This document shows positions 1 to 64,000 of a DNA stretch of 64,000 nt, in pieces. The notes below the pieces were generated by a model, which did not search any database, had not been told where the DNA came from, and saw only the letters and a list, made by a program, of their open reading frames with translations. Each line of letters begins with the position of its first letter. The first letter of the stretch is position 1. The DNA comes from a virus (Duplodnaviria; Caudoviricetes): positions 1 through 64,000 of IMG/VR virus record IMGVR_UViG_3300038345_000118. One strand, written 5' to 3'. The translations under genes and the position numbers were made by a program.

Positions 1-127
1 GCTCAACAGCTTTCCAATCCGTTTGATTGTACAACCCTATGGGAATGATGCGGCGGGTCATGGTTTTGGTACCGTCTATGACGGCCTGCTGTAGACCGTA
101 ACGCTCGCTGAATGATATTTTCTTCAT
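1..127 (-). CDS. Partial ORF running off the left edge; ASCH-like phage protein N-terminus
   Basis: Manual translation MKKISFSERYGLQQAVIDGTKTMTRRII; the G.KT.TRR motif resembles ASCH-like phage proteins. Confidence 0.45.
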   Translation of the reverse strand, partial: MKKISFSERYGLQQAVIDGTKTMTRRIIPIGLYNQTDWKAVE

Positions 128-139
128 AACTGATTTGAT

Positions 140-1267
140 TTATTTCTTTTTCATTTTACTGTTCATTTTCTCTATTTCCTTGGCCTCCTTTGTCATGGTG
201 TTCAGGATATCGAGGATGAAAGGGAGGTTGCTGTCATACACCTGCTGCTGCTCGGCATAGCCCGCATACTTCATAATGGTGTTGATGGTTCCCACCTCGC
301 CCTGCAAGGCATCGCGCACCTGACTGCTTTTGCTCTCTCCGCTGAAGAGTAGGGGATAGGCGATGGCATAGTAGGTGAGGGCTGTCTGGTAGCACTGGAG
401 GCAGATGTGGAAGAGAGAGGAGAGTGGAGAGTGGAGAGAGGAGAGTGAAGAATCTTCGCGGATTCCGCGTTTCAGGTTTTTCTTCCACCACTTCACCATA
501 CCTTCGGCCTGTTCAGCATTGTAGCGATATTCGTAGTGCGGACGGATGCGGATGCTGCCTCCGGAAGTATCGAGTAACGCCCGTGTGCGAGGAACAAGAC
601 AGTGGGCAAGGAACTGCGCCTGCAAGTCAAGAGCCTGTTCGTCGGTAACGTTCTCGGAAAACAGCTGCGGTGTGATGGTCTGCAATGCCCTGTACTGCTG
701 CCATGTAAGGTTATTGCAGGCTACCTGGGGGAGGGCGAACGTCTTTGAGTGAAGAGTGAAGAGTGAAAGGCTACGGGTAGGCGAGCATTGCTCGGGAATG
801 GAGTGAAGAATCACTTTCCCACGACAAACAGTCAATGTGTCGATAGGTAATATCAAGGCATCTTGCATGTTACTGACATAGCCGCCGACGGCCTCGCGCC
901 GTTCTTTCACGATGTTTCCTTTCTCGTCGCGCTCTTCCTTCTCGCCCGGATCTCCGTAGGGCCAGTCGAACCAGGGGAGAGCCTGCTTCGCCATCTGTGC
1001 AGCCTCGCGGGGGGTAATGGAATAGCAGGCACCATTCTCTCCCTCCAGGTGATAGAGGGTTTCGCCGGTTGTCTTGTTGGTCGCAACAAAGTTGCGACTT
1101 ACGGTTAAATTGCACAGCGAGAGAAGTGCGGCGACACGTGCCACGTCGGGATTGCCGCCGTAGCGTATCTTTGCCTGCCAGCACAAGCACAGCTGCTGCC
1201 ATGAGAGCGAGGACCAGGATTTGGGAAGAGGTGGGAGAATCATGCGAACCACGTTATTAAACTGCAA
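140..1267 (-). CDS. Hypothetical protein (375 aa) with two in-frame repeat-derived insertions
   Basis: Long ORF in operon, overlapping the methyltransferase stop; SLSLFTLHS and SSLSSLHSPLSS segments come from GAGTGAA-type repeats. Confidence 0.65.
   Translation of the reverse strand: MQFNNVVRMILPPLPKSWSSLSWQQLCLCWQAKIRYGGNPDVARVAALLSLCNLTVSRNFVATNKTTGETLYHLEGENGACYSITPREAAQMAKQALPWFDWPYGDPGEKEERDEKGNIVKERREAVGGYVSNMQDALILPIDTLTVCRGKVILHSIPEQCSPTRSLSLFTLHSKTFALPQVACNNLTWQQYRALQTITPQLFSENVTDEQALDLQAQFLAHCLVPRTRALLDTSGGSIRIRPHYEYRYNAEQAEGMVKWWKKNLKRGIREDSSLSSLHSPLSSLFHICLQCYQTALTYYAIAYPLLFSGESKSSQVRDALQGEVGTINTIMKYAGYAEQQQVYDSNLPFILDILNTMTKEAKEIEKMNSKMKKK
747..811. repeat. Composite GAGTGAA-heptamer / GTAG-hairpin element (copy 1, in frame in a CDS)
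   Basis: 754-811 matches 42648-42705 at 57 of 58 nt. Confidence 0.85.
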
Positions 1268-3023
1268 CTTTCTTTTCGCGTAGCAAGCGACGGGAGAGGG
1301 CTTCGCAGAGGACGCGGGACATGTTGACCTCCACGGCGTTGCCGATGTATTTCTTCTGCTCGGCCTGGGTGCCGACGAGGATGTAGGAATCAGGAAAGCC
1401 CATGATGCGTTTGAGCTCTGAGATTTTCAGCATGCGCATTCGGATATCAATGAGGCCGTAGGCTGCCATGAACTGCTTGACCTTGCGCGTCATGGGGCTA
1501 TCGGTATCGTAGACGGCGATGGCGAGCTGGGGCTCTCCCGAAGGAGATCCTTCGGGCACGGTGGATACCAGGTAGGGTGGCATCTTGTCCATACGGGCAA
1601 TGAGGGTGAAACAGGGGTTGTCAACAGAGCCTCCTTTGCTTGCAAACTGAGGGTTCATCAGATAGTGCCACTTTCTGTTTGCCGTAATAACCGGAGAAGG
1701 GTCATCAACGGAACTGCCTATATTGCCAAAATTGGTATTCATTATCCAAGGCTTGACACTGACCAGGCTCTGCTTGGGGGTGTTGACCACCGTCGGGGCA
1801 GGGGAGTCTATACTGGAAGGCTTTCCTTTGCCATACTGGCTGTCGAGGAACTGACAGTTGACAATGCTCAGGCGGTCTTTGGTGGTGACTGTGGGAGCGG
1901 GCTCGTCAACGCTGGAATTGAAGCCATTGCCGTAGTAGGCGGTGACGAAGGCGTGATGGTCCTTGCAGGTGATGGTACCTGCCGGACGGTCGATGCTCTG
2001 GTTCTTGGACATTGGGTCGCCACTAAACTGCTTGGAGAGGAAACGGCACTTCACCAGACCGAGGCGGTTCTGAACGGCAACGACGGGGCAGGGCTCGTCA
2101 ATGCCGGGCGGGTTGTGGTGGCCGTCCTGATTGGTGGAGTTGTATTTCAGGATCCATGCGTCGGCATTGTTTTTGCCTCCGGCCACGAACTTTACCAGGC
2201 CCGCATAGATGCGCTCCAAGGTTTTTTCGCAGAGGGGTTTGCTGCGGGTGAAGATGCTGCTGCCTTCGTCCTGCAGGTCGAGGACTTCACGGACGGGTTT
2301 CCATGGGCTGTACTGGTCGGGGAAGAGGGTTCTTCCGTCTGGAGAACCAGACGGCACGGTGGCCTTGGCGTGGGTCTGAGCGGGGAAGGCGATGGGGAGG
2401 CTCTTACGTGCGAACTGTCCGAAGAAACGCTTGCGGGAGGTGTAGGCCCCGAAGTCGGCGGCATTCAGCAGGTGCCAGTCGTAGGTGTAGCCATACTCGC
2501 AGACGTGGCGCACCCAGCGGAGGTAGGAGGAGCCTTTATGCCGGGAGATGGGTTTTCCGTTCTCGTCTAACTCGCCCCAGCACATAAATTCCTCGACGTT
2601 CTCGATTTGCATGTAGTCGGGCTGCAGGGCCTCGATGTAGCGGAAGAGGTGTTCGGCGAGCGTGCGGGAGTCGGCATCGCGGGGCTGGCCTCCCTTGGCG
2701 CGGCTGAAGTTGGTGCATTCGAGACTGGCCCACAACACCACATAGGCGTCGGGATATTCGGTCTTCATGCGGTGCAGGTGCTCTACCATGGGGGAGAGTT
2801 CGAGTGTGCGGATGTCCTCGGTGAAGTGGAGGGCATCGGGGTGGTTGGCCTGATGGGAGAGAATGGCATTACGGTCGTGGTTGACACAGGCTACCACCTT
2901 GGCGCATTTCTCGCCGTTCACACGGGCGTATTCCACACCGGAGGATGTTCCACCGGCGCCGCAGAAGAGGTCGATGTATAATAAGTTGATCATGACTTTA
3001 TTCTTTACTTTGTTCTTAATCAC
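1257..3023 (-). CDS. DNA (cytosine-5) methyltransferase
   Basis: Motif I IDLFCGAGG, motif IV variant ASLECTNFS, motif VI IENVEEF, motif VIII RKRFF, C-terminal KYIGNAV. Confidence 0.92.
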   Translation of the reverse strand: MIKNKVKNKVMINLLYIDLFCGAGGTSSGVEYARVNGEKCAKVVACVNHDRNAILSHQANHPDALHFTEDIRTLELSPMVEHLHRMKTEYPDAYVVLWASLECTNFSRAKGGQPRDADSRTLAEHLFRYIEALQPDYMQIENVEEFMCWGELDENGKPISRHKGSSYLRWVRHVCEYGYTYDWHLLNAADFGAYTSRKRFFGQFARKSLPIAFPAQTHAKATVPSGSPDGRTLFPDQYSPWKPVREVLDLQDEGSSIFTRSKPLCEKTLERIYAGLVKFVAGGKNNADAWILKYNSTNQDGHHNPPGIDEPCPVVAVQNRLGLVKCRFLSKQFSGDPMSKNQSIDRPAGTITCKDHHAFVTAYYGNGFNSSVDEPAPTVTTKDRLSIVNCQFLDSQYGKGKPSSIDSPAPTVVNTPKQSLVSVKPWIMNTNFGNIGSSVDDPSPVITANRKWHYLMNPQFASKGGSVDNPCFTLIARMDKMPPYLVSTVPEGSPSGEPQLAIAVYDTDSPMTRKVKQFMAAYGLIDIRMRMLKISELKRIMGFPDSYILVGTQAEQKKYIGNAVEVNMSRVLCEALSRRLLREKKVAV

Positions 3024-3397
3024 AAATTATCGTCTTTAATAGTTTTGATGATGACTTGTTCTACTTTCCCGTCGCCGAGTCCGTCATTCAGTTCGTCTAT
3101 CATACGTTTAACTCTTCCTTCTACTCTGGAGATGATTTTTTTTAGTTGTTCGGCATCCTCAAACTGCTCGTTTTCAATAAGCCGCTGAAAATCAATTTTC
3201 ATCTCGTTTACATCTCGCATGTTTTCCCTCACTTCGTTGGCGATGCTCAACATAAGCAACCTCTTCAGGACTTCTCGCAGCACTTCTTTATTCTTTTTAA
3301 GATGCCGCAAGTAAAAGAAAGCCATAATGGCCATGTAGGAAGTTGCCAAATAGGCGAGGATGGAAACGATAGTCAGTATGATTTGTAATGTTTGCAT
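3020..3397 (-). CDS. Membrane-anchored protein with UVR (UvrB/UvrC)-like motif
   Basis: N-terminal hydrophobic helix; QRLIENEQFEDAEQLKKII resembles the UVR motif. Confidence 0.5.
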   Translation of the reverse strand: MQTLQIILTIVSILAYLATSYMAIMAFFYLRHLKKNKEVLREVLKRLLMLSIANEVRENMRDVNEMKIDFQRLIENEQFEDAEQLKKIISRVEGRVKRMIDELNDGLGDGKVEQVIIKTIKDDNL

Positions 3398-3431
3398 ATT
3401 AGTGATTTTTTAAAGTGTATTTATATGGCCG

Positions 3432-4151
3432 CTATGACATAAAGGAATAGGGTATGAGTTGACGTAGCCATTTCAAGGCTTGCCAGGTGTACCATGAAGA
3501 GCGCATGGCATCATAGAGAGCATCGTGAGCTTCGCTACCCCGGGCGTATCTCTTCGGGAGAGGGGCGTAAAGTTTGTAAGCCAATGAAGGATTTTGAAGA
3601 ATCTGAAACGGAAGTGCCACCCCGTTTGCTTTTGTTCCTGTTCCATTCATGCTACGCTCCGCTTCTATCAATGCGGCTTCGAGGATGATGGTGCGGCTAT
3701 CACGGAAGCTGGTGTGCGGCACGATGCTTTCCAAGTCTTGATGATACTTGCGGCAGAGGTTACGGAGGATGGCGATATCCACATCCATACCCTGACACCA
3801 TAGGCAGACGCTTTCAAGTTGATACTTTTCTACGATTACTTTGACATAGCGGGAAAGTAGGTCGTATGCCAGATTCTGAACCGGGAACGGTGTGTTGGCA
3901 GTCACGGATTTTTTCACCGCTTCACTCTGGTTGGTCCACCATTTGAGGGTATCAGGATCAAAATCAAAGCCTTCAACCACACATGTACGCAGGTCCACAC
4001 AATAGCCGTAAGGCTCCAATTCCTCTTCGTTGCAAAACGGGTCGGTATCGTTATCGCGGAGCCAAGGCACCACGGCTACCTGCATCGGAGCCGCATTGGC
4101 TGAAAGGGCGCAGGTCTCAAAGTCGATTGTAAGATCAAGGTGTTTATTCAT
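3432..4151 (-). CDS. DEDDh 3'-5' exonuclease/exoribonuclease (phage type)
   Basis: IDFET, WCQGMDVDIAIL, RDSRT and HDALYDA motifs. Confidence 0.8.
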   Translation of the reverse strand: MNKHLDLTIDFETCALSANAAPMQVAVVPWLRDNDTDPFCNEEELEPYGYCVDLRTCVVEGFDFDPDTLKWWTNQSEAVKKSVTANTPFPVQNLAYDLLSRYVKVIVEKYQLESVCLWCQGMDVDIAILRNLCRKYHQDLESIVPHTSFRDSRTIILEAALIEAERSMNGTGTKANGVALPFQILQNPSLAYKLYAPLPKRYARGSEAHDALYDAMRSSWYTWQALKWLRQLIPYSFMS

Positions 4152-4384
4152 GATCGTTGTCTTTTCACATTAAACCGGTATGATATTCTCCCACGTGTCA
4201 TGTCGTAGGGTGACAGTTGCACCTCCACGCGGTCGCCAACCAGGACGCGGATATGCTGGTTGCGCATACGTCCGGAGAGCGTGCCGAGGATCATGGCACC
4301 GTTATCTAACTGTACCCGGAAACGGTCGCCACCCAATGCCTCGGTGACGCAGCCTTCTGTCTTAATAGAATCCTGCTTGCTCAT
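4148..4384 (-). CDS. infA: Translation initiation factor IF-1
   Basis: EGCVTEAL...FRVQLDNG...SGRMR...IRVLVGDRVEVQLSPYDMTRGRISYR is the full IF-1 signature. Confidence 0.92.
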   Translation of the reverse strand: MSKQDSIKTEGCVTEALGGDRFRVQLDNGAMILGTLSGRMRNQHIRVLVGDRVEVQLSPYDMTRGRISYRFNVKRQRS

Positions 4385-4388
4385 AATA

Positions 4389-4595
4389 TCACATTAGAAT
4401 CTCCACGCGCCGTGCCAGATCCATGTGCTGCAAAGCGCGTCGTTCCATTTCTTCTACCTCTCGTGTAAGATAATGCCATTCCGGTGAGCCGAAAGGCACG
4501 AAGTCGAGTTCGATGTTGAGTGACCGCAGTCGGTCGTAGTAGGGAGAGGCTGGCGAGATGCGGATAGCCTCAATAGATTTTTTTGTCTGTTCCAT
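4389..4595 (-). CDS. Hypothetical protein
   Basis: Tightly packed ORF in the minus-strand operon. Confidence 0.5.
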   Translation of the reverse strand: MEQTKKSIEAIRISPASPYYDRLRSLNIELDFVPFGSPEWHYLTREVEEMERRALQHMDLARRVEILM

Positions 4596-4627
4596 TGTTC
4601 TTACTTATTTATCATAATTGCGGTTCT

Positions 4628-4987
4628 TTAAATTTTATTCTTTTTCCGTCGGCGTTCTTCCATAATGTGATTATAAAAATCACAATAGCAGGAACCGCTT
4701 TCCTTCGATAAGGCGATCAGTTGCCGTGCAGCTGTCTTCTGTTGATCGGGAAGTATGTCTGTGAAAGGTTTGTCGGCCAAGCATTCGTTGAGCATCCGTC
4801 TGATGTTCTCCCTTCGCTGCGCTGCCGCCTGTGACCAGTTGCGCATGCGCTCAACCTCCCTGATACAAGCACGCCGATAGGCTTTCCATGCTGCATGCCT
4901 GGAAGGCCCCCGGTAAATCCATACCGCCTTGCCTGTGATACAGGAATTGCGGATAACGGTAAAACTGTGTAAACTAATCTTCGTCAT
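4628..4987 (-). CDS. Hypothetical protein
   Basis: ORF overlapping the primase stop, same strand. Confidence 0.55.
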   Translation of the reverse strand: MTKISLHSFTVIRNSCITGKAVWIYRGPSRHAAWKAYRRACIREVERMRNWSQAAAQRRENIRRMLNECLADKPFTDILPDQQKTAARQLIALSKESGSCYCDFYNHIMEERRRKKNKI

Positions 4988-7900
4988 TCTTATTATCTTT
5001 GCTTTCTGGATCGATTTCCGGAGCAGCCTGCACGTAGTCCTTATCGCCTTCGTGTGCCGGGTCGTAGAAATGGCGTGGCACCTGGCTTTTCCTGTAGAAG
5101 TAATAGGTGCGTGGCTGTTTCAATTTCTCCAGCACCCGAGGCAGCCGGTTGCCCTCCTTGTCGGTCTGTATGGTTCCGTCTGGATTCATGGGGTGCTGCC
5201 ATGCGGCGCAACGGCGAAACCCCTTCTCACGGTCAGTAGGTGTTATCAGTACCACTGGCGGGTTAACCACATAGATGCTGGTGCGTATATAGTCGGCCAA
5301 GTTGTCGCGGATGCGCTTGTAGGCTGCCTTGACGGTTTTCTCGCCGACGGTAATTCCGCAATAGTCGAGCAGCGAAATGGCGAGTTCACGCTGTGCGATA
5401 GGGGTGGCAAGGTGTCGTTTATCCAACAGATACCCTGCAATCCACCGTGTGAACTGTTCGTCCTTAGATGAAGCAAGCGCCTGTCTCAGCAGAGCCCTGC
5501 TATCCTTTGGCGGGTGGATGGTCTCTTCCGGGAATTGGAAAAAGAGCTGTACACATCCGAGCAACAGGTTACGAGCCTCGTTGAGCAGCGACGGACTGAG
5601 GTTGCGGGCTACCTCCTTCATCCCTTCCCGGCGGAAGTCATCGGCAGGAGTATGTGCGGGTCGTGATCCGTCCATGGAGCGTGGATGATACCAGTCGCTG
5701 ACAAGCACCTGATAGGTACGGCGCGAGGTGGAGTCGCTGCTAAGGTCGAGCTGTTCGTTGCTGGCAACGACGAATTTCGGCAAATCATCGCCCTCCAGGA
5801 CCACCGACGACCGGTACAGTCCGCGAGAGGTGATACTCAGTGTGTAGTTATAGAGCGTCTTTGGGGAAAATCCCTGCGGCAGCTCGTCGATGGCAATGAT
5901 GGTATGGAGACCGGGAATCACCTTGTCCAGCTCCTGCGTGAGTTTGACGTTACCGTCTTCGAGAGCCTTTCCGTCAATCCTAAGCACGCGGCGCATGAGC
6001 CCGAGCAATTCCAGAATGACCGTCTTTCCAGTTCCTCCACTTGCAAGGTCTTCGCGGCGCGTGCCGTTATCTGTTATGTGGAGGAACTGCTGGCGGTTGG
6101 CCGAACGGTGGCGAATAAGTGCGGATCCGAGTGCATGCAGCATAGCTATCATATACATATCCTGCACCTGCTTTTCCGTGACGGTAAGCTCTGCACCTCC
6201 CGCCTCTTTCTCCCAGAAAATACGAGACGTATTATACAGGAAGCGGAAATGCGGCGGCATCTGTTCCATTGGTTTGTCGAGTTTCAGCAAATAATGCCAG
6301 AGTGATGACCACGAATCCCATCGCATATTCTCCTGCGCCCGCTCATCAGGCGTCGATGATGCCAGCATGATTTCCTCGTGTTTAAGCAGTTCTGACTCAT
6401 ATAGCGGATTCACCACCACATGCCATGCCTGACGCTGCAGCGTGAAATTACCTTCCATGATGGCCTCACTGTTGGTCCATTGCTGCATCTGACCGTATGG
6501 CACAGTCTTGATGTCATCGGCTGAAACGCGCACGGCACAGTTGGAGAAGAAGAAATGGTCGAAGTCTTCTCCGAAACTCTTCTCGTCAAACTCCTTCTGT
6601 TCGATGGTCTCCAATGTTGACTGCTCCAACTTTGCTGAATAAATGGCCCGGCTTAAAGCCCCTTTCGGGTCGTTGTATTCTTTGTGAGCACGCAACCACT
6701 CGGCCATGATGTCGCGGGCCTGCGCTACCAGTTTGTTGTTACCTTTCTCCCCCGGGAAACATTCCGTAAAGGTGTTGTCGTTTCCAAGCAAGAAGAAACG
6801 CGAGAAAGACGATTTCCCCTGCTGCATGACACGTCGAACCATACCGCGAGCACGAAGAAATACCGGTGTATTGCGAAGGTCGAACTTATACCTTGCCCGG
6901 CCAGTGCCATCAGCATCCTTTCGCTCGCTCTCCCACTGCCAGAACTGGCAGGTAGGCGTATCAAAGAGTGCGTTATCGAACCATTCCACGGGATCGTCGT
7001 GCTGTACCTCGGCGGGCATGCGGCCCTCCACCTCTGAAAAGCGCGTCACGAAGTCGGTGACGTCCTTCAGTGGCTTCAGTTTATTCTGACTACTCTGATT
7101 ATTCCGATTATGCTGAATAATCTGCCCAAGCTCTTTCGGAAGCCGGAGCCAGCGCACCTGCGGGTTGTTGAGCGCGATGGCCTGACTGGCTGCCAGTCCG
7201 GTTGCATCCTCGTCATAGCAGACGTAGAGCCCTCCTTCGACCGTCACGCCCAACAGTTTCTTGATGAATCCGCGAAGCCAACGATTTGGGCGTGTGTTAC
7301 CACCTCGCTTGTCAAAGCCAGCCTGTTCGGAATGTAGCCACACCACATGAGCGTTACTATGCGACCACACGGCAATGGCATCCCGTGGACCGGAGCATAG
7401 TACCACCCGGCGAAAACGCACCTTACCCGTAGGCTTTCCGTCCTTGTCTTTCTCGGCTACATACGGATGGCGCTCGTCCTGTTCTGGTGTGGCCGTGCCG
7501 GGTGTGAGCACATCGGTCAGCGCACTGTCAGCGTACCACTGGTGATAGAGGTCTGAATCCTCCTTCACGCCCCACCACGTCCATTTGTTCGTGCCATAGA
7601 CATCCTTCGGCTCATACTTCTTGGTGCCCCACGGATAGCGGAACATGAAGATGGGATAGTTTTTCGTGGCCCGCACGATGCGCACCACTGCCCCGCCCTT
7701 CTTCGGCTCCACGCGCTGAATGAAGCGGCTGACGGGCTTCACGCCAAACAGCCTTTCCAATTCAGCACCCCATTCCGCTATCGTGTGTGTCTCGGCTTTC
7801 TGTGCCCCACGGTAAAAGTCTTTTCCCAAAGAGCAGCGGTAAAGTGCCTCGCCTGTGTCGGGATTGAACTGCGTAAGCATGTCGCCCACCTTTATTTCAG

Positions 7901-8453
7901 ATTTCCCGGAATATTCCGTGTAATCCGACTTCTTTGCCTTTCTGGTGGCCAGTTCAACCTTCAAGCCAAGGGCTTTCAGGGCTTCTTCAGTCCAGGTGCC
8001 AGGTTCGAATATCGGTTCGTCGCCAATCCAGTCGGCATACTGTTTTTCCTGTTCGTGGAACTCATTCCATCCGAACAGCGACGTCCGCAGGGTGTCGATG
8101 TATTTCTTCTCCGTTTCATCATCGGGCAGCGAGACGTCGCAGCGTGTGGCCAGTTCGGCCATCACGCGGGGAAGGTCTTCCTTCGGTACCATTCCTCCGG
8201 AGAACCCCATCAGCCTTGCTGCAAGCTGAACGGCACCATATCCTTCCTCGCCACAGGCAAAGCACTTGAATCCAAGGTCGGTAGCACCCTGCCGGACCAC
8301 CTTGTCAACGACCAGCGACGGACGGTGATCGTCGTGCCAGGGACAGAGGTACGATGCCGACGTGTCGCCTTCGCGACTCGGTACGTACCCCCATCCTCGC
8401 AACACTTCCACGAGCTGCAGCTGATTCAGTATATCAAATCTACTTTCGGTCAC
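4974..8453 (-). CDS. Primase-helicase fusion (CHC2 zinc finger, TOPRIM-like, C-terminal P-loop NTPase)
   Basis: CPWHDDHRPS...FKCFACG zinc finger; YVCYDEDATG DxD motif; GGTGKT Walker A and IAIDE Walker B. Confidence 0.82.
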   Translation of the reverse strand: MTESRFDILNQLQLVEVLRGWGYVPSREGDTSASYLCPWHDDHRPSLVVDKVVRQGATDLGFKCFACGEEGYGAVQLAARLMGFSGGMVPKEDLPRVMAELATRCDVSLPDDETEKKYIDTLRTSLFGWNEFHEQEKQYADWIGDEPIFEPGTWTEEALKALGLKVELATRKAKKSDYTEYSGKSEIKVGDMLTQFNPDTGEALYRCSLGKDFYRGAQKAETHTIAEWGAELERLFGVKPVSRFIQRVEPKKGGAVVRIVRATKNYPIFMFRYPWGTKKYEPKDVYGTNKWTWWGVKEDSDLYHQWYADSALTDVLTPGTATPEQDERHPYVAEKDKDGKPTGKVRFRRVVLCSGPRDAIAVWSHSNAHVVWLHSEQAGFDKRGGNTRPNRWLRGFIKKLLGVTVEGGLYVCYDEDATGLAASQAIALNNPQVRWLRLPKELGQIIQHNRNNQSSQNKLKPLKDVTDFVTRFSEVEGRMPAEVQHDDPVEWFDNALFDTPTCQFWQWESERKDADGTGRARYKFDLRNTPVFLRARGMVRRVMQQGKSSFSRFFLLGNDNTFTECFPGEKGNNKLVAQARDIMAEWLRAHKEYNDPKGALSRAIYSAKLEQSTLETIEQKEFDEKSFGEDFDHFFFSNCAVRVSADDIKTVPYGQMQQWTNSEAIMEGNFTLQRQAWHVVVNPLYESELLKHEEIMLASSTPDERAQENMRWDSWSSLWHYLLKLDKPMEQMPPHFRFLYNTSRIFWEKEAGGAELTVTEKQVQDMYMIAMLHALGSALIRHRSANRQQFLHITDNGTRREDLASGGTGKTVILELLGLMRRVLRIDGKALEDGNVKLTQELDKVIPGLHTIIAIDELPQGFSPKTLYNYTLSITSRGLYRSSVVLEGDDLPKFVVASNEQLDLSSDSTSRRTYQVLVSDWYHPRSMDGSRPAHTPADDFRREGMKEVARNLSPSLLNEARNLLLGCVQLFFQFPEETIHPPKDSRALLRQALASSKDEQFTRWIAGYLLDKRHLATPIAQRELAISLLDYCGITVGEKTVKAAYKRIRDNLADYIRTSIYVVNPPVVLITPTDREKGFRRCAAWQHPMNPDGTIQTDKEGNRLPRVLEKLKQPRTYYFYRKSQVPRHFYDPAHEGDKDYVQAAPEIDPESKDNKNDED

Positions 8454-8734
8454 GGTTTCTGTAATAATTCGTTACGTAATGGTTCGAGGAGTGCGCGATA
8501 CAATACGCGCTTCTCTTCGGGGATATCTTCTTCTTCGATGCTTGCCAGCAGGAAATAAGACGTAGGAATGCCGAAGACCTCGCAGATCTTCCCGATGGTC
8601 TTTTTCGGCGGGTACGCCTTACCCGTCTCCAGGTTGCTGACAGCCGTAAGGCTCATGCCGCACCGATCAGCAAACTGTGTCTGTGTCATGCCATGCTCCT
8701 GCCGGAGCGTCTTAATTGCTTGTCCGATGTCCAT
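8450..8734 (-). CDS. XRE-family helix-turn-helix regulator
   Basis: IKTLRQEHGMTQTQFADRCGMSLTAVSNLETGK. Confidence 0.88.
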   Translation of the reverse strand: MDIGQAIKTLRQEHGMTQTQFADRCGMSLTAVSNLETGKAYPPKKTIGKICEVFGIPTSYFLLASIEEEDIPEEKRVLYRALLEPLRNELLQKP

Positions 8735-8745
8735 ATCTTTCTCTG

Positions 8746-11700
8746 TTACATTCTGTTTTGGATGGGGAAACGCTCTTTAAGTGCCGTAACCCGCTGATAT
8801 GTTCCGTAACGTCTCTTAATGTTCACCCACCAACGCCCTAGCTGCATTTCATCACTATGAGCGGTACTAGGCAGCCTGTTATGAGAATCAGCAAATGCCT
8901 CTATCTGATCTAAACGAAACTCCATATTGATTGATCGTTTGTTCGTCTGTGCGGCATACTTCCTATGCAACGCCCGAACCTCCGGTGTGTTAAGATATGA
9001 GCGGCGCAAGGTCTCATATTTTTGGTAGATGTCACCATCTTTCCTGTTTGGCAATCGATCATGCTCCAGCGACCAATCCCTTACAAGTGCATAACGTTGT
9101 TCAAATTTGAGAGGTCTATTCTCGTACCTGTCCCGAATGGCTTGCATAACGGGGTCTTCGCAAAGACGGTCACGGCGTGCCCTCCATTGTTTGTAAAGGT
9201 ACATTTCATCCGTTTTCTTTTCAGGTAGACGGCCATTCTTATCAACAAACCCGATAATAAGTCTCTTAACCTCATCGTCATGGCTAGCACGCATCTTCTC
9301 TCCATAAGACGGCCACGACGCTATCTCTTCAAGCAACGGCTTTACATCCGGGTGCTCCGGGTAGTTCTTCCTGATGTTGTAAAGGATAGCGTAAAGGTTG
9401 CGGACACTGTTATCAGTAGGGAGGCATTTGTTTTCTCTTATATACTCAGCTAGCGGCGCTATGTATTCCTTCATGTTGAATTCGTGCTTATCATACTTCT
9501 CATGCATCTCCTTAACCCTTGGATCATCCATATTCTCTCTCATAATTCTGTTCCAAAGATTATACATAGTGTGCTCATTCCTATGCGGCTTACTATTGTG
9601 CTCTCTGACATATTCCTGCAACTTGACAATTCCTTCATCAGCTGTCAGGAACTTCTTCCTTGTTTCCAAAAGCCTGGCTATGTCAGGGTCTTCATGTATG
9701 CTCTTACGTTCACGCATCCTCTTGTAGAGCGCAGCCTCTTCATTGGACCTGTTCTTCATCGGAAGACGGCCATGTTCATTGTAAAAATCGAGAATCGTCC
9801 GTTTAAGACTTTCGTCATCCTTGACAGTTCCGTACTTGTAGATGATTTCTTTAAGCTCTTTGTCATGCCTTCTCTTGTCAACAACACGCAACTGGCAAAA
9901 GTTGTTATAGTCACTCTCTTCACTCTTTATAGGCAATCTCCCGTTCTTCTCGACAAATTCCTTTAATCTTTCTAATCTCTCAAAAAAAGGTATTTTCTTC
10001 TTTTCATACTTTTCAAACAGCTCAGCAACCTGTGGATTACCAAGAAGCCTGTTGGTTACATGCCTACGAAGTTTATTCTCACTTTTAGGCGCAAAACGGT
10101 TATTGCGTGGAAGACGGCCATTCTTCTCGACAAAATCAAGAAATCTTTTAAGAAGTTCATCGTCGGTATCACGAAGACGTGTCCTGTATCTATCTAGCAA
10201 ATCCTGAAAACGCTTGTCAGGATTTCTCATGTGTTGAGTACAAAGGGCCACGTAATTTCTATAATCATCTGGTTCTGTAACCTTGACAGGCAGTCTTCCA
10301 TACTTGTCTGTAAATTCAACAAAACGTTTAAGTCTCGTTTCAAAGTCTTTTACCACACCGTACTTTGCCCTCAAGGCTATCACCTCCGGCCTGTCGCCGT
10401 AACATTGAATGAGAACGTGATAATGCCGAAACACATCCAAACCGTCACCACGGACGGGCGTGCGCCCGTTCTTCTCGCAAAAGTCTGTGACAATGGAAAC
10501 CCTCTCCTCATAGGAGGCGTAGACTATTTCTTGCGGGACCAGTTTTCTAATAGCATCTTTTATGCCTAACGTATAATCGTAAACCACAAAACCAAGTGGC
10601 TCGTATTCGCTCTCCTTCTCATCTTTCATGTGTTGATGCTCATACCAATCATAACCATCCCGTATTTGGTGGACAAGATTGGTCGTTGTGATATTATCAA
10701 CCATATCGAGAATAACGGGCTTATCCGTATTTGCAGCCGTCAAGCACCGCCCAATCTGCTGTAAATATATAATCTTCGACGATGTGGTGCGAAGGAGTAT
10801 GACAGCATTAATACGGGGGATATGCACACCTTCATTAAGCATATTGACGCTAAGCATGATTTTTATGCCTTCTTCATAGTCATCGTTTTCATAACCGTCC
10901 ATTTGCTCTTTCAACTCCTTGTCTGCCATATACCCGTGAACAGTATAGATATCGGCTATTGTGAATCCAGCACTTACAAACCAACTTTTTACGGTTTTCT
11001 CCATATCCTTCAAATGCTCCACATTCCCGCAGAACACTATGACTCGGCGAGCTTTTTCATCAATATGTTTTTGGATAATGGCAGGCATACCTTGTGAGCG
11101 TTCCCAGTCAAGACGAAGATTGTTTACACGTGTCAACCGCTCCTTCTTTTCTTTAATGTCAAGACTACGGCTTTTACTGATACGCCTTTCTATATCATCA
11201 ACAACCTTGTCAAACTCAAACAGCCCTGTCACAAAACGGGGGGTGGCAAGGATATTCCTGTCCCAAGCATCCTTCAATGACATATAGCTGGCAATGTTTC
11301 CGCCAAACAGTTCGTCTGCCATATCACGGTTGTCATCAAGAAAGCGTATAGGTGTAGCCGTTGTTCCCAAAACCTTTGCTTGCGGATTGACTTTAAGTAA
11401 GCGGTCAACGGCATCACCCCATTCGGGTGCTCCGGCACGGTGAAACTCATCGAGGCAAATGAGGTCATAATTCGTTTGCGGGTTTTCGGTAAACATCAGC
11501 AGAGAATATGTCATATATTCCACCTTGCCGTCTTTCTGCCTGTCACGCCACTCCAATACACTATGCACCTGGTTAAGCACAAACGTATTAGGCCCGAGTA
11601 TCAGCACGTTCTTATAGCTTTCAGATACCGCCGCCATCAGGTACGACTTACCCGTACCCGTTGGGTGTACTACACAGGTGCGATCGGCTGCCTCGAAAGC

Positions 11701-11754
11701 CTTCACGACTTTCTGATACGCTGCTTTATTATGCGGTAATAATTGTGTTCTCAT
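8746..11754 (-). CDS. Superfamily II DEAD/DEAH helicase with about 10 C-terminal helicase-associated-like repeats
   Basis: HPTGTGKS, LDEFHR, TATP, NEGVHIP and QQIGR motifs; repeated F...(N/H)GRLP units. Confidence 0.85.
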   Translation of the reverse strand: MRTQLLPHNKAAYQKVVKAFEAADRTCVVHPTGTGKSYLMAAVSESYKNVLILGPNTFVLNQVHSVLEWRDRQKDGKVEYMTYSLLMFTENPQTNYDLICLDEFHRAGAPEWGDAVDRLLKVNPQAKVLGTTATPIRFLDDNRDMADELFGGNIASYMSLKDAWDRNILATPRFVTGLFEFDKVVDDIERRISKSRSLDIKEKKERLTRVNNLRLDWERSQGMPAIIQKHIDEKARRVIVFCGNVEHLKDMEKTVKSWFVSAGFTIADIYTVHGYMADKELKEQMDGYENDDYEEGIKIMLSVNMLNEGVHIPRINAVILLRTTSSKIIYLQQIGRCLTAANTDKPVILDMVDNITTTNLVHQIRDGYDWYEHQHMKDEKESEYEPLGFVVYDYTLGIKDAIRKLVPQEIVYASYEERVSIVTDFCEKNGRTPVRGDGLDVFRHYHVLIQCYGDRPEVIALRAKYGVVKDFETRLKRFVEFTDKYGRLPVKVTEPDDYRNYVALCTQHMRNPDKRFQDLLDRYRTRLRDTDDELLKRFLDFVEKNGRLPRNNRFAPKSENKLRRHVTNRLLGNPQVAELFEKYEKKKIPFFERLERLKEFVEKNGRLPIKSEESDYNNFCQLRVVDKRRHDKELKEIIYKYGTVKDDESLKRTILDFYNEHGRLPMKNRSNEEAALYKRMRERKSIHEDPDIARLLETRKKFLTADEGIVKLQEYVREHNSKPHRNEHTMYNLWNRIMRENMDDPRVKEMHEKYDKHEFNMKEYIAPLAEYIRENKCLPTDNSVRNLYAILYNIRKNYPEHPDVKPLLEEIASWPSYGEKMRASHDDEVKRLIIGFVDKNGRLPEKKTDEMYLYKQWRARRDRLCEDPVMQAIRDRYENRPLKFEQRYALVRDWSLEHDRLPNRKDGDIYQKYETLRRSYLNTPEVRALHRKYAAQTNKRSINMEFRLDQIEAFADSHNRLPSTAHSDEMQLGRWWVNIKRRYGTYQRVTALKERFPIQNRM

Positions 11755-12683
11755 TTGCTATTTTTTTTAGCTTCACGCACCGCATCGTTACGCATCTCTG
11801 TCAGTTCCCTGACGGCTTTCTTCGCAAAACCCTTAGTGGCAAATATCTCATCAGAGTAGTCATAAACTGCCTTGATGGTGGCATCGAAAGGCAGATCCGT
11901 TGACGTCCACAGTTCCTCCAGCTGTTCCACACCGAGCGCGACGTTGCGTTCTTCGGCTTCGTCGAGACTATAGGCATCCGTCTCAGGAGCCAGTGCGACG
12001 AGAGCCCGCTGCCATGCGGCAGAGATGCGTTCAAGTGAAAACGGAGCGTAGATCTGCAAGACTTGGCTCTCTGAAAGCAGTCCTTCGCATGCCTCATGTA
12101 CGATGCACATCGTCCGCTCAAAGATATTGACGGCAAGTTTCAGGACGGTCTCACCCACCAATCCCCACGCCACAAGGTCGGCGCATGGCACGCCGTGAGC
12201 CTGCATCGACAGGCGGAACTTGTTCCACAACGAGCCAATAAGCGGCTGGCTCTTCTGATAGACCAGCGCCCCCGTAGCCTCCCAGAACTCAAAATACTGC
12301 GCATCGGTCACGACACCGTATTTCCGTCGGGCTTCTGCCGGCATGTCCTGAAACCTGAAAAACTTAACGATGCCAGGCGCAGGTTGAATCAGGTTCGTGC
12401 GATAACGCTTATATTCGTCGAGCGCACGGGCAAAGTCGCGCTTTACCTGATGCTTGTATTTAGGGTGTGGAGAGCATGGGCGTGCCATATACTCGTCCTT
12501 TGGCCTCACGTCGGCAATCTTGTTCAGGCTGTCCATCATCACGACGAGTGCTGCATTGTTGGCGGCACCGGTTATCATCTTAACAAAACCGGCGCACTGC
12601 GCCATAAGCAGTTCTATCTCCTCAATGGTCATGCCCTTCGGATTACGGGCAAGGGCGAGATAATTTATGTTTTTTGGTGTCAT
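11751..12683 (-). CDS. Hypothetical protein
   Basis: 310-aa ORF whose stop overlaps the helicase start. Confidence 0.65.
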   Translation of the reverse strand: MTPKNINYLALARNPKGMTIEEIELLMAQCAGFVKMITGAANNAALVVMMDSLNKIADVRPKDEYMARPCSPHPKYKHQVKRDFARALDEYKRYRTNLIQPAPGIVKFFRFQDMPAEARRKYGVVTDAQYFEFWEATGALVYQKSQPLIGSLWNKFRLSMQAHGVPCADLVAWGLVGETVLKLAVNIFERTMCIVHEACEGLLSESQVLQIYAPFSLERISAAWQRALVALAPETDAYSLDEAEERNVALGVEQLEELWTSTDLPFDATIKAVYDYSDEIFATKGFAKKAVRELTEMRNDAVREAKKNSK

Positions 12684-12699
12684 AATCTATTTATTTTTG

Positions 12700-12785
12700 C
12701 CCAGGAGGCCGAAATCGAATCGGCGCTCAGTGGAATGTTACATCCCGTTGCTCCTGTGGGTCTCACTTACGGGCTTTCTCCTGGG
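12700..12785 (-). ncRNA. tRNA-like structured element (acceptor-like stem plus T-arm)
   Basis: CCCAGGAG/CTCCTGGG 8-bp stem stacked on GCCGA-TTCGATT-TCGGC; no canonical D or anticodon arm. Confidence 0.4.
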
Positions 12786-12859
12786 GGTGCCCGTCTTTCC
12801 GGGCTGTCATGCAAGGACCTTAGTCTCGGGCATTGCGAGAACATCTATGTTGGCGACGC

Positions 12860-13306
12860 TTATTGCTTATTCAGTTGTCCCTGTAGCTTAGCGATTGTCT
12901 CGCTATAAGCAGCGACTTGCTTCTGGTGTTCATCGACAAGCTGTTGACGGGACAGTTTCAGCTGTGAGAGCTGTTCATCCTTTTCTTTCAGCCGCTGGCG
13001 AAGATTCTCCACGAGTGTCTGATAGCCAGTCACCTGTTTGTCGATTTCAGCCTTCTGTTCCTTAAACTTCCAGTACATATCTTCGAGTTGGGCGACCTTC
13101 TCAGTCGTTTTCTCGTACTCCTCCCGTACCCGGTCAAGTTCCATCTGGTACGGATTGTTGCCAAACAAGGCAATAAATAAGTTTTTGAAATAACGCTTCA
13201 TTGTTTTGTCTTTTATGGATTTTTCCACCATTTTTGGAAGGGACTTTTCAAAAATTGTTGTAACTTTGTTGCAAAGATACAATAATTTCGGAAATCGACA
13301 AAACAA
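12860..13306 (-). CDS. Coiled-coil hypothetical protein (likely start at MKRYF near 13201)
   Basis: Heptad-rich C-terminus; first gene of the leftward operon. Confidence 0.6.
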   Translation of the reverse strand: MFCRFPKLLYLCNKVTTIFEKSLPKMVEKSIKDKTMKRYFKNLFIALFGNNPYQMELDRVREEYEKTTEKVAQLEDMYWKFKEQKAEIDKQVTGYQTLVENLRQRLKEKDEQLSQLKLSRQQLVDEHQKQVAAYSETIAKLQGQLNKQ

Positions 13307-13346
13307 ATTCAGAAGTTTTTATTCGGATTTTATTATATTAACTTTG
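13272..13346. promoter_or_regulatory. Divergent Bacteroidota sigma-A promoters (candidate genetic switch)
   Basis: TATCTTTG on minus (13272-13279) and TAACTTTG on plus (13339-13346) match the TAnnTTTG -7 element. Confidence 0.6.
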
Positions 13347-13360
13347 TAAAATGAAGTGCT

Positions 13361-14071
13361 ATGAATCAATACAGACTCAACACCAAACTTATCAGCAGCC
13401 TAAGTACCGTGCTATTCACAACGGCAGCAGAGATTATGCAAGCCTCTGGCATTGCAAGCACCACATGGTATGCCATTATGCAGAAACCTGCAGCCATCAC
13501 GATCCAGCAACTCATTGCCATCTCCAACGGCATGCACATCCCTGTAAGCCGGTTTTTCTCAACCGGTAAAACCGACCTGATAGGCCACCGCGACGATTAC
13601 GTGACCGACCCATACCTGCCTTGTTACTACGACGCAGATGCGTTACAGGAACTTGTCAGCAGCCGTCAGGAAACCACATGGCAACGAGCCGCCGATGCAA
13701 CGGGTGTCAGTCGCGACAACCTGCGAAAATCCTTGTTGGGTGTAAGACGCACGCCTGTGACGCGATTTCTCACGACCTGCGACGCTTTTCGAATAGACCC
13801 TTTCGAGATTCTGATTGACCCCAATCCTAAATCGAAGAAAGAGCATGCAAAACCGTCGAAAGCAAGTCTTGAAACCACACACGCGGAAATACACCAGTTG
13901 CAGCAAGACATGAAGGCGCTATCAGAAAGCGTCATGGAGCTCAGCAAAAAGTACGAAGAACTTCTTTCTGCTCACGACGCGCTGCTACGCCAGATCAACA
14001 TGAACATCCATAACTTCACAGAAGGCAGTTTAAACTTTGTTTCCGGTTCGTTGGAGCAGAAAGAAAAGTGA
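13361..14071 (+). CDS. Repressor-like protein with tandem HTH-type domains and C-terminal coiled coil
   Basis: EIMQASGIASTTWY and RAADATGVSRDNLRK HTH-like segments; lone plus-strand gene divergent from the replication operon. Confidence 0.55.
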   Translation: MNQYRLNTKLISSLSTVLFTTAAEIMQASGIASTTWYAIMQKPAAITIQQLIAISNGMHIPVSRFFSTGKTDLIGHRDDYVTDPYLPCYYDADALQELVSSRQETTWQRAADATGVSRDNLRKSLLGVRRTPVTRFLTTCDAFRIDPFEILIDPNPKSKKEHAKPSKASLETTHAEIHQLQQDMKALSESVMELSKKYEELLSAHDALLRQINMNIHNFTEGSLNFVSGSLEQKEK

Positions 14072-14091
14072 AGAGTGAAATTGCAGAATAC

Positions 14092-14129
14092 AAAAAAAGC
14101 GCCCCTCGCTATCACAGCGAAGGACGCTT
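14092..14129 (-). terminator. Intrinsic terminator ending the long minus-strand gene train
   Basis: Hairpin GCGCCCCTCGCT/AGCGAAGGACGC next to an A7 run (U-tract on minus). Confidence 0.6.
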
Positions 14130-14218
14130 CCACTCAAAAATCATTAGTTATGACAACTAATGCGGTGTTACGTGCGTGTGCGCACGTTATATGTATTAGG
14201 TGTGAGCGGAAACCGCTA

Positions 14219-14476
14219 TTACTTCTCTTTCACTCGGCGAGCGATATCCTCCATGTCTGTCAGCCAGCCGTGAGCAGAACGCAGTTCGTGGAGCATATCG
14301 TCTTTGATGCGTCGCTCGCTGTCGTTCTCAGGCTCCGTTCGCTGCAGCAGGTCATAGAGGGCACTCAGGTCGGCACTTGTGCCCGTCAGGTTGATTGTTG
14401 CCGTATAGTCCTTCTGAGGACTATGGGGCGTAAAGTCGGTCTTAATCATAGTTATATTTCTCCTTTTTCCTTCCAT
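14219..14476 (-). CDS. Hypothetical protein
   Basis: Last ORF of the minus-strand train. Confidence 0.5.
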   Translation of the reverse strand: MEGKRRNITMIKTDFTPHSPQKDYTATINLTGTSADLSALYDLLQRTEPENDSERRIKDDMLHELRSAHGWLTDMEDIARRVKEK

Positions 14477-15180
14477 TCATTCCATTTATCAACGCTATAT
14501 CCTTCGTGGGTCTTTACACCGAGGAAGGTGAAGGAGTAGTCGCTGCTGTCGGGCTCGCCCCAGGCGTGGAGCGTGGCGATGTTGCCGCGATGGGTCAATT
14601 CTTCGGGGTGGTCCTGTATGTGTTGCAGGGCCTTGCCGTAGGCATCCATGCCGCTGTTGGCGATGACGTCACCCGTAAAGGTGGTGTCAGCGATGTAGTC
14701 ATTGCCTTGCCGGGCAAACACCATCAGTCGAATGTTCAACTCAACATGGTACCAGCCGGGCTTCTGCTCATGCAATTCAGCCATGCGACGCTGCTTGGCG
14801 GCTTCTGCCTGGCGCATACGATCCTGGCGTGCTGCCTCGCGACGCTCGTTGTAGATACGCTCGTGCTCCTCCAGCGTGTCGGCCATTGCGGGATGGAAAC
14901 CTATCTCCCATGCACCGCAGCCCGTGGTACGGTAGCCAACGTAGGCGCGTGGCTTTCCACTGGGATAGTTGCCGAAGCCGTCGCGGAACAGGTCACGGAT
15001 CTTCTCTGCCGTGCGCTCGTTCACGACTATGTTTTCCGTCGTGCTCTTACGTCCGTAAGGCTTCCAGGTGTTAATCACTGCAATAGCTTCGTCAGCCGAA
15101 TGTGCTATTGCCTTGTAGGGTACATACGTGTTACCGTTGTTGGCGCGTCCGCCGTAGGTGATGAAAAATACGTTTGTCAT
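14452..15180 (-). CDS. Hypothetical protein
   Basis: 242-aa ORF downstream of an internal promoter. Confidence 0.65.
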   Translation of the reverse strand: MTNVFFITYGGRANNGNTYVPYKAIAHSADEAIAVINTWKPYGRKSTTENIVVNERTAEKIRDLFRDGFGNYPSGKPRAYVGYRTTGCGAWEIGFHPAMADTLEEHERIYNERREAARQDRMRQAEAAKQRRMAELHEQKPGWYHVELNIRLMVFARQGNDYIADTTFTGDVIANSGMDAYGKALQHIQDHPEELTHRGNIATLHAWGEPDSSDYSFTFLGVKTHEGYSVDKWNEWKEKGEI

Positions 15181-15249
15181 TGTCTTAACTGTTTAACCGA
15201 TCAGTCCGGGGTCTTAATGAATTAATGATAGTTTACGCTGTAGCCGTTG

Positions 15250-15257
15250 CAAAGATA
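15250..15257 (-). promoter_or_regulatory. Sigma-A -7 element
   Basis: TATCTTTG on minus strand in an AT-rich intergenic gap. Confidence 0.55.
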
Positions 15258-15283
15258 CGATGATTATTTTATTCTTGCAAGCG

Positions 15284-15718
15284 TTATTGAATATTTTTAA
15301 GTTCAATGTCAGATGGCTCGACGACGTAATGATACTCGTCACATCCCGTCTGCAGGAAAATACGGCGCTTGTTTGCCTGCTCTTCCGTTGCGCACGACTG
15401 GATAAACCTTCGGTCTCCGTCGGGAGTAATACACCACAGATGGAAAAGCTGTGATTTGGGTTCACACATACCTCTGTAATCTGGTTCAAGCAGATAAAGA
15501 TCACCATGCTTGTCATAGACCTTTCGCCCACCATGGTAGGTATCTTTGTAGTTCTCCCAACGGTGCATGGCCTCGTTGAACACCTCGTAGTTTACGCGCC
15601 GCTCAAATGTAGCGTGCTCGTCGCAGAAGCGGTGCGCCTCCTGGAAAGTCATCTCCCCGTCGAAGATCTGCTCCTTCGGACTGTATTGGTAAATCTTAAA
15701 GTGATATTTCTGTTTCAT
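15284..15718 (-). CDS. Hypothetical protein
   Basis: Packed ORF in the train. Confidence 0.6.
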   Translation of the reverse strand: MKQKYHFKIYQYSPKEQIFDGEMTFQEAHRFCDEHATFERRVNYEVFNEAMHRWENYKDTYHGGRKVYDKHGDLYLLEPDYRGMCEPKSQLFHLWCITPDGDRRFIQSCATEEQANKRRIFLQTGCDEYHYVVEPSDIELKNIQ

Positions 15719-15737
15719 GGGTTATCGGATTTATTTG

Positions 15738-16052
15738 TTATCTTACTGTAATGTTGACCAGTTGCGAGTCGATAACCACACCGGCATCCTCGCCGCCCCA
15801 GGTGATAGCCCGTACAGGTACAAGCGTCTTACGGCCAGTGTCTGGGTCGCATTTGAAATCGACCTCATAACCGAGCTTGTCTGACACGGAGAAGTAGATG
15901 GACCACTCGCCAATGTCGTAACACTCAGGACCACATATATCCGTGGCCTCGTTTTTCTTCGACTTGCTGAGTTCGGACAGTGAATCATTGAGGATGGCCA
16001 CCTTTCGGATGTCCGCACCCTCAGACTTGAATTTGCAGATGATTGTTTTCAT
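15738..16052 (-). CDS. Hypothetical protein
   Basis: Packed ORF with AACGACTATG start context. Confidence 0.6.
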   Translation of the reverse strand: MKTIICKFKSEGADIRKVAILNDSLSELSKSKKNEATDICGPECYDIGEWSIYFSVSDKLGYEVDFKCDPDTGRKTLVPVRAITWGGEDAGVVIDSQLVNITVR

Positions 16053-16064
16053 AGTCGTATTCGT

Positions 16065-16229
16065 TTAAATTTGTTCAATTCGTTGTTCGGTAATCTCCAG
16101 CCCGCGTTTGCGGGCTTTTTCGTAGAAGTCCTGCCTGACCGCCTCGGTTGGGAGCCACGCCAGTGTGCGCCGCTCCCGTCCGTCTTTAGCCCGCAGGGTA
16201 AGTTCGTAAACTCGGTTAGTATGGTCCAT
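16065..16229 (-). CDS. Small hypothetical protein (54 aa), below the ORF-track cutoff
   Basis: Manual translation MDHTNRVYELTLRAKDGRERRTLAWLPTEAVRQDFYEKARKRGLEITEQRIEQI fills the gap. Confidence 0.5.
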   Translation of the reverse strand: MDHTNRVYELTLRAKDGRERRTLAWLPTEAVRQDFYEKARKRGLEITEQRIEQI

Positions 16230-16347
16230 ACTGCCCTACCCTTTCTCCTTTATCCCAATCGTGTTCGTAGTTGCTGCCACGATAGCATCTGTTGCAACAC
16301 GATTTACCGTCATTCTTGCATCTGTCGCAATATCCAAATCTTCCCAT
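16216..16347 (-). CDS. Small Cys-rich protein (43 aa), below the ORF-track cutoff
   Basis: Manual translation MGRFGYCDRCKNDGKSCCNRCYRGSNYEHDWDKGERVGQYGPY with two CxxC pairs. Confidence 0.45.
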   Translation of the reverse strand: MGRFGYCDRCKNDGKSCCNRCYRGSNYEHDWDKGERVGQYGPY

Positions 16348-16350
16348 AAC

Positions 16351-16587
16351 TCATGCGTCAATTACTTGTTGCACATAGTCGATGACGTCACTCTCCAGAC
16401 TGTCGATGGCCGACTGGAGATTGTCGATGTTTTCCTGCATGGCATCGCCACGCTCACTGTACTGGAGGCCCTCGGGCATATTGTCGAAGGCTTCCTGTTC
16501 TTCGTCCATAACGGCCTCGATGCCGTCTTTGATTGTTCCAAGCTGGTCGATTAGGTCTTCCAGCTGCTTACGTCTTGCTTTGTTCAT
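16351..16587 (-). CDS. Small acidic helical phage protein
   Basis: MNKARRKQL...EEQEAFDNMPEGLQYSERG pattern seen in many phage hypotheticals. Confidence 0.7.
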   Translation of the reverse strand: MNKARRKQLEDLIDQLGTIKDGIEAVMDEEQEAFDNMPEGLQYSERGDAMQENIDNLQSAIDSLESDVIDYVQQVIDA

Positions 16588-16601
16588 AGTCGCTAATTTG
16601 T

Positions 16602-16847
16602 TTAAATTCGTTTAATCTTTCTGTCCTCGGCACCAGCAGCGATCCTGGCTCTAAACACTTCATCAAAGCGCTTCTCTTTATTAGACCTTCGCCCTTTTGA
16701 GTGATTTATCAGGCTCTTTGCCTTTACGATGCCCAGTAGGTCGTCTATTTCCTTGATGTCTTTGAACGATTGAACGACGTCTCCATCGTTCTGTTCCATA
16801 TAAACCTCTGCGAGAATCGGCATGGCATCTGACTTGATATGCTTCAT
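16602..16847 (-). CDS. Hypothetical protein
   Basis: Packed ORF. Confidence 0.5.
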   Translation of the reverse strand: MKHIKSDAMPILAEVYMEQNDGDVVQSFKDIKEIDDLLGIVKAKSLINHSKGRRSNKEKRFDEVFRARIAAGAEDRKIKRI

Positions 16848-16852
16848 AGTCG

Positions 16853-17050
16853 TTAATCGTTTGATGTGTAGTGATAAACTTTCTTCTTTATTTTCTGAGA
16901 GATTCTTTCGATGGCATCGACCTTAATGCGGGCTGACACCTGAATGTCGTCGTATGCCATGAGGTCTTTTAATTCCTCTGCATAGCTTATCAGAAGGCGA
17001 AGGTCGCCTTTGATGTCGTTCTTTGATGTTGCTATGATTTTTGTTGCCAT
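16853..17050 (-). CDS. Hypothetical protein
   Basis: Packed ORF with MATK start. Confidence 0.5.
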   Translation of the reverse strand: MATKIIATSKNDIKGDLRLLISYAEELKDLMAYDDIQVSARIKVDAIERISQKIKKKVYHYTSND

Positions 17051-17201
17051 AATGATTTTAGGATTTTAGGGTTTTGTTTTTTACTTGCATCCACACTTCA
17101 TCAAAGCGAGGAGCACGAGGATAGCGAAAAAATAATTCTCTGGCATATTGTTTGGTTTTAAGTTATTCAAAAGTGTTTCTCGCATTTTAAATGCTTATAT
17201 T

Positions 17202-17639
17202 CTATGCAGCCGGATTACAAATCCGTCTGAACGAATAAGTTTCTCCAAAGGTGATAACTCCGTTAGTTGATGGCGATTCCATCTGTGCCTTGACGATGGC
17301 TGTAACCTCCCATTCACGCAGTGGTATGCCGTGCTGTGAACACAACAGTTCGTCGTTTTGCTTAAAGCCTGCTGCTCTCCAGAAATCACCGGCCTTAATC
17401 CACACTTCTATAAGTGCAGGTTCACGTCGGCCGTCGCGGTTGGGGTAGAGTGAAGCGTCGCCGTAAGGTGGCATTCGCATAACGGAATCCCATACCCGGC
17501 GAAGTCTTGCCATATCCCGCGTCCATGAGCGAGCCGAAGCGTCTTCGATGGCTATCTGTTCGTACTTATCGTGGACGGCCTGTAAAAAGTCGTCCACATC
17601 GAACCGCATTATTTTTAACGTGCCGTAATAGTTTGCCAT
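17202..17639 (-). CDS. Hypothetical protein, C-terminal AA
   Basis: 145-aa ORF ending ICNPAA. Confidence 0.6.
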   Translation of the reverse strand: MANYYGTLKIMRFDVDDFLQAVHDKYEQIAIEDASARSWTRDMARLRRVWDSVMRMPPYGDASLYPNRDGRREPALIEVWIKAGDFWRAAGFKQNDELLCSQHGIPLREWEVTAIVKAQMESPSTNGVITFGETYSFRRICNPAA

Positions 17640-17695
17640 AATGATTTTGAGTTATTGATTAGATTTGTAAGATTTCTCGCCGTGAGGCGACTGGT

Positions 17696-18604
17696 TTACG
17701 CTGTTTGCAGATAGTTATACAATTCTGTGGCGGTCTTGTAGCAACCGTCGAGTTGGGGACGGCGCTTACCACGAGTACGGTAATACTGGCAGGTCTGTTC
17801 CTTGCCGTTGATGTTGGCAATAACCTGCTGCAGGTTATGCACGGTGCGCAGGTGGATAGCGATACCGTAGCGGCGGCAGAGGTCCACCACGTCGCATCCG
17901 TCAATACTCTCGCCGTTCTTGAACTTCTCGGCCTCCTGTGTCAGTCGCTCTTGCTCCTGGCGTTCTTCCTCGGCACGCTTGCGGGCTTCCTCCTCGGCCC
18001 GTTTGCGGGCTTCTTCCCTACGCTGGCGGTCTTCCTCCTCGCGTTCCTCCATTTTTATAGCACGGATTTCTTTCAGGCCGGAGAGAATCGGCGACTGCAC
18101 TTCCTCGTAGGCTCGGATGTCAGAGCATTTCACCCATGAAGATACGGAAAGTAAGTAGTTGTCGTAGTCCATCGTCAGTTTCAGACGCGCCAGAAGATTA
18201 TCACGGTCTTTCTTTCTGTCTTCCATGTTTTCCTCGTTCCATTTGCGCTCCTTGGCCTTGTAGTCATCACTGGCATCGGGATGTTCTGCAAGAAATTTCT
18301 GCCAGCGTATCTGTCCGTCTGCTTCAATCTCTGCGTCGGTTGGCTGCATACGTTCCAGCAAACTGGCACTCACAACGGTTATCATTGCAGCCACCTTGTC
18401 GCTCAGTTGGGCGTAGATGAAGTATTGCACATAGGTTCGGTAGCCCTCGTCGTGTTCCTCACGCTCATACCAGAGTGGAGTCTTCGCATGTTCGTTGCCA
18501 ATGTTGGGCAGCAGTTCACTGAGGTTTGTCAGTTCGATGTTGCGTCTCTTCGGCGTATTGCCGTCGGAGCCGACATAGTGGCACCAGAATTTCTTTGTAT
18601 TCAT
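17696..18604 (-). CDS. Hypothetical protein with charged coiled-coil segment
   Basis: 302-aa ORF; EEARKRAEEE repeat. Confidence 0.7.
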   Translation of the reverse strand: MNTKKFWCHYVGSDGNTPKRRNIELTNLSELLPNIGNEHAKTPLWYEREEHDEGYRTYVQYFIYAQLSDKVAAMITVVSASLLERMQPTDAEIEADGQIRWQKFLAEHPDASDDYKAKERKWNEENMEDRKKDRDNLLARLKLTMDYDNYLLSVSSWVKCSDIRAYEEVQSPILSGLKEIRAIKMEEREEEDRQRREEARKRAEEEARKRAEEERQEQERLTQEAEKFKNGESIDGCDVVDLCRRYGIAIHLRTVHNLQQVIANINGKEQTCQYYRTRGKRRPQLDGCYKTATELYNYLQTA

Positions 18605-18616
18605 AGTTCGTAAATG

Positions 18617-19375
18617 TTAGTGATTCATTCGTTTTTCTATATCTCGCTGTTCGGTCTTGTTGGCCCAGCGTGCCAGGCGACGACCGTTCTGTCCGTTGGC
18701 CTCACGGATATAACCGAGGTTCAGCAGACGGTTGTACTCAGACGTGACGAACTCCACCAATGGGCGGCGCATGTGAGGAGAACCTGTTCCGATATCGTCG
18801 AGGTCAATACGGCGGTTCTGTATGCAGATGCGGTTGCAGGCTGCATGTTCCACACTACCCTTATCCTTGTAAAGGTTCTTCCGCTTGGTGGTCAGCAGTT
18901 CCTTTAAAGTGGTGGCCAACCCTGACGGGAAGTATTCGCGGTACATTTTGCGTTCGTCCTCTTCGGAGGTAGTCACCAGCACATCACCGTAGTTGTCTGT
19001 CCAGCGATACTTGCATGATTGCATATTACGGAACATTTGTTCCAGACGGTCTATGTCATCGGCAATCACCAGTCCGCTGATGTCCTGCGGGTGGCAGTAG
19101 AGATACTGCGCACTCTTCTTTAGCTGCGGGCAGCAAGCGGGGCCGTAGTTCTCCTTACGAAGCGTCCATCCGTCGGCCATCAAAAGAGCAACTACCTCGT
19201 TGTAGAAGGCGCTGACAGCGTTCCCTCCTGCCTCTCGCGCCTCCTTGCTGTAGTCATAAAGTGCCTTATCATAGGCAGGTATGTTGATACGAAAATGTAC
19301 GTCTGACAGCTTCTGCCGTCCGTTTGCCTCATATTGTTTTACTTTCGGCCGCAGGTCGATTGTTGTTGTTGTCAT
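18617..19375 (-). CDS. Hypothetical protein
   Basis: 252-aa ORF in the train. Confidence 0.7.
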   Translation of the reverse strand: MTTTTIDLRPKVKQYEANGRQKLSDVHFRINIPAYDKALYDYSKEAREAGGNAVSAFYNEVVALLMADGWTLRKENYGPACCPQLKKSAQYLYCHPQDISGLVIADDIDRLEQMFRNMQSCKYRWTDNYGDVLVTTSEEDERKMYREYFPSGLATTLKELLTTKRKNLYKDKGSVEHAACNRICIQNRRIDLDDIGTGSPHMRRPLVEFVTSEYNRLLNLGYIREANGQNGRRLARWANKTEQRDIEKRMNH

Positions 19376-19393
19376 AGTCGTAATGTTTTAGAT

Positions 19394-19663
19394 TTAATAC
19401 TTCATGTTAGCATATTCCGGATGTCTTTGCCGGATAAGATAGGGGATATCTTGTATTTCGCGCATCTGAAGGTTTAGCTCGTCAATAGACGGTAACTGCC
19501 AGAACGGTTTGAAATAGATACTGATGTCGCGAGAGTTGGGGTAAGTCACGCCGTGCTTACCCCTTGCAACCCTCGTGGCTATTTTCTGTATGATGGAGTA
19601 TTTCTTGCATTCATCGCGGGCTTCTTTAACTTCCCACTTCCCAACTGTTATCTGTAAGTCCAT
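19394..19663 (-). CDS. Hypothetical protein
   Basis: Packed ORF. Confidence 0.55.
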   Translation of the reverse strand: MDLQITVGKWEVKEARDECKKYSIIQKIATRVARGKHGVTYPNSRDISIYFKPFWQLPSIDELNLQMREIQDIPYLIRQRHPEYANMKY

Positions 19664-19674
19664 AACCGTGTTTC

Positions 19675-20325
19675 TTAATGTTTCTCACTATCACCTTCGT
19701 AAACCTCCGTGGCCCGCTTCACGAGCAGGTCGCGGTTATGATTTGAGAGTTCGGCATAGAACCGCTCGGCAGCTCCATACACGCTGTGTTCCTTGCAGAT
19801 GCCAAGCCACTTGTTCCAGAAGTGCTGCCAGTTGTTTCCGGGAGCGGAGAAAGCCTTCTGGCACTCCTCCTTGCACCAGGCGTTCCACATGTAGAAGAAG
19901 AATGAAGTAACGTCGTTCTTGGGCTTTTCGGGCTGTGGCTTCATTGCCTTTTCCAGCCATGCAATTATGTTCTTCAACACATCTTCCGGCACATCCTCGG
20001 GATCAATCGCCATATCGCCCTCGTCGCCGTCTGGTGTAAACAGGAATACCAGCGGTGTAACATCATCGTCGGGGTCGTAAGCCATGCAGAACAGCCAACC
20101 GCTTTCCTGCGTATTGTCATCATAGGTGATGGTGCAGGGTTTCAGACCGTCACACACAGGCTTACCGTCACCTCCGAAGTTGTAGAGGTCGATGCTAATA
20201 GCTGCACCGTCAGCACTATGTTCATGTACCCACAACGGGTATCCTTCCATGCGGCCCTTAAAGTAGGCCATCTGTACCGTTGCCATCAGGTCGGTCAGGC
20301 ACTTAATCAATTCTTGCTTGTTCAT
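19675..20325 (-). CDS. Hypothetical two-domain protein
   Basis: 216-aa ORF in the train. Confidence 0.65.
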   Translation of the reverse strand: MNKQELIKCLTDLMATVQMAYFKGRMEGYPLWVHEHSADGAAISIDLYNFGGDGKPVCDGLKPCTITYDDNTQESGWLFCMAYDPDDDVTPLVFLFTPDGDEGDMAIDPEDVPEDVLKNIIAWLEKAMKPQPEKPKNDVTSFFFYMWNAWCKEECQKAFSAPGNNWQHFWNKWLGICKEHSVYGAAERFYAELSNHNRDLLVKRATEVYEGDSEKH

Positions 20326-20381
20326 AGTTGTTGTCGTTTTAGGGTTAATAATTCTTGCAACGGCTGAGCCGCTGCCTACGG

Positions 20382-20810
20382 TTAAAGTTCCAATAGGATG
20401 TCGTCAATGTCTCCTTCGTTCTCCCACCAGCCTTCGGGCAGGTCGTTGTCTTGGCCGTATTCTTCCAGCAGGTCGATCACGTGAGCATCGTCTATTCCAG
20501 TATTGACAGGCATGCGGTGTTTCATATTGTAGGTCACTTGCATACGAATAGCCACAGTCCTTTCAGTGCCCAACTGTTCACACACATAGTCGAGAGCAGG
20601 TTTCAGCGGATCAGCATCGGTATCATCCTCGCACTCGCTGACCTCGATAATTGAGTAGTCGGTGCAAGCGTCGATGTTGCTTGTGTACTGATAGGGATTA
20701 GCCTTGCAGCGTTCTTCCACCATCTGCTCGGCCTGCTCTGCTGTTTCTGCATCCACATAGATGCGCTTGGTGACGCGGAAATCCACGTCGATTGCAAATT
20801 GTTTAGCCAT
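20382..20810 (-). CDS. Acidic hypothetical protein
   Basis: 142-aa D/E-rich ORF. Confidence 0.6.
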   Translation of the reverse strand: MAKQFAIDVDFRVTKRIYVDAETAEQAEQMVEERCKANPYQYTSNIDACTDYSIIEVSECEDDTDADPLKPALDYVCEQLGTERTVAIRMQVTYNMKHRMPVNTGIDDAHVIDLLEEYGQDNDLPEGWWENEGDIDDILLEL

Positions 20811-20855
20811 AACTAAATTCGATTTTTATTGATTTTGACAAGAAGGCGAACTTCC

Positions 20856-23800
20856 TCACGCAGCCACTTTGACGGGCTGGTGAGGAGTTTCGCTTTCACG
20901 TAGTTCCTTCTCAATCTTACGGTCGAGAAGGGTGAGCTCGGTACGCAGTTTCATTAACTCGCTCTCCTTACCCCAGGTGAGGGTGAGGATTGACGAGAGC
21001 TGTTCTATGCGTACTCGGTTATCCTCCTTGCGGGTCTCCCATCCGTCGATAATCTCTGGAATGCGTTGGAGCACCTGTAAGGGATATTCAGCGGACAAGC
21101 GGGCAGAACTGCAGTTGAGTTTTCCGCTGTTGTTCTGGTAGATGAGACGGGAACCCTTCACAAAGAAGCGGTTCTCATAGATAGGATCACCCATCAGTTT
21201 GGCCGTGACCACCGTCTTCACCATCACGGGAAATCCGTAGATGCTTCCGACGGTCTTATACTGCTCGGGGGCAGTATGCTCGGTTTCGCAGATGTGCTGC
21301 AGTTCCTTGCCCATGGATTTGATGTCGGCATCCTTGCAACCGGCTATCTCTAAAGCATTCTCCACTGCACCGTCGGCTGTCAGACGGCGGGCCTTGTTGA
21401 ACCTGGCAAGGTCTTCGCGGGCATCCTGAATGCTGTGATCCAGTCGCTCGTTTTCGGCAATCATATCCGTGCGCTTCTGCTCCTGCTCCGCATGGTCTCG
21501 GAGAAAACTCTTGCGCTCGGCTTCCAGTCCGGCAATCTTTTTCTCCAGCTTGGCACGCTCCAGCAAATCGGTGTTGCCGGAGAGAATAGCCATATACTCA
21601 GAGAAATTCATGCCCGTGTTCTCGTCCATCGCTCCCTCATCGAGGGTACGGATGGAAAGCTGTCCGCGTTTCAACTGGTTAATAAACGTCTGCTTACAAT
21701 GTAAGAGATTGAACTTATAGCTGTCAAGGCTTCTCTCCACGGCGTAGATAATCACGTCCACCTTATTGTCGGCGTACAGCTTGGCAATCTCGTTACCCTT
21801 GCGGACGGCTCGTCCGTCACGCTGTTCCAAATCGGAGGGTCGCCACGGTGTATCGAGGTGATGCACCGCAACAATCCGCTGCTGAGCGTTGACACCCGTT
21901 CCGAGCATCGACGTACTGCCGAAGAGCACACGGATGTTACCCTTGTTCACCTCGTCGATCATCTTCTGCTTGGCCTTGTCACTCTTACACTCCTGAATGA
22001 AACGAATTTCAGAGGCAGGGATGCCGTACTCACTGATCAGCTTGTGCTTGATTTCCGAATAGACGTTCCAGCCCCCGTTGTTACCCTGCCACGTACTCAG
22101 ATCGGAGAACACCAACTGTGTGCCCTTCTGCTTGTCGTACTGACGGTAGTACTTGGCAATTTGCTTGGCGCACTGGCTTGCCTTGTTGTTGGGATGGTCG
22201 CCATACGCAGGGTCAATCATTCGCATATCAAGCGACATCTTACGGGCCTGATCGGTGGCGTAGAGCATCTTGGCCTTCTTCTGCTTGTCGGTTGGATTCT
22301 TAATACCAATCAGGCTGAAATCGCCATCCTTGGCAAACTTCATCAGCACCTTTATATATTCCTCCTGGTCGGGGGTAGGCTTGATGTTCATCAGCATGGC
22401 GTTCTTGGCGGGTCGCTCAATGCCCACATCCTCGGCAGTGCGGAAATCGGTAATCTCATTATAGAACATCGCCAGCTCAGGCACCTTGATAAAGTAACGG
22501 AAACGTTCCTTCAGTACTATTGAGTTGGTAATGCTGAACTCAAACTCCTGCGACTTCTTGGTGAAGATAGCGGCCCACGCATCGAAACAGGTGATACGCT
22601 GATCTGCCAAAGCATTTGGACGGAGATAGCGGAACAGGCTGTAAAGCTCCGTCAGCGAGTTTGTCACCGTGGTACCACTCAGGAACGTGGCTCCGAGGTC
22701 GCGGCCTGTGCGTTTCTGAATCGTGCGGATAGCCATGAGCAGGTTAAAGGCTCGCTTGCTCCCCTCTGTGTTGCCGATGCCGGCCACACGGTCGTGACGG
22801 GTGGTAAAGCCGAGGTTCTTGAACTGATGGCTCTCATCGACAAAGATATGGTCGATACCCATCATGCGGAAGTCCACGATGTCATCCTTCCTATTGCGCA
22901 TGCTGTTCTGCAGTTCACGTAACTTTGCCTCACGGTTGCGCTTCCTGGTTTCCAGTCCGCGACGCATCTTAGACGAGATGTCGTAGCCATATTCACCTAA
23001 GAGGTCAAGTGCATCTTCCAGCTGTTGCAGCTCGTCGCGCAGCAACTCCTCCTGTACCTCGTCACTCTGAGGAATGCGGCCAAACTGGTCGTGCGACATG
23101 ATGATGCAGTCGTAGTCGTTGTTCTTCGCATTGTTCAGGAACTCAATGCGGTTGGCTCCGCTGTAGTCGGCGGCTGTAGCAAACAATATCTTTGCATCGG
23201 GGTAGGCTGTGCGGTAGGTCTCGGCAATCGCACTGACGTTGGCCTTCAATCCGATAATCATCGGCTTGTGGCACATACCCAGTCGCTTCATCTCGTGTGC
23301 AGCAATACACATGATGAGCGTCTTGCCACTGCCTACCTCGTGGTCGCAGATACCGCCGCCGTTCAAGAGCAACATCCAAATGCAGTCCTTCTGTGAGTCG
23401 TACAGACGTTCAATGCCGTACTTGGCTTTCAGACCGACCATATCAAGACCGGGGAATGTCTGGTGACTGCCGTCGTACTTAGGTTTCACGAAACAGTTGA
23501 ACCGGCGGTTATAGACATCGGCCAGCTTATCGCGAAACGCCTTGGGCTGACGCTGCAGCCAGTCCTCATAACCCTGTCGGATTTCCTCAATCTTGGCAGC
23601 GGCCAGCTGTGTCTTCTCAGGGTCTTCCACCTTGATTTTGTCATAGTTGTCGGTATAGACATAGAATCCATCCTTGTCACGCAGATACTTCATCATCTGC
23701 GGCGTGGTGTTGTGCAGGGCATGTGTCAGCAGGTCCATGCCGTCAAGCTGCTTGGTAGCCTCACTGCTCACGCTGTACTGCGACCAGATCTTTTCGTTAT

Positions 23801-25742
23801 GATGGTCGGCACTGACGGCGTACTGGTCAATCTGCGGCTCGTACTTCACCGTTACTTTCACCTTGCCGGACCAATAACTGTTGTCCTTATCGTCGGGCAT
23901 CGAGAAAAACTCCGTGGCAAACTTGCTATACACATCGGCATCCACCCAGCGCTCACCGAGGTTGAAGTCCAACTGCTCGAAGGGGATAGGCTCTGGCACT
24001 GCCTCTCGCAGTGCCTGAAGTGAAGAGTGAAGAGTGAAGAGTGAAGAATCTTCACGATTACCATGTATCAGTTCCGGGTACTTCCGTTCAATGGCCTCTA
24101 TCTTCTCGATGACGTTGCCGCTGATGAACTTCGACTTAATTTCATATTCGCCTTCCAGGGGGTTATAGAACACCTCGCCTTGTAGCTCGCCAAGCAACTG
24201 CTCAGCATCCATGCCGGTCAGCGACTCCATATAACCGATGTGCGGCTCGCCGTACTCGTTCAGACTGGCGGCCAGGGCTTCCTTTGCGGTGTAGGTCTTA
24301 TCCTCTTCCTCGGTGGCAAAGGCAATAGGGCGGAGCATGATGTCGGCTTTCTGCCAACAGCCATCGGTCTTCACCTCAATGCCCAACAGTTCCTTCGCCA
24401 CGCGCTCCACCGTAGGCTGGTTCTTAGCGTCGTGCAGATAGCCGAACTCCTTCACAAAGTCATCGTAGAGCTTGTTCAGGTCGCGGCGAAGCTCCGCTTT
24501 CTCTATCTGCTCGTTCTGCTCCTGCTCGTACAACTGCGTGTAGCATTCCTGAATGGCCGTCAGCACCTTCTCCTTCTTGGTCAGGCGCTTCGCCTTGGGT
24601 TTGTTGGCGCTTGATGTCGTTGTAACGTTATTACGTGATGACGTTATAACGAGGTTTGCCGACAAGTCGGCTGCAAGCACTTTCTGCAAATCTTCAGCAA
24701 TGCCCTGCACACCGTCCTTATGCAGATAGGTAAACCCGGGCTTGCCGTAGGCATCGGTGTCAACCTTGCTGCTCGTGGCAATCACATGGTCGGGCTTCAT
24801 GGTGAAGTACAGGTTGGTGGGGCAGTCGTTGTCGGTATAGGCAGAGAGCAGCAGCGTCTCGTCGAGCGTCATCTCTCCCCTACCCTCTTCCTTCTGCAGC
24901 ACTAGCAGGTCAGTACCCACCTCCGTACCGTTGTCCTTGAACAGGTTGTTTGCCAGACGGTAGGCACCAATCAGGCGGGCACTCTTCAATGCCTCTGCCA
25001 GCTGCTCCGTGTCTCGGTTCAGATAATTGCTTGTGATGATGTAAGCCAGCAGACCGCCGTTACGCAGGCAGTCCAGACCTTTCAGCACATAGTAGCGGTG
25101 GATCATCCTTGCAGCATCACGGCGCACCTGATTGTCGCTGTTGCTATACGCAGGGTCGAACACCTGAATGTTACCAAACGGCACATTCGTGGTCACGAGG
25201 TCGAACTGTCCCAGGTCCTCGTTGGGGATAGTCTCGAAACCCTTGATGCGGATGTCAGAATAACGATAATGTCCGTACTTTGCATTCAGGATAACGCCTG
25301 TCAATAAATCTTTCTCGTAAGCCACCATGCGATGACAACCTTCACACACAGAAGGAGTTTGAAGAAAAACGCCCTTTCCTGCAGCAGGGTCAAGAACATT
25401 TGCCGTAGGCATTGCATCCCATAATGTCGTACTTATAGCAGCCACAAATTCCCATGGTGTATAGAACGCCGTCAGCGTAGATGCCTTCAATGATTGCATC
25501 CATGCCTTAAACTCGCGCTCATCCTTACTGTTGTCACGCAGCAGGTTATGAAGGCGCGTCGTATCGCAGAAGCAGTCGAGGTCGCTTGCTGCCCATGCTC
25601 CAGTGTCGAGCGGATTGAGCACGAAGCCCAAACCGCCAAAGCCGGTATATTTATTCAGTATGTCGTTGTCGCACTTGTCTGTTGTAAGTGCATGCTCTAA
25701 TGCCGCGATGTTATCGCGCAGTCTCTGTAATTTCGTTGCCAT
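20856..25742 (-). CDS. DarB-like N6-adenine methyltransferase / SNF2 helicase fusion
   Basis: VLDPAAGKGVF and TNVPFG methylase motifs; HEVGSGKT, DESHQF, GTGVNAQ and WRPSDLEQRDGR helicase motifs; same architecture as phage P1 DarB. Confidence 0.9.
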   Translation of the reverse strand: MATKLQRLRDNIAALEHALTTDKCDNDILNKYTGFGGLGFVLNPLDTGAWAASDLDCFCDTTRLHNLLRDNSKDEREFKAWMQSLKASTLTAFYTPWEFVAAISTTLWDAMPTANVLDPAAGKGVFLQTPSVCEGCHRMVAYEKDLLTGVILNAKYGHYRYSDIRIKGFETIPNEDLGQFDLVTTNVPFGNIQVFDPAYSNSDNQVRRDAARMIHRYYVLKGLDCLRNGGLLAYIITSNYLNRDTEQLAEALKSARLIGAYRLANNLFKDNGTEVGTDLLVLQKEEGRGEMTLDETLLLSAYTDNDCPTNLYFTMKPDHVIATSSKVDTDAYGKPGFTYLHKDGVQGIAEDLQKVLAADLSANLVITSSRNNVTTTSSANKPKAKRLTKKEKVLTAIQECYTQLYEQEQNEQIEKAELRRDLNKLYDDFVKEFGYLHDAKNQPTVERVAKELLGIEVKTDGCWQKADIMLRPIAFATEEEDKTYTAKEALAASLNEYGEPHIGYMESLTGMDAEQLLGELQGEVFYNPLEGEYEIKSKFISGNVIEKIEAIERKYPELIHGNREDSSLFTLHSSLQALREAVPEPIPFEQLDFNLGERWVDADVYSKFATEFFSMPDDKDNSYWSGKVKVTVKYEPQIDQYAVSADHHNEKIWSQYSVSSEATKQLDGMDLLTHALHNTTPQMMKYLRDKDGFYVYTDNYDKIKVEDPEKTQLAAAKIEEIRQGYEDWLQRQPKAFRDKLADVYNRRFNCFVKPKYDGSHQTFPGLDMVGLKAKYGIERLYDSQKDCIWMLLLNGGGICDHEVGSGKTLIMCIAAHEMKRLGMCHKPMIIGLKANVSAIAETYRTAYPDAKILFATAADYSGANRIEFLNNAKNNDYDCIIMSHDQFGRIPQSDEVQEELLRDELQQLEDALDLLGEYGYDISSKMRRGLETRKRNREAKLRELQNSMRNRKDDIVDFRMMGIDHIFVDESHQFKNLGFTTRHDRVAGIGNTEGSKRAFNLLMAIRTIQKRTGRDLGATFLSGTTVTNSLTELYSLFRYLRPNALADQRITCFDAWAAIFTKKSQEFEFSITNSIVLKERFRYFIKVPELAMFYNEITDFRTAEDVGIERPAKNAMLMNIKPTPDQEEYIKVLMKFAKDGDFSLIGIKNPTDKQKKAKMLYATDQARKMSLDMRMIDPAYGDHPNNKASQCAKQIAKYYRQYDKQKGTQLVFSDLSTWQGNNGGWNVYSEIKHKLISEYGIPASEIRFIQECKSDKAKQKMIDEVNKGNIRVLFGSTSMLGTGVNAQQRIVAVHHLDTPWRPSDLEQRDGRAVRKGNEIAKLYADNKVDVIIYAVERSLDSYKFNLLHCKQTFINQLKRGQLSIRTLDEGAMDENTGMNFSEYMAILSGNTDLLERAKLEKKIAGLEAERKSFLRDHAEQEQKRTDMIAENERLDHSIQDAREDLARFNKARRLTADGAVENALEIAGCKDADIKSMGKELQHICETEHTAPEQYKTVGSIYGFPVMVKTVVTAKLMGDPIYENRFFVKGSRLIYQNNSGKLNCSSARLSAEYPLQVLQRIPEIIDGWETRKEDNRVRIEQLSSILTLTWGKESELMKLRTELTLLDRKIEKELRESETPHQPVKVAA

Positions 25743-25745
25743 AAC

Positions 25746-25979
25746 TTACGCCTCCTTGATTTTGATAAATATATTGTAACGAAGCAGTGCAAACACCACC
25801 TCGTAAAGTGTGTCAATAGTTAAGAACTCTGTCCAGAAAGTCGGCCTCTCTTCCTCGTCCCTTGTAACCACCGCAAACCTGGTTCCGCATCGTGGATCGG
25901 CCTGCTCTACATGAGCTTTAGAGTTGAAGTTGTTTTGCAACCAATACTCTATCGTTTGAATCTTTTCTTTCGTTGCCAT
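25746..25979 (-). CDS. Hypothetical protein
   Basis: Packed ORF. Confidence 0.55.
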   Translation of the reverse strand: MATKEKIQTIEYWLQNNFNSKAHVEQADPRCGTRFAVVTRDEEERPTFWTEFLTIDTLYEVVFALLRYNIFIKIKEA

Positions 25980-26018
25980 AACTTATGTTTTTTGAGTTTA
26001 TCGTTTTTAATTGTTTAT

Positions 26019-26411
26019 TTATTCACATTCAAAATAGAATATCACGTTGAGCATGTTGCCCAACTGATAGAACTCTACCACCAGGTCGGGGTTGTCCTCA
26101 CACTCCCACGCCTTGAACATCTTGCGGTAGTCGGCCAGAACAGCGTCGCGGGTGTACTTCCAATCCTCTGTGCCGGGAACAGCAATCACGGTAATGGTAA
26201 CACAGTTGTCGCCATATTTCCACCGTGCATCCACCAGTGCGCTCTCACACTTAATGCCCTGCTCATCTTTCACGGCCTTATAGCCTATCAGGTGACGTGT
26301 CCTTGAACCGTCGCGATGGTCGTGAGCCGCATAGAAATCCTCGAACACCTCGTCCTCGAACGGGTCTTCCATCAAATTCTTGTTATCAATAGGTGCTGCA
26401 ATTTTTTTCAT
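26019..26411 (-). CDS. Hypothetical acidic protein
   Basis: Packed ORF. Confidence 0.6.
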   Translation of the reverse strand: MKKIAAPIDNKNLMEDPFEDEVFEDFYAAHDHRDGSRTRHLIGYKAVKDEQGIKCESALVDARWKYGDNCVTITVIAVPGTEDWKYTRDAVLADYRKMFKAWECEDNPDLVVEFYQLGNMLNVIFYFECE

Positions 26412-26416
26412 TGTCG

Positions 26417-26740
26417 TTATCTTTTTAGTTTGTCGTTTTTGAATTTTGCATAACTCTCATAGTTCCAAACCAGACCTTGGTCGTCGTAGAACCTGATACC
26501 TTTGCAGTTATAGTCACACAACCATGCGAAATCATTCATCAGGACCTCACTATGATGGCCTGTCCATGAATATTCAAAAGAACCATCGAGGTGATGACGC
26601 TGACCTATGGATGAACAGTCGTCAATAGTCGCTGCCTCCTTTTCGGCAAATTTCTTAGCGTCATTATATTCTTCAAAGTAAGCACGATATTCAGTGCTTT
26701 CACCTCTGATTTTCCGTACTGTATAAATCGTCTTAAACAT
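26417..26740 (-). CDS. Hypothetical protein
   Basis: Packed ORF. Confidence 0.55.
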   Translation of the reverse strand: MFKTIYTVRKIRGESTEYRAYFEEYNDAKKFAEKEAATIDDCSSIGQRHHLDGSFEYSWTGHHSEVLMNDFAWLCDYNCKGIRFYDDQGLVWNYESYAKFKNDKLKR

Positions 26741-26758
26741 AGCCGTAATCTTTTATCT

Positions 26759-27340
26759 TCACGCTGCCATCCTTGCCAGCAGTGCTTGGCGCAACTGCTC
26801 AGCAAGCGTAAGAGGTTTTGCCGCAGGCATAGGCTTTACAATAGCCTTTGTCTTCGTGGCTGCCTTCTTTTTCCGTTCTCCCCTCGGGGAGTTAGAGGGG
26901 GTTTTTGCTTTTGTTTTCTTCACCTCGGGCAGCACCGCCCACCGTTCGCCGCCCTTGGCGCAGAAGCGCACCTTCTGTCTCATGGACGGGCAGTTCAGCT
27001 TGCAGAATCCTGAGGTGACGTCAAAGATATTGTCGAGGCGGTAGGAGAAGCGGAAGTTTCCGAACTCCATGCGTGTCTCCCACGTCTTCTTGCTGAAGCC
27101 CAAAAGTCCTCCGTCACCGGCGAACGTCGAGATGAAGACGTCCCAGTGCTCGCACAGCCCCATGTCCTCGATGATGATGCCCGGTGCGCTTTCGTAGCAC
27201 TTGTTCCCGTGCAGTCCCTGAAGGACTTCGCTCAGCCTAAACTCACCTTCGTTTGGGTTTCTGGTGCAGTGCTCCCACACCCATGCGCACTGCCGCAATA
27301 GCGACATGGCGATACGCATATTCAATTCCTGTTGTTCCAT
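26759..27340 (-). CDS. Hypothetical protein, C-terminal AA
   Basis: Ends TLAEQLRQALLARMAA. Confidence 0.65.
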   Translation of the reverse strand: MEQQELNMRIAMSLLRQCAWVWEHCTRNPNEGEFRLSEVLQGLHGNKCYESAPGIIIEDMGLCEHWDVFISTFAGDGGLLGFSKKTWETRMEFGNFRFSYRLDNIFDVTSGFCKLNCPSMRQKVRFCAKGGERWAVLPEVKKTKAKTPSNSPRGERKKKAATKTKAIVKPMPAAKPLTLAEQLRQALLARMAA

Positions 27341-27501
27341 AGTTGTATTTCGTTTAATTCGTTAAATTCGTTGTTCAAAGAGGGCTGGCCCGTCATCCCG
27401 ACGGGACAGCCCAACACTCAAAAAATTACAAGTTATGATATATCTTGTATTTAGTTCCCGTAGTCGCATCAAAGCATAGGTCAAGCCGCTACGGGATGGG
27501 G

Positions 27502-28113
27502 TTACTTCTCAATGTCATACATATCCACGCCCAGCTCGTCGGCCACAGCCGTGAGCGCCGTGTGGCTCCAGTGGTGTTCGCAGAAAACCTCGCTGCACTT
27601 CACAATCACCGCCTCCGTGATATCCTCAATAGAGGCGTAGGCATTCAGGTTTGCCGGCTCGTCGTACTGCTCGGCCAGCGCAGCGTTTACGCTCAGCAGG
27701 TCTTCCGTGCTTGCCATCGTAGCCGCGTCGTCAAGCACATAGCCCAGCGTCCGGTTCATCCACCTTACGGCGGCTTCCTCGCTGCCGCAATACTCATGCT
27801 CGTGCACGAACTTGCCACCATTCATCAACACCGGCGACGACGGAGACGTATCGACATGCACGATGCAGCGGATAATCCTGTCGCAACGCCGCATCGACTT
27901 CACCCGCACATCGGGCCACGCCTCGCTCACCAGCCGGTCCAGTTCCTCCTCATAGAAGCCGCTGGCATAGTTCTCCGTATCTCCGTCGCTCCAGCTGACG
28001 TTAAGCGAATAGCAGTTACCTCCCAACTCACGGCGCACCTCCAACTGTGCGCCATACTCCTTCAGGTTCTCGTTGGCCTTTTCCAGGGCGGCCTCCCATG
28101 ATTTCTTTGCCAT
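27502..28113 (-). CDS. Hypothetical acidic protein
   Basis: 203-aa ORF. Confidence 0.65.
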   Translation of the reverse strand: MAKKSWEAALEKANENLKEYGAQLEVRRELGGNCYSLNVSWSDGDTENYASGFYEEELDRLVSEAWPDVRVKSMRRCDRIIRCIVHVDTSPSSPVLMNGGKFVHEHEYCGSEEAAVRWMNRTLGYVLDDAATMASTEDLLSVNAALAEQYDEPANLNAYASIEDITEAVIVKCSEVFCEHHWSHTALTAVADELGVDMYDIEK

Positions 28114-28136
28114 AGTTTTGTTACTCGTTTAATGTA

Positions 28137-28883
28137 TTACCTCTCAATCCCATTCTCGTGCAGATACACTTGGCGCATAGCCTCGTGGTAGTCGTCGGCG
28201 TTCACGGCGAAGTAACCTTTTGCGTCAATGAAGCGGTCGATGTCGCCGTCCACGTCCTCGATATTCCCGTTGCAGTGTACGAAGAACAGCGGGCAGTCTG
28301 CAAAGCTGTAGATGAGATTGCTCTCGCCCCGGTGGGTGTCACCGTCCACACGGCGCAGCCGCACCGTCTCGCTATAGTCGTCGGCATCGTCGCAGTAAGT
28401 CTGCACCAGACTGGTCCACACCTTCTCAACCACCTTCACCGCATCCTCCAGCTTCACGTCATCGTCCTTCACGTCCACGTCCTCTCCATCGTAGAGCACA
28501 TACACCTCATAGTTCGGCCCTGTCTGATACGCCTCGATATATATCTGTGCCTTCACGTCCTCCTGCTCCAGGTGCTCGTTGGCCAGTGTGACATACTGCG
28601 TCACTTCCTCCCACATCTTGTCGCGCTTCGTGTCAATGCCGAAAGCCGCCATCATGCGCTGCTGGTTGTCATCCGACAGCGAGTCAATGTCGATGTCGCC
28701 CTCAAACTCCTTGCATCCGCAGTGTAGGTATATCTTGTCCTCCTTGTCGGAGTACCAGATGGTTTCCACGTCCACCGCCGTCGGCCCGATATAGAGCGTC
28801 ACGTTGTTTCCCTCTGCATAGAAATTATGCTCATGGCTGCTCATATAGTCCATCGCAGCCTCCTGTATTGATGTCTTTGTCAT
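28137..28883 (-). CDS. Highly acidic hypothetical protein
   Basis: 248-aa D/E-rich ORF. Confidence 0.7.
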   Translation of the reverse strand: MTKTSIQEAAMDYMSSHEHNFYAEGNNVTLYIGPTAVDVETIWYSDKEDKIYLHCGCKEFEGDIDIDSLSDDNQQRMMAAFGIDTKRDKMWEEVTQYVTLANEHLEQEDVKAQIYIEAYQTGPNYEVYVLYDGEDVDVKDDDVKLEDAVKVVEKVWTSLVQTYCDDADDYSETVRLRRVDGDTHRGESNLIYSFADCPLFFVHCNGNIEDVDGDIDRFIDAKGYFAVNADDYHEAMRQVYLHENGIER

Positions 28884-28901
28884 AGCCGTTACACGTTTAA
28901 G

Positions 28902-29387
28902 TTATTCATCCTTCACTTTCTCCACATCCCTACGCAGATGCCAGTAGATAGCCTGCGTCAGGTAGTCCAGTTCTGCCAGCGACATTTCAGATGCAGGGCT
29001 GTGGTCTGGCTCAGCCTGCTCACTGTCCCAGCAAACACCGGAGTTCACAAACTGATAGAACATCAGTGTTTCATAGCCCGTCTCGTCGCGCTCAATATAC
29101 AGCGACCAGTAGGCATGATAGCCGAACTCGTCGGCCAGTTCGCTACTCAGCGGATGTACGTCTGCTGTCAGATCATCGCACCATTTCAGCGGCAGTGCCA
29201 TGTGGCATCCGAAATGGGCAATGTCAAACACCTTCACAATGGTATAGCCATCGTCCTCCTCAATTCCGTGTTCGTTAAGATAGTAGTCGTTATAGTCCTC
29301 TCCGTTCTCCTTGACCAACGTCATCAGCGTGTCAAGCATTTTCTTCTTGCACGCCTCCCTTATTAGATGAATTTGCTCTGATTTCAT
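28902..29387 (-). CDS. Acidic hypothetical protein
   Basis: 161-aa ORF. Confidence 0.65.
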   Translation of the reverse strand: MKSEQIHLIREACKKKMLDTLMTLVKENGEDYNDYYLNEHGIEEDDGYTIVKVFDIAHFGCHMALPLKWCDDLTADVHPLSSELADEFGYHAYWSLYIERDETGYETLMFYQFVNSGVCWDSEQAEPDHSPASEMSLAELDYLTQAIYWHLRRDVEKVKDE

Positions 29388-29399
29388 AATTGTTACTCG

Positions 29400-29630
29400 T
29401 TAAAGATTATACATCGGTATCTCGTCGCTGGCTGTCATACGACCTTCCATCAACTGAAAGAAGATAGTCTCATAGCGTTCATGCTCGCTACCCTCCGAGC
29501 ACTTCATGCCCTCGTAGTAGAACTCCAGCGCCTTGCGCCGCGTCATCTTCTCCGTTTTGCGGTAGCAGGTCACCGTTACCTTCTCATTCAGTTTTCTTGC
29601 ACTAAAATCTGCCATAGTCTTAAACCTCAA
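29400..29630 (-). CDS. Small phage hypothetical protein
   Basis: KVTVTCY...FYYEGMKCSEGSEHERY. Confidence 0.6.
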   Translation of the reverse strand: MRFKTMADFSARKLNEKVTVTCYRKTEKMTRRKALEFYYEGMKCSEGSEHERYETIFFQLMEGRMTASDEIPMYNL

Positions 29631-30021
29631 AGTTAGTTACATTCTTAACACTCTCTATGTGTTTCAGCACAGCCGCCTTCACCTTCGGCCATTCATCCAT
29701 AGCCAGTTTAAATCCATCCACGTTTTCACGTGGGATATACCAATAGGGGTTGGTCAAGTACGACTGCGTATAGTCTTTATCGTCATCATACAGTTTTCCG
29801 TCTTTCACCTTCTTGGTGGTCCCATAGTGGCGAAAGTAGAAACACGGTTCCTTGCGACACCAGAACTCCAGCCTGTCGCATCGGTGCCCATAGATGAAGC
29901 CATAGGCAAACTCATACTCGAAAGGCACGTCACAGTCGGCCTTCTTAAACTGCTCACTAATCCAGTTCAGCATCTTGGTCATGTTCTCCAGCAGATGCTT
30001 TCTCAATGTCATTTCGTCCAT
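29620..30021 (-). CDS. Hypothetical protein
   Basis: Packed ORF. Confidence 0.6.
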   Translation of the reverse strand: MDEMTLRKHLLENMTKMLNWISEQFKKADCDVPFEYEFAYGFIYGHRCDRLEFWCRKEPCFYFRHYGTTKKVKDGKLYDDDKDYTQSYLTNPYWYIPRENVDGFKLAMDEWPKVKAAVLKHIESVKNVTNFEV

Positions 30022-30074
30022 AACTTTCGTTTTTTGAATGATTTTCTATTAATTTCCGATAATTTCTTTCCAGT

Positions 30075-30446
30075 TCATGCAGCCATTTCGGCGAGATAGG
30101 TTTCAGGATAGGCCCATTCGAGTTTCCAGAAGAAATACTCTATCGGGATAACCTCGCCCGTGTCGCAGTCCACTTCCTCGTTTACCAGAGCCTCCAGGTC
30201 TTCACGGGTATAAGCGCTTACCTGATCTTGTGGATAGCAACGTTCGCCATCAATCATCACCTCTTCGGCCTCACAGAATCCGTTCTCAGGAATGTAGCAC
30301 ACAGCCTTGGGGTCGTTCCTAAAAGCCTTTTCGTCCTTGAACACATAGCCATAGCCCAGCCCGTCGATGCTGAAATATTCGTTGGTGAAGTAAGCCGCAC
30401 CGTCCTTGACGATGCGCTTACCTGCCTGCTGATATTCTTTTGCCAT
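30075..30446 (-). CDS. Hypothetical protein, C-terminal AA
   Basis: F..LEWAYPETYLAEMAA. Confidence 0.65.
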   Translation of the reverse strand: MAKEYQQAGKRIVKDGAAYFTNEYFSIDGLGYGYVFKDEKAFRNDPKAVCYIPENGFCEAEEVMIDGERCYPQDQVSAYTREDLEALVNEEVDCDTGEVIPIEYFFWKLEWAYPETYLAEMAA

Positions 30447-30505
30447 AGTTATTGCCCGTCATGCCGATAGCGCAGCGTTAAATTCTAAACTCTAAACTCT
30501 AAACT

Positions 30506-31918
30506 TCAAGCCGCCTTTGACAAAAGGCGCTTGATGTCCTCTGGGATGTCCTCACCTGCCATCACCTTCTGCAGCATAGCGGCCACATCCTCCTTGGTAT
30601 AGCAATCTGTTGCAACGGTGTTCTCACGCTTAGCCTTGCGCTCCTCGGCCTTAGCCTTATATTCGGCACGCTGTGCCTCACGCTCCTTACGGTGGGCGTC
30701 GAGCGTGCCGTTCACGTCCTCGACTGCCTTGCTGATAGCGGCAGCGTCGCCATTGTTCCATGCCTCGCACAACTGCTTGGCTGCATTCACATAGACAGGA
30801 CCGAATACGAGCATATAGGTCTTGTTGCCCTTCTTGTCGCGCTCCCATGTCTTCGAGCCGTGAAGCTCGGGGCCTGACTGATAGCGGGCATCGTCCTCGG
30901 TAAATCCCTTGATACGGGCGCAGGTCTTGCCCTTCTTGTTCGTGTAGGTCTCATACACGAGTGGAGCGTTAGCGTTAACGTTATCGTTGGCCTTTGCCTT
31001 TGGCTTCTCGCTCTTAGTATTCTTGACCTTCGGCTTCTCGCTCTTGGGCTTCTCGCTCTTGGGCTTCTCGGCCTTGGGCTTCTCGGCCTTAGTAGCGTTA
31101 GCGTTATCGTTAACGTTAGCGTTAACGTTATCGTTATCGTTACCCTTCGGCTTCGGTTTCTCCAGCTGATCACAGATAGCCACATGCTTGCCAGCCCTGA
31201 TGAGCTTGGGCAGATAGGAGTCGAGAGCATGATGCGGGAATCCGGCCATCTGCACGCCGTCGTCACCCTTCGTGAGCGTAATGCCCAGCACCTCGGCTAC
31301 ATCCGCAGCGTCCTGCTCGTAGGTCTCATAGAAGTCTCCGCAGCGGAACAACAGGATTCTCTCCGGATGCTTCGCCTTCAGGTCGCGGAACTGCTTCATC
31401 ATGGGGTTATTCACTTGTGCGTTCTGCACGTTAGCACTCTCGTTGTTGTTGTTCTTTGTTTCCATAACTTGTTCGTTTGAAGTGTTATTCGTATTATTGT
31501 TCTCGGTCATCATGTCGGCCATCTGCTTACGGAACGACTCCGTATAGCCGTACTTGGCGATATTGGCGATAGCCGCATTCAGTTTCTGCCACTCGCGGTG
31601 GTCAAATAGCCATGCGATAGCCTCTTTGGCCATCTCCAGATTGACTTTGTACTGCTCCAGCTTCTTCACGTTGTTCTTCGTGGCCGTCGGCTCGATGTCC
31701 ACCCATGTGGTTGATGTCAGCGGGTTATTCGAGAAGTCGAATAAGCAACCGTAGCCAATGCCCGACGTCCACCCAGGATGATAGTTAGCACGAAATCCTC
31801 TACCCTTCGTGTAATTCACACTCACTCTAAGCGTGTTGAACTCCTGCTCTCCATTTCCGGCCGTCTTATACGGAGCGATAGCCACATAAAAATCCATGTG
31901 TTCGATTGTCTTTGCCAT
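30506..31918 (-). CDS. Multidomain protein with a MutS domain I (mismatch-recognition) module and low-complexity linker
   Basis: [33 protein letters not shown]...LGITLT...[28 protein letters not shown]; no MutS ATPase domain. Confidence 0.85.
30969..31143 (-). repeat. In-frame tandem repeats (15-bp [10 protein letters not shown] units and 6-bp N-D/V/A units)
   Basis: CTTGGGCTTCTCG(G/C) units and GTTA(G/T/A)C hexamers. Confidence 0.8.
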
Positions 31919-31990
31919 AGTTGTATTTTTTTAATGCTTAATTCTTAATGCTTAATTAATGCCCTCCCCTCGGGGAGGGATGGGAGGGGG

Positions 31991-32959
31991 TCATGCTGCA
32001 ATAGCCGTGATGCCGTCGTTCTCTTTTGCCTGACGCTCACCCTGTATGTAGCGGGCAGCTTTCTCTGCACGGCTGCTGGCCCACACAATCATCTTCGGGT
32101 CGTTCTTCAACTGTTTCAGCCAGCCTTGAATATAGGCCACGCTATTCTTGAAAGCCTTGTCGCAGTCCATACCGCAGACGTTCACTAACATGGCAGCACC
32201 CATCTCGGCCACCAGTTCCTCGCGGCTGTACGCCTCGTTGCCGAACATAGCTACACCCGTCTGCTCGCTCTTGCGGTTGCATCGGCTCTCGATAAGCGTA
32301 GAGTGCGTCAGCTCATGGAAGGCGGTGGAATAGTATTCCTCCACATCCTGATACTGGCTCATCATCGGTACCACCACCTCGTCGGCAGCAGGCGAGAAAT
32401 ACGCTCGGTTGCTCGGTTTATTGTTGATGAACTTCAAATGCGGTTCAGCAGCCAGATAGCCTTGTATAGTACGCTCTGCCTTATCCACGGGCTGCAACGT
32501 CACCGTGGGCACATCGACTGTCAGCTTAGACGCGATACCCTCGCAGTCGTCGATGTGGAAGACGTGATAGAACTTCAGGATAGGCGCATAATACTCTTGG
32601 AACACCGTCACCGTCATCGTGTCGCCATCCTCCGTTTCCTCCTTCTCTTTCTTCATCACCGTGCGGGAATAGAAGCACACGATCCCGCTCTGTGCGCCCT
32701 TCTTGATAGAGCCGCCCAACGCTTTCACCTGCTTAAACGTCAGATACTCGCCAGGCTTGCCCAGCAGCATCTGGTTAATAAACGAATAGGGCTTGCGAGT
32801 GGTGTACGAGATAGCCCCTTCCTGCGTACCGCTCCACGGGCGACGCCACGGGATAAGACCCTTCTCCATTTGTTCGACAATCTTATCCGTTACCATTTGG
32901 TAAACGTTAAACACCTTCTTCGTGCCACCCTTGGTGGACTTCGTTTTCTTTGTTGCCAT
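31991..32959 (-). CDS. ardC: ArdC-family antirestriction / ssDNA-binding zincin protein
   Basis: VTDKIVEQMEKGLIPWRRPW, YSFINQMLL, FHELTHST (HExxH), YSREELVAEMGA. Confidence 0.9.
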   Translation of the reverse strand: MATKKTKSTKGGTKKVFNVYQMVTDKIVEQMEKGLIPWRRPWSGTQEGAISYTTRKPYSFINQMLLGKPGEYLTFKQVKALGGSIKKGAQSGIVCFYSRTVMKKEKEETEDGDTMTVTVFQEYYAPILKFYHVFHIDDCEGIASKLTVDVPTVTLQPVDKAERTIQGYLAAEPHLKFINNKPSNRAYFSPAADEVVVPMMSQYQDVEEYYSTAFHELTHSTLIESRCNRKSEQTGVAMFGNEAYSREELVAEMGAAMLVNVCGMDCDKAFKNSVAYIQGWLKQLKNDPKMIVWASSRAEKAARYIQGERQAKENDGITAIAA

Positions 32960-32983
32960 AATTGTAAATTTTTTGAGTTAAAC

Positions 32984-33490
32984 TTATGCTGCTTCCAGCT
33001 CTACTTCACCCCACCAGCCATCCACGCTGCGCAGATCGCTCTCATAGAGCACGCTCAGGCAGTTAAAGAACAGCTCTGCCACCGCACGATGAGCGGCCTC
33101 GTTTTCTATCTGATAGAGCACGCTCTTAAAGAAACTGAACATTGACAGGCGGAACTTTTTCTTATCCATCACGTTCTCTACCTTGTGAAAGATAATGCCG
33201 TTATCGGAGGCATAGCCCTCACGCTGGATGAGTGCGCCCTTCTTACGATAAGATTCAAACACATCGTCGTACTGCTCCGTTTCAGGCATTTCACCGTCAC
33301 CGTATTGCTCGTTCACGCTCACTACGTTCAGCGCGTAGGCATGTTCAAACTCCTTGCGCACATTGTCGATAAACCACTTGTGGCTGTCGCGCTTCGCTTC
33401 CTCATAGCCACACATCAGGCCAGCGGCCTTGATGTACTCCACTTTGCTGATAATAAAACTGCTCATAGTCGTTTGTCGTTTAGATTTCAC
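32984..33490 (-). CDS. Hypothetical protein, C-terminal AA
   Basis: Ends WWGEVELEAA. Confidence 0.65.
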   Translation of the reverse strand: MKSKRQTTMSSFIISKVEYIKAAGLMCGYEEAKRDSHKWFIDNVRKEFEHAYALNVVSVNEQYGDGEMPETEQYDDVFESYRKKGALIQREGYASDNGIIFHKVENVMDKKKFRLSMFSFFKSVLYQIENEAAHRAVAELFFNCLSVLYESDLRSVDGWWGEVELEAA

Positions 33491-33809
33491 ACATACTGCG
33501 CACCATTTCCTTCAGTTCTGCCTCAGTGGTCACGCCACGACGGCGGAACTCCTTAGTAAGAGATGCCGTAGTCAGGTACGTCGGCATGGCGTAGTATTCC
33601 TCGGGATAGAGCACCTTGATAACCTTGTACTCATCCTCGGCCCAGTCATAGTCGCCATTGTCCTCGGCATCCAGCGCGGCGTCCAGCCCCACGTTCAGGC
33701 GGTAGCCTCGCTCGCTCATAGTAACCACGCTGGCCTCGCACTTAAAGCCCAGCTCCTTTGCCGTGTCATTGATGAACTTGGCAAACACTTTCGATACTTT
33801 CACTTTCAT
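33480..33809 (-). CDS. Hypothetical protein
   Basis: Packed ORF. Confidence 0.6.
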   Translation of the reverse strand: MKVKVSKVFAKFINDTAKELGFKCEASVVTMSERGYRLNVGLDAALDAEDNGDYDWAEDEYKVIKVLYPEEYYAMPTYLTTASLTKEFRRRGVTTEAELKEMVRSMCEI

Positions 33810-33822
33810 GGTTTACAGAGTT

Positions 33823-34077
33823 TTAGTCCTCAAAATAGCCGTCGATAATAGCGAACGAAGCCTGTTCGCCCTCGCCAGTAGTCATGCGCACCTCGTACTC
33901 GTAGAAACCCTTGTCGCGGTTCATGCGGTCGATACGCTCAGTCACTTTGCCACCGCAGACGTCACACATACGCTCTACGTCGCTGTTCAGTTCTGCCTTG
34001 GCCTTGTCGTAGTTCTTGAAGTAGCGGTCGTGAATCCGACCGCCCACATTCTTTCGATAGATTGCAAACATAGTCAC
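33823..34077 (-). CDS. Hypothetical protein
   Basis: Packed ORF. Confidence 0.55.
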   Translation of the reverse strand: MTMFAIYRKNVGGRIHDRYFKNYDKAKAELNSDVERMCDVCGGKVTERIDRMNRDKGFYEYEVRMTTGEGEQASFAIIDGYFED

Positions 34078-34403
34078 GCTGCTTTAGATAGTCCTTGTTC
34101 TTCACGTTCATCGTAGGGAATATAGAGCAGGTCGGCCTTGATGAGTGCGTCGATAGCCACACGGGCACACTTGCAGGCCCATTCGTCACGCGGATCGTAC
34201 CAGCCCTTGCGCTCATAGGAGGCCAGCACCTTCAGGTACTCAATAGCCAGTTCTCCACGCTGCCCCACCAGATAGCGGTGGTCGCGAGCCATAGCCCGCG
34301 CCACGTCGCGCTTGTGATAGAGGCCGCCATTGATAAAGTTACTCTCTGTCTTCACGAACTCCTGTTCGTGCTCGTTAAGATTCAGTTCTCCGTCGTACAT
34401 CAT
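34074..34403 (-). CDS. Hypothetical protein, C-terminal AA
   Basis: Ends GLSKAA. Confidence 0.6.
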   Translation of the reverse strand: MMYDGELNLNEHEQEFVKTESNFINGGLYHKRDVARAMARDHRYLVGQRGELAIEYLKVLASYERKGWYDPRDEWACKCARVAIDALIKADLLYIPYDEREEQGLSKAA

Positions 34404-34451
34404 AGTCGTAAAGTTTTAAATTCTTCACTCTTCATTCTTCACTCTTCACTT

Positions 34452-34628
34452 TCATGCAATAAGTCCGTCAAACGGGTCCCATGTGTATTCGATAGCACAC
34501 ACGTCCATGCCTTCGGCCTGCATGTCGGCCATAGCCTGCTTCTCGGCTGCGCTGATAGATGAAACACTTGCACCGGTTGCTGCTGCCAGTGCGATAACGA
34601 TTGCCTTAGATGATTTCTTTGTCTTCAT
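34452..34628 (-). CDS. Small hypothetical protein (58 aa)
   Basis: Manual translation MKTKKSSKAIVIALAAATGASVSSISAAEKQAMADMQAEGMDVCAIEYTWDPFDGLIA. Confidence 0.5.
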   Translation of the reverse strand: MKTKKSSKAIVIALAAATGASVSSISAAEKQAMADMQAEGMDVCAIEYTWDPFDGLIA

Positions 34629-34696
34629 AACTTTTGTGATTTTTTGAGTTTATACTAATGCTTAATTCTTAATGCCTAATGCTTAATTGCCACTTT

Positions 34697-34909
34697 TTAG
34701 GCAGCGGTTTTATAGTCGCCTTTAGAAGATTCTTCACTCTTCACTTTTAACTCTTCACTTTCTGACTCGTCAGCGTAAGCAAAACAAACCGCAGCGCAAC
34801 AAATCAGCGCAAGGGAATACAGAATCTGAATAGGGTTCACATCGATGCCCGTAGCCACGAGCATGCCCAGGGCGAACAGGATGCCGCCAACGATAGATAA
34901 TTTTTTCAT
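34697..34909 (-). CDS. Small two-helix membrane protein, C-terminal AA
   Basis: Two hydrophobic segments; ends DYKTAA. Confidence 0.6.
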   Translation of the reverse strand: MKKLSIVGGILFALGMLVATGIDVNPIQILYSLALICCAAVCFAYADESESEELKVKSEESSKGDYKTAA

Positions 34910-34924
34910 TGTTTTGTCCTCCGA

Positions 34925-35104
34925 TTAAAAATCAAATGCTGTTTCGATAAATTTCTCTAAGCGGTCTTTCCGCCATTTGCAACCAAGATCACGGGCGAAG
35001 GCAAATAGTATGCGCTTCACTTGCGCCTCCGTATAGGTACGAGCGTCCCGCAGTTCCTGAACTTTAGGACGCATTTGTAGAATCATTGCTTTTGTTTCTG
35101 CCAT
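34925..35104 (-). CDS. Small hypothetical protein (59 aa)
   Basis: Manual translation MAETKAMILQMRPKVQELRDARTYTEAQVKRILFAFARDLGCKWRKDRLEKFIETAFDF. Confidence 0.5.
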   Translation of the reverse strand: MAETKAMILQMRPKVQELRDARTYTEAQVKRILFAFARDLGCKWRKDRLEKFIETAFDF

Positions 35105-35124
35105 AGGAATATGGTTTTATAGAT

Positions 35125-35361
35125 TTAACATGGATAACACCCCATAGCCAGAGGCCAACCTTCAGGACCATAGCCCCCATAGCAATAGAGCTGTTCCCAT
35201 ACTTCATAGGTACTTTTGTAATAATCACCACCACGCTGCTGCTTAGAATAAAGCGTAGGGATAGGCATACCATGTGCCATACAATAGTCGCTCACGGCCT
35301 TTGGCTCGCGAACTTCAAAATAGACTTCTGATTTCTTTGTTGTCATAATTTTGTCCTCCAT
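35125..35361 (-). CDS. Small hypothetical protein
   Basis: ORF directly downstream of the structured non-coding region. Confidence 0.5.
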   Translation of the reverse strand: MEDKIMTTKKSEVYFEVREPKAVSDYCMAHGMPIPTLYSKQQRGGDYYKSTYEVWEQLYCYGGYGPEGWPLAMGCYPC

Positions 35362-35375
35362 ATTTTAGTGAATAA

Positions 35376-36409
35376 TAGTAGAAGAGGGCGGACTCGAACC
35401 GCCTGATGCCCACGTGGGGCGTCCAGCCCTGACTCTCTCGGCTATCGTATGCGTGTGCTGCGTCGGCCACGCCTGACACCTGGTGTCCTGCGTTTGGATT
35501 CGTTGCCCATAGGCCATATTGTCAGCTCACGCAAATAGCGGGAAAAGTCGTTTACACTCTCCTCCTCCGTTTTATCTTCAAAATCTCGGATACACTTTAC
35601 TTTAATCTGTCCCCCTCGTTTGTGTCCGACCCGAAACAGGCCGTTAGATAACACGCTCATGCCGCTTGAAAACCGGCTGCACATGAAACGAGTACAGCAC
35701 ACTCACTGGCCACTCGCGCTCTACCCACCCAGGGGGCCTGGCGCTCATAGCCCTTCGTGCGAAGGACAAGATATTGAAGTTCGTCGCGGTTTTTTCTTCC
35801 TGAGCCCCGCCCCTATGTGTGCATAGGTATTGTCCGCCGCTTGCAAAGTTTTATGCGGATAGGATAGAACCCCACCCGGCGAGACTCACTTTCGGACCCG
35901 GCTGCATCGTCCGCCTCGTGAGCGCCTATAAAAACGCCTTCGACTTCCTGCTCTCGCCTTCCTTGGATAGTCTTTAATTATAACCCTTCTGCCTTCTCGC
36001 CTGGGGCGGTTTTGCTTGAGTTCGTCACCTCCTTGCAACCTACCCCCTGCGCCCTCCACCGGGAGGGCATAGACAGTTCGTTATCTCGTGCGCCGAAACG
36101 CCTACCTAACTATCCGGTCCCAGATCGCTAACTATCCCGGGGCCTTGCGGCCTGCCTTTAGCTCTCTGCCCCTTTGCATTTAAGAGAGTGGGGGTACACC
36201 CGAGGTTTTCCGGCTATCCTTCTGCCTGCCTTTGCTTTTACTCCCTGGCCTTGGGAGGATCTTTTGCTCCCCCTTGCCCTGAAAACCGGGCTTTATAGTG
36301 GAGGATCCGGGGGCCTTGAAAACCGGGCCGATCCGGGCAAAATGTTTTTTAGTGGGGGCAGGGGGTATCGATCCCCCTTGCGCTCCTTGCGCCCCCTGGC
36401 CTTGCGGCC
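35376..36409 (-). ncRNA. Candidate large (~1 kb) structured non-coding RNA bracketed by tRNA-like minihelices
   Basis: No convincing ORF; many hairpins (GGCC-GCAA-GGCC twice, GCCCTCC-CGGT-GGAGGGC, CCTATG-CACA-CATAGG); T-arm plus acceptor-like stem ending ACTA at both ends. Confidence 0.55.
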
Positions 36410-36410
36410 G

Positions 36411-37070
36411 TTATGCTGCAAACAATAGGGCGGCGGCCTCTGCCTCTGTTATTGTGCCGGCCTCCACTTGTTTTTTAAGATCCTGGGCTTTCTTTGCAAA
36501 CTCCTTGGCCTTGTCTGCATAGGCCTTGCGCTCCTGACTCTTGGCCTTGCGCTCTGCCTTGCGCTCTGCCTTGCGCTCTGCCTTCTCTTTTGCCTTGCGC
36601 TCCTTGTCTTGCTCCTTGTCGATAGCTGCGGCGTATTTTTCAACAAGCCCCAGACGGGCGGCGGCAGCATCTATAACGGAGTTATCACTCCAACAACTTG
36701 CAAGCGTACCAATATAATATGTACCTGCAAAGTGGATCAAAACGTGATCGGCGTCAGGTGTAAAACTTGGATCAAGATAGAAAGCCGTAGTATCAGTTAC
36801 GGCAACAAGAGACGTAACCGGGCGGCCGTTAAAAGCATATATAGAACTCCACCAAAAACCGGCGCCGTCAACGAAGGCCGCATTTAAACGGGAATAAAGA
36901 TCTTTAATGTTTTCGTTACTGTAACCTTCTACGCCCTTGGCCTCCTTGTCTCTGCCCTGGGCTACCTTATTCAGGTGCCGGAAAATGTAACCGGGGTTAC
37001 TGTTGATCACCTTGTTTTCATTCTTTGCACCCTTTTTAACCTGGGCAGTGGTTTTTACTTGCTTATTCAT
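36411..37070 (-). CDS. First gene of the train; hypothetical protein with basic KAER-repeat helix, C-terminal AA
   Basis: 219-aa ORF downstream of a TAACTTTG promoter. Confidence 0.7.
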   Translation of the reverse strand: MNKQVKTTAQVKKGAKNENKVINSNPGYIFRHLNKVAQGRDKEAKGVEGYSNENIKDLYSRLNAAFVDGAGFWWSSIYAFNGRPVTSLVAVTDTTAFYLDPSFTPDADHVLIHFAGTYYIGTLASCWSDNSVIDAAAARLGLVEKYAAAIDKEQDKERKAKEKAERKAERKAERKAKSQERKAYADKAKEFAKKAQDLKKQVEAGTITEAEAAALLFAA

Positions 37071-37117
37071 AACTTTAAATTTTTAAGTGTGAAACATATT
37101 GTTTATTAATTCTGCTG

Positions 37118-37184
37118 CAAAGTTATATCTTTTTCGTTTTACTCGCAAGCATTTTCTTAATTATTTTATCTTTTTCGTTTTACT
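37118..37184 (-). promoter_or_regulatory. Promoter of the train with a duplicated 18-bp operator-like repeat
   Basis: TAACTTTG -7 element at 37118-37125; TATCTTTTTCGTTTTACT at 37126-37143 and 37167-37184. Confidence 0.6.
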
Positions 37185-37358
37185 TTTTCCGATTTCTTGA
37201 CAAAATATACAAAAGTATCTTTATTTTGTAATCTCAGAGTTTGCAAAATGATACCTTAACCACTATATTCCTACCTGAAAACCGCAAACAAAGGCCAACA
37301 CTATTTGACTTTAATAATGTACGCGCGAGAACTGGTGTTGCCTGGTGTTCACGCTCCA

Positions 37359-37499
37359 TCACCACCCACACCACCAGAAGCACACCACCAGAAGCACACC
37401 ACCACCACACCACCCACACCACACCACCACACCACACCACCACACCACACCACACCACACCACCACACCACCACCCACACCACCACCACACCACACCAA
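37359..37499. repeat. C(1-3)A low-complexity repeat tract (TGG/TG on minus)
   Basis: About 140 nt of CCA/CA/CCCA units, interrupted only by two GAAG insertions. Confidence 0.9.
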
Positions 37500-37634
37500 A
37501 GCATATTTACAGCCGCCGCCGGACGCCCACACCCACCCCACCGATACAATGTGGCGCGGGGTGATCTCTGCGTAAGAAAAAAAAATGAAAAAAAAGTGGG
37601 AGGTTGGAAACGATTATAAAAGGGATGGAGCAAT

Positions 37635-37677
37635 AAACAACTGCGGACTTCATCAAAAAAGAAGTCCGCAGTTGTTT
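37635..37677. terminator. Strong hairpin, likely terminator of the 37854-38378 gene
   Basis: 17-bp perfect inverted repeat AAACAACTGCGGACTTC/GAAGTCCGCAGTTGTTT. Confidence 0.65.
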
Positions 37678-37853
37678 CCTTTTAATTAACTATAATAAAT
37701 TAAATAGTGGTATTTATGTTAATCTAAGGTTTTATTTTAACACTCTATACCTTTTATATTTAACAATTCAATTTTAAATATTGAATGATTCTCTTTATTC
37801 TATTTTTAGAATAGAAAGTATAAAAAGGAAAAATGTTTTTACATAATTAATAT

Positions 37854-38378
37854 TTATTGTTCGTCAACTCCATCTTCTGCCACCACCTCATAACTGGAGA
37901 GCACCCCGGCGACGGCCAGCAGTTCAGCGTTGATACGGTCAACATCTTCACGTGTGATGTTACCATAGACGGGTGACTTAATAATAGACAAAGTTGTGCG
38001 ACATTTGGTAATATTCCATCCCAGCAGTCTATTCAGCAGACCACGCAGTTTGAAATATTTATTCATTCCATTCTTAATCTGATCCACCACTGTAGGGTCG
38101 TAGGTTGTTCCTCGCTGATTAGTAAAAGTCTGATTACTTCCAAATGTCAGCAGGCATCCGCGTAATTCGTTGGCAACCAGTCCTAAAGTATCATTCAGAC
38201 GCTGAATGTTCGATGCAGAAAACTTCTGCGGCTTTCCATGACGATTAGGCGTATGTAGGAAACAAGCACGTACAACACTATCACTTATCCCCATCATACC
38301 ACCAATCGATGAAATTATGAAATTATGCTCAGTGAGATAGTCGTAAAGAAAGTCCTGTGACACCTTTATCTTTTCCAT
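37854..38378 (-). CDS. Hypothetical protein, possible N-terminal HTH regulator
   Basis: ISSIGGMMGISDSVVRACF is HTH-like; has its own promoter at 38434-38441. Confidence 0.55.
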   Translation of the reverse strand: MEKIKVSQDFLYDYLTEHNFIISSIGGMMGISDSVVRACFLHTPNRHGKPQKFSASNIQRLNDTLGLVANELRGCLLTFGSNQTFTNQRGTTYDPTVVDQIKNGMNKYFKLRGLLNRLLGWNITKCRTTLSIIKSPVYGNITREDVDRINAELLAVAGVLSSYEVVAEDGVDEQ

Positions 38379-38509
38379 TAGTATATATATTTTTAAATGA
38401 GATTGTTGTAGCCTTTATTTATATTTTCGCCTACAAAGTTATATCTTTTTTATTTTACCACAAAATCATTTAAATCTTTTTAAGAAAATAGTTTTTCTTA
38501 CCTTATTAT

Positions 38510-38547
38510 AAAGAAAACAACCCGTCGGTTTTTAGTCCGACGGGTTG
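38510..38547 (-). terminator. Intrinsic terminator (or IS-end-like hairpin) downstream of tnpB
   Basis: 11-bp perfect stem CAACCCGTCGG/CCGACGGGTTG followed by TTTTCTTT on minus. Confidence 0.6.
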
Positions 38548-38548
38548 G

Positions 38549-38604
38549 CTCGTCGCGTAGCAGAGAACTGAGATTACCCCGTGCCTCGGAGGCATGAAGG
38601 ATTT
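38549..38604 (-). ncRNA. Putative IS200/IS605 right end / omegaRNA 3' scaffold and 20-nt guide
   Basis: AAATCCTTCATGCC-TCCGA-GGCACGGGGTAATCTCA resembles IS605/IS1341 right ends; followed by GTTCTCTGCTACGCGACGAG. Confidence 0.5.
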
Positions 38605-38608
38605 ATGG

Positions 38609-40006
38609 TTACGAGCGTGTGCCTACCTTCTTCCCGTTATCAATTTCCCTATACCTTATATTGTTCCTTATCAGGTCGGAACGCATAGGGCTGACTTCGG
38701 GCATTGAACCGGTATTGCCTATCCCGGTTAAATTTCTTAGATTGATAGCAGCATTCAAGTCACGATCAATTACGTTGCCACATTCAGGGCAGCGATAAAT
38801 TCGCTGATTAAATGTCATGCGTTGTTCGACATGTCCACACTGACAACACCGACGAGTGCTTGGAAAATTAATTGGGGCCTTTATAATTTTTCTACCAAGC
38901 AGTTCGCCGAGAGTCTCCAGCCGATGACGTATCTCATAGAGTCCTACATCCGCAAGGTGGGCATTCAGTTTCTTTTTGCCTTCCTTTCGTTCTACGGATT
39001 TTGCCATCTTTTTGATGGATAGCGTCTCAATGGAAATATACTGATAGTTAGCAAGGATTACCCCACAAAGACGATTACGTAAATCCTCACGCCTATTGCG
39101 TATGCGTGTGCGAAGCCTCCATAACTGTTGTTTCAACCGCAAAAAATTCTTTCCAGGTCTGTTGCCAGATTTCTTCTGCTTCGCACAACTGCAATGATTC
39201 ATACGCTCCTGCAGTTTGTTCTCATGTATCAGTTGCCGCTCCCAGAAACGGAGGTTCTCTATCATCAAGCCATCAGAGGTGACGGCCAGTTCTTTTATCC
39301 CGAGGTCTATGCCAATGGCAGCGGTGGGCGACTGGGCATATCGAGGATGAACACGTATAAATTCTTCTTCAGTGATCTCAACGAGAAAACAAGCGTAGAA
39401 ACGCTCGTTCTTTTGACGGATGGTAACGCTGACAGGTCTGCCTTCATAGCGAAGTGGCCGAGTCATTCGGACACAGCCGAGTTTTGGTAACAACAGGTAA
39501 GGCCGTTTATGGCAGGGCTTGCTACTGGGATCGTCTGCATAAGTCGGTACAAGAGACCCATCACGGCGCTTGTGCATTTTCATTTTCACGCGGTGGTCGA
39601 GAATCTTTGCACCGCCCTCATTATTCGTTGGGAAGTATTCAGTGTAACTTCCATGATTGTATGACTTATTCTTGGGTTTTGGAAATCCGCTCACCTCGTC
39701 GTTACCACCTTGTTTGATTTTTTCATGGCCTTTAAAGAAATTATCAAAGGCTCTTTGAAGGTCGTCAAAAGCATAGCAGGTGGCAGCGGACGAGATTCGT
39801 TTGAGGAACGGCCATTGTCCTGCTTTCTTCTCTTTATTAAACTGAGTGCGTATGTCACGGCAGTTTGTCCTCTGTCCGCTATCACGCAGACGTATCCACT
39901 CGCACAAGCCGTAGTTGTAGGCCAGCCGATGAGCGCCGAAGCACTGGCGGAAGTAAGTTTTCTGCTTATTGTTGGGTCGTATCTCTATGGTCTGTCGTAC
40001 AAACAT
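38609..40006 (-). mobile_element. tnpB: TnpB RNA-guided endonuclease (IS200/IS605 family), no tnpA nearby
   Basis: N-terminal HTH (IEIRPNNKQK...RLAYNYGL), RuvC-I IGIDLG, RuvC-II ISIETL, CCQC/CPEC zinc finger, RuvC-III DRDLNAAINL. Confidence 0.92.
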
Positions 40007-40100
40007 GCTGTTATGTTCTTTGTCTTTTGAGAAATCAGTCCGCCGGCATTGCTACCGGCGGGCTGTCGGTAAGAGATCTTTAGTTATCTGTCGGTGGAGT

Positions 40101-40559
40101 TTAATCCCATGAGTGTTCTTTAAGGGTTTCGTCGTCGGTGGGACAACATCTGATGTCGGGGTCGTTGGTGTAGTCGATGTCGTCGTCCTCGTCGAGTTCC
40201 AGTTGGTTAAGTTCCGAGCGGGCGATGTCGAGGATGGTGGACTTGACGAGGGTTTCACCGTGCTGCATGTAGAGGACGGGGGTGTGGCGGTAGTCGGGCG
40301 AGAGCATGTTTTTCAGGGCCCATGTCTCGGCGGCTAAGGTGTAGTCGCGCTTCAGTTTGGTGAACATCACTTCAGGCATCATCTGCGCCAGTTCGCGTCG
40401 CACGGTGTCGATGTGCTTGAAGTCGAAATAGATGACTTGCGCCTGCACCTGGCCGCCGTCGCTTGTCACCTCCAGTCCGTAGAGAAACCGCCCGAAGTAT
40501 TCCTTCAGCATCTTCTTGTAGTCACGGCCAAGTGACTGAGGGGTTTTGATTCTTTTCAT
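40101..40559 (-). CDS. Hypothetical protein with acidic tail, predicted target of the antisense module
   Basis: ATG lies 1 nt downstream of the antisense target site TGTCAAAATTCATAGCG. Confidence 0.65.
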   Translation of the reverse strand: MKRIKTPQSLGRDYKKMLKEYFGRFLYGLEVTSDGGQVQAQVIYFDFKHIDTVRRELAQMMPEVMFTKLKRDYTLAAETWALKNMLSPDYRHTPVLYMQHGETLVKSTILDIARSELNQLELDEDDDIDYTNDPDIRCCPTDDETLKEHSWD

Positions 40560-40584
40560 ACGCTATGAATTTTGACAAACAAAA

Positions 40585-40659
40585 ACTGCACTACGGGCTG
40601 TCAAGGTTCATAGCGGTGAGACCTTTGGGGCTGTTATCCAGTACCCCACCCGGTGCAGT
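40585..40659 (-). ncRNA. C4/CI-like antisense RNA (75 nt)
   Basis: ACTGCAC/GTGCAGT closing stem and two internal hairpins, with CCGCTATGAA in a loop and TTGACA at a stem end and bulge, complementary to flanking sites at 40561-40577 and 40743-40762. Confidence 0.75.
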
Positions 40660-40765
40660 CGTATTTTTTGAGGATAATCCTCGTTCATTTTCGGGCACAA
40701 AAAATGCCGCTTGTTCGGCGGCTCTTTTTCTTCTTCGTGCCACCGCTATGAATTTTTTGACATGG

Positions 40766-40773
40766 CAAAGATA
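40766..40773 (-). promoter_or_regulatory. Sigma-A -7 element driving the antisense module
   Basis: TATCTTTG on minus strand directly upstream of the first target site. Confidence 0.6.
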
Positions 40774-40987
40774 GGATGATTTTCTGAAACTTCCAAATTT
40801 TTCCGCAACTTTTTTTTGAGCGAAATCAGGTTATAACAAAGTTATAAAAAAAATTTGATATACCAATTTGGCATATCAAAAATATGTAAATGGATGTTCT
40901 ATCTGTTTTGAAGTCGCAATTTGCGACTTCAAGTTATTAACTTCCTCATTTTCAAAATGATTGAATTTGACATCACAATTTGTGATA

Positions 40988-41290
40988 TCAAAGAGCCGGT
41001 CGCATGATGGAGAGTCCAAGCGCGTTGATGATGCTAAGGAAGAAGCCTGCGGATGGTTCCACTCTTCCTGTCTCGATGCGCGAGATGTAGGACTTCTTGC
41101 TGCCTACGCGGTCGGCAAGTTCCTGCTGCGTGATGCCGTCGTGCTTGCGGGCATCACGAATGATAGTGCCAACATAGTAGGCGTATGCCTCGCGGCGAAA
41201 ATGGTCGCGCTGCGGAGTGCCAGGCTGACCGACGAGTGAGTTCATCACTTCGTCGAAACTGTGTACATCAGGATTGATCTTTGCTTGCAT
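40988..41290 (-). CDS. HigA-like XRE antitoxin
   Basis: IRDARKHDGITQQELADRVGSKKSYISRIETG; downstream of a RelE-like toxin. Confidence 0.85.
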   Translation of the reverse strand: MQAKINPDVHSFDEVMNSLVGQPGTPQRDHFRREAYAYYVGTIIRDARKHDGITQQELADRVGSKKSYISRIETGRVEPSAGFFLSIINALGLSIMRPAL

Positions 41291-41603
41291 AGTATTCTTT
41301 CTTTAATTTGACTGCTTTATTGATTTCGGATGTGGGTGTCTTCTGTGTCTTCTTCTGAAATCCGTTGAATAGCATGACGATGTTGTTGCCATCGAAGATG
41401 AAGAATGCGCGATAGATGTTACCCATGTGGAAGGCCCTGAGTTCAAAGACACCATCTCGTATGTGCTTGACAAACTGCTGGTTCAGGCGCTGCTGTGTCT
41501 TCAGCATGTCTAACACATAGAGAACTTTCCTCTGTGCTCCTTTGTCGAGCGACTGAAAGAAGTCAAGGAAGTAGTGCTTGTAGTACAGTATCTTTCGCTC
41601 CAC
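41268..41603 (-). CDS. RelE/HigB-like type II toxin (Gp49-like), probable GTG start at 41603
   Basis: KHIRDGVFELRAFHMGNIYRAFFIFDGNNIVMLFNGFQKKTQKTP; toxin-first gene order. Confidence 0.85.
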   Translation of the reverse strand: MERKILYYKHYFLDFFQSLDKGAQRKVLYVLDMLKTQQRLNQQFVKHIRDGVFELRAFHMGNIYRAFFIFDGNNIVMLFNGFQKKTQKTPTSEINKAVKLKKEYYASKDQS

Positions 41604-41749
41604 GGTGCAAAGATAGCAAATGTTTTCAAATATGAAAACTTTTTGTGGATTTTTTTGCAAAATAAAATTCAGCCCGCCGGACACGGGGCTGGGCGGGCTG
41701 AACGCAGGCGGTCTGGCTCCCTCCCTTCGGGAGGGGCAGGGGTGGGTTT

Positions 41750-42187
41750 TTACGGCTCAACGGTGCCGTTCTCTCCATCGTCGGAATCGAAGCCGGCATA
41801 GATGTCGGCCTCTTTGAAGGTGGCATCTTCGAACAGCTGACGAGCACGGAAGCGCTTGCCGAGGAAGAGGTTCATGTGGACACCCTTGATGCAGTTGGCG
41901 GTGAAATCGGAGGCCGTATCGCAGCCACGGGTGGAGATGCCAATCTTGAAAATGCCCAGTTCGTCGAACTCCACGGCCTTGCCCTCCAGGAGCAGCTCGC
42001 GCAGACAGACTTCCATCTCTACGAGCACACCACGGATGGTGCCCTCGGAGAACACACAATGGTGATTGGCCATGTGCGTTATAAATTCCTCAAAGGTGAC
42101 GCGCTCGTGGGTGGCCCGTCCGTAATACTTCATGTAGCTCATTTCGGCCTTCTCGTTCTTGTTCTGGTACTTTTTGTAACGGATCAT
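41750..42187 (-). CDS. HU-like DNA-binding protein (Bacteroidales type)
   Basis: TFEEFITHMA...SEGTIRGVL...LLEGKAVEFDELGIFKIGI. Confidence 0.85.
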   Translation of the reverse strand: MIRYKKYQNKNEKAEMSYMKYYGRATHERVTFEEFITHMANHHCVFSEGTIRGVLVEMEVCLRELLLEGKAVEFDELGIFKIGISTRGCDTASDFTANCIKGVHMNLFLGKRFRARQLFEDATFKEADIYAGFDSDDGENGTVEP

Positions 42188-42344
42188 GGTTCAGAAAAGT
42201 TTAGGGTTGTGTGGCACTATTGCCGCCGTAAAGGTAGGCAAAGAGTTTATCCTGCAGTCGGTTCGTTTGGGATATGGTCGGTTATCGTCGGTAACAGTCG
42301 GCAGAAATCACTCGAATACGCCGGGAAAATATTAACTTTGTGGT

Positions 42345-42563
42345 ATGAAAGCGTTTCGAGTTAAAGAATACGGGAGGACGGAGTTGGCCCTGCTCTACTG
42401 TCCGGACATCACGCCCGATGCCGCGTGGCGGAAGTTGCGGCAGTGGATTCACCATTTTCCTGGACTCGAAGAGAGTCTGGCCGAACACGGCTACACCAAC
42501 CGCTGCCGCTCGTTCACTCCGGCACAGGTTCGCCTGATAGTGGAAGCGCTTGGAGAACCCTAA
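42345..42563 (+). CDS. DUF4248-like small DNA-binding protein
   Basis: YGRTELALLYCP...AWRKLRQWI...FTPAQVRLIVEALGEP. Confidence 0.8.
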   Translation: MKAFRVKEYGRTELALLYCPDITPDAAWRKLRQWIHHFPGLEESLAEHGYTNRCRSFTPAQVRLIVEALGEP

Positions 42564-42647
42564 ATCCTTTAACATATTTTTTGTGCTGGTTTTTGGCAAA
42601 AATCAATATAATCTTTTTCAAAAACCAATATGATTTTAAAAAGTTAA

Positions 42648-42759
42648 GAGTGAAGAGTGAAAGGCTACGGGTAGGCGAGCATCGCTCGGGAATGGAGTGA
42701 AGAATTGGCGCTTCGCGCGATTATCAATTAAGAATTAAGAATTAAGCATTAAGCATTAA
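42648..42759. repeat. Composite repeat element (copy 2, intergenic) followed by TTAAG(A/C)A heptamers
   Basis: Near-identical to 754-811. Confidence 0.85.
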
Positions 42760-42867
42760 ATCGCTTTCCGTATCGCTTAGGGCATTTTGCTCGTTTTTGT
42801 GACTATGTTTTAACTTTTTTTATGGGGTTATTTTCAACGGCTCAAATTCCTCATTTTCTCATTTTCT

Positions 42868-43302
42868 TCATCTCTCATTTTCTTTGGGCACCGCCTCGCG
42901 CCAGATGCCTTTCTGGTTGGGCTGGTACTTCAGACCTTTGCGCTTGCGGATGGGTGGGTCCTTGGGGTTGTGGACGAAGGAGCGGCGGGTGGGGTCGAAA
43001 CGTTGCTGCTCCACCACCTCGCGGCGCATGTTGCGCGTGGGGGCGAACTTCAGGCGCTTGCAGGCGGGCACGGTGCGGATTTCGTCGCGACCTCCGTAGG
43101 TGTAGTGATACTTACGTTCGGGGATGTCGATGACGGCGAAGGTGCCGAACGACTCGACGGGTACACAGAGTGAACCTTCGGCAAGCTGGAAACGGATCTC
43201 GTCGAAGACGGCGGGCAGCACCTGCTCGACGGTGGCCCTGCTGATGCCGCTGCGCTTCACGACGGCGGCGATGAAATGTTTTTTGTAGTCGTAGGGACGC
43301 AT
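42868..43302 (-). CDS. HU/IHF-family DNA-binding protein
   Basis: FIAAVVKRSGISRATVEQVL...VESFGTFAV...LKFAP. Confidence 0.75.
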   Translation of the reverse strand: MRPYDYKKHFIAAVVKRSGISRATVEQVLPAVFDEIRFQLAEGSLCVPVESFGTFAVIDIPERKYHYTYGGRDEIRTVPACKRLKFAPTRNMRREVVEQQRFDPTRRSFVHNPKDPPIRKRKGLKYQPNQKGIWREAVPKENER

Positions 43303-43306
43303 ATTT

Positions 43307-43540
43307 TCAAGTGAAGAGTGAAGAGTGAAGAGTGAAGAATTTGCTGCCGCACAACGTAACCATTACGAACAGCATGGCAAACAGGATGGCAGCAACGATG
43401 TAAAACGCCGTGCGCCATGCGTTGCGTTCACGCTCTATGCCGTAGTTGTCGATAGAAGTTTGAAGACTTTTGTGCCATACCTTCATGTATTCTTGATCGT
43501 CTGGCCTCGGTGCCGGAATGTCTGAGGGTTGAATTTTCAT
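43307..43540 (-). CDS. Small single-pass membrane protein
   Basis: One hydrophobic helix; repeat-derived FTLHSSLFT tail. Confidence 0.55.
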   Translation of the reverse strand: MKIQPSDIPAPRPDDQEYMKVWHKSLQTSIDNYGIERERNAWRTAFYIVAAILFAMLFVMVTLCGSKFFTLHSSLFT

Positions 43541-43642
43541 ATTTTCTGTTTCTGTTAAATGAGCATAAGGCTCGGATTATAATTTTGTTGACGATAATTA
43601 ATGTTAAATGTGGCGGACAAAATGATGCTTTTTGCCCTGAAC

Positions 43643-43951
43643 TCAAATTCGCAGGATGAAATCGTTGGCCTGGAGGATGCAGCAATCACGAAGTCGGCGC
43701 GTCTGGCCGCTGGCGGTGAACTGCACGAGGCGCGAAGGGTAGGCACCTGGGCCGTCGTCGGGATAGACGGCGATGGTGACAACCTCTTCGCCACGAATCA
43801 CGTCGCCATTGCTGGCGGCCACGTACCACACGCGCCAGGGGATGCGTTCAAGAGCCTCTCCCCCAACTCCTCTCCCAGAGGGAGGGGGGACTTTTACCAG
43901 GCGCGAGCGTTCGGCTACTCTACGGAGTTCTGAAAGGGCGAGGGTTTTCAT
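43643..43951 (-). CDS. Hypothetical protein
   Basis: Packed ORF with an in-frame palindrome insertion (PPPSGRGVGGE). Confidence 0.55.
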   Translation of the reverse strand: MKTLALSELRRVAERSRLVKVPPPSGRGVGGEALERIPWRVWYVAASNGDVIRGEEVVTIAVYPDDGPGAYPSRLVQFTASGQTRRLRDCCILQANDFILRI

Positions 43952-44195
43952 TTTAAGTTAAGAGTGAAGAGTGAAGAGTGAAGTATCCACTCCCTCCCCT
44001 CGGGGAGGGTCGGGGTGGGGGTCATAAATCCGTTTTCAGAATTGTGTAATACAATTCCAGAAGTTCGTCACGGGTGAGAGTAACCTGACGGTGAAACCCT
44101 TCGGAGTCCGTTCTGGTCACTATCCACATATCAGACTTCCCATCCTTCTTCAAATCAACATTCATGTAAGTGAAGAGTGAAGAATTTTTTAAAGG

Positions 44196-44732
44196 TTAAG
44201 ATTCGGAGCTCTGGAATTTCTTCAGGAGGATCTGCCGTTCTTCCTCATCGCGCTTACGCTTGGCCACGGTCTCACGGTCGGGGCCGTATTCACGGATGAA
44301 TCGCAAGAGGGTTTCGTATTCGTTATGCAGACGGAGGAAGTCGGCATCGGGTCCGCTCCATGGCTTACGGTCCTCACGGGGACATCCGTCGAGCCATGCA
44401 ACCAGGCTGATGTTCGGTCGGAGCTGATGAGTGACATGCGGCAGTATGCGCTCCAGCATTATATCTTCGTGGTTTATGCCGTCGAGCCACCAGTTTACCC
44501 ATGCCTGTATTTCCTCTCCAACAGCTTCGCGTGATCCGTAGCGGCGGACATACTCTGGCAGGCGGTCGATGACCTTCCGCATTTCGTCGAGCGAGAAGAA
44601 CATCGTGTCTCCGAAGCAGCACAGGAAAGGATCATCAGACACCCAGAACTCAGGTTCCATGCCGATGACCTCTCCGAAGAGCCGTGCATATTCCTTCGCC
44701 ACGGCCCACAGTTGTTCATTGAGTTTTTTCAT
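44196..44732 (-). CDS. Hypothetical protein
   Basis: 178-aa ORF. Confidence 0.6.
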   Translation of the reverse strand: MKKLNEQLWAVAKEYARLFGEVIGMEPEFWVSDDPFLCCFGDTMFFSLDEMRKVIDRLPEYVRRYGSREAVGEEIQAWVNWWLDGINHEDIMLERILPHVTHQLRPNISLVAWLDGCPREDRKPWSGPDADFLRLHNEYETLLRFIREYGPDRETVAKRKRDEEERQILLKKFQSSES

Positions 44733-44774
44733 TTCACTTTAATATTAATATTATTGCGTTATTGCGTGATAACG

Positions 44775-45293
44775 TTATTTCGATGGAGGTGGCGGCGGGA
44801 GTTCGGCAGCCTGTTTCTTGACAAGTTTTTCAATGGCCTTATCGAGAACATCCCGGGCAGGCTTTGCCAGTCCGAACACGCCGAAATGGTAGGCCACGCA
44901 ACTCTCGATGTTTGCACCGCGTGACTGCTGCCAGCCCGGCATCTTGTAAATGCGGTTACAGCGGGTGAGTAGCCAGAGGTCGTAGAACAGCGTGAGTTTG
45001 TAGCCGATGATACAAAAAAGCCAAGGGAAGCGGCACGTCCATACACGCACCGGATTTACGATGTGGGTGTAACCCTGTCGGCGAAGCAGCTGCTCGGCAA
45101 GACGGAAGCGGGCGATGTACTGTTCTCGCTGCACCGATGACATTGGCCCGGAGATGTATATAAGGTCTTTGTTTTTCTTCATGTTTGCGGTTTTTGTTAT
45201 CATTTTTGTTTTCCGTGAGTTATCTGAAGAGCCTGAGCCACCATGTACGTTTCCGGATGATCCATACGCCGGCGGCGAGTGCGAGGGCGACAA
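44775..45293 (-). CDS. DUF4406 / nucleoside 2-deoxyribosyltransferase-like protein (likely start near 45182)
   Basis: IYISGPMS...IVNP...CNRIYKMPGWQQSRGANIE. Confidence 0.8.
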   Translation of the reverse strand: MSPSHSPPAYGSSGNVHGGSGSSDNSRKTKMITKTANMKKNKDLIYISGPMSSVQREQYIARFRLAEQLLRRQGYTHIVNPVRVWTCRFPWLFCIIGYKLTLFYDLWLLTRCNRIYKMPGWQQSRGANIESCVAYHFGVFGLAKPARDVLDKAIEKLVKKQAAELPPPPPSK

Positions 45294-45927
45294 GAACCAG
45301 ATTACCCATCCAGAGGCGCATTTGCTCCCAGGTGGTAAACTGCCGTTCCACCTCCTTCACCACCGGCACGGGTACCGGCACCTCTTTCTCGCGATACACG
45401 ATGCTGTCGCGTGTGGTCTCTTTGTGCTGCACGGGTACCGGTACGGGTGTGTCAAGACTGCGAAGGCTATGAAAGAGCAGGCCACCACGAATGGAGGCCG
45501 TGCTCTCGGCAAAGGAGATGCGAAGTGTAGAGGTAGTGTCGGGTGTCGTTCGCTCTACCACCTGTGCGGGCAGCGTGACATACTGCGTGTCGGGTATGAA
45601 GATTGTATTAGTAGTTACCTCGGTGCGGATGCTGTCTCGGATCTCGACGACTGGCATGTACTTTGTCTTGCATCCGGAAAGCAGAGCACAAACCATAAAT
45701 ACAATGATGAATCCCAGCAGATACAGTCCGCATCCGTAAACGGTCATTTTTTCGCGGATTTCCTCACGCTCTTCCGGCGTAAGATCTTTCATGGACGGAA
45801 ACACATCGTTGTCGAATCCGTAGGGGTTGTTAAATGAGTTGAGCATGTTTTTGTTCTCGTTATGACGTTGTTTCGTTATAACGAATTTACAGGTTAACGG
45901 ATAAAAAATCAAGGGCGTATTTTTCAC
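45220..45927 (-). CDS. Lipoprotein/membrane protein, possible spanin-like lysis accessory (likely start near 45846)
   Basis: Hydrophobic helix ending LLSGC, beta-rich middle, C-terminal TM; spanin role is inference. Confidence 0.55.
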   Translation of the reverse strand: MKNTPLIFYPLTCKFVITKQRHNENKNMLNSFNNPYGFDNDVFPSMKDLTPEEREEIREKMTVYGCGLYLLGFIIVFMVCALLSGCKTKYMPVVEIRDSIRTEVTTNTIFIPDTQYVTLPAQVVERTTPDTTSTLRISFAESTASIRGGLLFHSLRSLDTPVPVPVQHKETTRDSIVYREKEVPVPVPVVKEVERQFTTWEQMRLWMGNLVLVALALAAGVWIIRKRTWWLRLFR

Positions 45928-45971
45928 AAAAGCGCCGCCAACCCAAAAAGCTACAACAGGGTCGGCAGCGC
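45928..45971 (-). terminator. Terminator-like hairpin in the leader of the 45.9-42.9 kb operon
   Basis: GCGCTGCCGACCC/GGGTTGGCGGCGC followed by TTTT on minus. Confidence 0.5.
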
Positions 45972-46853
45972 GGAGAATGGAAATTCAGCAAATTGCTTCA
46001 AAGAGAAGCAAGACTCAGAGCAAGAAGGCTACCTAAGCTGAAGCAGCCAACTCTACGAGTATATCCATCCTCACAGGATTCTTTTCACATTATTATCTTT
46101 TTATGGCAAAAATTGAAATGCACCTCACGGCGATATTTGGGTCGCGGCGCAGACGCAGGCATTAGAGGTGGCGTTAGCTGTGCGTTTTAATTAGGCGGGA
46201 AAACTGCGCCGCGATGTATCTGAAGACTGTTAGTCTGCTTTATGTTTGCGTTGCAAAGGTAAGTAATTTTATCGTAACTACCAAGAAATTAGATAGTTAT
46301 CTTTTGAAATTTGGTTTTTGAAAAGCCGCATTTGTCCGCTTGTCTGGCGACTATCAAAACGCCGAATAACTCGTAACTCACTGATTATCAATTATTTATT
46401 TTAAAATTTTGCGGTTATTTTTATATTTTTATATTCATAAAGTGATTCAAAAAAAGGAAAGGATAGTATATATATATTATGTAAGTTATTGTATATCAAT
46501 CATTTATTTTTATTTATCAATCTCTTATTACTTATAGTGGGTATGAGGGAGTTTCGCGCATGTATGATGAAATTAGTATTTCAATAAGAGAGTTTATATG
46601 TTTTTTTTGTTTTTAAAATACTTTGGGCGAAAAATGGGTGTTTTTAGACAAGTGGGTAAAAAATGCATTGTAACTTATTGATATTCAGATAGGTTTCACT
46701 TATTTTTGCGTTAGACAAATAAAATGGCGAAAAACGGCACTTTTTGGAGTGTAACTTATTGATAATCAGTACTTGTCTAAAGTTTGTCCAAAACTTATTT
46801 TTTTGAGCCTAAATCAGACAAAAACAAGCGTTTTTGAATAAGTTGGAAAACTT

Positions 46854-47516
46854 TTGGAGAAGCAAACGGAAATGATTAACTTTGCCGTCGAGATGGAGAA
46901 AAACTACAAGATACCGCCGATAACGTGGCTGAAGATGACGGACTACATGCACGGTTGGCTGCAGCATGAGCTGGGCGGCGGTGCGAGAATCAAGGACCAG
47001 CGCGTAGTATGCGTGCAGCATCTGCCTGGTGCCAGGGAGGTGTTGCGCATGGAAACGGTGGAGGATATGATGGAGAAGCGTCCTGCCGGCAATGCCATGA
47101 GCGGCACGCGGAAGAACTGTCTATGTGCCGGGATGGAACTGGACCCCGGTGTAATCGAGCGCGAGTACGGCATGACAAAAGAGCTGCTGAAGTTATACGT
47201 TCCCATCGAGTGTCCGAAGATGTGCCTGACGAAGAACGGCGTACTGCGTCCGTGGACGCTCAACGTATGCTTTGACAAGGAGCAGGCCACGGCTCTGCAG
47301 AAGTTGCTCAGACGTGAGTTTTGGAAGGCTGTGGAGAAATATAACGCGGAGTATGCCAGAAAGATGGGCGGGAAGAAATATCCTGCAATCGACATGATTG
47401 AGAATTTCTGCATGGATACCGAAACGCCGGACATGTACACAGAGGCCATCAGGCGGGAATGGCAGCGGAGATGTAAGAGAAAACCCACCCCTACCCCTCC
47501 CGAAGGGAGGGAATGA
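46854..47516 (+). CDS. Hypothetical protein
   Basis: 220-aa ORF with alternative start codon, convergent with the rep operon. Confidence 0.55.
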   Translation: MEKQTEMINFAVEMEKNYKIPPITWLKMTDYMHGWLQHELGGGARIKDQRVVCVQHLPGAREVLRMETVEDMMEKRPAGNAMSGTRKNCLCAGMELDPGVIEREYGMTKELLKLYVPIECPKMCLTKNGVLRPWTLNVCFDKEQATALQKLLRREFWKAVEKYNAEYARKMGGKKYPAIDMIENFCMDTETPDMYTEAIRREWQRRCKRKPTPTPPEGRE

Positions 47517-47523
47517 TTAGGCA

Positions 47524-48363
47524 TTATTTCCTCATGTCTTTGCCTTTAAATTCAATGGCGCGGACGATGGAGCGCAGGCGGCTAATGACCTCGTTGCCGT
47601 AGCGTTCCTGTATAGATAGCGGGTAACGCGGGTCATTGACGGGTGTGGTGGAGAGATTAGTGGTGATGATGAGCAGGTTTCCGTTCTGTTCCGCAGCGTC
47701 GCACAACTGGTAGAACGAGTCGTCTGGATTTCCGTAGTACTTTGCAGGTTCGCGTCCGAGACCGTCGATGATGACGATGCGCTCTTTCAGCAGGTCGTTG
47801 ACCTTTGCTCTCATCTCAGTGGCCTTAACCGCAGGCACTTTTCGTCCGAGAATAACCGGCAGTATCTTCTCGCAGATAACTGTCTTTCCAAGTCCGCTAA
47901 TGCCAACGCAGAGCAGCCCCCTACCCCGGTTGTCGGTCAGCCATTCTGCCACCTCGTCGTAAGCTGGAATCCACTGTACTTTGTCGCCCAGGAAATGTTG
48001 AAGTCCTTTCTTCAACCGCTCATGCGCGTTTGGTATAATTATATGCGGCCGTTGCAGATATGGGCCAGACGTTTCGTTTTGCAGAAAGTCAACGGGTGCT
48101 GACGCTTTGCTCTCCGCAATGCGATAGTTGAGTCTGACACCGGGTTTGAAACTGGAGTCAAGAGCCCATTTCATCATGGGCACGTGAATCTCCTCGATGT
48201 ATTCAAAGACATAGCGGCTGGGCAGGCACAACACTACCGCGTTCTGCTCTTCGTCGTAGCGCTCGCAAATGATATCCTTGAACCATACATCAAAGACGTG
48301 CTGGCTCACCTTCAGCCGGATGAGTTGCTGGCATTGGTTCCAGAGTTGCTGCATATTTTCCAT
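47524..48363 (-). CDS. DnaA N-terminal-domain / DnaC-IstB-like ATPase fusion
   Basis: LWNQCQQLIRLKVSQHVFDVWFKDI...LPSRYVFEYIEE resembles DnaA domain I; VGISGLGKT Walker A, IIIDGLGRE and IITTNL motifs. Confidence 0.75.
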   Translation of the reverse strand: MENMQQLWNQCQQLIRLKVSQHVFDVWFKDIICERYDEEQNAVVLCLPSRYVFEYIEEIHVPMMKWALDSSFKPGVRLNYRIAESKASAPVDFLQNETSGPYLQRPHIIIPNAHERLKKGLQHFLGDKVQWIPAYDEVAEWLTDNRGRGLLCVGISGLGKTVICEKILPVILGRKVPAVKATEMRAKVNDLLKERIVIIDGLGREPAKYYGNPDDSFYQLCDAAEQNGNLLIITTNLSTTPVNDPRYPLSIQERYGNEVISRLRSIVRAIEFKGKDMRK

Positions 48364-48368
48364 GATGA

Positions 48369-49394
48369 CTATTTCTTATCGTTTCCAAAGAGTTCCATTC
48401 CGCTGTCTGTCGGCTGCTGCACTACGGGTTCAGGCTCTACGGATAGCGTTTTATAAGTTGTCTTGTTTTGCCGGTTCCGTTGTTCTATTGCCTTCTGAGT
48501 TTCAAGAAGGCCCTGCTTGATGTTACGCCCAAGATCGGTGAGGTGTATATGAAAGGCTATAGACTCCGGCGTGCCGCGTTTCTTTCCCGGCGGGTATATA
48601 AACTCGTATTCGAATGTACAGTCGATGCGGTCGGCGGCTTCGAGGATTTCCCGTCGAGCCGGTTCCAGCACACGCTTCTTGAAGTCGTTGATGTCACGGT
48701 ATTTGTCAACGGTAGCCTTCTTAGTCTCCTTGTCGTAAGTCGTCAGGAGTATCTTCCGTAATTTCTCGTAGCTGATGACCCATGTGCCGAGTTGCTTGTT
48801 AGCGTTGATGAGCAGGTAAATACGTCCGGCATAGTTGCTGGAGAAGAGGAAGATAGCATCTTTCAGGTAGCGATGGTAAGGCGTAATGCGGAATAGGTCC
48901 TTGGCCGTCGTCTCCGTCATGTGCAAATAGATATTCTGGCGACGCTTTCCCGGCACGTCCTTGTCTATATCGACGACTGGAAACGCCACGGTGTATCTCA
49001 TTTTCCCCTCCACCTCCTTTTCATAGACGATGGACTGCATGGACTTAGCCGCCGTATCCACGTCGTTGTAGTGCTGCGGTTCTATGCCAAGCTCAGAATA
49101 AGCCACCTTGAAGGTAAGATAGCGTGAGCGGTCATCGGGCGAGATAGGCTTGTAGTCTTCGCTGTCAAAAAGGTCTCCGATAAGTCCCTCCTTTGACTTT
49201 CTTTCGAGCGCCTTCTTGATTTTACCCTGCAGCTTCTCCATGATGGTAGTCTGGATGCGTGTCTGCATCATCGACATTTCACCGTTTAGATAAGTGAATG
49301 TGATGGGCTGCGTGATCATCTTTCGCTGTTCAGCGGGAACGCTGCTGATAATTTCCTGCTTCAGCTGTTCAGCCTTACGTGACTTTCTTGCCAT
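48369..49394 (-). CDS. Plasmid replication initiator (Rep_3 / RepA-like), probable start MARKS at 49394
   Basis: FSSNYAGRIYLLI...ISYEKLRKIL...YRDINDFKKRVLEPARREI is Rep_3-like; adjacent to an iteron array. Confidence 0.8.
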   Translation of the reverse strand: MARKSRKAEQLKQEIISSVPAEQRKMITQPITFTYLNGEMSMMQTRIQTTIMEKLQGKIKKALERKSKEGLIGDLFDSEDYKPISPDDRSRYLTFKVAYSELGIEPQHYNDVDTAAKSMQSIVYEKEVEGKMRYTVAFPVVDIDKDVPGKRRQNIYLHMTETTAKDLFRITPYHRYLKDAIFLFSSNYAGRIYLLINANKQLGTWVISYEKLRKILLTTYDKETKKATVDKYRDINDFKKRVLEPARREILEAADRIDCTFEYEFIYPPGKKRGTPESIAFHIHLTDLGRNIKQGLLETQKAIEQRNRQNKTTYKTLSVEPEPVVQQPTDSGMELFGNDKK

Positions 49395-49560
49395 AATGTG
49401 TATCTTTAAAATATTACCATTGACATGGGACCGTTGTAGCCAAATCCCTGCATTCGGTGGCAAAGTTACAAATTTGTCCGAGAAGTTCCAAGCGTTTTCC
49501 CCTTTATTTTCTGATGTTTAGAAAACCTTTAACTTTTGTTAGTATTTTAAAAATCGGTAA

Positions 49561-49788
49561 AAGTTACGGAAATGTCCGAGTTTGACGGCGTGCGGCGGTT
49601 AAGAAAGTTACGGAAATGTCCGAGAACAGTTCCGCTTTTGTCTGAAAAATAATAAAACATGTTCCGTTTTTGTCCGGAATCATTTCCGAAACCGTCTGAA
49701 AAGAGTTACGGTTTTGTCGGAAACATCTTCCGTAACTGTCTGAAAACACTTCCGTTTTTGTCCGCAACAAGTTCCGTTTTTGTCCGTG
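49561..49788 (+). repeat. Iteron array of the plasmid origin (9 copies of a 20-bp unit, mostly 22-bp period)
   Basis: Units at 49561, 49605, 49627, 49659, 49681, 49703, 49725, 49747 and 49769; consensus NNGTT(A/C)CGNNNNTGTC(C/T)GNN; further copies at 49463 and inverted near 49989-50028; AT-rich tract follows. Confidence 0.85.
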
Positions 49789-50127
49789 AATATTTTGTAT
49801 CTTGCTATTAATAAGCAAGTTAGGCGTACCTAATATATACTATTCTTTATTATACTAATATGCAGATCATTCAAATAACCCGTTTTTATATTTCCTTTTT
49901 TATTCTTTAGAATTATGCAGAAAGTACTCTCTGACAGTAAGTTACTGATAATCAGCACGGTTTTTCAATAACACATAAAATGTATTTTCGGACAAAAACG
50001 TAACTTTAAAATTCGGACAGATTTGTAACTCGCGGGTAATATATGCGCACGTCATGCATGCGTATTAATTATGTAAATACTAAAAAAGCCCACCAGTAAA
50101 AGGTGGGCTTGAAAGTGTGGATGCTGG

Positions 50128-50544
50128 TCAATAGACTCTGGTGAATGTTACTTCGTAACTTAATGGTTTAGTTTTGTTTTTGATGATGAGCTTGTCGCCC
50201 GAAATTCTATATTCCCAGGAGAATGGGCCTTCTTCCAAATCATCATAGTCGCTTTGTATAATCACATATTCACCAATTATCTTTCCGTTTTTTGCTTCGT
50301 ATTTAAATTCTGCCCAGATACCTAAGTTGCATTCGTAATAGCCCGTTCCGGTTTTAAGGAAGGTCAATTTCTCCACCATTTTGTTTTCTGTATCTTCGTA
50401 CCTCCAGGTGCCAACAATGCTGTTAGCTGGTTCCTCTTTGTCATCGTCGTTGCTACCGCTGCAGGCATTGAAGCAGATGGATGTGAGGAAAGCAAGTGCC
50501 AGGACTGCCAGGCGGCTTGCAAAAGTGAATGTCTTTGATTTCAT
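50128..50544 (-). CDS. Lipocalin-like lipoprotein
   Basis: Signal peptide with FNAC lipobox; SIVGTWRY motif; lower-GC appearance. Confidence 0.75.
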   Translation of the reverse strand: MKSKTFTFASRLAVLALAFLTSICFNACSGSNDDDKEEPANSIVGTWRYEDTENKMVEKLTFLKTGTGYYECNLGIWAEFKYEAKNGKIIGEYVIIQSDYDDLEEGPFSWEYRISGDKLIIKNKTKPLSYEVTFTRVY

Positions 50545-50553
50545 GTTTTTGCT

Positions 50554-50617
50554 CTATTGAATTATTGTAATATTGTATTATTGTTATTGTGCAATATTGC
50601 ATTATCACATTATTGCG
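50554..50617. repeat. parS-like array 3 (about eight 8-bp units)
   Basis: CTATTGAA TTATTGTA ATATTGTA TTATTGTT ... ATATTGCA. Confidence 0.7.
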
Positions 50618-50981
50618 CTACAGTCTTACGGCCTTTCCATCCGTATTCATTAGGAAGAGACAGGGCTTCGTTACGTTGTTCGGTTGTAATTACCCCCTGT
50701 TGTTCGAGTCCAATAAGGATGGTCTCGAAGAAGAACCGCTTTGCGGTTAGATCTTTGTCCTCTGCAAATCTCGTGGCAAGTCGGTGGATGGACTTTGGGA
50801 GGAAGCATAGTGCCCCGACGGGTTTTTCGGCTGCGAGTCCGGTAGGTTCTTCGACTTCGGATGAAGAGTTGCTATCCCCCACCCTGCTTTCAATGGCACG
50901 TTTGCGGCGCAGGATTTCTTCTGGTGTCTCGTTAAGGATCTGCGCCGGCTTTTCTGATTTCTTTTTGCTTAGTGCTGACAT
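50610..50981 (-). CDS. Small partition partner protein (type Ib ParG/omega-like centromere binder)
   Basis: Directly downstream of parA; disordered N-terminus plus LCFLPKSIHRLATRFAED ribbon-helix-helix-like C-terminus; flanked by repeat arrays. Confidence 0.6.
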   Translation of the reverse strand: MSALSKKKSEKPAQILNETPEEILRRKRAIESRVGDSNSSSEVEEPTGLAAEKPVGALCFLPKSIHRLATRFAEDKDLTAKRFFFETILIGLEQQGVITTEQRNEALSLPNEYGWKGRKTVAQ

Positions 50982-50993
50982 AGTTGTATGGTT

Positions 50994-51153
50994 TTATTGA
51001 ATTATTGTTATATTGCTATATTGCTTTATCGAATTATTGCAATAACGTTATATTGTAATATTGTTGTATCGTGATATCGTTATAACGTAATAATGTAATA
51101 TCGAAATATTGTAATATAGTTATACTGCAATATTGTATTATTGCAATAATGTT
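50994..51153. repeat. parS-like array 2: twenty contiguous 8-bp units (consensus WTATTGYW)
   Basis: Unbroken 8-bp register from 50994 to 51153 between parA and its partner gene. Confidence 0.85.
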
Positions 51154-52052
51154 TTAGTGCGCTTAATGATTTCATTGGCGAGAAGTGTGAACTCTTCGCG
51201 TGGTATGTCGGCGCGTGGGGTGGAGTAGACGCTTGTGAACTCGCGCTGGCTTTTGCTGACGGCTTCGCGTTCTGAGATGCTGACAGGCAGTATTTCCTTG
51301 CCGTAACGTGATTTGAGTTGTTCTTCTGCCTCGCGCTGTCCTTTGATATATGCCTTACGCCGGGTTATCAGGAATCCGAGGTTAGTCAGTTCATCGTTTT
51401 CACTCTCGCGTATTTCCTGGATGTATGCCAGGTAGTTCTGCAGTCCGTTGAGTGCGAATCCTTCGAGGTTGATGGGAATCAGCACGGCATTGACGGCGAT
51501 CAGGATGTTGTCGATAAGGACTTGCGGTCCGACGGGCGAGTCAATCAGGATGAAGTCGAAATCCGTCATCCAGTCGGTGATGCCTTCGCCGGTATGATCA
51601 TCCGGTGCTTTCTGCAAGGCCCGGGTTAGTTTCATGGCCGGGTTGCGCATGGTGGGAAGCTGCTGGTCCACCTTGTTCATAATCGAGGTGGACGGGCAGT
51701 AGTAGAGTCCCGACTCGCTCCGGTAGACGGGGATGGGTGCATCCTCACACAGTACGTGGTAGATGGTGGGGTAGTGCTGCAGTTCGAGGTCTGGGTTCCA
51801 GTCGGTACAGCTGGAGAGGTTAGCTTGCCGGTCCATGTCGATGACCATGACGCGGTAGCCTTGCAAGTGCAGGGCCATTGCCAGATTGAGTGTGGTCGTG
51901 GTTTTACCCACGCCACCTTTGTAGTTGCCGATGCCGATGACGGCACGCAGCTGTGTCTTGCGTTTTTTTACCATAATGTTGTAGCTTTTATTTGAAATTG
52001 TATTTGCTCCTATATCAGGATGTTGTAGCGAATCCTTGGAGGAACGGTGCAA
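51138..52052 (-). CDS. parA: ParA-family partition ATPase (likely start MVKKR near 51974)
   Basis: Deviant Walker A NYKGGVGKTTT, VMVIDMDRQANL, FDFILIDSP, VLIPI. Confidence 0.93.
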   Translation of the reverse strand: MHRSSKDSLQHPDIGANTISNKSYNIMVKKRKTQLRAVIGIGNYKGGVGKTTTTLNLAMALHLQGYRVMVIDMDRQANLSSCTDWNPDLELQHYPTIYHVLCEDAPIPVYRSESGLYYCPSTSIMNKVDQQLPTMRNPAMKLTRALQKAPDDHTGEGITDWMTDFDFILIDSPVGPQVLIDNILIAVNAVLIPINLEGFALNGLQNYLAYIQEIRESENDELTNLGFLITRRKAYIKGQREAEEQLKSRYGKEILPVSISEREAVSKSQREFTSVYSTPRADIPREEFTLLANEIIKRTKTLLQ

Positions 52053-52137
52053 AGATAGGTAAAAGTTTTCAAACTATTGCAATATTGCAGTATAAAAAAT
52101 GTGAATTATTGCAATATTGCAGTAAAATCGTATTGCG
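52051..52137 (-). promoter_or_regulatory. parA promoter overlapped by parS-like array 1
   Basis: TATCTTTG at 52051-52058 (minus); CTATTGCA/ATATTGCA/TTATTGCA units in 8-bp register at 52074-52137. Confidence 0.65.
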
Positions 52138-52262
52138 AATGGTCTTATCGGGGAGTACCCTGCATGAAAGTTTGCCCTTGATTCGGTGTTCAACATTCAT
52201 TATCTTGCGGTAAAGAAAACAACAAAGATGGGCTGCAACACAGTTGCTGCTTACGTAAAACT

Positions 52263-53114
52263 ATGACAGGGGAATTGCAGGAGAAAGTGAACCGTTCTGT
52301 CCGGCTGATACAGGCGGCCGGTGCTGACGGAAGCGTCGTTGAGGTATCATACTCAGGCGGGAAGGACTCTGACGTTATCTTGGAACTGACACGCATGGCC
52401 GGAATCAAATTCCGTGCTATCTACAAGAATACGTCAATAGATCCTCCGGGAACCATCAGGCATGCCCTGGAACAAGGGGCTGAGGTAATGAGACCCGAAA
52501 AGACTTTCTTTCAGTTGTTAGAGGAAAACGGCATGCCTAACCGTTGGCAGCGCCACTGTTGCCGATATCTGAAAGAGTACAAGGTGCTTGAACGCAACAT
52601 ACAGGGAATCCGGAAGTGTGAGAGTACTAAAAGGGAGCAAGGCTACAACGAACCGACGGAGTGTCGCGTCTACGGAAAGGGTCGCAAGAAGCAGACTGCC
52701 GAGGCATTCTATCCCATTCTTGACTGGACGGATGATGATGTCGTTGAATTTATCACGGAGCGCGGCATCAAGGTGCATCCGCTCTATTACCGTGAGGACG
52801 GCACCATCGACGCAAGTAGAAGGCTGGGGTGTATGTGTTGTCCGCTTGCCTACTACAAGAAGCGTATTGACTATTTCAAGCGATATCCCGGCATGGTGCG
52901 TGCCTATTGCCGTTCGGCACAGAAATACCGGGACGCACACCCCGACGTAGAGACCGTGAAGAAATACGGCGATGTCTATGAATGGTTTACCCGTGAAGTG
53001 TTCTTTGAGAAGCAAAACGAATGGGAAAACCATAAGACGGTAACGCAATTTACCCCCCCCCATTACAAACAGTTTCTTGAACGGTTTTTCGGCATTGAGC
53101 TGACTTTTAAATAA
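52263..53114 (+). CDS. Phosphoadenosine phosphosulfate (PAPS) reductase-family protein
   Basis: PP-motif SYSGGKDS, CCRYLKE, GIRKCES, YPILDWT, RLGCMCCP. Confidence 0.88.
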   Translation: MTGELQEKVNRSVRLIQAAGADGSVVEVSYSGGKDSDVILELTRMAGIKFRAIYKNTSIDPPGTIRHALEQGAEVMRPEKTFFQLLEENGMPNRWQRHCCRYLKEYKVLERNIQGIRKCESTKREQGYNEPTECRVYGKGRKKQTAEAFYPILDWTDDDVVEFITERGIKVHPLYYREDGTIDASRRLGCMCCPLAYYKKRIDYFKRYPGMVRAYCRSAQKYRDAHPDVETVKKYGDVYEWFTREVFFEKQNEWENHKTVTQFTPPHYKQFLERFFGIELTFK

Positions 53115-53167
53115 TTATTAAATAACGGCTGCGGCGAAACCGCAGCTTACGAGAAAAATTAAGAATT

Positions 53168-53554
53168 ATGGAAAACGAACAGAGAAAGAATTACAGCATT
53201 AAGATTGACTGCCTGAAACTGAAGGGTGCTTTTATGAAGAACCTGACGGGGAAGACGGCCACCAAGCGATGTCTGATTATCCCGGTGGACGACAACGAGT
53301 GTATGTACCTTGGCGAGAAGGGCTGCTATCTGAACATCGTCGGTTACGAGTTGCAGAACTCACAGTACGGCGACACCCACCTGCTGAAAGGAGATTTGCC
53401 GAAAGAAGTGCGTGAGCGCATGACCGAAGAGGAGCGTAACGCCATACCCATTCTCGGGAACATGCGGCCCATCAAACCGCAGCAGATGCAGGTGACGGGC
53501 AGTGTGTCGATGGATGCACCGGACGGACAACAGCAGGATGATCTTCCATTCTGA
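53168..53554 (+). CDS. Probable single-stranded DNA-binding protein
   Basis: Beta-rich small protein ending QQQDDLPF, the SSB C-terminal tip motif. Confidence 0.55.
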   Translation: MENEQRKNYSIKIDCLKLKGAFMKNLTGKTATKRCLIIPVDDNECMYLGEKGCYLNIVGYELQNSQYGDTHLLKGDLPKEVRERMTEEERNAIPILGNMRPIKPQQMQVTGSVSMDAPDGQQQDDLPF

Positions 53555-53651
53555 CAATGGCTGCCCTTGATTTTGCGATACAGGAAAGGTACATTGCTGG
53601 TGAATAGATTAAAAACATCTGCTATGACATAGCAGCATACAAGACAGAATT

Positions 53652-54839
53652 ATGGTACGGAAAATACAGAGTGACGAATATCTGAAACGTTACGATAAAA
53701 TGACCTTGGCAGAACGCCAGGCATACAAGGACAGGGTAGGGCAGTGGCTGCGCTCTGGGGGACGATTGCTGTCCGTTAGGGCTGCCGACTTTGACGCCCG
53801 CCTGCAAAACGTACTGATGGTCAGCATCAGTTGGAATGACGCAGAGTGCCAGGCATTCGAGGCGGGAGCACATCTTTTGAGTGCGCTGGTGAACAGTGCA
53901 GACACATGGCTTCCCGATTTGCTATATATTAAGGCAGCAAAGAGGGCTATCAACAATATGATAAGAGCACTCTCTTCCATCTCCTTCATTGACACGAAGG
54001 GAGCAGGTGCGCCTGTGAATCAGAAACCGAAGGAGGAGCCTTCGGGAAAAACCCGAAAAGAAGCGGAGGCCGTCGGAGGAGGTTATATACCCACCGGAAA
54101 ACCGGCGGGCACGGTGGCTGACACGAAAGCGGGCACGGTAGCTGACACGAAAGCGGGCACGGTGGCTGTAACGTCGGCGGGCAAGAAGCCTGTAGAAAAA
54201 CCAACGGTCACGGTGACTGCCGTGCCGCCACGGCCTAAGCATATCGACCAGTATGTGCATCTTCTTCCGGTGAAGACACAGGAGCGTGCGGCGAAGGTGA
54301 AAGACCTGTTGCGCGAACTTGATTATGCCAGAGAGAAGGCACGGCTGCTGATGGATTCCCCACAGGCCAGTCCTGACGATCGTGCGGCCTGGGCCAAGAA
54401 GGCTACTTCCTGCGACAATGCCGTGAGAAGCATCTACAAGGAACTGGATGCAGAGTGGGATAAGCTGGTGAAGAGCGGCCGTATAGAGGTTGATGTGTTT
54501 GGCAATGCGAGAGTGGTTGCCGACGGAGAACCGTCGGGCACGGTGGCGGAGCAGGAGAAGCCGGAGCTGACCTCTGAGCAGAAGCACCGGAGGCGGGAGC
54601 TACGGAAGTGGCTTATTGACACACGGCGCGGTTCGGAGGGTAAGGCCCGTGAAAAGCGCATCGAGCAGTGGAAGGTGAACATCCGTGAGTACCTGACGCT
54701 GGAGCCTCTCGAAACGGCATTGAAGGATGAGAAGCTCGTTGTGGCTGCAGAACATTTCGGAGTTGATATTAAGGCTGCGGCAGAATCGCAGCATACTAAA
54801 AAAGCGACATCCGAGAGGAAACCAACCAAACAACAATAA
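53652..54839 (+). CDS. Hypothetical phage protein with AGTVADTK tandem repeats
   Basis: 395-aa ORF; 24-bp tandem unit near 54106-54170. Confidence 0.7.
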   Translation: MVRKIQSDEYLKRYDKMTLAERQAYKDRVGQWLRSGGRLLSVRAADFDARLQNVLMVSISWNDAECQAFEAGAHLLSALVNSADTWLPDLLYIKAAKRAINNMIRALSSISFIDTKGAGAPVNQKPKEEPSGKTRKEAEAVGGGYIPTGKPAGTVADTKAGTVADTKAGTVAVTSAGKKPVEKPTVTVTAVPPRPKHIDQYVHLLPVKTQERAAKVKDLLRELDYAREKARLLMDSPQASPDDRAAWAKKATSCDNAVRSIYKELDAEWDKLVKSGRIEVDVFGNARVVADGEPSGTVAEQEKPELTSEQKHRRRELRKWLIDTRRGSEGKAREKRIEQWKVNIREYLTLEPLETALKDEKLVVAAEHFGVDIKAAAESQHTKKATSERKPTKQQ

Positions 54840-54857
54840 ACCAACACAAAAACGACT

Positions 54858-55403
54858 ATGACTTTTCATTCGATAGTGAGGCAGTGGTGCCAGACGTACA
54901 AGCCGATGCTGGATAACCCGGAGAATGGGAACCGGCGGTTTTACCTGACGGACTCTACCGCTGGTGTGGTGGAGATGGCGAAGGGTATCAGTAATAAGTT
55001 TTCTCCATTCGTGATGATGGAGAGCAACGTGGAGGGCGGAGGTCCGATAGCGAGGCCCTCCAGGAACTACCCTATATACTTTTTCGTCAGGGCTCGTGAC
55101 ATGGCCGACGGCGATGCCGCTGCCGAGGCGAAGGAAGAGGCGTGGTACCACGCACAGCAATACCTGACGTGGATCAAGGACAAGCACGACAGGGAAATTG
55201 CCGAGAATATCGACGGCGACTATGCGCGTATAGACCTGGACAACGCCCTGCTTGACATTACAACCGTAGGTCCTCTGGAGAACGGATGGTACGGAGTGCT
55301 CATACAGTTTGAGCGCGAGGAGCCGCTGAATTTGTGCGTGGATGAGGAGATGTATATAGCCCCACCCCTGCCCCTCCCCGAAGAAGAGGGGAGTAGTTTC
55401 TAA
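54858..55403 (+). CDS. Hypothetical phage protein, possibly head-tail/tail-completion type
   Basis: 181-aa acidic ORF in the virion block; function is inference only. Confidence 0.55.
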   Translation: MTFHSIVRQWCQTYKPMLDNPENGNRRFYLTDSTAGVVEMAKGISNKFSPFVMMESNVEGGGPIARPSRNYPIYFFVRARDMADGDAAAEAKEEAWYHAQQYLTWIKDKHDREIAENIDGDYARIDLDNALLDITTVGPLENGWYGVLIQFEREEPLNLCVDEEMYIAPPLPLPEEEGSSF

Positions 55404-55421
55404 CAAAACAAAACGCAGACG

Positions 55422-55775
55422 ATGGGAAAAGGGAGAGATGAAGGGAACGAGATTCACGTTACCGACATTAATGCGCTGAAGGACAACACGCAGGCTGCGG
55501 TGGAAGGATTCGCCGAACGGTGGATTTCCATGCCGTCGTTCACTGAAGATTGTGAGGTGATGGATGTAAGGCAGTTGCGTGATGCGATGGGAATACGGGC
55601 GACGATTGAAGCCGGAGACCCGTGGCCCGCTGCCGAGAAATTGTTGTTGAACCTTGGATTCCGCTGGCATTGGTTAGGCAATTCACGGGTGATGTTCCTA
55701 CGGGAACGCGACGATTACACGGGTACGAGTGCCGGCGGTGGTGACGGATGGGATGACGGAGAGGAGGTAGATTAG
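55422..55775 (+). CDS. Hypothetical protein
   Basis: Packed ORF. Confidence 0.55.
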   Translation: MGKGRDEGNEIHVTDINALKDNTQAAVEGFAERWISMPSFTEDCEVMDVRQLRDAMGIRATIEAGDPWPAAEKLLLNLGFRWHWLGNSRVMFLRERDDYTGTSAGGGDGWDDGEEVD

Positions 55776-55863
55776 AGTGAAGAGTGAAGAGTGAAGAATT
55801 GGGCTGCGACCGAGTCGCAGCATACAATTAAGCATTGTAAGATATAAACTTTTTAAATAACAA

Positions 55864-56532
55864 ATGACAATGAAAAAGAATTTTTTTGAACAACTGTTGG
55901 GCGTGCTGCTGTTGGTAGCGACAGCCCTGATGATTAACAGCTGCAAGGGTTGTAAACAAAGTGAAGAGCAAAAAGTGAAGAGTGAAGAAGCTGCTACCGC
56001 AGCTGTTTACCACGACTATGACGGGGTAGTGCAGGACTTCACAACAGGCGTGAGCCAGATTCAGGCTTTGCACCGTCAGACCGTTTTCCATCTTGCCGGA
56101 GGCGTTAACTACGAGTGGCGCAACTCGCGTGTCATCCTGAACGACACCATTACGGCAGAGAATATCGACAACCTGCATGTGACGGACGTCAACGACGTGT
56201 TCTGCTACTGGAATGAGCGCGGTCCGTGGGTGCAGTATGTCAACTCCAATATTAAGAATGGTCTGCAGATTCCCTGGCCTATTAATGACGTATGGATTGA
56301 GGACAGAGACCTGAGTAACCTGCCGATTGAACTGAGTGCCGAGGATGCGCTGCTACGTCTGAAGGAATGGAACGGTGTTATCCCCTCTGCGAATTTCCTT
56401 ACGCTGCGACTGCCTGTCGGTCCGAAGGATTGTAATGCGCAATGGGTTATCGGCAATGTCTATAATACGATATTCATTGACGCGGTGACAGGAGATATAA
56501 CGGATAGCAACCCTGCGTTCCCGCGAAAGTAA
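55864..56532 (+). CDS. Lipoprotein with C-terminal PepSY-like motif
   Basis: Signal peptide ending INSC; IFIDAVTGDI. Confidence 0.7.
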   Translation: MTMKKNFFEQLLGVLLLVATALMINSCKGCKQSEEQKVKSEEAATAAVYHDYDGVVQDFTTGVSQIQALHRQTVFHLAGGVNYEWRNSRVILNDTITAENIDNLHVTDVNDVFCYWNERGPWVQYVNSNIKNGLQIPWPINDVWIEDRDLSNLPIELSAEDALLRLKEWNGVIPSANFLTLRLPVGPKDCNAQWVIGNVYNTIFIDAVTGDITDSNPAFPRK

Positions 56533-56733
56533 CGGGGATGGGCTTCGTAGGCCCGAAGGGTCTATATCCCATCCCCAGAAACGGCGCGACGGTCTCTAAA
56601 ACCGTGACGGCCATATTTTAGTAATCATCATCAGCCATGCCGCCTTGCTTTCCTCGGTGTGGCTGCTGATAGAGCTGCAACACAGTTGCAGCATACGGAA
56701 AAGGGATAGACAAAAAAAACGCGATAATGAATT

Positions 56734-57513
56734 ATGGCAACGATTAAAATCGGGAGTAGGGGAGAGGCTGTCAAACAGATTCAGCGGTCGCTGGGTCTGA
56801 ACCCTGTCGATGGTGTCTTTGGCGAGAAGACAGCTGCTGCCGTTCGGGTTTTCCAGCAGGCGGCAGGACTTGTTGCTGACGGCATCGTAGGCCCTGCCAC
56901 ATTAGCGAAGCTGAAGGAGTGTTCGCTTGACATCGTTTCCGGGTATATCTACAAGCACATCACCCGTTGCTCCAGCAGGCCCCTGAAGTATATTGCCATC
57001 CACTACACGGCTGGCGGTAACAGTCGGAGGGGTGCAGCCATGGCGAACCGCAATGCGTTTCTTAGTCGTAACGCCTCTGCCGACTTTGTGGTGGATGACG
57101 AGCAGATCGTGCAGGTCAATCCTGACATCAGGAACTACTACTGTTGGGCTGTCGGTGACAAGAAGAATACGAGTAGCGGTGGCGGCAGTCTCTACGGCAT
57201 TGCAACAAACAAGAATACGATCAGCATTGAAATCTGTTCTAATCTTCGCACTGGCACCACTGCTGCCATTCCCAACCACGAAGGATGGTCGTTTACGGAC
57301 AAAGCACTTGATCGCGCACTCAGGCTTGTTCGCTATCTGATGCGCGTGTATGGCATTCCCAAGAGCAACGTTATCCGGCACTATGATGTGAGCGGTAAGC
57401 TTTGCCCCGGCATTATCGGGTGGAATAGCGCCTATCTCTATACGACTGCCGGAAAAGCGACTTCCGTCAAGAACAGCAGCGAGAAATGGCTGGCGTTCAA
57501 GGGGAGGATTTAG
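56734..57513 (+). CDS. Endolysin: peptidoglycan-binding domain plus N-acetylmuramoyl-L-alanine amidase (amidase_2)
   Basis: GSRGEAVKQIQ...DGVFGEKT...DGIVGPAT; YIAIHYTA, SADFVVD, SIEIC, IRHYDVSGKLCPG. Confidence 0.92.
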   Translation: MATIKIGSRGEAVKQIQRSLGLNPVDGVFGEKTAAAVRVFQQAAGLVADGIVGPATLAKLKECSLDIVSGYIYKHITRCSSRPLKYIAIHYTAGGNSRRGAAMANRNAFLSRNASADFVVDDEQIVQVNPDIRNYYCWAVGDKKNTSSGGGSLYGIATNKNTISIEICSNLRTGTTAAIPNHEGWSFTDKALDRALRLVRYLMRVYGIPKSNVIRHYDVSGKLCPGIIGWNSAYLYTTAGKATSVKNSSEKWLAFKGRI

Positions 57514-57574
57514 AGTGAAGAAATGCTGCGACGAAATCGCAGCCTACAATTAAGCATTAAGCATTAAAAAGGCT

Positions 57575-58255
57575 ATGGCACAACCGAGTGTATTACCAGA
57601 TGGATTGATGAGTGGGTCGCTGATTCACTTTGAGAAAGGCGTTCCCATTGACGACCTCGACCTGAAGCCTGTTCATCGGGAGCGTCTGGCACGTGTAGCG
57701 CACGTCTATTGGATATGGGTCAAGAATCCCTTTCTTGATGCCTTTGGTATGTTCAAGCAACTGGCCAAGGGAAAATATTCTGACAAGTCGAGTGAGTGGC
57801 GGGCAGCCCAGCGCGATAAGCTGCTGTTCGATTTTGTGGTGGAAAATGTCTCTGCCCCGAGTCGAAAAGAGAGCGAGGCGAAGGTGCGCGTGACTGCCGA
57901 CCGTCTGATGCAGATGGGTGCTCAGACCGACAACGGTCGCGACATGGAAGCCGGTGCCAAGCTGCTGATGAAGCTCGACCGTCTGGACCAGCCCGAAGAT
58001 CAGAATGCCGACCTTAGCAAGGTGGCATTCCTGCCAAGCGTGGTTGTTACCGACATCCGCGAGGTGGATGACACGAAGGAGAACTACGATGATGCCGAGA
58101 CGAAGCGTATCATGGCGAAATACGGCGGCTATGTTGACGAGAAGCGCAAGCTGGTTGAAGACAAGGTAGCGGTGATGGAGGCACGTAATACCGGAAAACA
58201 AAGTTGCGATGAAATCGCAACATACGGAGAAGAAGAGACTGGCGAGGAAGGATGA
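57575..58255 (+). CDS. Probable terminase small subunit
   Basis: Helical 226-aa protein whose stop overlaps the large terminase start; positional inference. Confidence 0.5.
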   Translation: MAQPSVLPDGLMSGSLIHFEKGVPIDDLDLKPVHRERLARVAHVYWIWVKNPFLDAFGMFKQLAKGKYSDKSSEWRAAQRDKLLFDFVVENVSAPSRKESEAKVRVTADRLMQMGAQTDNGRDMEAGAKLLMKLDRLDQPEDQNADLSKVAFLPSVVVTDIREVDDTKENYDDAETKRIMAKYGGYVDEKRKLVEDKVAVMEARNTGKQSCDEIATYGEEETGEEG

Positions 58256-60165
58256 GCAGGATAGGAACAAACCCCAATGTGAGCAGCGACCAGCTGGAGG
58301 CGAAGATGCTGCCGAACATAGAGGATGTGAAGCCCGAAGAGGGTGGGGCAGTGGACCTCTTAGGCGACGGTGTGCATAAGATATATCTGCATCGTGGCCA
58401 GCTCGACATCTACAACTTTGGTTCCAGGAGTACGAAGGTGAGGGCAGCCCGCGGTTTTGGCAAGACCTCGTATATCGGTCTGCACATGGTGAAGTGCGTG
58501 CTCGGACTGAGACGTCAGATGGGCGGTTTCGTCGGAGCCAGTGCAAAGCAGCTCTACACCCGCACGATGCCTAACGCCCTGAAGGTGGTCAGTTCGCTGG
58601 GTTTCGAGAAATTCTTCTTTCTTGGTCAGGCACCTGCCAAGCTACGTTGGGAGATGCCGTTGGCCCGTCCGCGTCAATGGGAGAACTGCGTTCATTTCCA
58701 GAACGGTTTCGTTTGGCAGATGCTCTCCATGGCCGTGAAGGGAAGTGCCAACGGTTTGAACCTTGCCGCTCTTATCGGTGACGAGACCAAATATCTTCCG
58801 TGGTCGCGTGTCAAGGAGGAAGTGCTGCCAACGCTCCGTGGCGACTTTATGCCTGTGTCGGCACGAAAGACCGAGCAGAAACGTTGGGGATATGGCACTG
58901 ACCCGAAGGTGAATCCCTATTGGCTGAGTCAGCTTTGGGTTTCCGATGCCGGTCTGACCCAAAGAGAATGCGTATGGGAGAAGGAAGAGCAGTATGAGAC
59001 CAAGGACATCAACGCGCAGATTGCGGAGATGCTGGCCGAACTGAAATACCTTGAAAAGGCCAACCCACGGATGGCCTTGGAGCTGGCTCAAAACGAAATG
59101 TTCCTGAAGAAGCTCCACCTGTTGCGGTCACAGTCGGAAACCTTCTGGAATTTCTCTTCCATCGAGAATGCCGCCATGTTAGGCGGCGAGGCATGGATCC
59201 GTCAGATGAAGCGCGAGCTGCCCGACCTGATGTTCCGCATCCAGATACTCGGTCAGAAGAAAGGCGCGGCGAAGGACGGCTATTACGCCAACTGGGACAT
59301 AGACATTCACGGCTACACCTGCGACGACATCACCACCTACGACCTGATCGCCGACAAGTTCACGGTCAAGCAGAAAGGCAAGGCACTGGACGTGCAGAAC
59401 TGGCCGACGGCCTACGAGACGGAGACCATCGATCTCGACCAGGCACAGCGTGCCGGTGAGAGTTGCGTTCTTGACACCGACCTGGACTACAACCAGCCGT
59501 TGTGTATTGCCATCGACTGCAATGCCAACCTGAACTGCGCGGTGATAGGACAGACGCGGATGTTCGAGGGACGTGAAAGCCTGCTTGTCTTGAAGTCGAT
59601 GTTCGTGATGAACGAGCGCAAGCTGCGCAGTCTCTGTGCCGATGTGACCAATTACTATCGCACCTTCCTCCGTCGGAACGGAGAGATCCTGTTTTTCTAC
59701 ACCCCCACCATCAAGCAGGGAGGCAGTACCGCCTACGCTGTGGAGGGAGCCGAGGATTTCCGTTTTGACCGTGTGGTGGTTAACGAGCTGCAGTCGTTGG
59801 GTTGGAAGGTGACGGACATTGAGATACCCGTCATCCGCGACAAGTATCAAGTCATCAACGACATCCTTTCTGGCAGGACTGGCCCGTTCCTGCGCGTCAA
59901 CAGCGAGGCAGGCCGTAACGACTATCTGATTACCGCTATTGAGAATGCCGGACTGATACCCGGCACGTTCAAGAAGGACAAGAGCAAAGAGAAGTTGAAG
60001 AGCACCAGCGAGGAATCGTTGGGTGGCGATCCCCGTACCCGGACGGACATTACCGATGCACTTGACGATCTGGTACTGGGCGTAAAGTTCAGGAACGTGG
60101 CGAAGCAGAAGGTGGGCGGGCAGTTGCGCGGGCGGTTCAGGAACCTGGTGATGCCGAGAGGGTGA
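58252..60165 (+). CDS. Terminase large subunit
   Basis: Walker A AARGFGKT, Walker B LIGDE, nuclease-domain IAIDCN and C-terminal DITDALD. Confidence 0.82.
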   Translation: MSRIGTNPNVSSDQLEAKMLPNIEDVKPEEGGAVDLLGDGVHKIYLHRGQLDIYNFGSRSTKVRAARGFGKTSYIGLHMVKCVLGLRRQMGGFVGASAKQLYTRTMPNALKVVSSLGFEKFFFLGQAPAKLRWEMPLARPRQWENCVHFQNGFVWQMLSMAVKGSANGLNLAALIGDETKYLPWSRVKEEVLPTLRGDFMPVSARKTEQKRWGYGTDPKVNPYWLSQLWVSDAGLTQRECVWEKEEQYETKDINAQIAEMLAELKYLEKANPRMALELAQNEMFLKKLHLLRSQSETFWNFSSIENAAMLGGEAWIRQMKRELPDLMFRIQILGQKKGAAKDGYYANWDIDIHGYTCDDITTYDLIADKFTVKQKGKALDVQNWPTAYETETIDLDQAQRAGESCVLDTDLDYNQPLCIAIDCNANLNCAVIGQTRMFEGRESLLVLKSMFVMNERKLRSLCADVTNYYRTFLRRNGEILFFYTPTIKQGGSTAYAVEGAEDFRFDRVVVNELQSLGWKVTDIEIPVIRDKYQVINDILSGRTGPFLRVNSEAGRNDYLITAIENAGLIPGTFKKDKSKEKLKSTSEESLGGDPRTRTDITDALDDLVLGVKFRNVAKQKVGGQLRGRFRNLVMPRG

Positions 60166-60234
60166 TTTGGCTGCTGCTGAGCAGCAGCATACGGGAAAGA
60201 ATTTTTAAATTCATTCAATAAGATTCAAAACACT

Positions 60235-60738
60235 ATGGAAGAGCAGACAAAGAAAGTCGAATACCTGTTTGATGTGGGCGACATTGTGAAGATGAAAAAA
60301 GGAGAATCCTTTTTCATTGGAAACAAGGAATACCATGAGCACCTTAAAGTGGTATTTCGGTTCTTTGACGGAGAATTTCCATCTTATGTAATCGAAACAG
60401 AAGATGGAGTCGGAACGCCTTTAAGAGAATATGACCTTGACTTGGAAGAGAAATGCTGCGCACCTGTATGTGAGCAAGAAGAGCAGGCGCCTATCGACGG
60501 AAGAGACAAGAAACTCTATCTTGTCAGGAACGGGCTTGGGAATTTCCATGTCATTGCCCATTCTTTTGACGAAGCGGCTGATGTTCTTGAAGGACGGCTC
60601 AACCAAGCGACCTACGGTTTTACCAGTAAGAGACAAGTGAAGAGTATCGACATTGTTGCGACACAGCATTTCTTTAACGGCAAGCAATGGTTCTGTGGTG
60701 AAGAAGGGCATCTGATTATTGACGGTGACAAGCCATGA
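60235..60738 (+). CDS. Hypothetical two-domain protein
   Basis: FDVGDIVKMK is SH3-like; stop overlaps the methyltransferase start. Confidence 0.55.
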   Translation: MEEQTKKVEYLFDVGDIVKMKKGESFFIGNKEYHEHLKVVFRFFDGEFPSYVIETEDGVGTPLREYDLDLEEKCCAPVCEQEEQAPIDGRDKKLYLVRNGLGNFHVIAHSFDEAADVLEGRLNQATYGFTSKRQVKSIDIVATQHFFNGKQWFCGEEGHLIIDGDKP

Positions 60739-61454
60739 TTGAACTTGACACAATCTATAACGAAGACTGCCTGGAGGGGATGCGTCGCATCCCTGACGGG
60801 AGTGTGGACCTGATAGTCTGCGACCCGCCGTATGTAATCGGGAACCAGGGCGGCGGCTTCTGGAGCAAGAACCCGGAGGCATCGCATTATAACGCCCGTG
60901 GCACGCGCAAGGGTATGGAAAGGCTTAGTAACATCAAAGACGGTTTCGACACAGCCATTCTTGACGAGATGTGCCGCGTGATGAAGCGGGTGAACATTTA
61001 CGTGTGGTGCTCACAGAAGCAGATACGGCCCTACCTCGAATACTTCGTTGACGGGAAAGGCTGCAACTGGAACCTGCTCTGCTGGCACAAGACGAATCCG
61101 ATTCCTGCCTGCGGGAACAAATACCTGAATGATACGGAATACATTCTGTTCTTCCGCGAGAAGGGTGTGCGGGTAGAGGGACGTTACGACACCAAGCGCA
61201 CGTTTTACACGTCGCTGCGAAACCAGCAGGAGAACATCGAATACGGTCATCCTACTGTGAAGCCGTGTCAGATTATCCAAAACCTTATCGTGAACAGCAG
61301 CCCAGTGGGGGGGGTAATTTTAGACCCGTTCATAGGCAGTGGAACGACCGCTATTGCCGCTATGCGCGAAGGGCGGCATTACATCGGGTTTGAGATTAAC
61401 GAGCAGTATTACGAGACAGCAGTAAGGAGGATTGAAACGGAAAAAGCAAATTAA
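60735..61454 (+). CDS. N4-C/N6-A DNA methyltransferase (beta class)
   Basis: DLIVCDPPY, HPTVKP, ILDPFIGSGTT. Confidence 0.93.
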   Translation: MIELDTIYNEDCLEGMRRIPDGSVDLIVCDPPYVIGNQGGGFWSKNPEASHYNARGTRKGMERLSNIKDGFDTAILDEMCRVMKRVNIYVWCSQKQIRPYLEYFVDGKGCNWNLLCWHKTNPIPACGNKYLNDTEYILFFREKGVRVEGRYDTKRTFYTSLRNQQENIEYGHPTVKPCQIIQNLIVNSSPVGGVILDPFIGSGTTAIAAMREGRHYIGFEINEQYYETAVRRIETEKAN

Positions 61455-61552
61455 ATTTTGAAATTGCAAAACATTTTTGGAAGAAATTGCAATGCCCTTG
61501 ATTTCTGGATGTAAGATAGATATATTGGCGAGTAGAAACAAATGCGAAAGAT

Positions 61553-63439
61553 ATGAGAAAGAAAAATAAAACTCCACTCGTACACAAGGTTAGTAGTAGG
61601 CAGGAGTTTGAACGGCTGAACAAGGAGCTCAACGCCAGACGCTACATTGCCATCGATCTGCTGAAGAAAGGACGCACCAAAAGCTTCTCGTTAGGTGACA
61701 AAGACCCGTCGGATGGCGAAGCCAAGGACACGGCAACGTGCATGGGTAATGGCAGCTGGAGTACCGGCCCGCTGGTGCAGGTAGCCTGGCAATTTGACAG
61801 TCGCGACGAGAACGCCGTGACTGCTGTGTACGACAAGGACGGAAAGACGCCTCTCGGTCTTGGCTACATCAAATGGGGTCCCGGTAACAGCATTCCCTCC
61901 GTGATACCTCCTTTGGCGCAGTCGTCGCCATACACTGCCGCTCCGCTACGCTATATCGCAGACACTATCTGCGGTCTCGGACCGGCACTGATGTACCGTT
62001 TCCCCGACGGCACGCTGTGCGACATGAAGGACGCCGGCTACAAGATACTGCAACAGCTGGAGAAGAAACAGAAAGAGCAGGAGAAGGAAGGAGTTGTCAG
62101 CCTTGTTGACGATCTTGACACGACCGCAGACGCAACACGCCGACATTTCATCGGCGACTATGTGATGACAGACGGCGGCATTATGACGATCCAGGAAGCC
62201 AATACGCTTAGACTGGAGCCACGTGGCATATCTACCATGCCTCGCAATCTCGGTCCCGACTACTGGAACCGGCTCTATGCCGAATGGGAGCGCATCTGGC
62301 GTGGTTACGACGAGACCGACGAGCTGGAAATCAAGAGACACGTGATAGGAGCCAAGGACTTTATCGACCAGAACAACCTGAACCTGCACCTCTCGCAGTG
62401 TATGCAGGATCATGTATTCCTTGACATTTTCTATCCGACGGTTGGCTTTTCGGACAAAGGCTTACGCCGTTCATGGGCACCCCTTATCGACAAGGTTGAC
62501 ATGATACCCGCCCACAGCATCCGCCTGGAGAAACGCAATGAATACAACCACATCAACCATTGCTACGTGTCAGACCAATTCCGCACGCTTGGCATCGGCA
62601 CTGTGCGCACGGTCAGACCCGAAGAGACGCGGATCAAGATGTTTCCCGCCTGTATGCCGCAGCACCTTCTCAGCGACCTGCGCTACATCGTCAGCAGTAA
62701 CCAGAAGTCGCGCATCAACGCCCGTCCGATGTGGGTCGTGTGCCCTACCTTCTACCCGTCTCTCAACAAGCCCTACTATCCGCAACCCGCATGGTGGAGT
62801 ATCTTTACCAGTAAGGCTTTTGACTTCTCGGCCACCATTCTCTACGACAAGTATAAAGCACGTGAGAACAACACCACCTGGGGACGTATCCTTTACATCT
62901 CTCTTGACTACCTCGACCAGGTGTTTGCCGATGAAGGTTATCAGGGCAACAAGGAGAAGCAGCAGGAGTTTATCGGAGCGCTGGAAGACTCCATGGAACA
63001 GTTCTTGCAGCAGCGCGACAACCATGGCAAGACCATGCGCCAATGGATGTGGATCGGACAAGACGGAAAGGAACACCACAACGTAGAGATTGTGGATATC
63101 AAGGAAGCCTCCAACGATGCCGTCAAGGCCGGCAAGGAAGAGTTGGAACTTTCGACCTCGCCCATCTTCCTTGCTTTGCAGGTAGATCCCCGTCTTGTAG
63201 GTGTGCCGATGGTAGCGGCCTCGAACGGTGGTACGGCGCTGAGAGAAATGCAGTTGCTGAAGCAGCAGCAGCTTAACGTCCACCAGCGACTTTACCTCCA
63301 GTTCCTCAATGCGGTACTGAACTTCAACCAATGGGATGCCGACGGACGCGTAGCCTTCTACATCAAGCAGCAGACTTTCACCACGCTTGACAACAACAAG
63401 ACTGGGGTTATTGAGACGATTTCAGGGGAAGGGACGTAG
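61553..63439 (+). CDS. Probable portal protein
   Basis: 628 aa, just downstream of the terminase; YYPQPAW and IFLALQVDPRLVG...SNGGTALRE resemble Bacteroidales phage portals. Confidence 0.65.
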   Translation: MRKKNKTPLVHKVSSRQEFERLNKELNARRYIAIDLLKKGRTKSFSLGDKDPSDGEAKDTATCMGNGSWSTGPLVQVAWQFDSRDENAVTAVYDKDGKTPLGLGYIKWGPGNSIPSVIPPLAQSSPYTAAPLRYIADTICGLGPALMYRFPDGTLCDMKDAGYKILQQLEKKQKEQEKEGVVSLVDDLDTTADATRRHFIGDYVMTDGGIMTIQEANTLRLEPRGISTMPRNLGPDYWNRLYAEWERIWRGYDETDELEIKRHVIGAKDFIDQNNLNLHLSQCMQDHVFLDIFYPTVGFSDKGLRRSWAPLIDKVDMIPAHSIRLEKRNEYNHINHCYVSDQFRTLGIGTVRTVRPEETRIKMFPACMPQHLLSDLRYIVSSNQKSRINARPMWVVCPTFYPSLNKPYYPQPAWWSIFTSKAFDFSATILYDKYKARENNTTWGRILYISLDYLDQVFADEGYQGNKEKQQEFIGALEDSMEQFLQQRDNHGKTMRQWMWIGQDGKEHHNVEIVDIKEASNDAVKAGKEELELSTSPIFLALQVDPRLVGVPMVAASNGGTALREMQLLKQQQLNVHQRLYLQFLNAVLNFNQWDADGRVAFYIKQQTFTTLDNNKTGVIETISGEGT

Positions 63440-63525
63440 TAGAGCCGTTGGCGCAAAGTTTAGCATTGAGAGATATTAGCGAATAACAAAGTGTCGTTTA
63501 ATATAGTAATTGTGTGATTAACGCT

Positions 63526-63561
63526 GAGCACGGGTGGCTGTGAAGCCGTCCGTGTTTTTTT
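63526..63561 (+). terminator. Intrinsic terminator after the portal gene
   Basis: GCACGGGTGGCT/AGCCGTCCGTGT hairpin followed by a T run. Confidence 0.6.
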
Positions 63562-63643
63562 ATCAAAGCCTGTCTGCCCTTGACCAGCGGAGTTTCTGCA
63601 ATTAAATTGCAGGTATAAATGAGGGGACAAAAATATTAGGAAA

Positions 63644-64000
63644 ATGGACTGCTTTATGATACCACGCCGGAAGGCGATTCACGAGCCTAAACCGCTACGC
63701 ATAGATGGCACCACCACGTCGATGACTGCAGAACCGGACGATGCTGAACTGGCGGCGATGGCTTTGCTCGCTTCGCTTGCAGGTAGCAGATTGGCTGCAG
63801 CGGAACCGCAGCCTGCGGAGAAGGGGACGGCGGCGTATTTTCATGCGCTTTCGGAGCGGGTACGTGAAGGACGGGCAGCAGAGGTGAGGATGGCGAGTCG
63901 GTATGTGGCCTATTGTGAGCAGGAACTGACGAATCATTCACAATTAACCGAGCTGGAGCGCGGTCTATACCGGCATCTCGACATCATCGACCGGGAGGGG
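63644..64000 (+). CDS. Partial ORF running off the right edge
   Basis: Open frame from ATG 63644 (MDCFMIPRRKAIHEPK...) to the window end. Confidence 0.45.
   Translation, partial: MDCFMIPRRKAIHEPKPLRIDGTTTSMTAEPDDAELAAMALLASLAGSRLAAAEPQPAEKGTAAYFHALSERVREGRAAEVRMASRYVAYCEQELTNHSQLTELERGLYRHLDIIDREG

Follow-up and report, generated by a model that had tools for sequence, protein, structure and literature searches.

The replication and partition block

The 64-kb window analyzed here, the first part of an 86-kb IMG/VR contig, carries a block of replication and partition genes lying back to back with a late operon that contains endolysin, terminase, and portal genes. The leftmost gene of this block (47524-48363, minus strand) encodes a helicase loader in which DnaA domain I is fused to a DnaC-like AAA+ ATPase (Pfam DnaA_N, 37.4 bits; PHROG 3277, DnaC-like helicase loader, 1.3e-17), and orthologs at 40-52% identity are found in all six relatives examined. 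It is located directly downstream of rep (48369-49463, minus strand), the product of which is a predicted iteron-binding initiator of the Rep_3 family, with a Pfam Rep3_C score of 32.1 bits (cut-off 21.1). Rep3_C was matched in five of five Rep orthologs and Rep3_N in two of the five; the window's Rep has no Rep3_N match, while the syntenic Rep of L085 does. A sequence search of the PDB with Rep returned no match. Rep is 26-31% identical, over 77-80% of its length, to the annotated Reps of 41 plasmids, nearly all from Bacteroidales.

Repeat searches identified direct iterons of approximately 22 bp, with the core GTTCCGTTTTTGTCCG, at 49462-49792, one of which overlaps the start of rep and six of which stand in exact 22-bp phase at 49661-49792. 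Allowing up to three mismatches, the 16-nt iteron core has six matches where 0.67 are expected, all within 49629-50004, and none of 100 shuffles reached this count. A looser pattern returns nine direct copies at 49563-49771, again with six in exact 22-bp phase. Two inverted copies (at 49989 and 50013) close the origin region (49985-50030; inverted repeats I11, I17, I18, and I20), bringing the total beside rep to about 12 iterons. The stretch at 49800-49935 is 70-78% A+T, measured in 40-nt windows, against approximately 50% for the contig as a whole, and may serve as an unwinding element. Tandem iterons of 21-22 bp occur upstream of rep in all seven genomes compared (the window and six relatives), and their sequence differs where Rep differs. 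Two features of the Rep_3 class, tandem iterons of about two helical turns and an A+T-rich element beside the initiator gene, are both present at this locus; F RepE, R6K pi, and pPS10 RepA are iteron initiators of this class. Both the Rep initiator and the iterons proposed in an initial annotation of this DNA were thus recovered in place. Between the origin and the partition genes lies a small accessory gene (50128-50544, minus strand) resembling DUF5640 (26 bits, just below the Pfam cut-off), which has no ortholog among the relatives and is found in this strain only.

The partition ATPase is a Walker-type ParA (51138-51974, minus strand) of 278 aa when read from a conserved ATG; the longest ORF, of 304 aa, extends to 52052. 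It matches AAA_31 (1.7e-34) and CbiA in Pfam, PHROG 164 (ParA-like, 7.5e-47), and Soj/ParA structures (3.5e-20). The protein is Soj-like: in the 304-aa ORF the AAA_31 match covers residues 38 to 223, starting near residue 12 of the 278-aa form, and there is no N-terminal DNA-binding domain ahead of it, making this a short ParA as in type Ib systems. The gene immediately downstream (50610-50981, minus strand) encodes a candidate ParA partner of 123 aa with a basic N-terminus, a conserved core, and an invariant C-terminal GW motif (alignment A3). The partner gene always follows parA in the relatives. It represents an undescribed family: none of its 361 homologs at 70% identity or more has a Pfam family, and no close relative is present among PLSDB plasmids. 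Sequence searches linked it neither to ParG or omega nor to any protein of solved structure, and a monomer model (pLDDT 67) gave no fold match. Inspection of alignment A3 suggests a reading of the partner as a ribbon-helix-helix protein. Its weak neighbor in a language-model search is McdB, also a ParA partner, which we note as a lead only.

Three arrays of 8-bp repeats accompany these genes. Downstream of the partner gene lie about eight TATTGnAA units (50555-50616). The main array (50995-51152), a candidate centromere or operator, places about 20 contiguous units in the interval that separates parA from the partner gene, and a third array (52075-52121) is located in the promoter region from which parA and the late operon diverge. 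Two-unit matches to the repeat number 42 in place of the 5.35 expected, and 37 of these fall in the three arrays. Relatives carry similar arrays, with the unit CAATAnnn accompanying ParA of the window type and CACAACCn accompanying the ParA found in G001 and G008, which is 36% identical. The arrays are candidate centromere sites whose unit co-varies with the type of ParA, and the ParA, small partner gene, and centromere arrays of the initial annotation are all accounted for. ParA orthologs in five relatives share 76-96% identity, compared with 62-73% for TerL and 55-70% for the portal. No other part of the genome is as well conserved as the partition genes with their centromere-like arrays.

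The late operon and the strain-specific island

The rightward operon begins with a PAPS-reductase-family gene (52263-53114, plus strand; Pfam PAPS_reduct, 2.4e-17; PHROG 424). It is followed by the gene for a conserved 395-aa protein (53652-54839, plus strand), which heads the operon in all relatives, is 39-60% identical in six of six, and found no family in Pfam and PHROG searches. The endolysin (56734-57513, plus strand) combines PG_binding_1 and Amidase_2 domains. A conserved 226-aa gene (57575-58255, plus strand) overlaps the start of the large terminase gene and is present in all relatives at 28-71% identity; profile searches found no family for it, and its position makes a small terminase possible. 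The large terminase TerL (58252-60165, plus strand) has no Pfam or PHROG match but was recognized by tblastn similarity to annotated Microcystis phage terminases (24-26% identity, 76-89% coverage, E 2e-31), and no close relatives of it were found on PLSDB plasmids. An N6/N4 DNA methyltransferase (60735-61454, plus strand; Pfam N6_N4_Mtase, 9.5e-32; PHROG 67) precedes the portal (61553-63439, plus strand), which is 51-70% identical in relatives and resembles the protein annotated as portal in Polaribacter phage Leef_1 (tblastn, E 2e-12) over its C-terminal 38% only. A search for capsid and tail genes outside the window, as the initial annotation had proposed, was successful in part: the same contig encodes a tape measure protein, an S49 head protease, and head genes, while a capsid gene, sought on the element, was not identified.

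The left arm carries a second set of replication genes (a primase-like protein of 1159 aa, a helicase, and an exonuclease). A further gene (20856-25742, minus strand) encodes a 1628-aa methylase-helicase fusion in which Helicase_C scores above the cut-off and Eco57I and SNF2 just below. This architecture agrees with the DarB-like gene that had been recognized initially, and the fusion is kept in the family, at 61-77% identity in four relatives. A strain-specific island carries a predicted toxin-antitoxin pair, comprising a HigB-like toxin (41268-41684, minus strand; Gp49, PF05973, 84 bits; a RelE/ParE-type toxin in NCBIfam) and, downstream, a HigA antitoxin (40988-41290, minus strand; HTH_3, PF01381, 54.6 bits). 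The two genes overlap by 23 nt, as in a predicted HigBA-type pair, consistent with the HigBA call made earlier at 41 kb. The C4-like RNA of the initial annotation is a full-length match (1-79) to the Rfam c4-2 antisense RNA (40582-40660, minus strand; RF02944, 45.7 bits; gathering score, 41), a member of the C4 clan (CL00128). The same island contains a TnpB gene (38609-40006, minus strand) with OrfB_IS605 and Cas12f-like TNB domains in Pfam. Comparison with relatives found neither HigBA orthologs nor the c4-2 RNA, and the island as a whole is present in this strain only.

Genome form, relatives, and a recombinase near the end of the contig

The window's contig is a linear, incomplete fragment without terminal overlap (completeness 72%, CheckV), and its genome has no megablast match among 50,697 phage records. 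Relatives from different samples (G001, G002, G004, G006:C8, G007:C31, G008:C7, and three ENA scaffolds) share a common order of early arm, loader, Rep, iterons, partner, ParA, and late operon. The metagenomic origin of the contig could raise the suspicion that plasmid and phage fragments were joined in assembly, as could a relative in run X2 that is approximately 96.5% identical over the 47.5-54.1 kb block only and divergent outside it. However, contigs from the source run cross 44001-57553 in one piece, and at least eight assemblies, made independently in different studies and from different samples, show both junctions of the block. The joint is therefore no chimera; we regard this explanation as refuted and give it almost no weight. 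The continuity of the replicon with endolysin, terminase, and portal genes claimed for this DNA is thus upheld, and the restricted match to the X2 relative shows the block to be exchanged by recombination as a cassette.

Circularity, which had been proposed as a check, finds no support in the linear contig itself but is indicated by the maps of its relatives. Relatives' contigs of 109,175, 113,572, and 109,831 bp have a single gene order with different end points on the map. Six other assemblies have the ends of G007 side by side, and an unbroken 435-codon frame results when the two are joined. One phage recovered in two assemblies (124,583 and 124,541 bp) has TerL at approximately 70 kb in one and 123 kb in the other. 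Near-complete members of the family are thus circular maps, host-free and recombinase-free: no host genes were seen flanking their contigs, and neither tyrosine (PF00589) nor serine (PF00239) recombinases were found on the relatives' phage contigs. The contigs fell into bins of Bacteroidales MAGs from bulk metagenomes. The window is best explained as belonging to a tailed phage, some 105-125 kb in size, that infects rumen or gut Bacteroidales of cattle and sheep, of the Prevotellaceae or Bacteroidaceae.

Host-free circular maps would fit a permuted lytic genome packaged by headful equally well. A large virulent or pseudolysogenic phage could use Rep, the iterons, and the loader as its own origin in the manner of lambda O/P, with ParA and its partner positioning or segregating replicating genomes during infection and no stable prophage being formed. 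Initiator-plus-loader pairs, such as lambda O/P, are common phage replication modules, and annotation of the genes revealed neither a repressor nor any other switch to lysogeny. Against this, the partition genes and arrays are better conserved than any other part of the genome, Rep is of the type found in resident Bacteroidales plasmids, the strain-specific island supplies a toxin-antitoxin pair and an immunity-type RNA of the C4 clan, the contigs were binned with Bacteroidales MAGs in bulk metagenomes, and the left-arm replication genes could serve lytic replication. On balance, we consider a purely virulent or pseudolysogenic phage unlikely. Contigs from RNA libraries map to late genes and also to rep and parA, a pattern that does not discriminate between lytic and plasmid readings.

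The initial annotation reported that no integrase was visible, which is correct for the window but not for the contig, where a gene for a 323-aa tyrosine recombinase is found at 85100-86071. Its domains (Phage_int_SAM_5 and the PF00589 Phage_integrase catalytic domain, 73.6 bits) and its PHROG annotation as an integrase could indicate an integrative temperate phage. In such a phage, coexistence of integrated and excised forms would make assembly of the contig, which ends 77 bp past the gene, break off at attP, and the replication and partition genes would serve only a transient episome. A 232-kb ENA contig that also holds the module could likewise be counted in favor of integration. However, the recombinase gene is absent from every relative, full-circle ones included, the protein is short, with only the SAM_5 and catalytic domains seen by Pfam and no arm-binding domain detected, and it scores best against simple recombinases of the Xer type. 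The opposite end of the contig carries phage rather than host genes, and no host flank joined to an att site was seen on the contig, so the integrated state that would have contradicted the initial reading did not come to light. Copies of the recombinase that are 88-93% identical occur in unrelated phages of approximately 40 kb, and an identical 21-bp site lies after each copy and again, in inverted orientation, about 4 kb away within the 5' part of a fiber-like gene. At these homologous loci, the fiber-like gene is opposed by an alternative cassette that is promoterless and ends in the same esterase domain; in L057 and L059 the 21-bp inverted repeats are perfect, and both flanked cassettes have DUF4886 or GDSL esterase C-termini. 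The window's contig has one copy of the site, at 86073 adjoining the recombinase gene, because the assembly ends 57 bp after the 21-bp core. By analogy with these loci, the recombinase is probably a host-range invertase and not an integrase, and we consider integration into the host chromosome improbable.

Probable plasmid lysogeny and comparison with known systems

Taken together, the replicon and partition module is, across the genomes compared, a conserved and co-varying core of a tailed-phage family with genomes of about 110-125 kb. The conserved module, the circular and host-free relatives, and a Rep homologous to those of plasmids support the initial reading of a phage-plasmid, and we infer that lysogens probably carry this phage as a low-copy free circle without integration. 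Of the traits by which phage-plasmids are recognized (Pfeifer et al. 2021, PMC7969092), the element has virion, packaging, and lysis genes together with plasmid replication and partition genes, while extrachromosomal maintenance as a prophage is probable. Under plasmid lysogeny, iteron-bound Rep would melt the A+T-rich element, the loader would bring in host DnaB, and titration or handcuffing of the iterons would keep the copy number low. The partner would bind the 8-bp arrays and ParA would segregate the copies, while in this strain HigBA may provide post-segregational killing and the c4-2 RNA may control its downstream gene. A receptor-binding cassette is probably what the tyrosine recombinase inverts.

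Life as a plasmid prophage is well known from P1 and barely documented in the phylum of these Bacteroidales. The close parallel to P1 drawn initially holds in function but not by descent. Like P1, the present phage is a tailed phage of the approximately 100-kb size class with an iteron-regulated initiator and iterons beside its gene, ParA-based partition with a (here candidate) centromere, an addiction pair and a C4-clan antisense RNA (both strain-specific here), DNA methylases, a large methylase-helicase of DarB-like architecture, and, probably, a receptor-binding cassette that is inverted by a recombinase, as the P1 C segment is by Cin. Unlike P1, its TerL is nearest to those of cyanophages and phages of Flavobacteriia (24-26%) with no sequence kinship detectable, its Rep is the Rep_3 type of Bacteroidales plasmids, its ParA is short and accompanied by a 123-aa partner of no known family instead of ParB, its centromere candidate consists of arrays of 8-bp units, its candidate invertase is a tyrosine and not a serine recombinase, and no Cre/lox-like resolution system was seen in the relatives. 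Membership in Punavirus by descent was ruled out, with no megablast match and TerL and portal matches only to unrelated phages.

The partition module resembles type Ib systems, in which small centromere-binding proteins act with the ATPase, as in ParF-ParG of TP228 and delta-omega of pSM19035. ParG and omega are dimeric ribbon-helix-helix proteins, and omega binds arrays of contiguous 7-bp repeats. Shared with these are the short Walker ParA (PDB 2oze, "Orf delta", is among its structure matches), a small partner gene immediately downstream of parA, and several contiguous short-repeat arrays upstream of, between, and after the genes; in contrast, the partner has no detectable sequence likeness to ParG or omega, and the repeat unit is 8 bp. 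DNA inversion switches receptor-binding C-termini in Mu (Gin/G), P1 (Cin/C), and the R64 shufflon (Rci). The loci homologous to the one here likewise have a crossover site next to the recombinase gene and an inverted copy of it in a fiber-like gene, an arrangement complete in L057 and L059 only; the window's contig shows one site, and the full arrangement is known from the loci of other phages.

Among elements of the same hosts, plasmids of Bacteroides and Prevotella (e.g., pBF9343 of B. fragilis NCTC 9343, NC_006873.1) have a homologous Rep and ParAs that are approximately 30% identical, as are those of Bacteroidota plasmids, but they are without virion genes, and 31 of the 41 Rep-matching records are typed as conjugative. 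CrAssphage (Carjivirus communis), with two RepL genes and a toxin-antitoxin system, has been classed as a phage-plasmid of Bacteroidota (PMC10983915) and is a singleton in PMC7969092. It shares with the present phage the host phylum, the lack of an integrase, and a proposed extrachromosomal persistence; it differs, by its published description, from the combination seen here of an iteron Rep, a helicase loader, ParA, a small partner, and centromere-like arrays.

Contig content and family membership

The whole contig, of which the window comprises bases 1-64000, is 86,148 bp long and is classed in its IMG/VR virus record as 'linear', with a CheckV completeness estimate of 72%. It carries no terminal direct or inverted repeat, and no tRNA gene was found within the 64-kb window. 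Genes left of ~47.5 kb point leftward, down to position 0, and those between 52.3 kb and ~85 kb point rightward. The rightward operon includes an Amidase_2 endolysin (56734-57513), a PAPS-reductase-family gene and an N6/N4 methylase, as well as genes for a 637-aa protein that matches annotated large terminases (TerL; 58252-60165; tblastn, E 2e-31) and a 628-aa protein that matches an annotated portal (61553-63439; tblastn, E 2e-12), neither of which has a match in Pfam or PHROG. These family and tblastn matches corroborate the initial annotation in placing virion genes in continuous sequence with a plasmid replicon. Beyond the window the contig encodes a tape measure protein (2324 aa), an S49 head protease and a Stealth/DUF4422 glycosyltransferase. 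The last of these, 816 aa long (contig 71721-74171; slice L003:8721-11171), combines Stealth CR2 with DUF4422 domains; its gene lies between the tape measure and head genes and is kept in relatives at 55-62% identity. A capsid candidate at contig 77622-78902 gave an unusable structure model (pLDDT 45) and a tblastn match to one unannotated phage, and these two approaches did not identify a capsid gene on the contig. No function was found for 46854-47516 (plus strand), and megablast of 47-63.5 kb against phages and plasmids returned no match.

A second set of replication genes lies on the left arm (window 4974-11754), encoding a 1159-aa protein with a DnaG-type zinc finger and a 1002-aa helicase, with an exonuclease nearby at 3432-4151. 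By analogy with oriL/RepL of P1, these genes could serve in lytic replication. Many intergenic spots contain tandem heptamers, AGTGAAG or AGAGTGA (window 55770-55990, 24019, 42642, 43310, 43956 and 44169). The 55.34-56.0 kb bin showed a depth ~4-8x that of its flanks in two DNA runs and was a hub of contig joints, which suggests a short element common to many other genomes.

Searches with TerL and Rep recovered three relatives from IMG/VR (G001, 50.8 kb; G002, 24.8 kb; G004, 109.2 kb and 92% complete) and three contigs binned with rumen Bacteroidaceae and Prevotellaceae MAGs (G006:C8, 113,572 bp; G007:C31, 109,831 bp; G008:C7, 92,042 bp). An ORF-by-ORF comparison shows a conserved gene order, with the block loader-Rep-iterons-partner-ParA sitting between the early arm and the late operon in every member. 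The recurrence of this position means that the junction of rep-par with the late operon, which might have been chimeric, is not an assembly artefact. At least 11 metagenomic studies of cattle and sheep gut contain the family: a 10-kb query was complete in one bovine gut run, which is probably where the contig came from, and runs from bovine, sheep and related samples in 10 further studies had 38-47% of its words. Contigs from two RNA-library runs (X23 and X24), in which DNA content is possible, match rep and parA as well as late genes (90-97% likeness), and so do not separate plasmid from lytic expression.

Predicted replication and partition functions

The Rep gene (48369-49463, minus strand) has a Pfam Rep3_C match above the cut-off; this domain was detected in all five aligned Rep orthologues and Rep3_N in two of the five. 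Over ~78% of its length, Rep shares 26-31% identity with initiators annotated in 41 PLSDB plasmids, nearly all of them from Bacteroides, Phocaeicola, Prevotella or Segatella and including pBF9343; a Rep profile found no match among PDB sequences. Adjoining Rep downstream is a fusion of DnaA domain I to a DnaC-like ATPase (47524-48363). Upstream, a 16-nt iteron core has six matches against 0.67 expected by shuffling, all within 49629-50004. A looser pattern gives nine direct copies, six in exact 22-bp phase, and there are inverted copies at 49989 and 50013 and a variant copy over the rep start. An A+T-rich stretch (49800-49920, 70-78% A+T) comes next after the iterons, and no DnaA boxes were found in the origin region at one mismatch or fewer. 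Both the initiator and the iterons proposed earlier are upheld by the domain match and the repeat enrichment.

Tandem 21-22-bp repeats are found upstream of rep in all seven genomes (the present contig and the six relatives), and their sequence tracks the type of Rep. Cores are similar where Rep is 57-71% identical, while G004, G007 and G008 have unrelated iteron cores together with other Rep_3-like genes. In run X2, a relative matches the contig at ~96.5% identity over 47.5-54.1 kb only and is divergent on both sides, indicating that the rep-par block moves as a cassette. The X2 contigs break at window 47480-47519 and 54106-54168, the right-hand break being a 24-bp tandem repeat within a 395-aa gene; these points look like the recombination boundaries of a mobile rep-par cassette.

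ParA is a Soj-like Walker ATPase of 278 aa, read from a conserved ATG at 51974, and is ~30% identical to Bacteroidota plasmid ParAs. It is followed by a gene for a 123-aa protein (50610-50981), here termed the partner. Three arrays of an 8-bp unit (TATTGnAA) frame these two genes, one upstream of parA, one of ~20 contiguous units in the space between them and one past the partner gene, and all members compared have arrays at these three positions. Two-unit matches number 42 against 5.35 expected, 37 of them in the rep-par region arrays; this enrichment and the Soj-like ParA bear out the ParA, small partner gene and putative centromere arrays of the initial annotation. The unit reads CAATAnnn in phages with a ParA of the present type; in G001 and G008, where ParA has only 36% identity to that type, it is CACAACCn. 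ParA identity is 76-96% among phages that are 62-73% identical in TerL and 55-70% in portal. This strong conservation, together with the co-variation of the sites with Rep and ParA, argues from sequence comparison for both the replicon and the partition system being in use.

The partition system pairs a ParA of the short type with a new candidate partner. Metagenomes contain 361 partner homologues at 70% identity or above, none with a Pfam family; PLSDB has no match, and across 401 sampled Bacteroidales genomes the protein was found in G006 only. In its alignment the N-terminus is basic, the core is conserved and a GW motif at the C-terminus is invariant; on our reading of this alignment the partner is a putative ribbon-helix-helix protein. 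Foldseek of its AlphaFold2 monomer (pLDDT 67) against PDB gave nothing below E 1, a profile search against PDB gave nothing meaningful, and the predicted complex with ParA scored 0.10 against a mark of 0.32, which speaks neither way. The language-model neighbours of the partner include McdB (score 0.93, 166 shared features), the ParA partner in carboxysome positioning. Both proteins have a basic N-terminus and an invariant C-terminal tryptophan, and we treat the likeness as a lead only.

Genome maps, recombinase and lifestyle

The contigs of the relatives break at different points of a common map. The G007 contig breaks where six other assemblies run directly from the portal gene into the next gene, the G004 contig inside the protease gene, and the G006 contig in a segment that G008 spans in one piece; joining the ends of G007 yields an unbroken 435-codon frame. 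A closer sub-lineage was assembled twice (124,583 and 124,541 bp), and the two assemblies differ in the position of TerL, ~70 kb as against ~123 kb. On these permuted maps, rather than on overlaps (no terminal overlaps or inverted ends occur on the present contig or the six relatives), the relatives' contigs are read as circular or circularly permuted maps of non-integrated genomes. Measured against the family map, ~17-25 kb is missing from the present contig, and a giant fibre-like gene (1,800-3,900 aa) is part of what is missing. This gene (1,796 to >3,929 aa; G006:C8:5522-13324, G004:C1:4342-9732, G008:C7:80251-92040) sits in the map segment absent from the present contig, and the G008 contig stops inside it.

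The phage-plasmid interpretation is supported by the conserved rep-par block, the co-variation of its sites with their proteins and the permuted, host-free maps. A virulent phage that packages by headful would give a host-free circular map equally well, and no repressor was found; against the rep-par evidence we consider this explanation unlikely, if still the stronger of the two rivals. The other is an integrative phage. No host genes lie at the contig ends, and no tyrosine or serine recombinase was found, on the relatives' phage contigs or the two 124.5-kb assemblies, so that the expectation of att-flanked integration found no counterpart there. We give the integrative reading a slim chance, kept partly for an ENA contig (ERZ27280590 k141_69948) of 232,425 bp, almost twice the family genome size, which holds the same rep-par-late block once, with the partner and TerL genes listed there in one copy each. 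An integration, a misjoin and a larger relative could each account for it.

The initial annotation saw no integrase, which holds within the window; further along the contig (85100-86071), 77 bp from its end, is a 323-aa tyrosine recombinase with SAM_5 and catalytic domains. It is absent from all relatives, an exact look-up found the protein not on record, and copies at 88-93% identity occur in unrelated phage contigs of ~37-46 kb. Directly after its stop codon is a 21-bp site, TTTTGTCCTGGCCGGACAAAT, with 7-bp inverted arms and a short spacer, and in the other phages with a recombinase copy the site appears again ~4 kb away, inverted. In two such loci (L057 and L059) the pair forms a perfect inverted repeat, the distal copy lying in the 5' part of a minus-strand gene. 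That gene and a plus-strand cassette starting from the proximal site share the same terminal domain, DUF4886 or GDSL (SGNH esterase), and the site itself codes for the peptide FVLAGQI common to both. The layout is that of the Mu G segment, the P1 C segment and the R64 shufflon, in which inversion exchanges receptor-binding C-termini. No arm-binding domain was detected in the recombinase, and its best NCBIfam scores are to Xer-type simple recombinases. Taken with the layout of the homologous loci, this makes it fairly likely that the enzyme is an invertase rather than a lysogeny integrase, and the locus (contig 85100-86148) is probably a host-range inversion switch. The present contig has the proximal site only, at 86073, and assembly stops 57 bp past the 21-bp core, as expected if both orientations coexist in the sample.

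A 4.4-kb island (window 38400-42850) is absent from all relatives; the genes at 37854-38378 and 42868-43302 that flank it are adjacent in G004 and 4.4 kb apart here. Besides TnpB, HigBA and an HU-HIG gene, it contains a 152-aa gene with a c4-2 RNA ahead of it. The HigBA pair noted earlier at 41 kb is confirmed as HigB (Gp49 toxin) and HigA (HTH_3 antitoxin), and what had been called C4-like RNA is a full-length Rfam c4-2 match above the gathering score. No c4-type RNA was found in the relatives, so it is not a family-wide immunity element. The toxin-antitoxin pair and antisense RNA, outside the family core, support a temperate habit of the present strain.

Our assessment is evenly balanced on the joint reading: a widespread ruminant-gut lineage of 105-125-kb Bacteroidales phage-plasmids in which a new partner family reads phased 8-bp arrays, Rep/iteron cassettes are swapped between syntenic phages, and a tyrosine recombinase in some members switches receptor-binding esterase cassettes. 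If true, maintenance would depend on an undescribed ParA partner family and the cassette swaps would create incompatibility groups. As a P1-style plasmid prophage system that depends on partition, the lineage would then have no documented precedent in the phylum, and it could readily supply large-capacity replicons for Prevotella and Bacteroides.

Comparison with known systems

Phage-plasmids are well described in Enterobacteria, Firmicutes and Actinobacteria. In the survey of Pfeifer et al. they are judged probably under-detected in Bacteroides, the sole case there being crAssphage (PMC7969092), which agrees with the earlier remark that they are much less characterised in Bacteroidota; that crAssphage lives as a plasmid has since been argued in a preprint, from different evidence (PMC10983915). 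No published description of a Bacteroidales element of the present kind turned up in the literature searched. PLSDB plasmids include no close TerL relative. Distant ones (22% identity) are present in NZ_AP025327.1 (Fulvitalea axinellae, 37.7 kb) and CP012855.1 (Persicobacter, 48.5 kb), and it is possible that these two records, filed as marine Bacteroidota plasmids, are further phage-plasmids in the phylum.

Should plasmid carriage be confirmed, the family would offer a model for non-integrative lysogeny in the dominant rumen and gut phylum and a new ParA-adaptor family for study, and its compact 4.8-kb rep-par block (47.5-52.3 kb) would be a candidate stable low-copy vector for Prevotella or Bacteroides.

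Like P1, the element combines an iteron Rep, ParA partition, an addiction module and a C4-clan RNA; in addition, its methylase-helicase is DarB-like in architecture and a fibre inversion is probable. The close parallel with P1 drawn initially therefore stands for the functional parts and does not extend to kinship, given the lack of a megablast match and the similarity of TerL and portal to other phages. The element represents a whole family of a known kind, the phage-plasmids, all carrying a recognisable iteron replicon and partition system whose DNA sites co-vary with their proteins.
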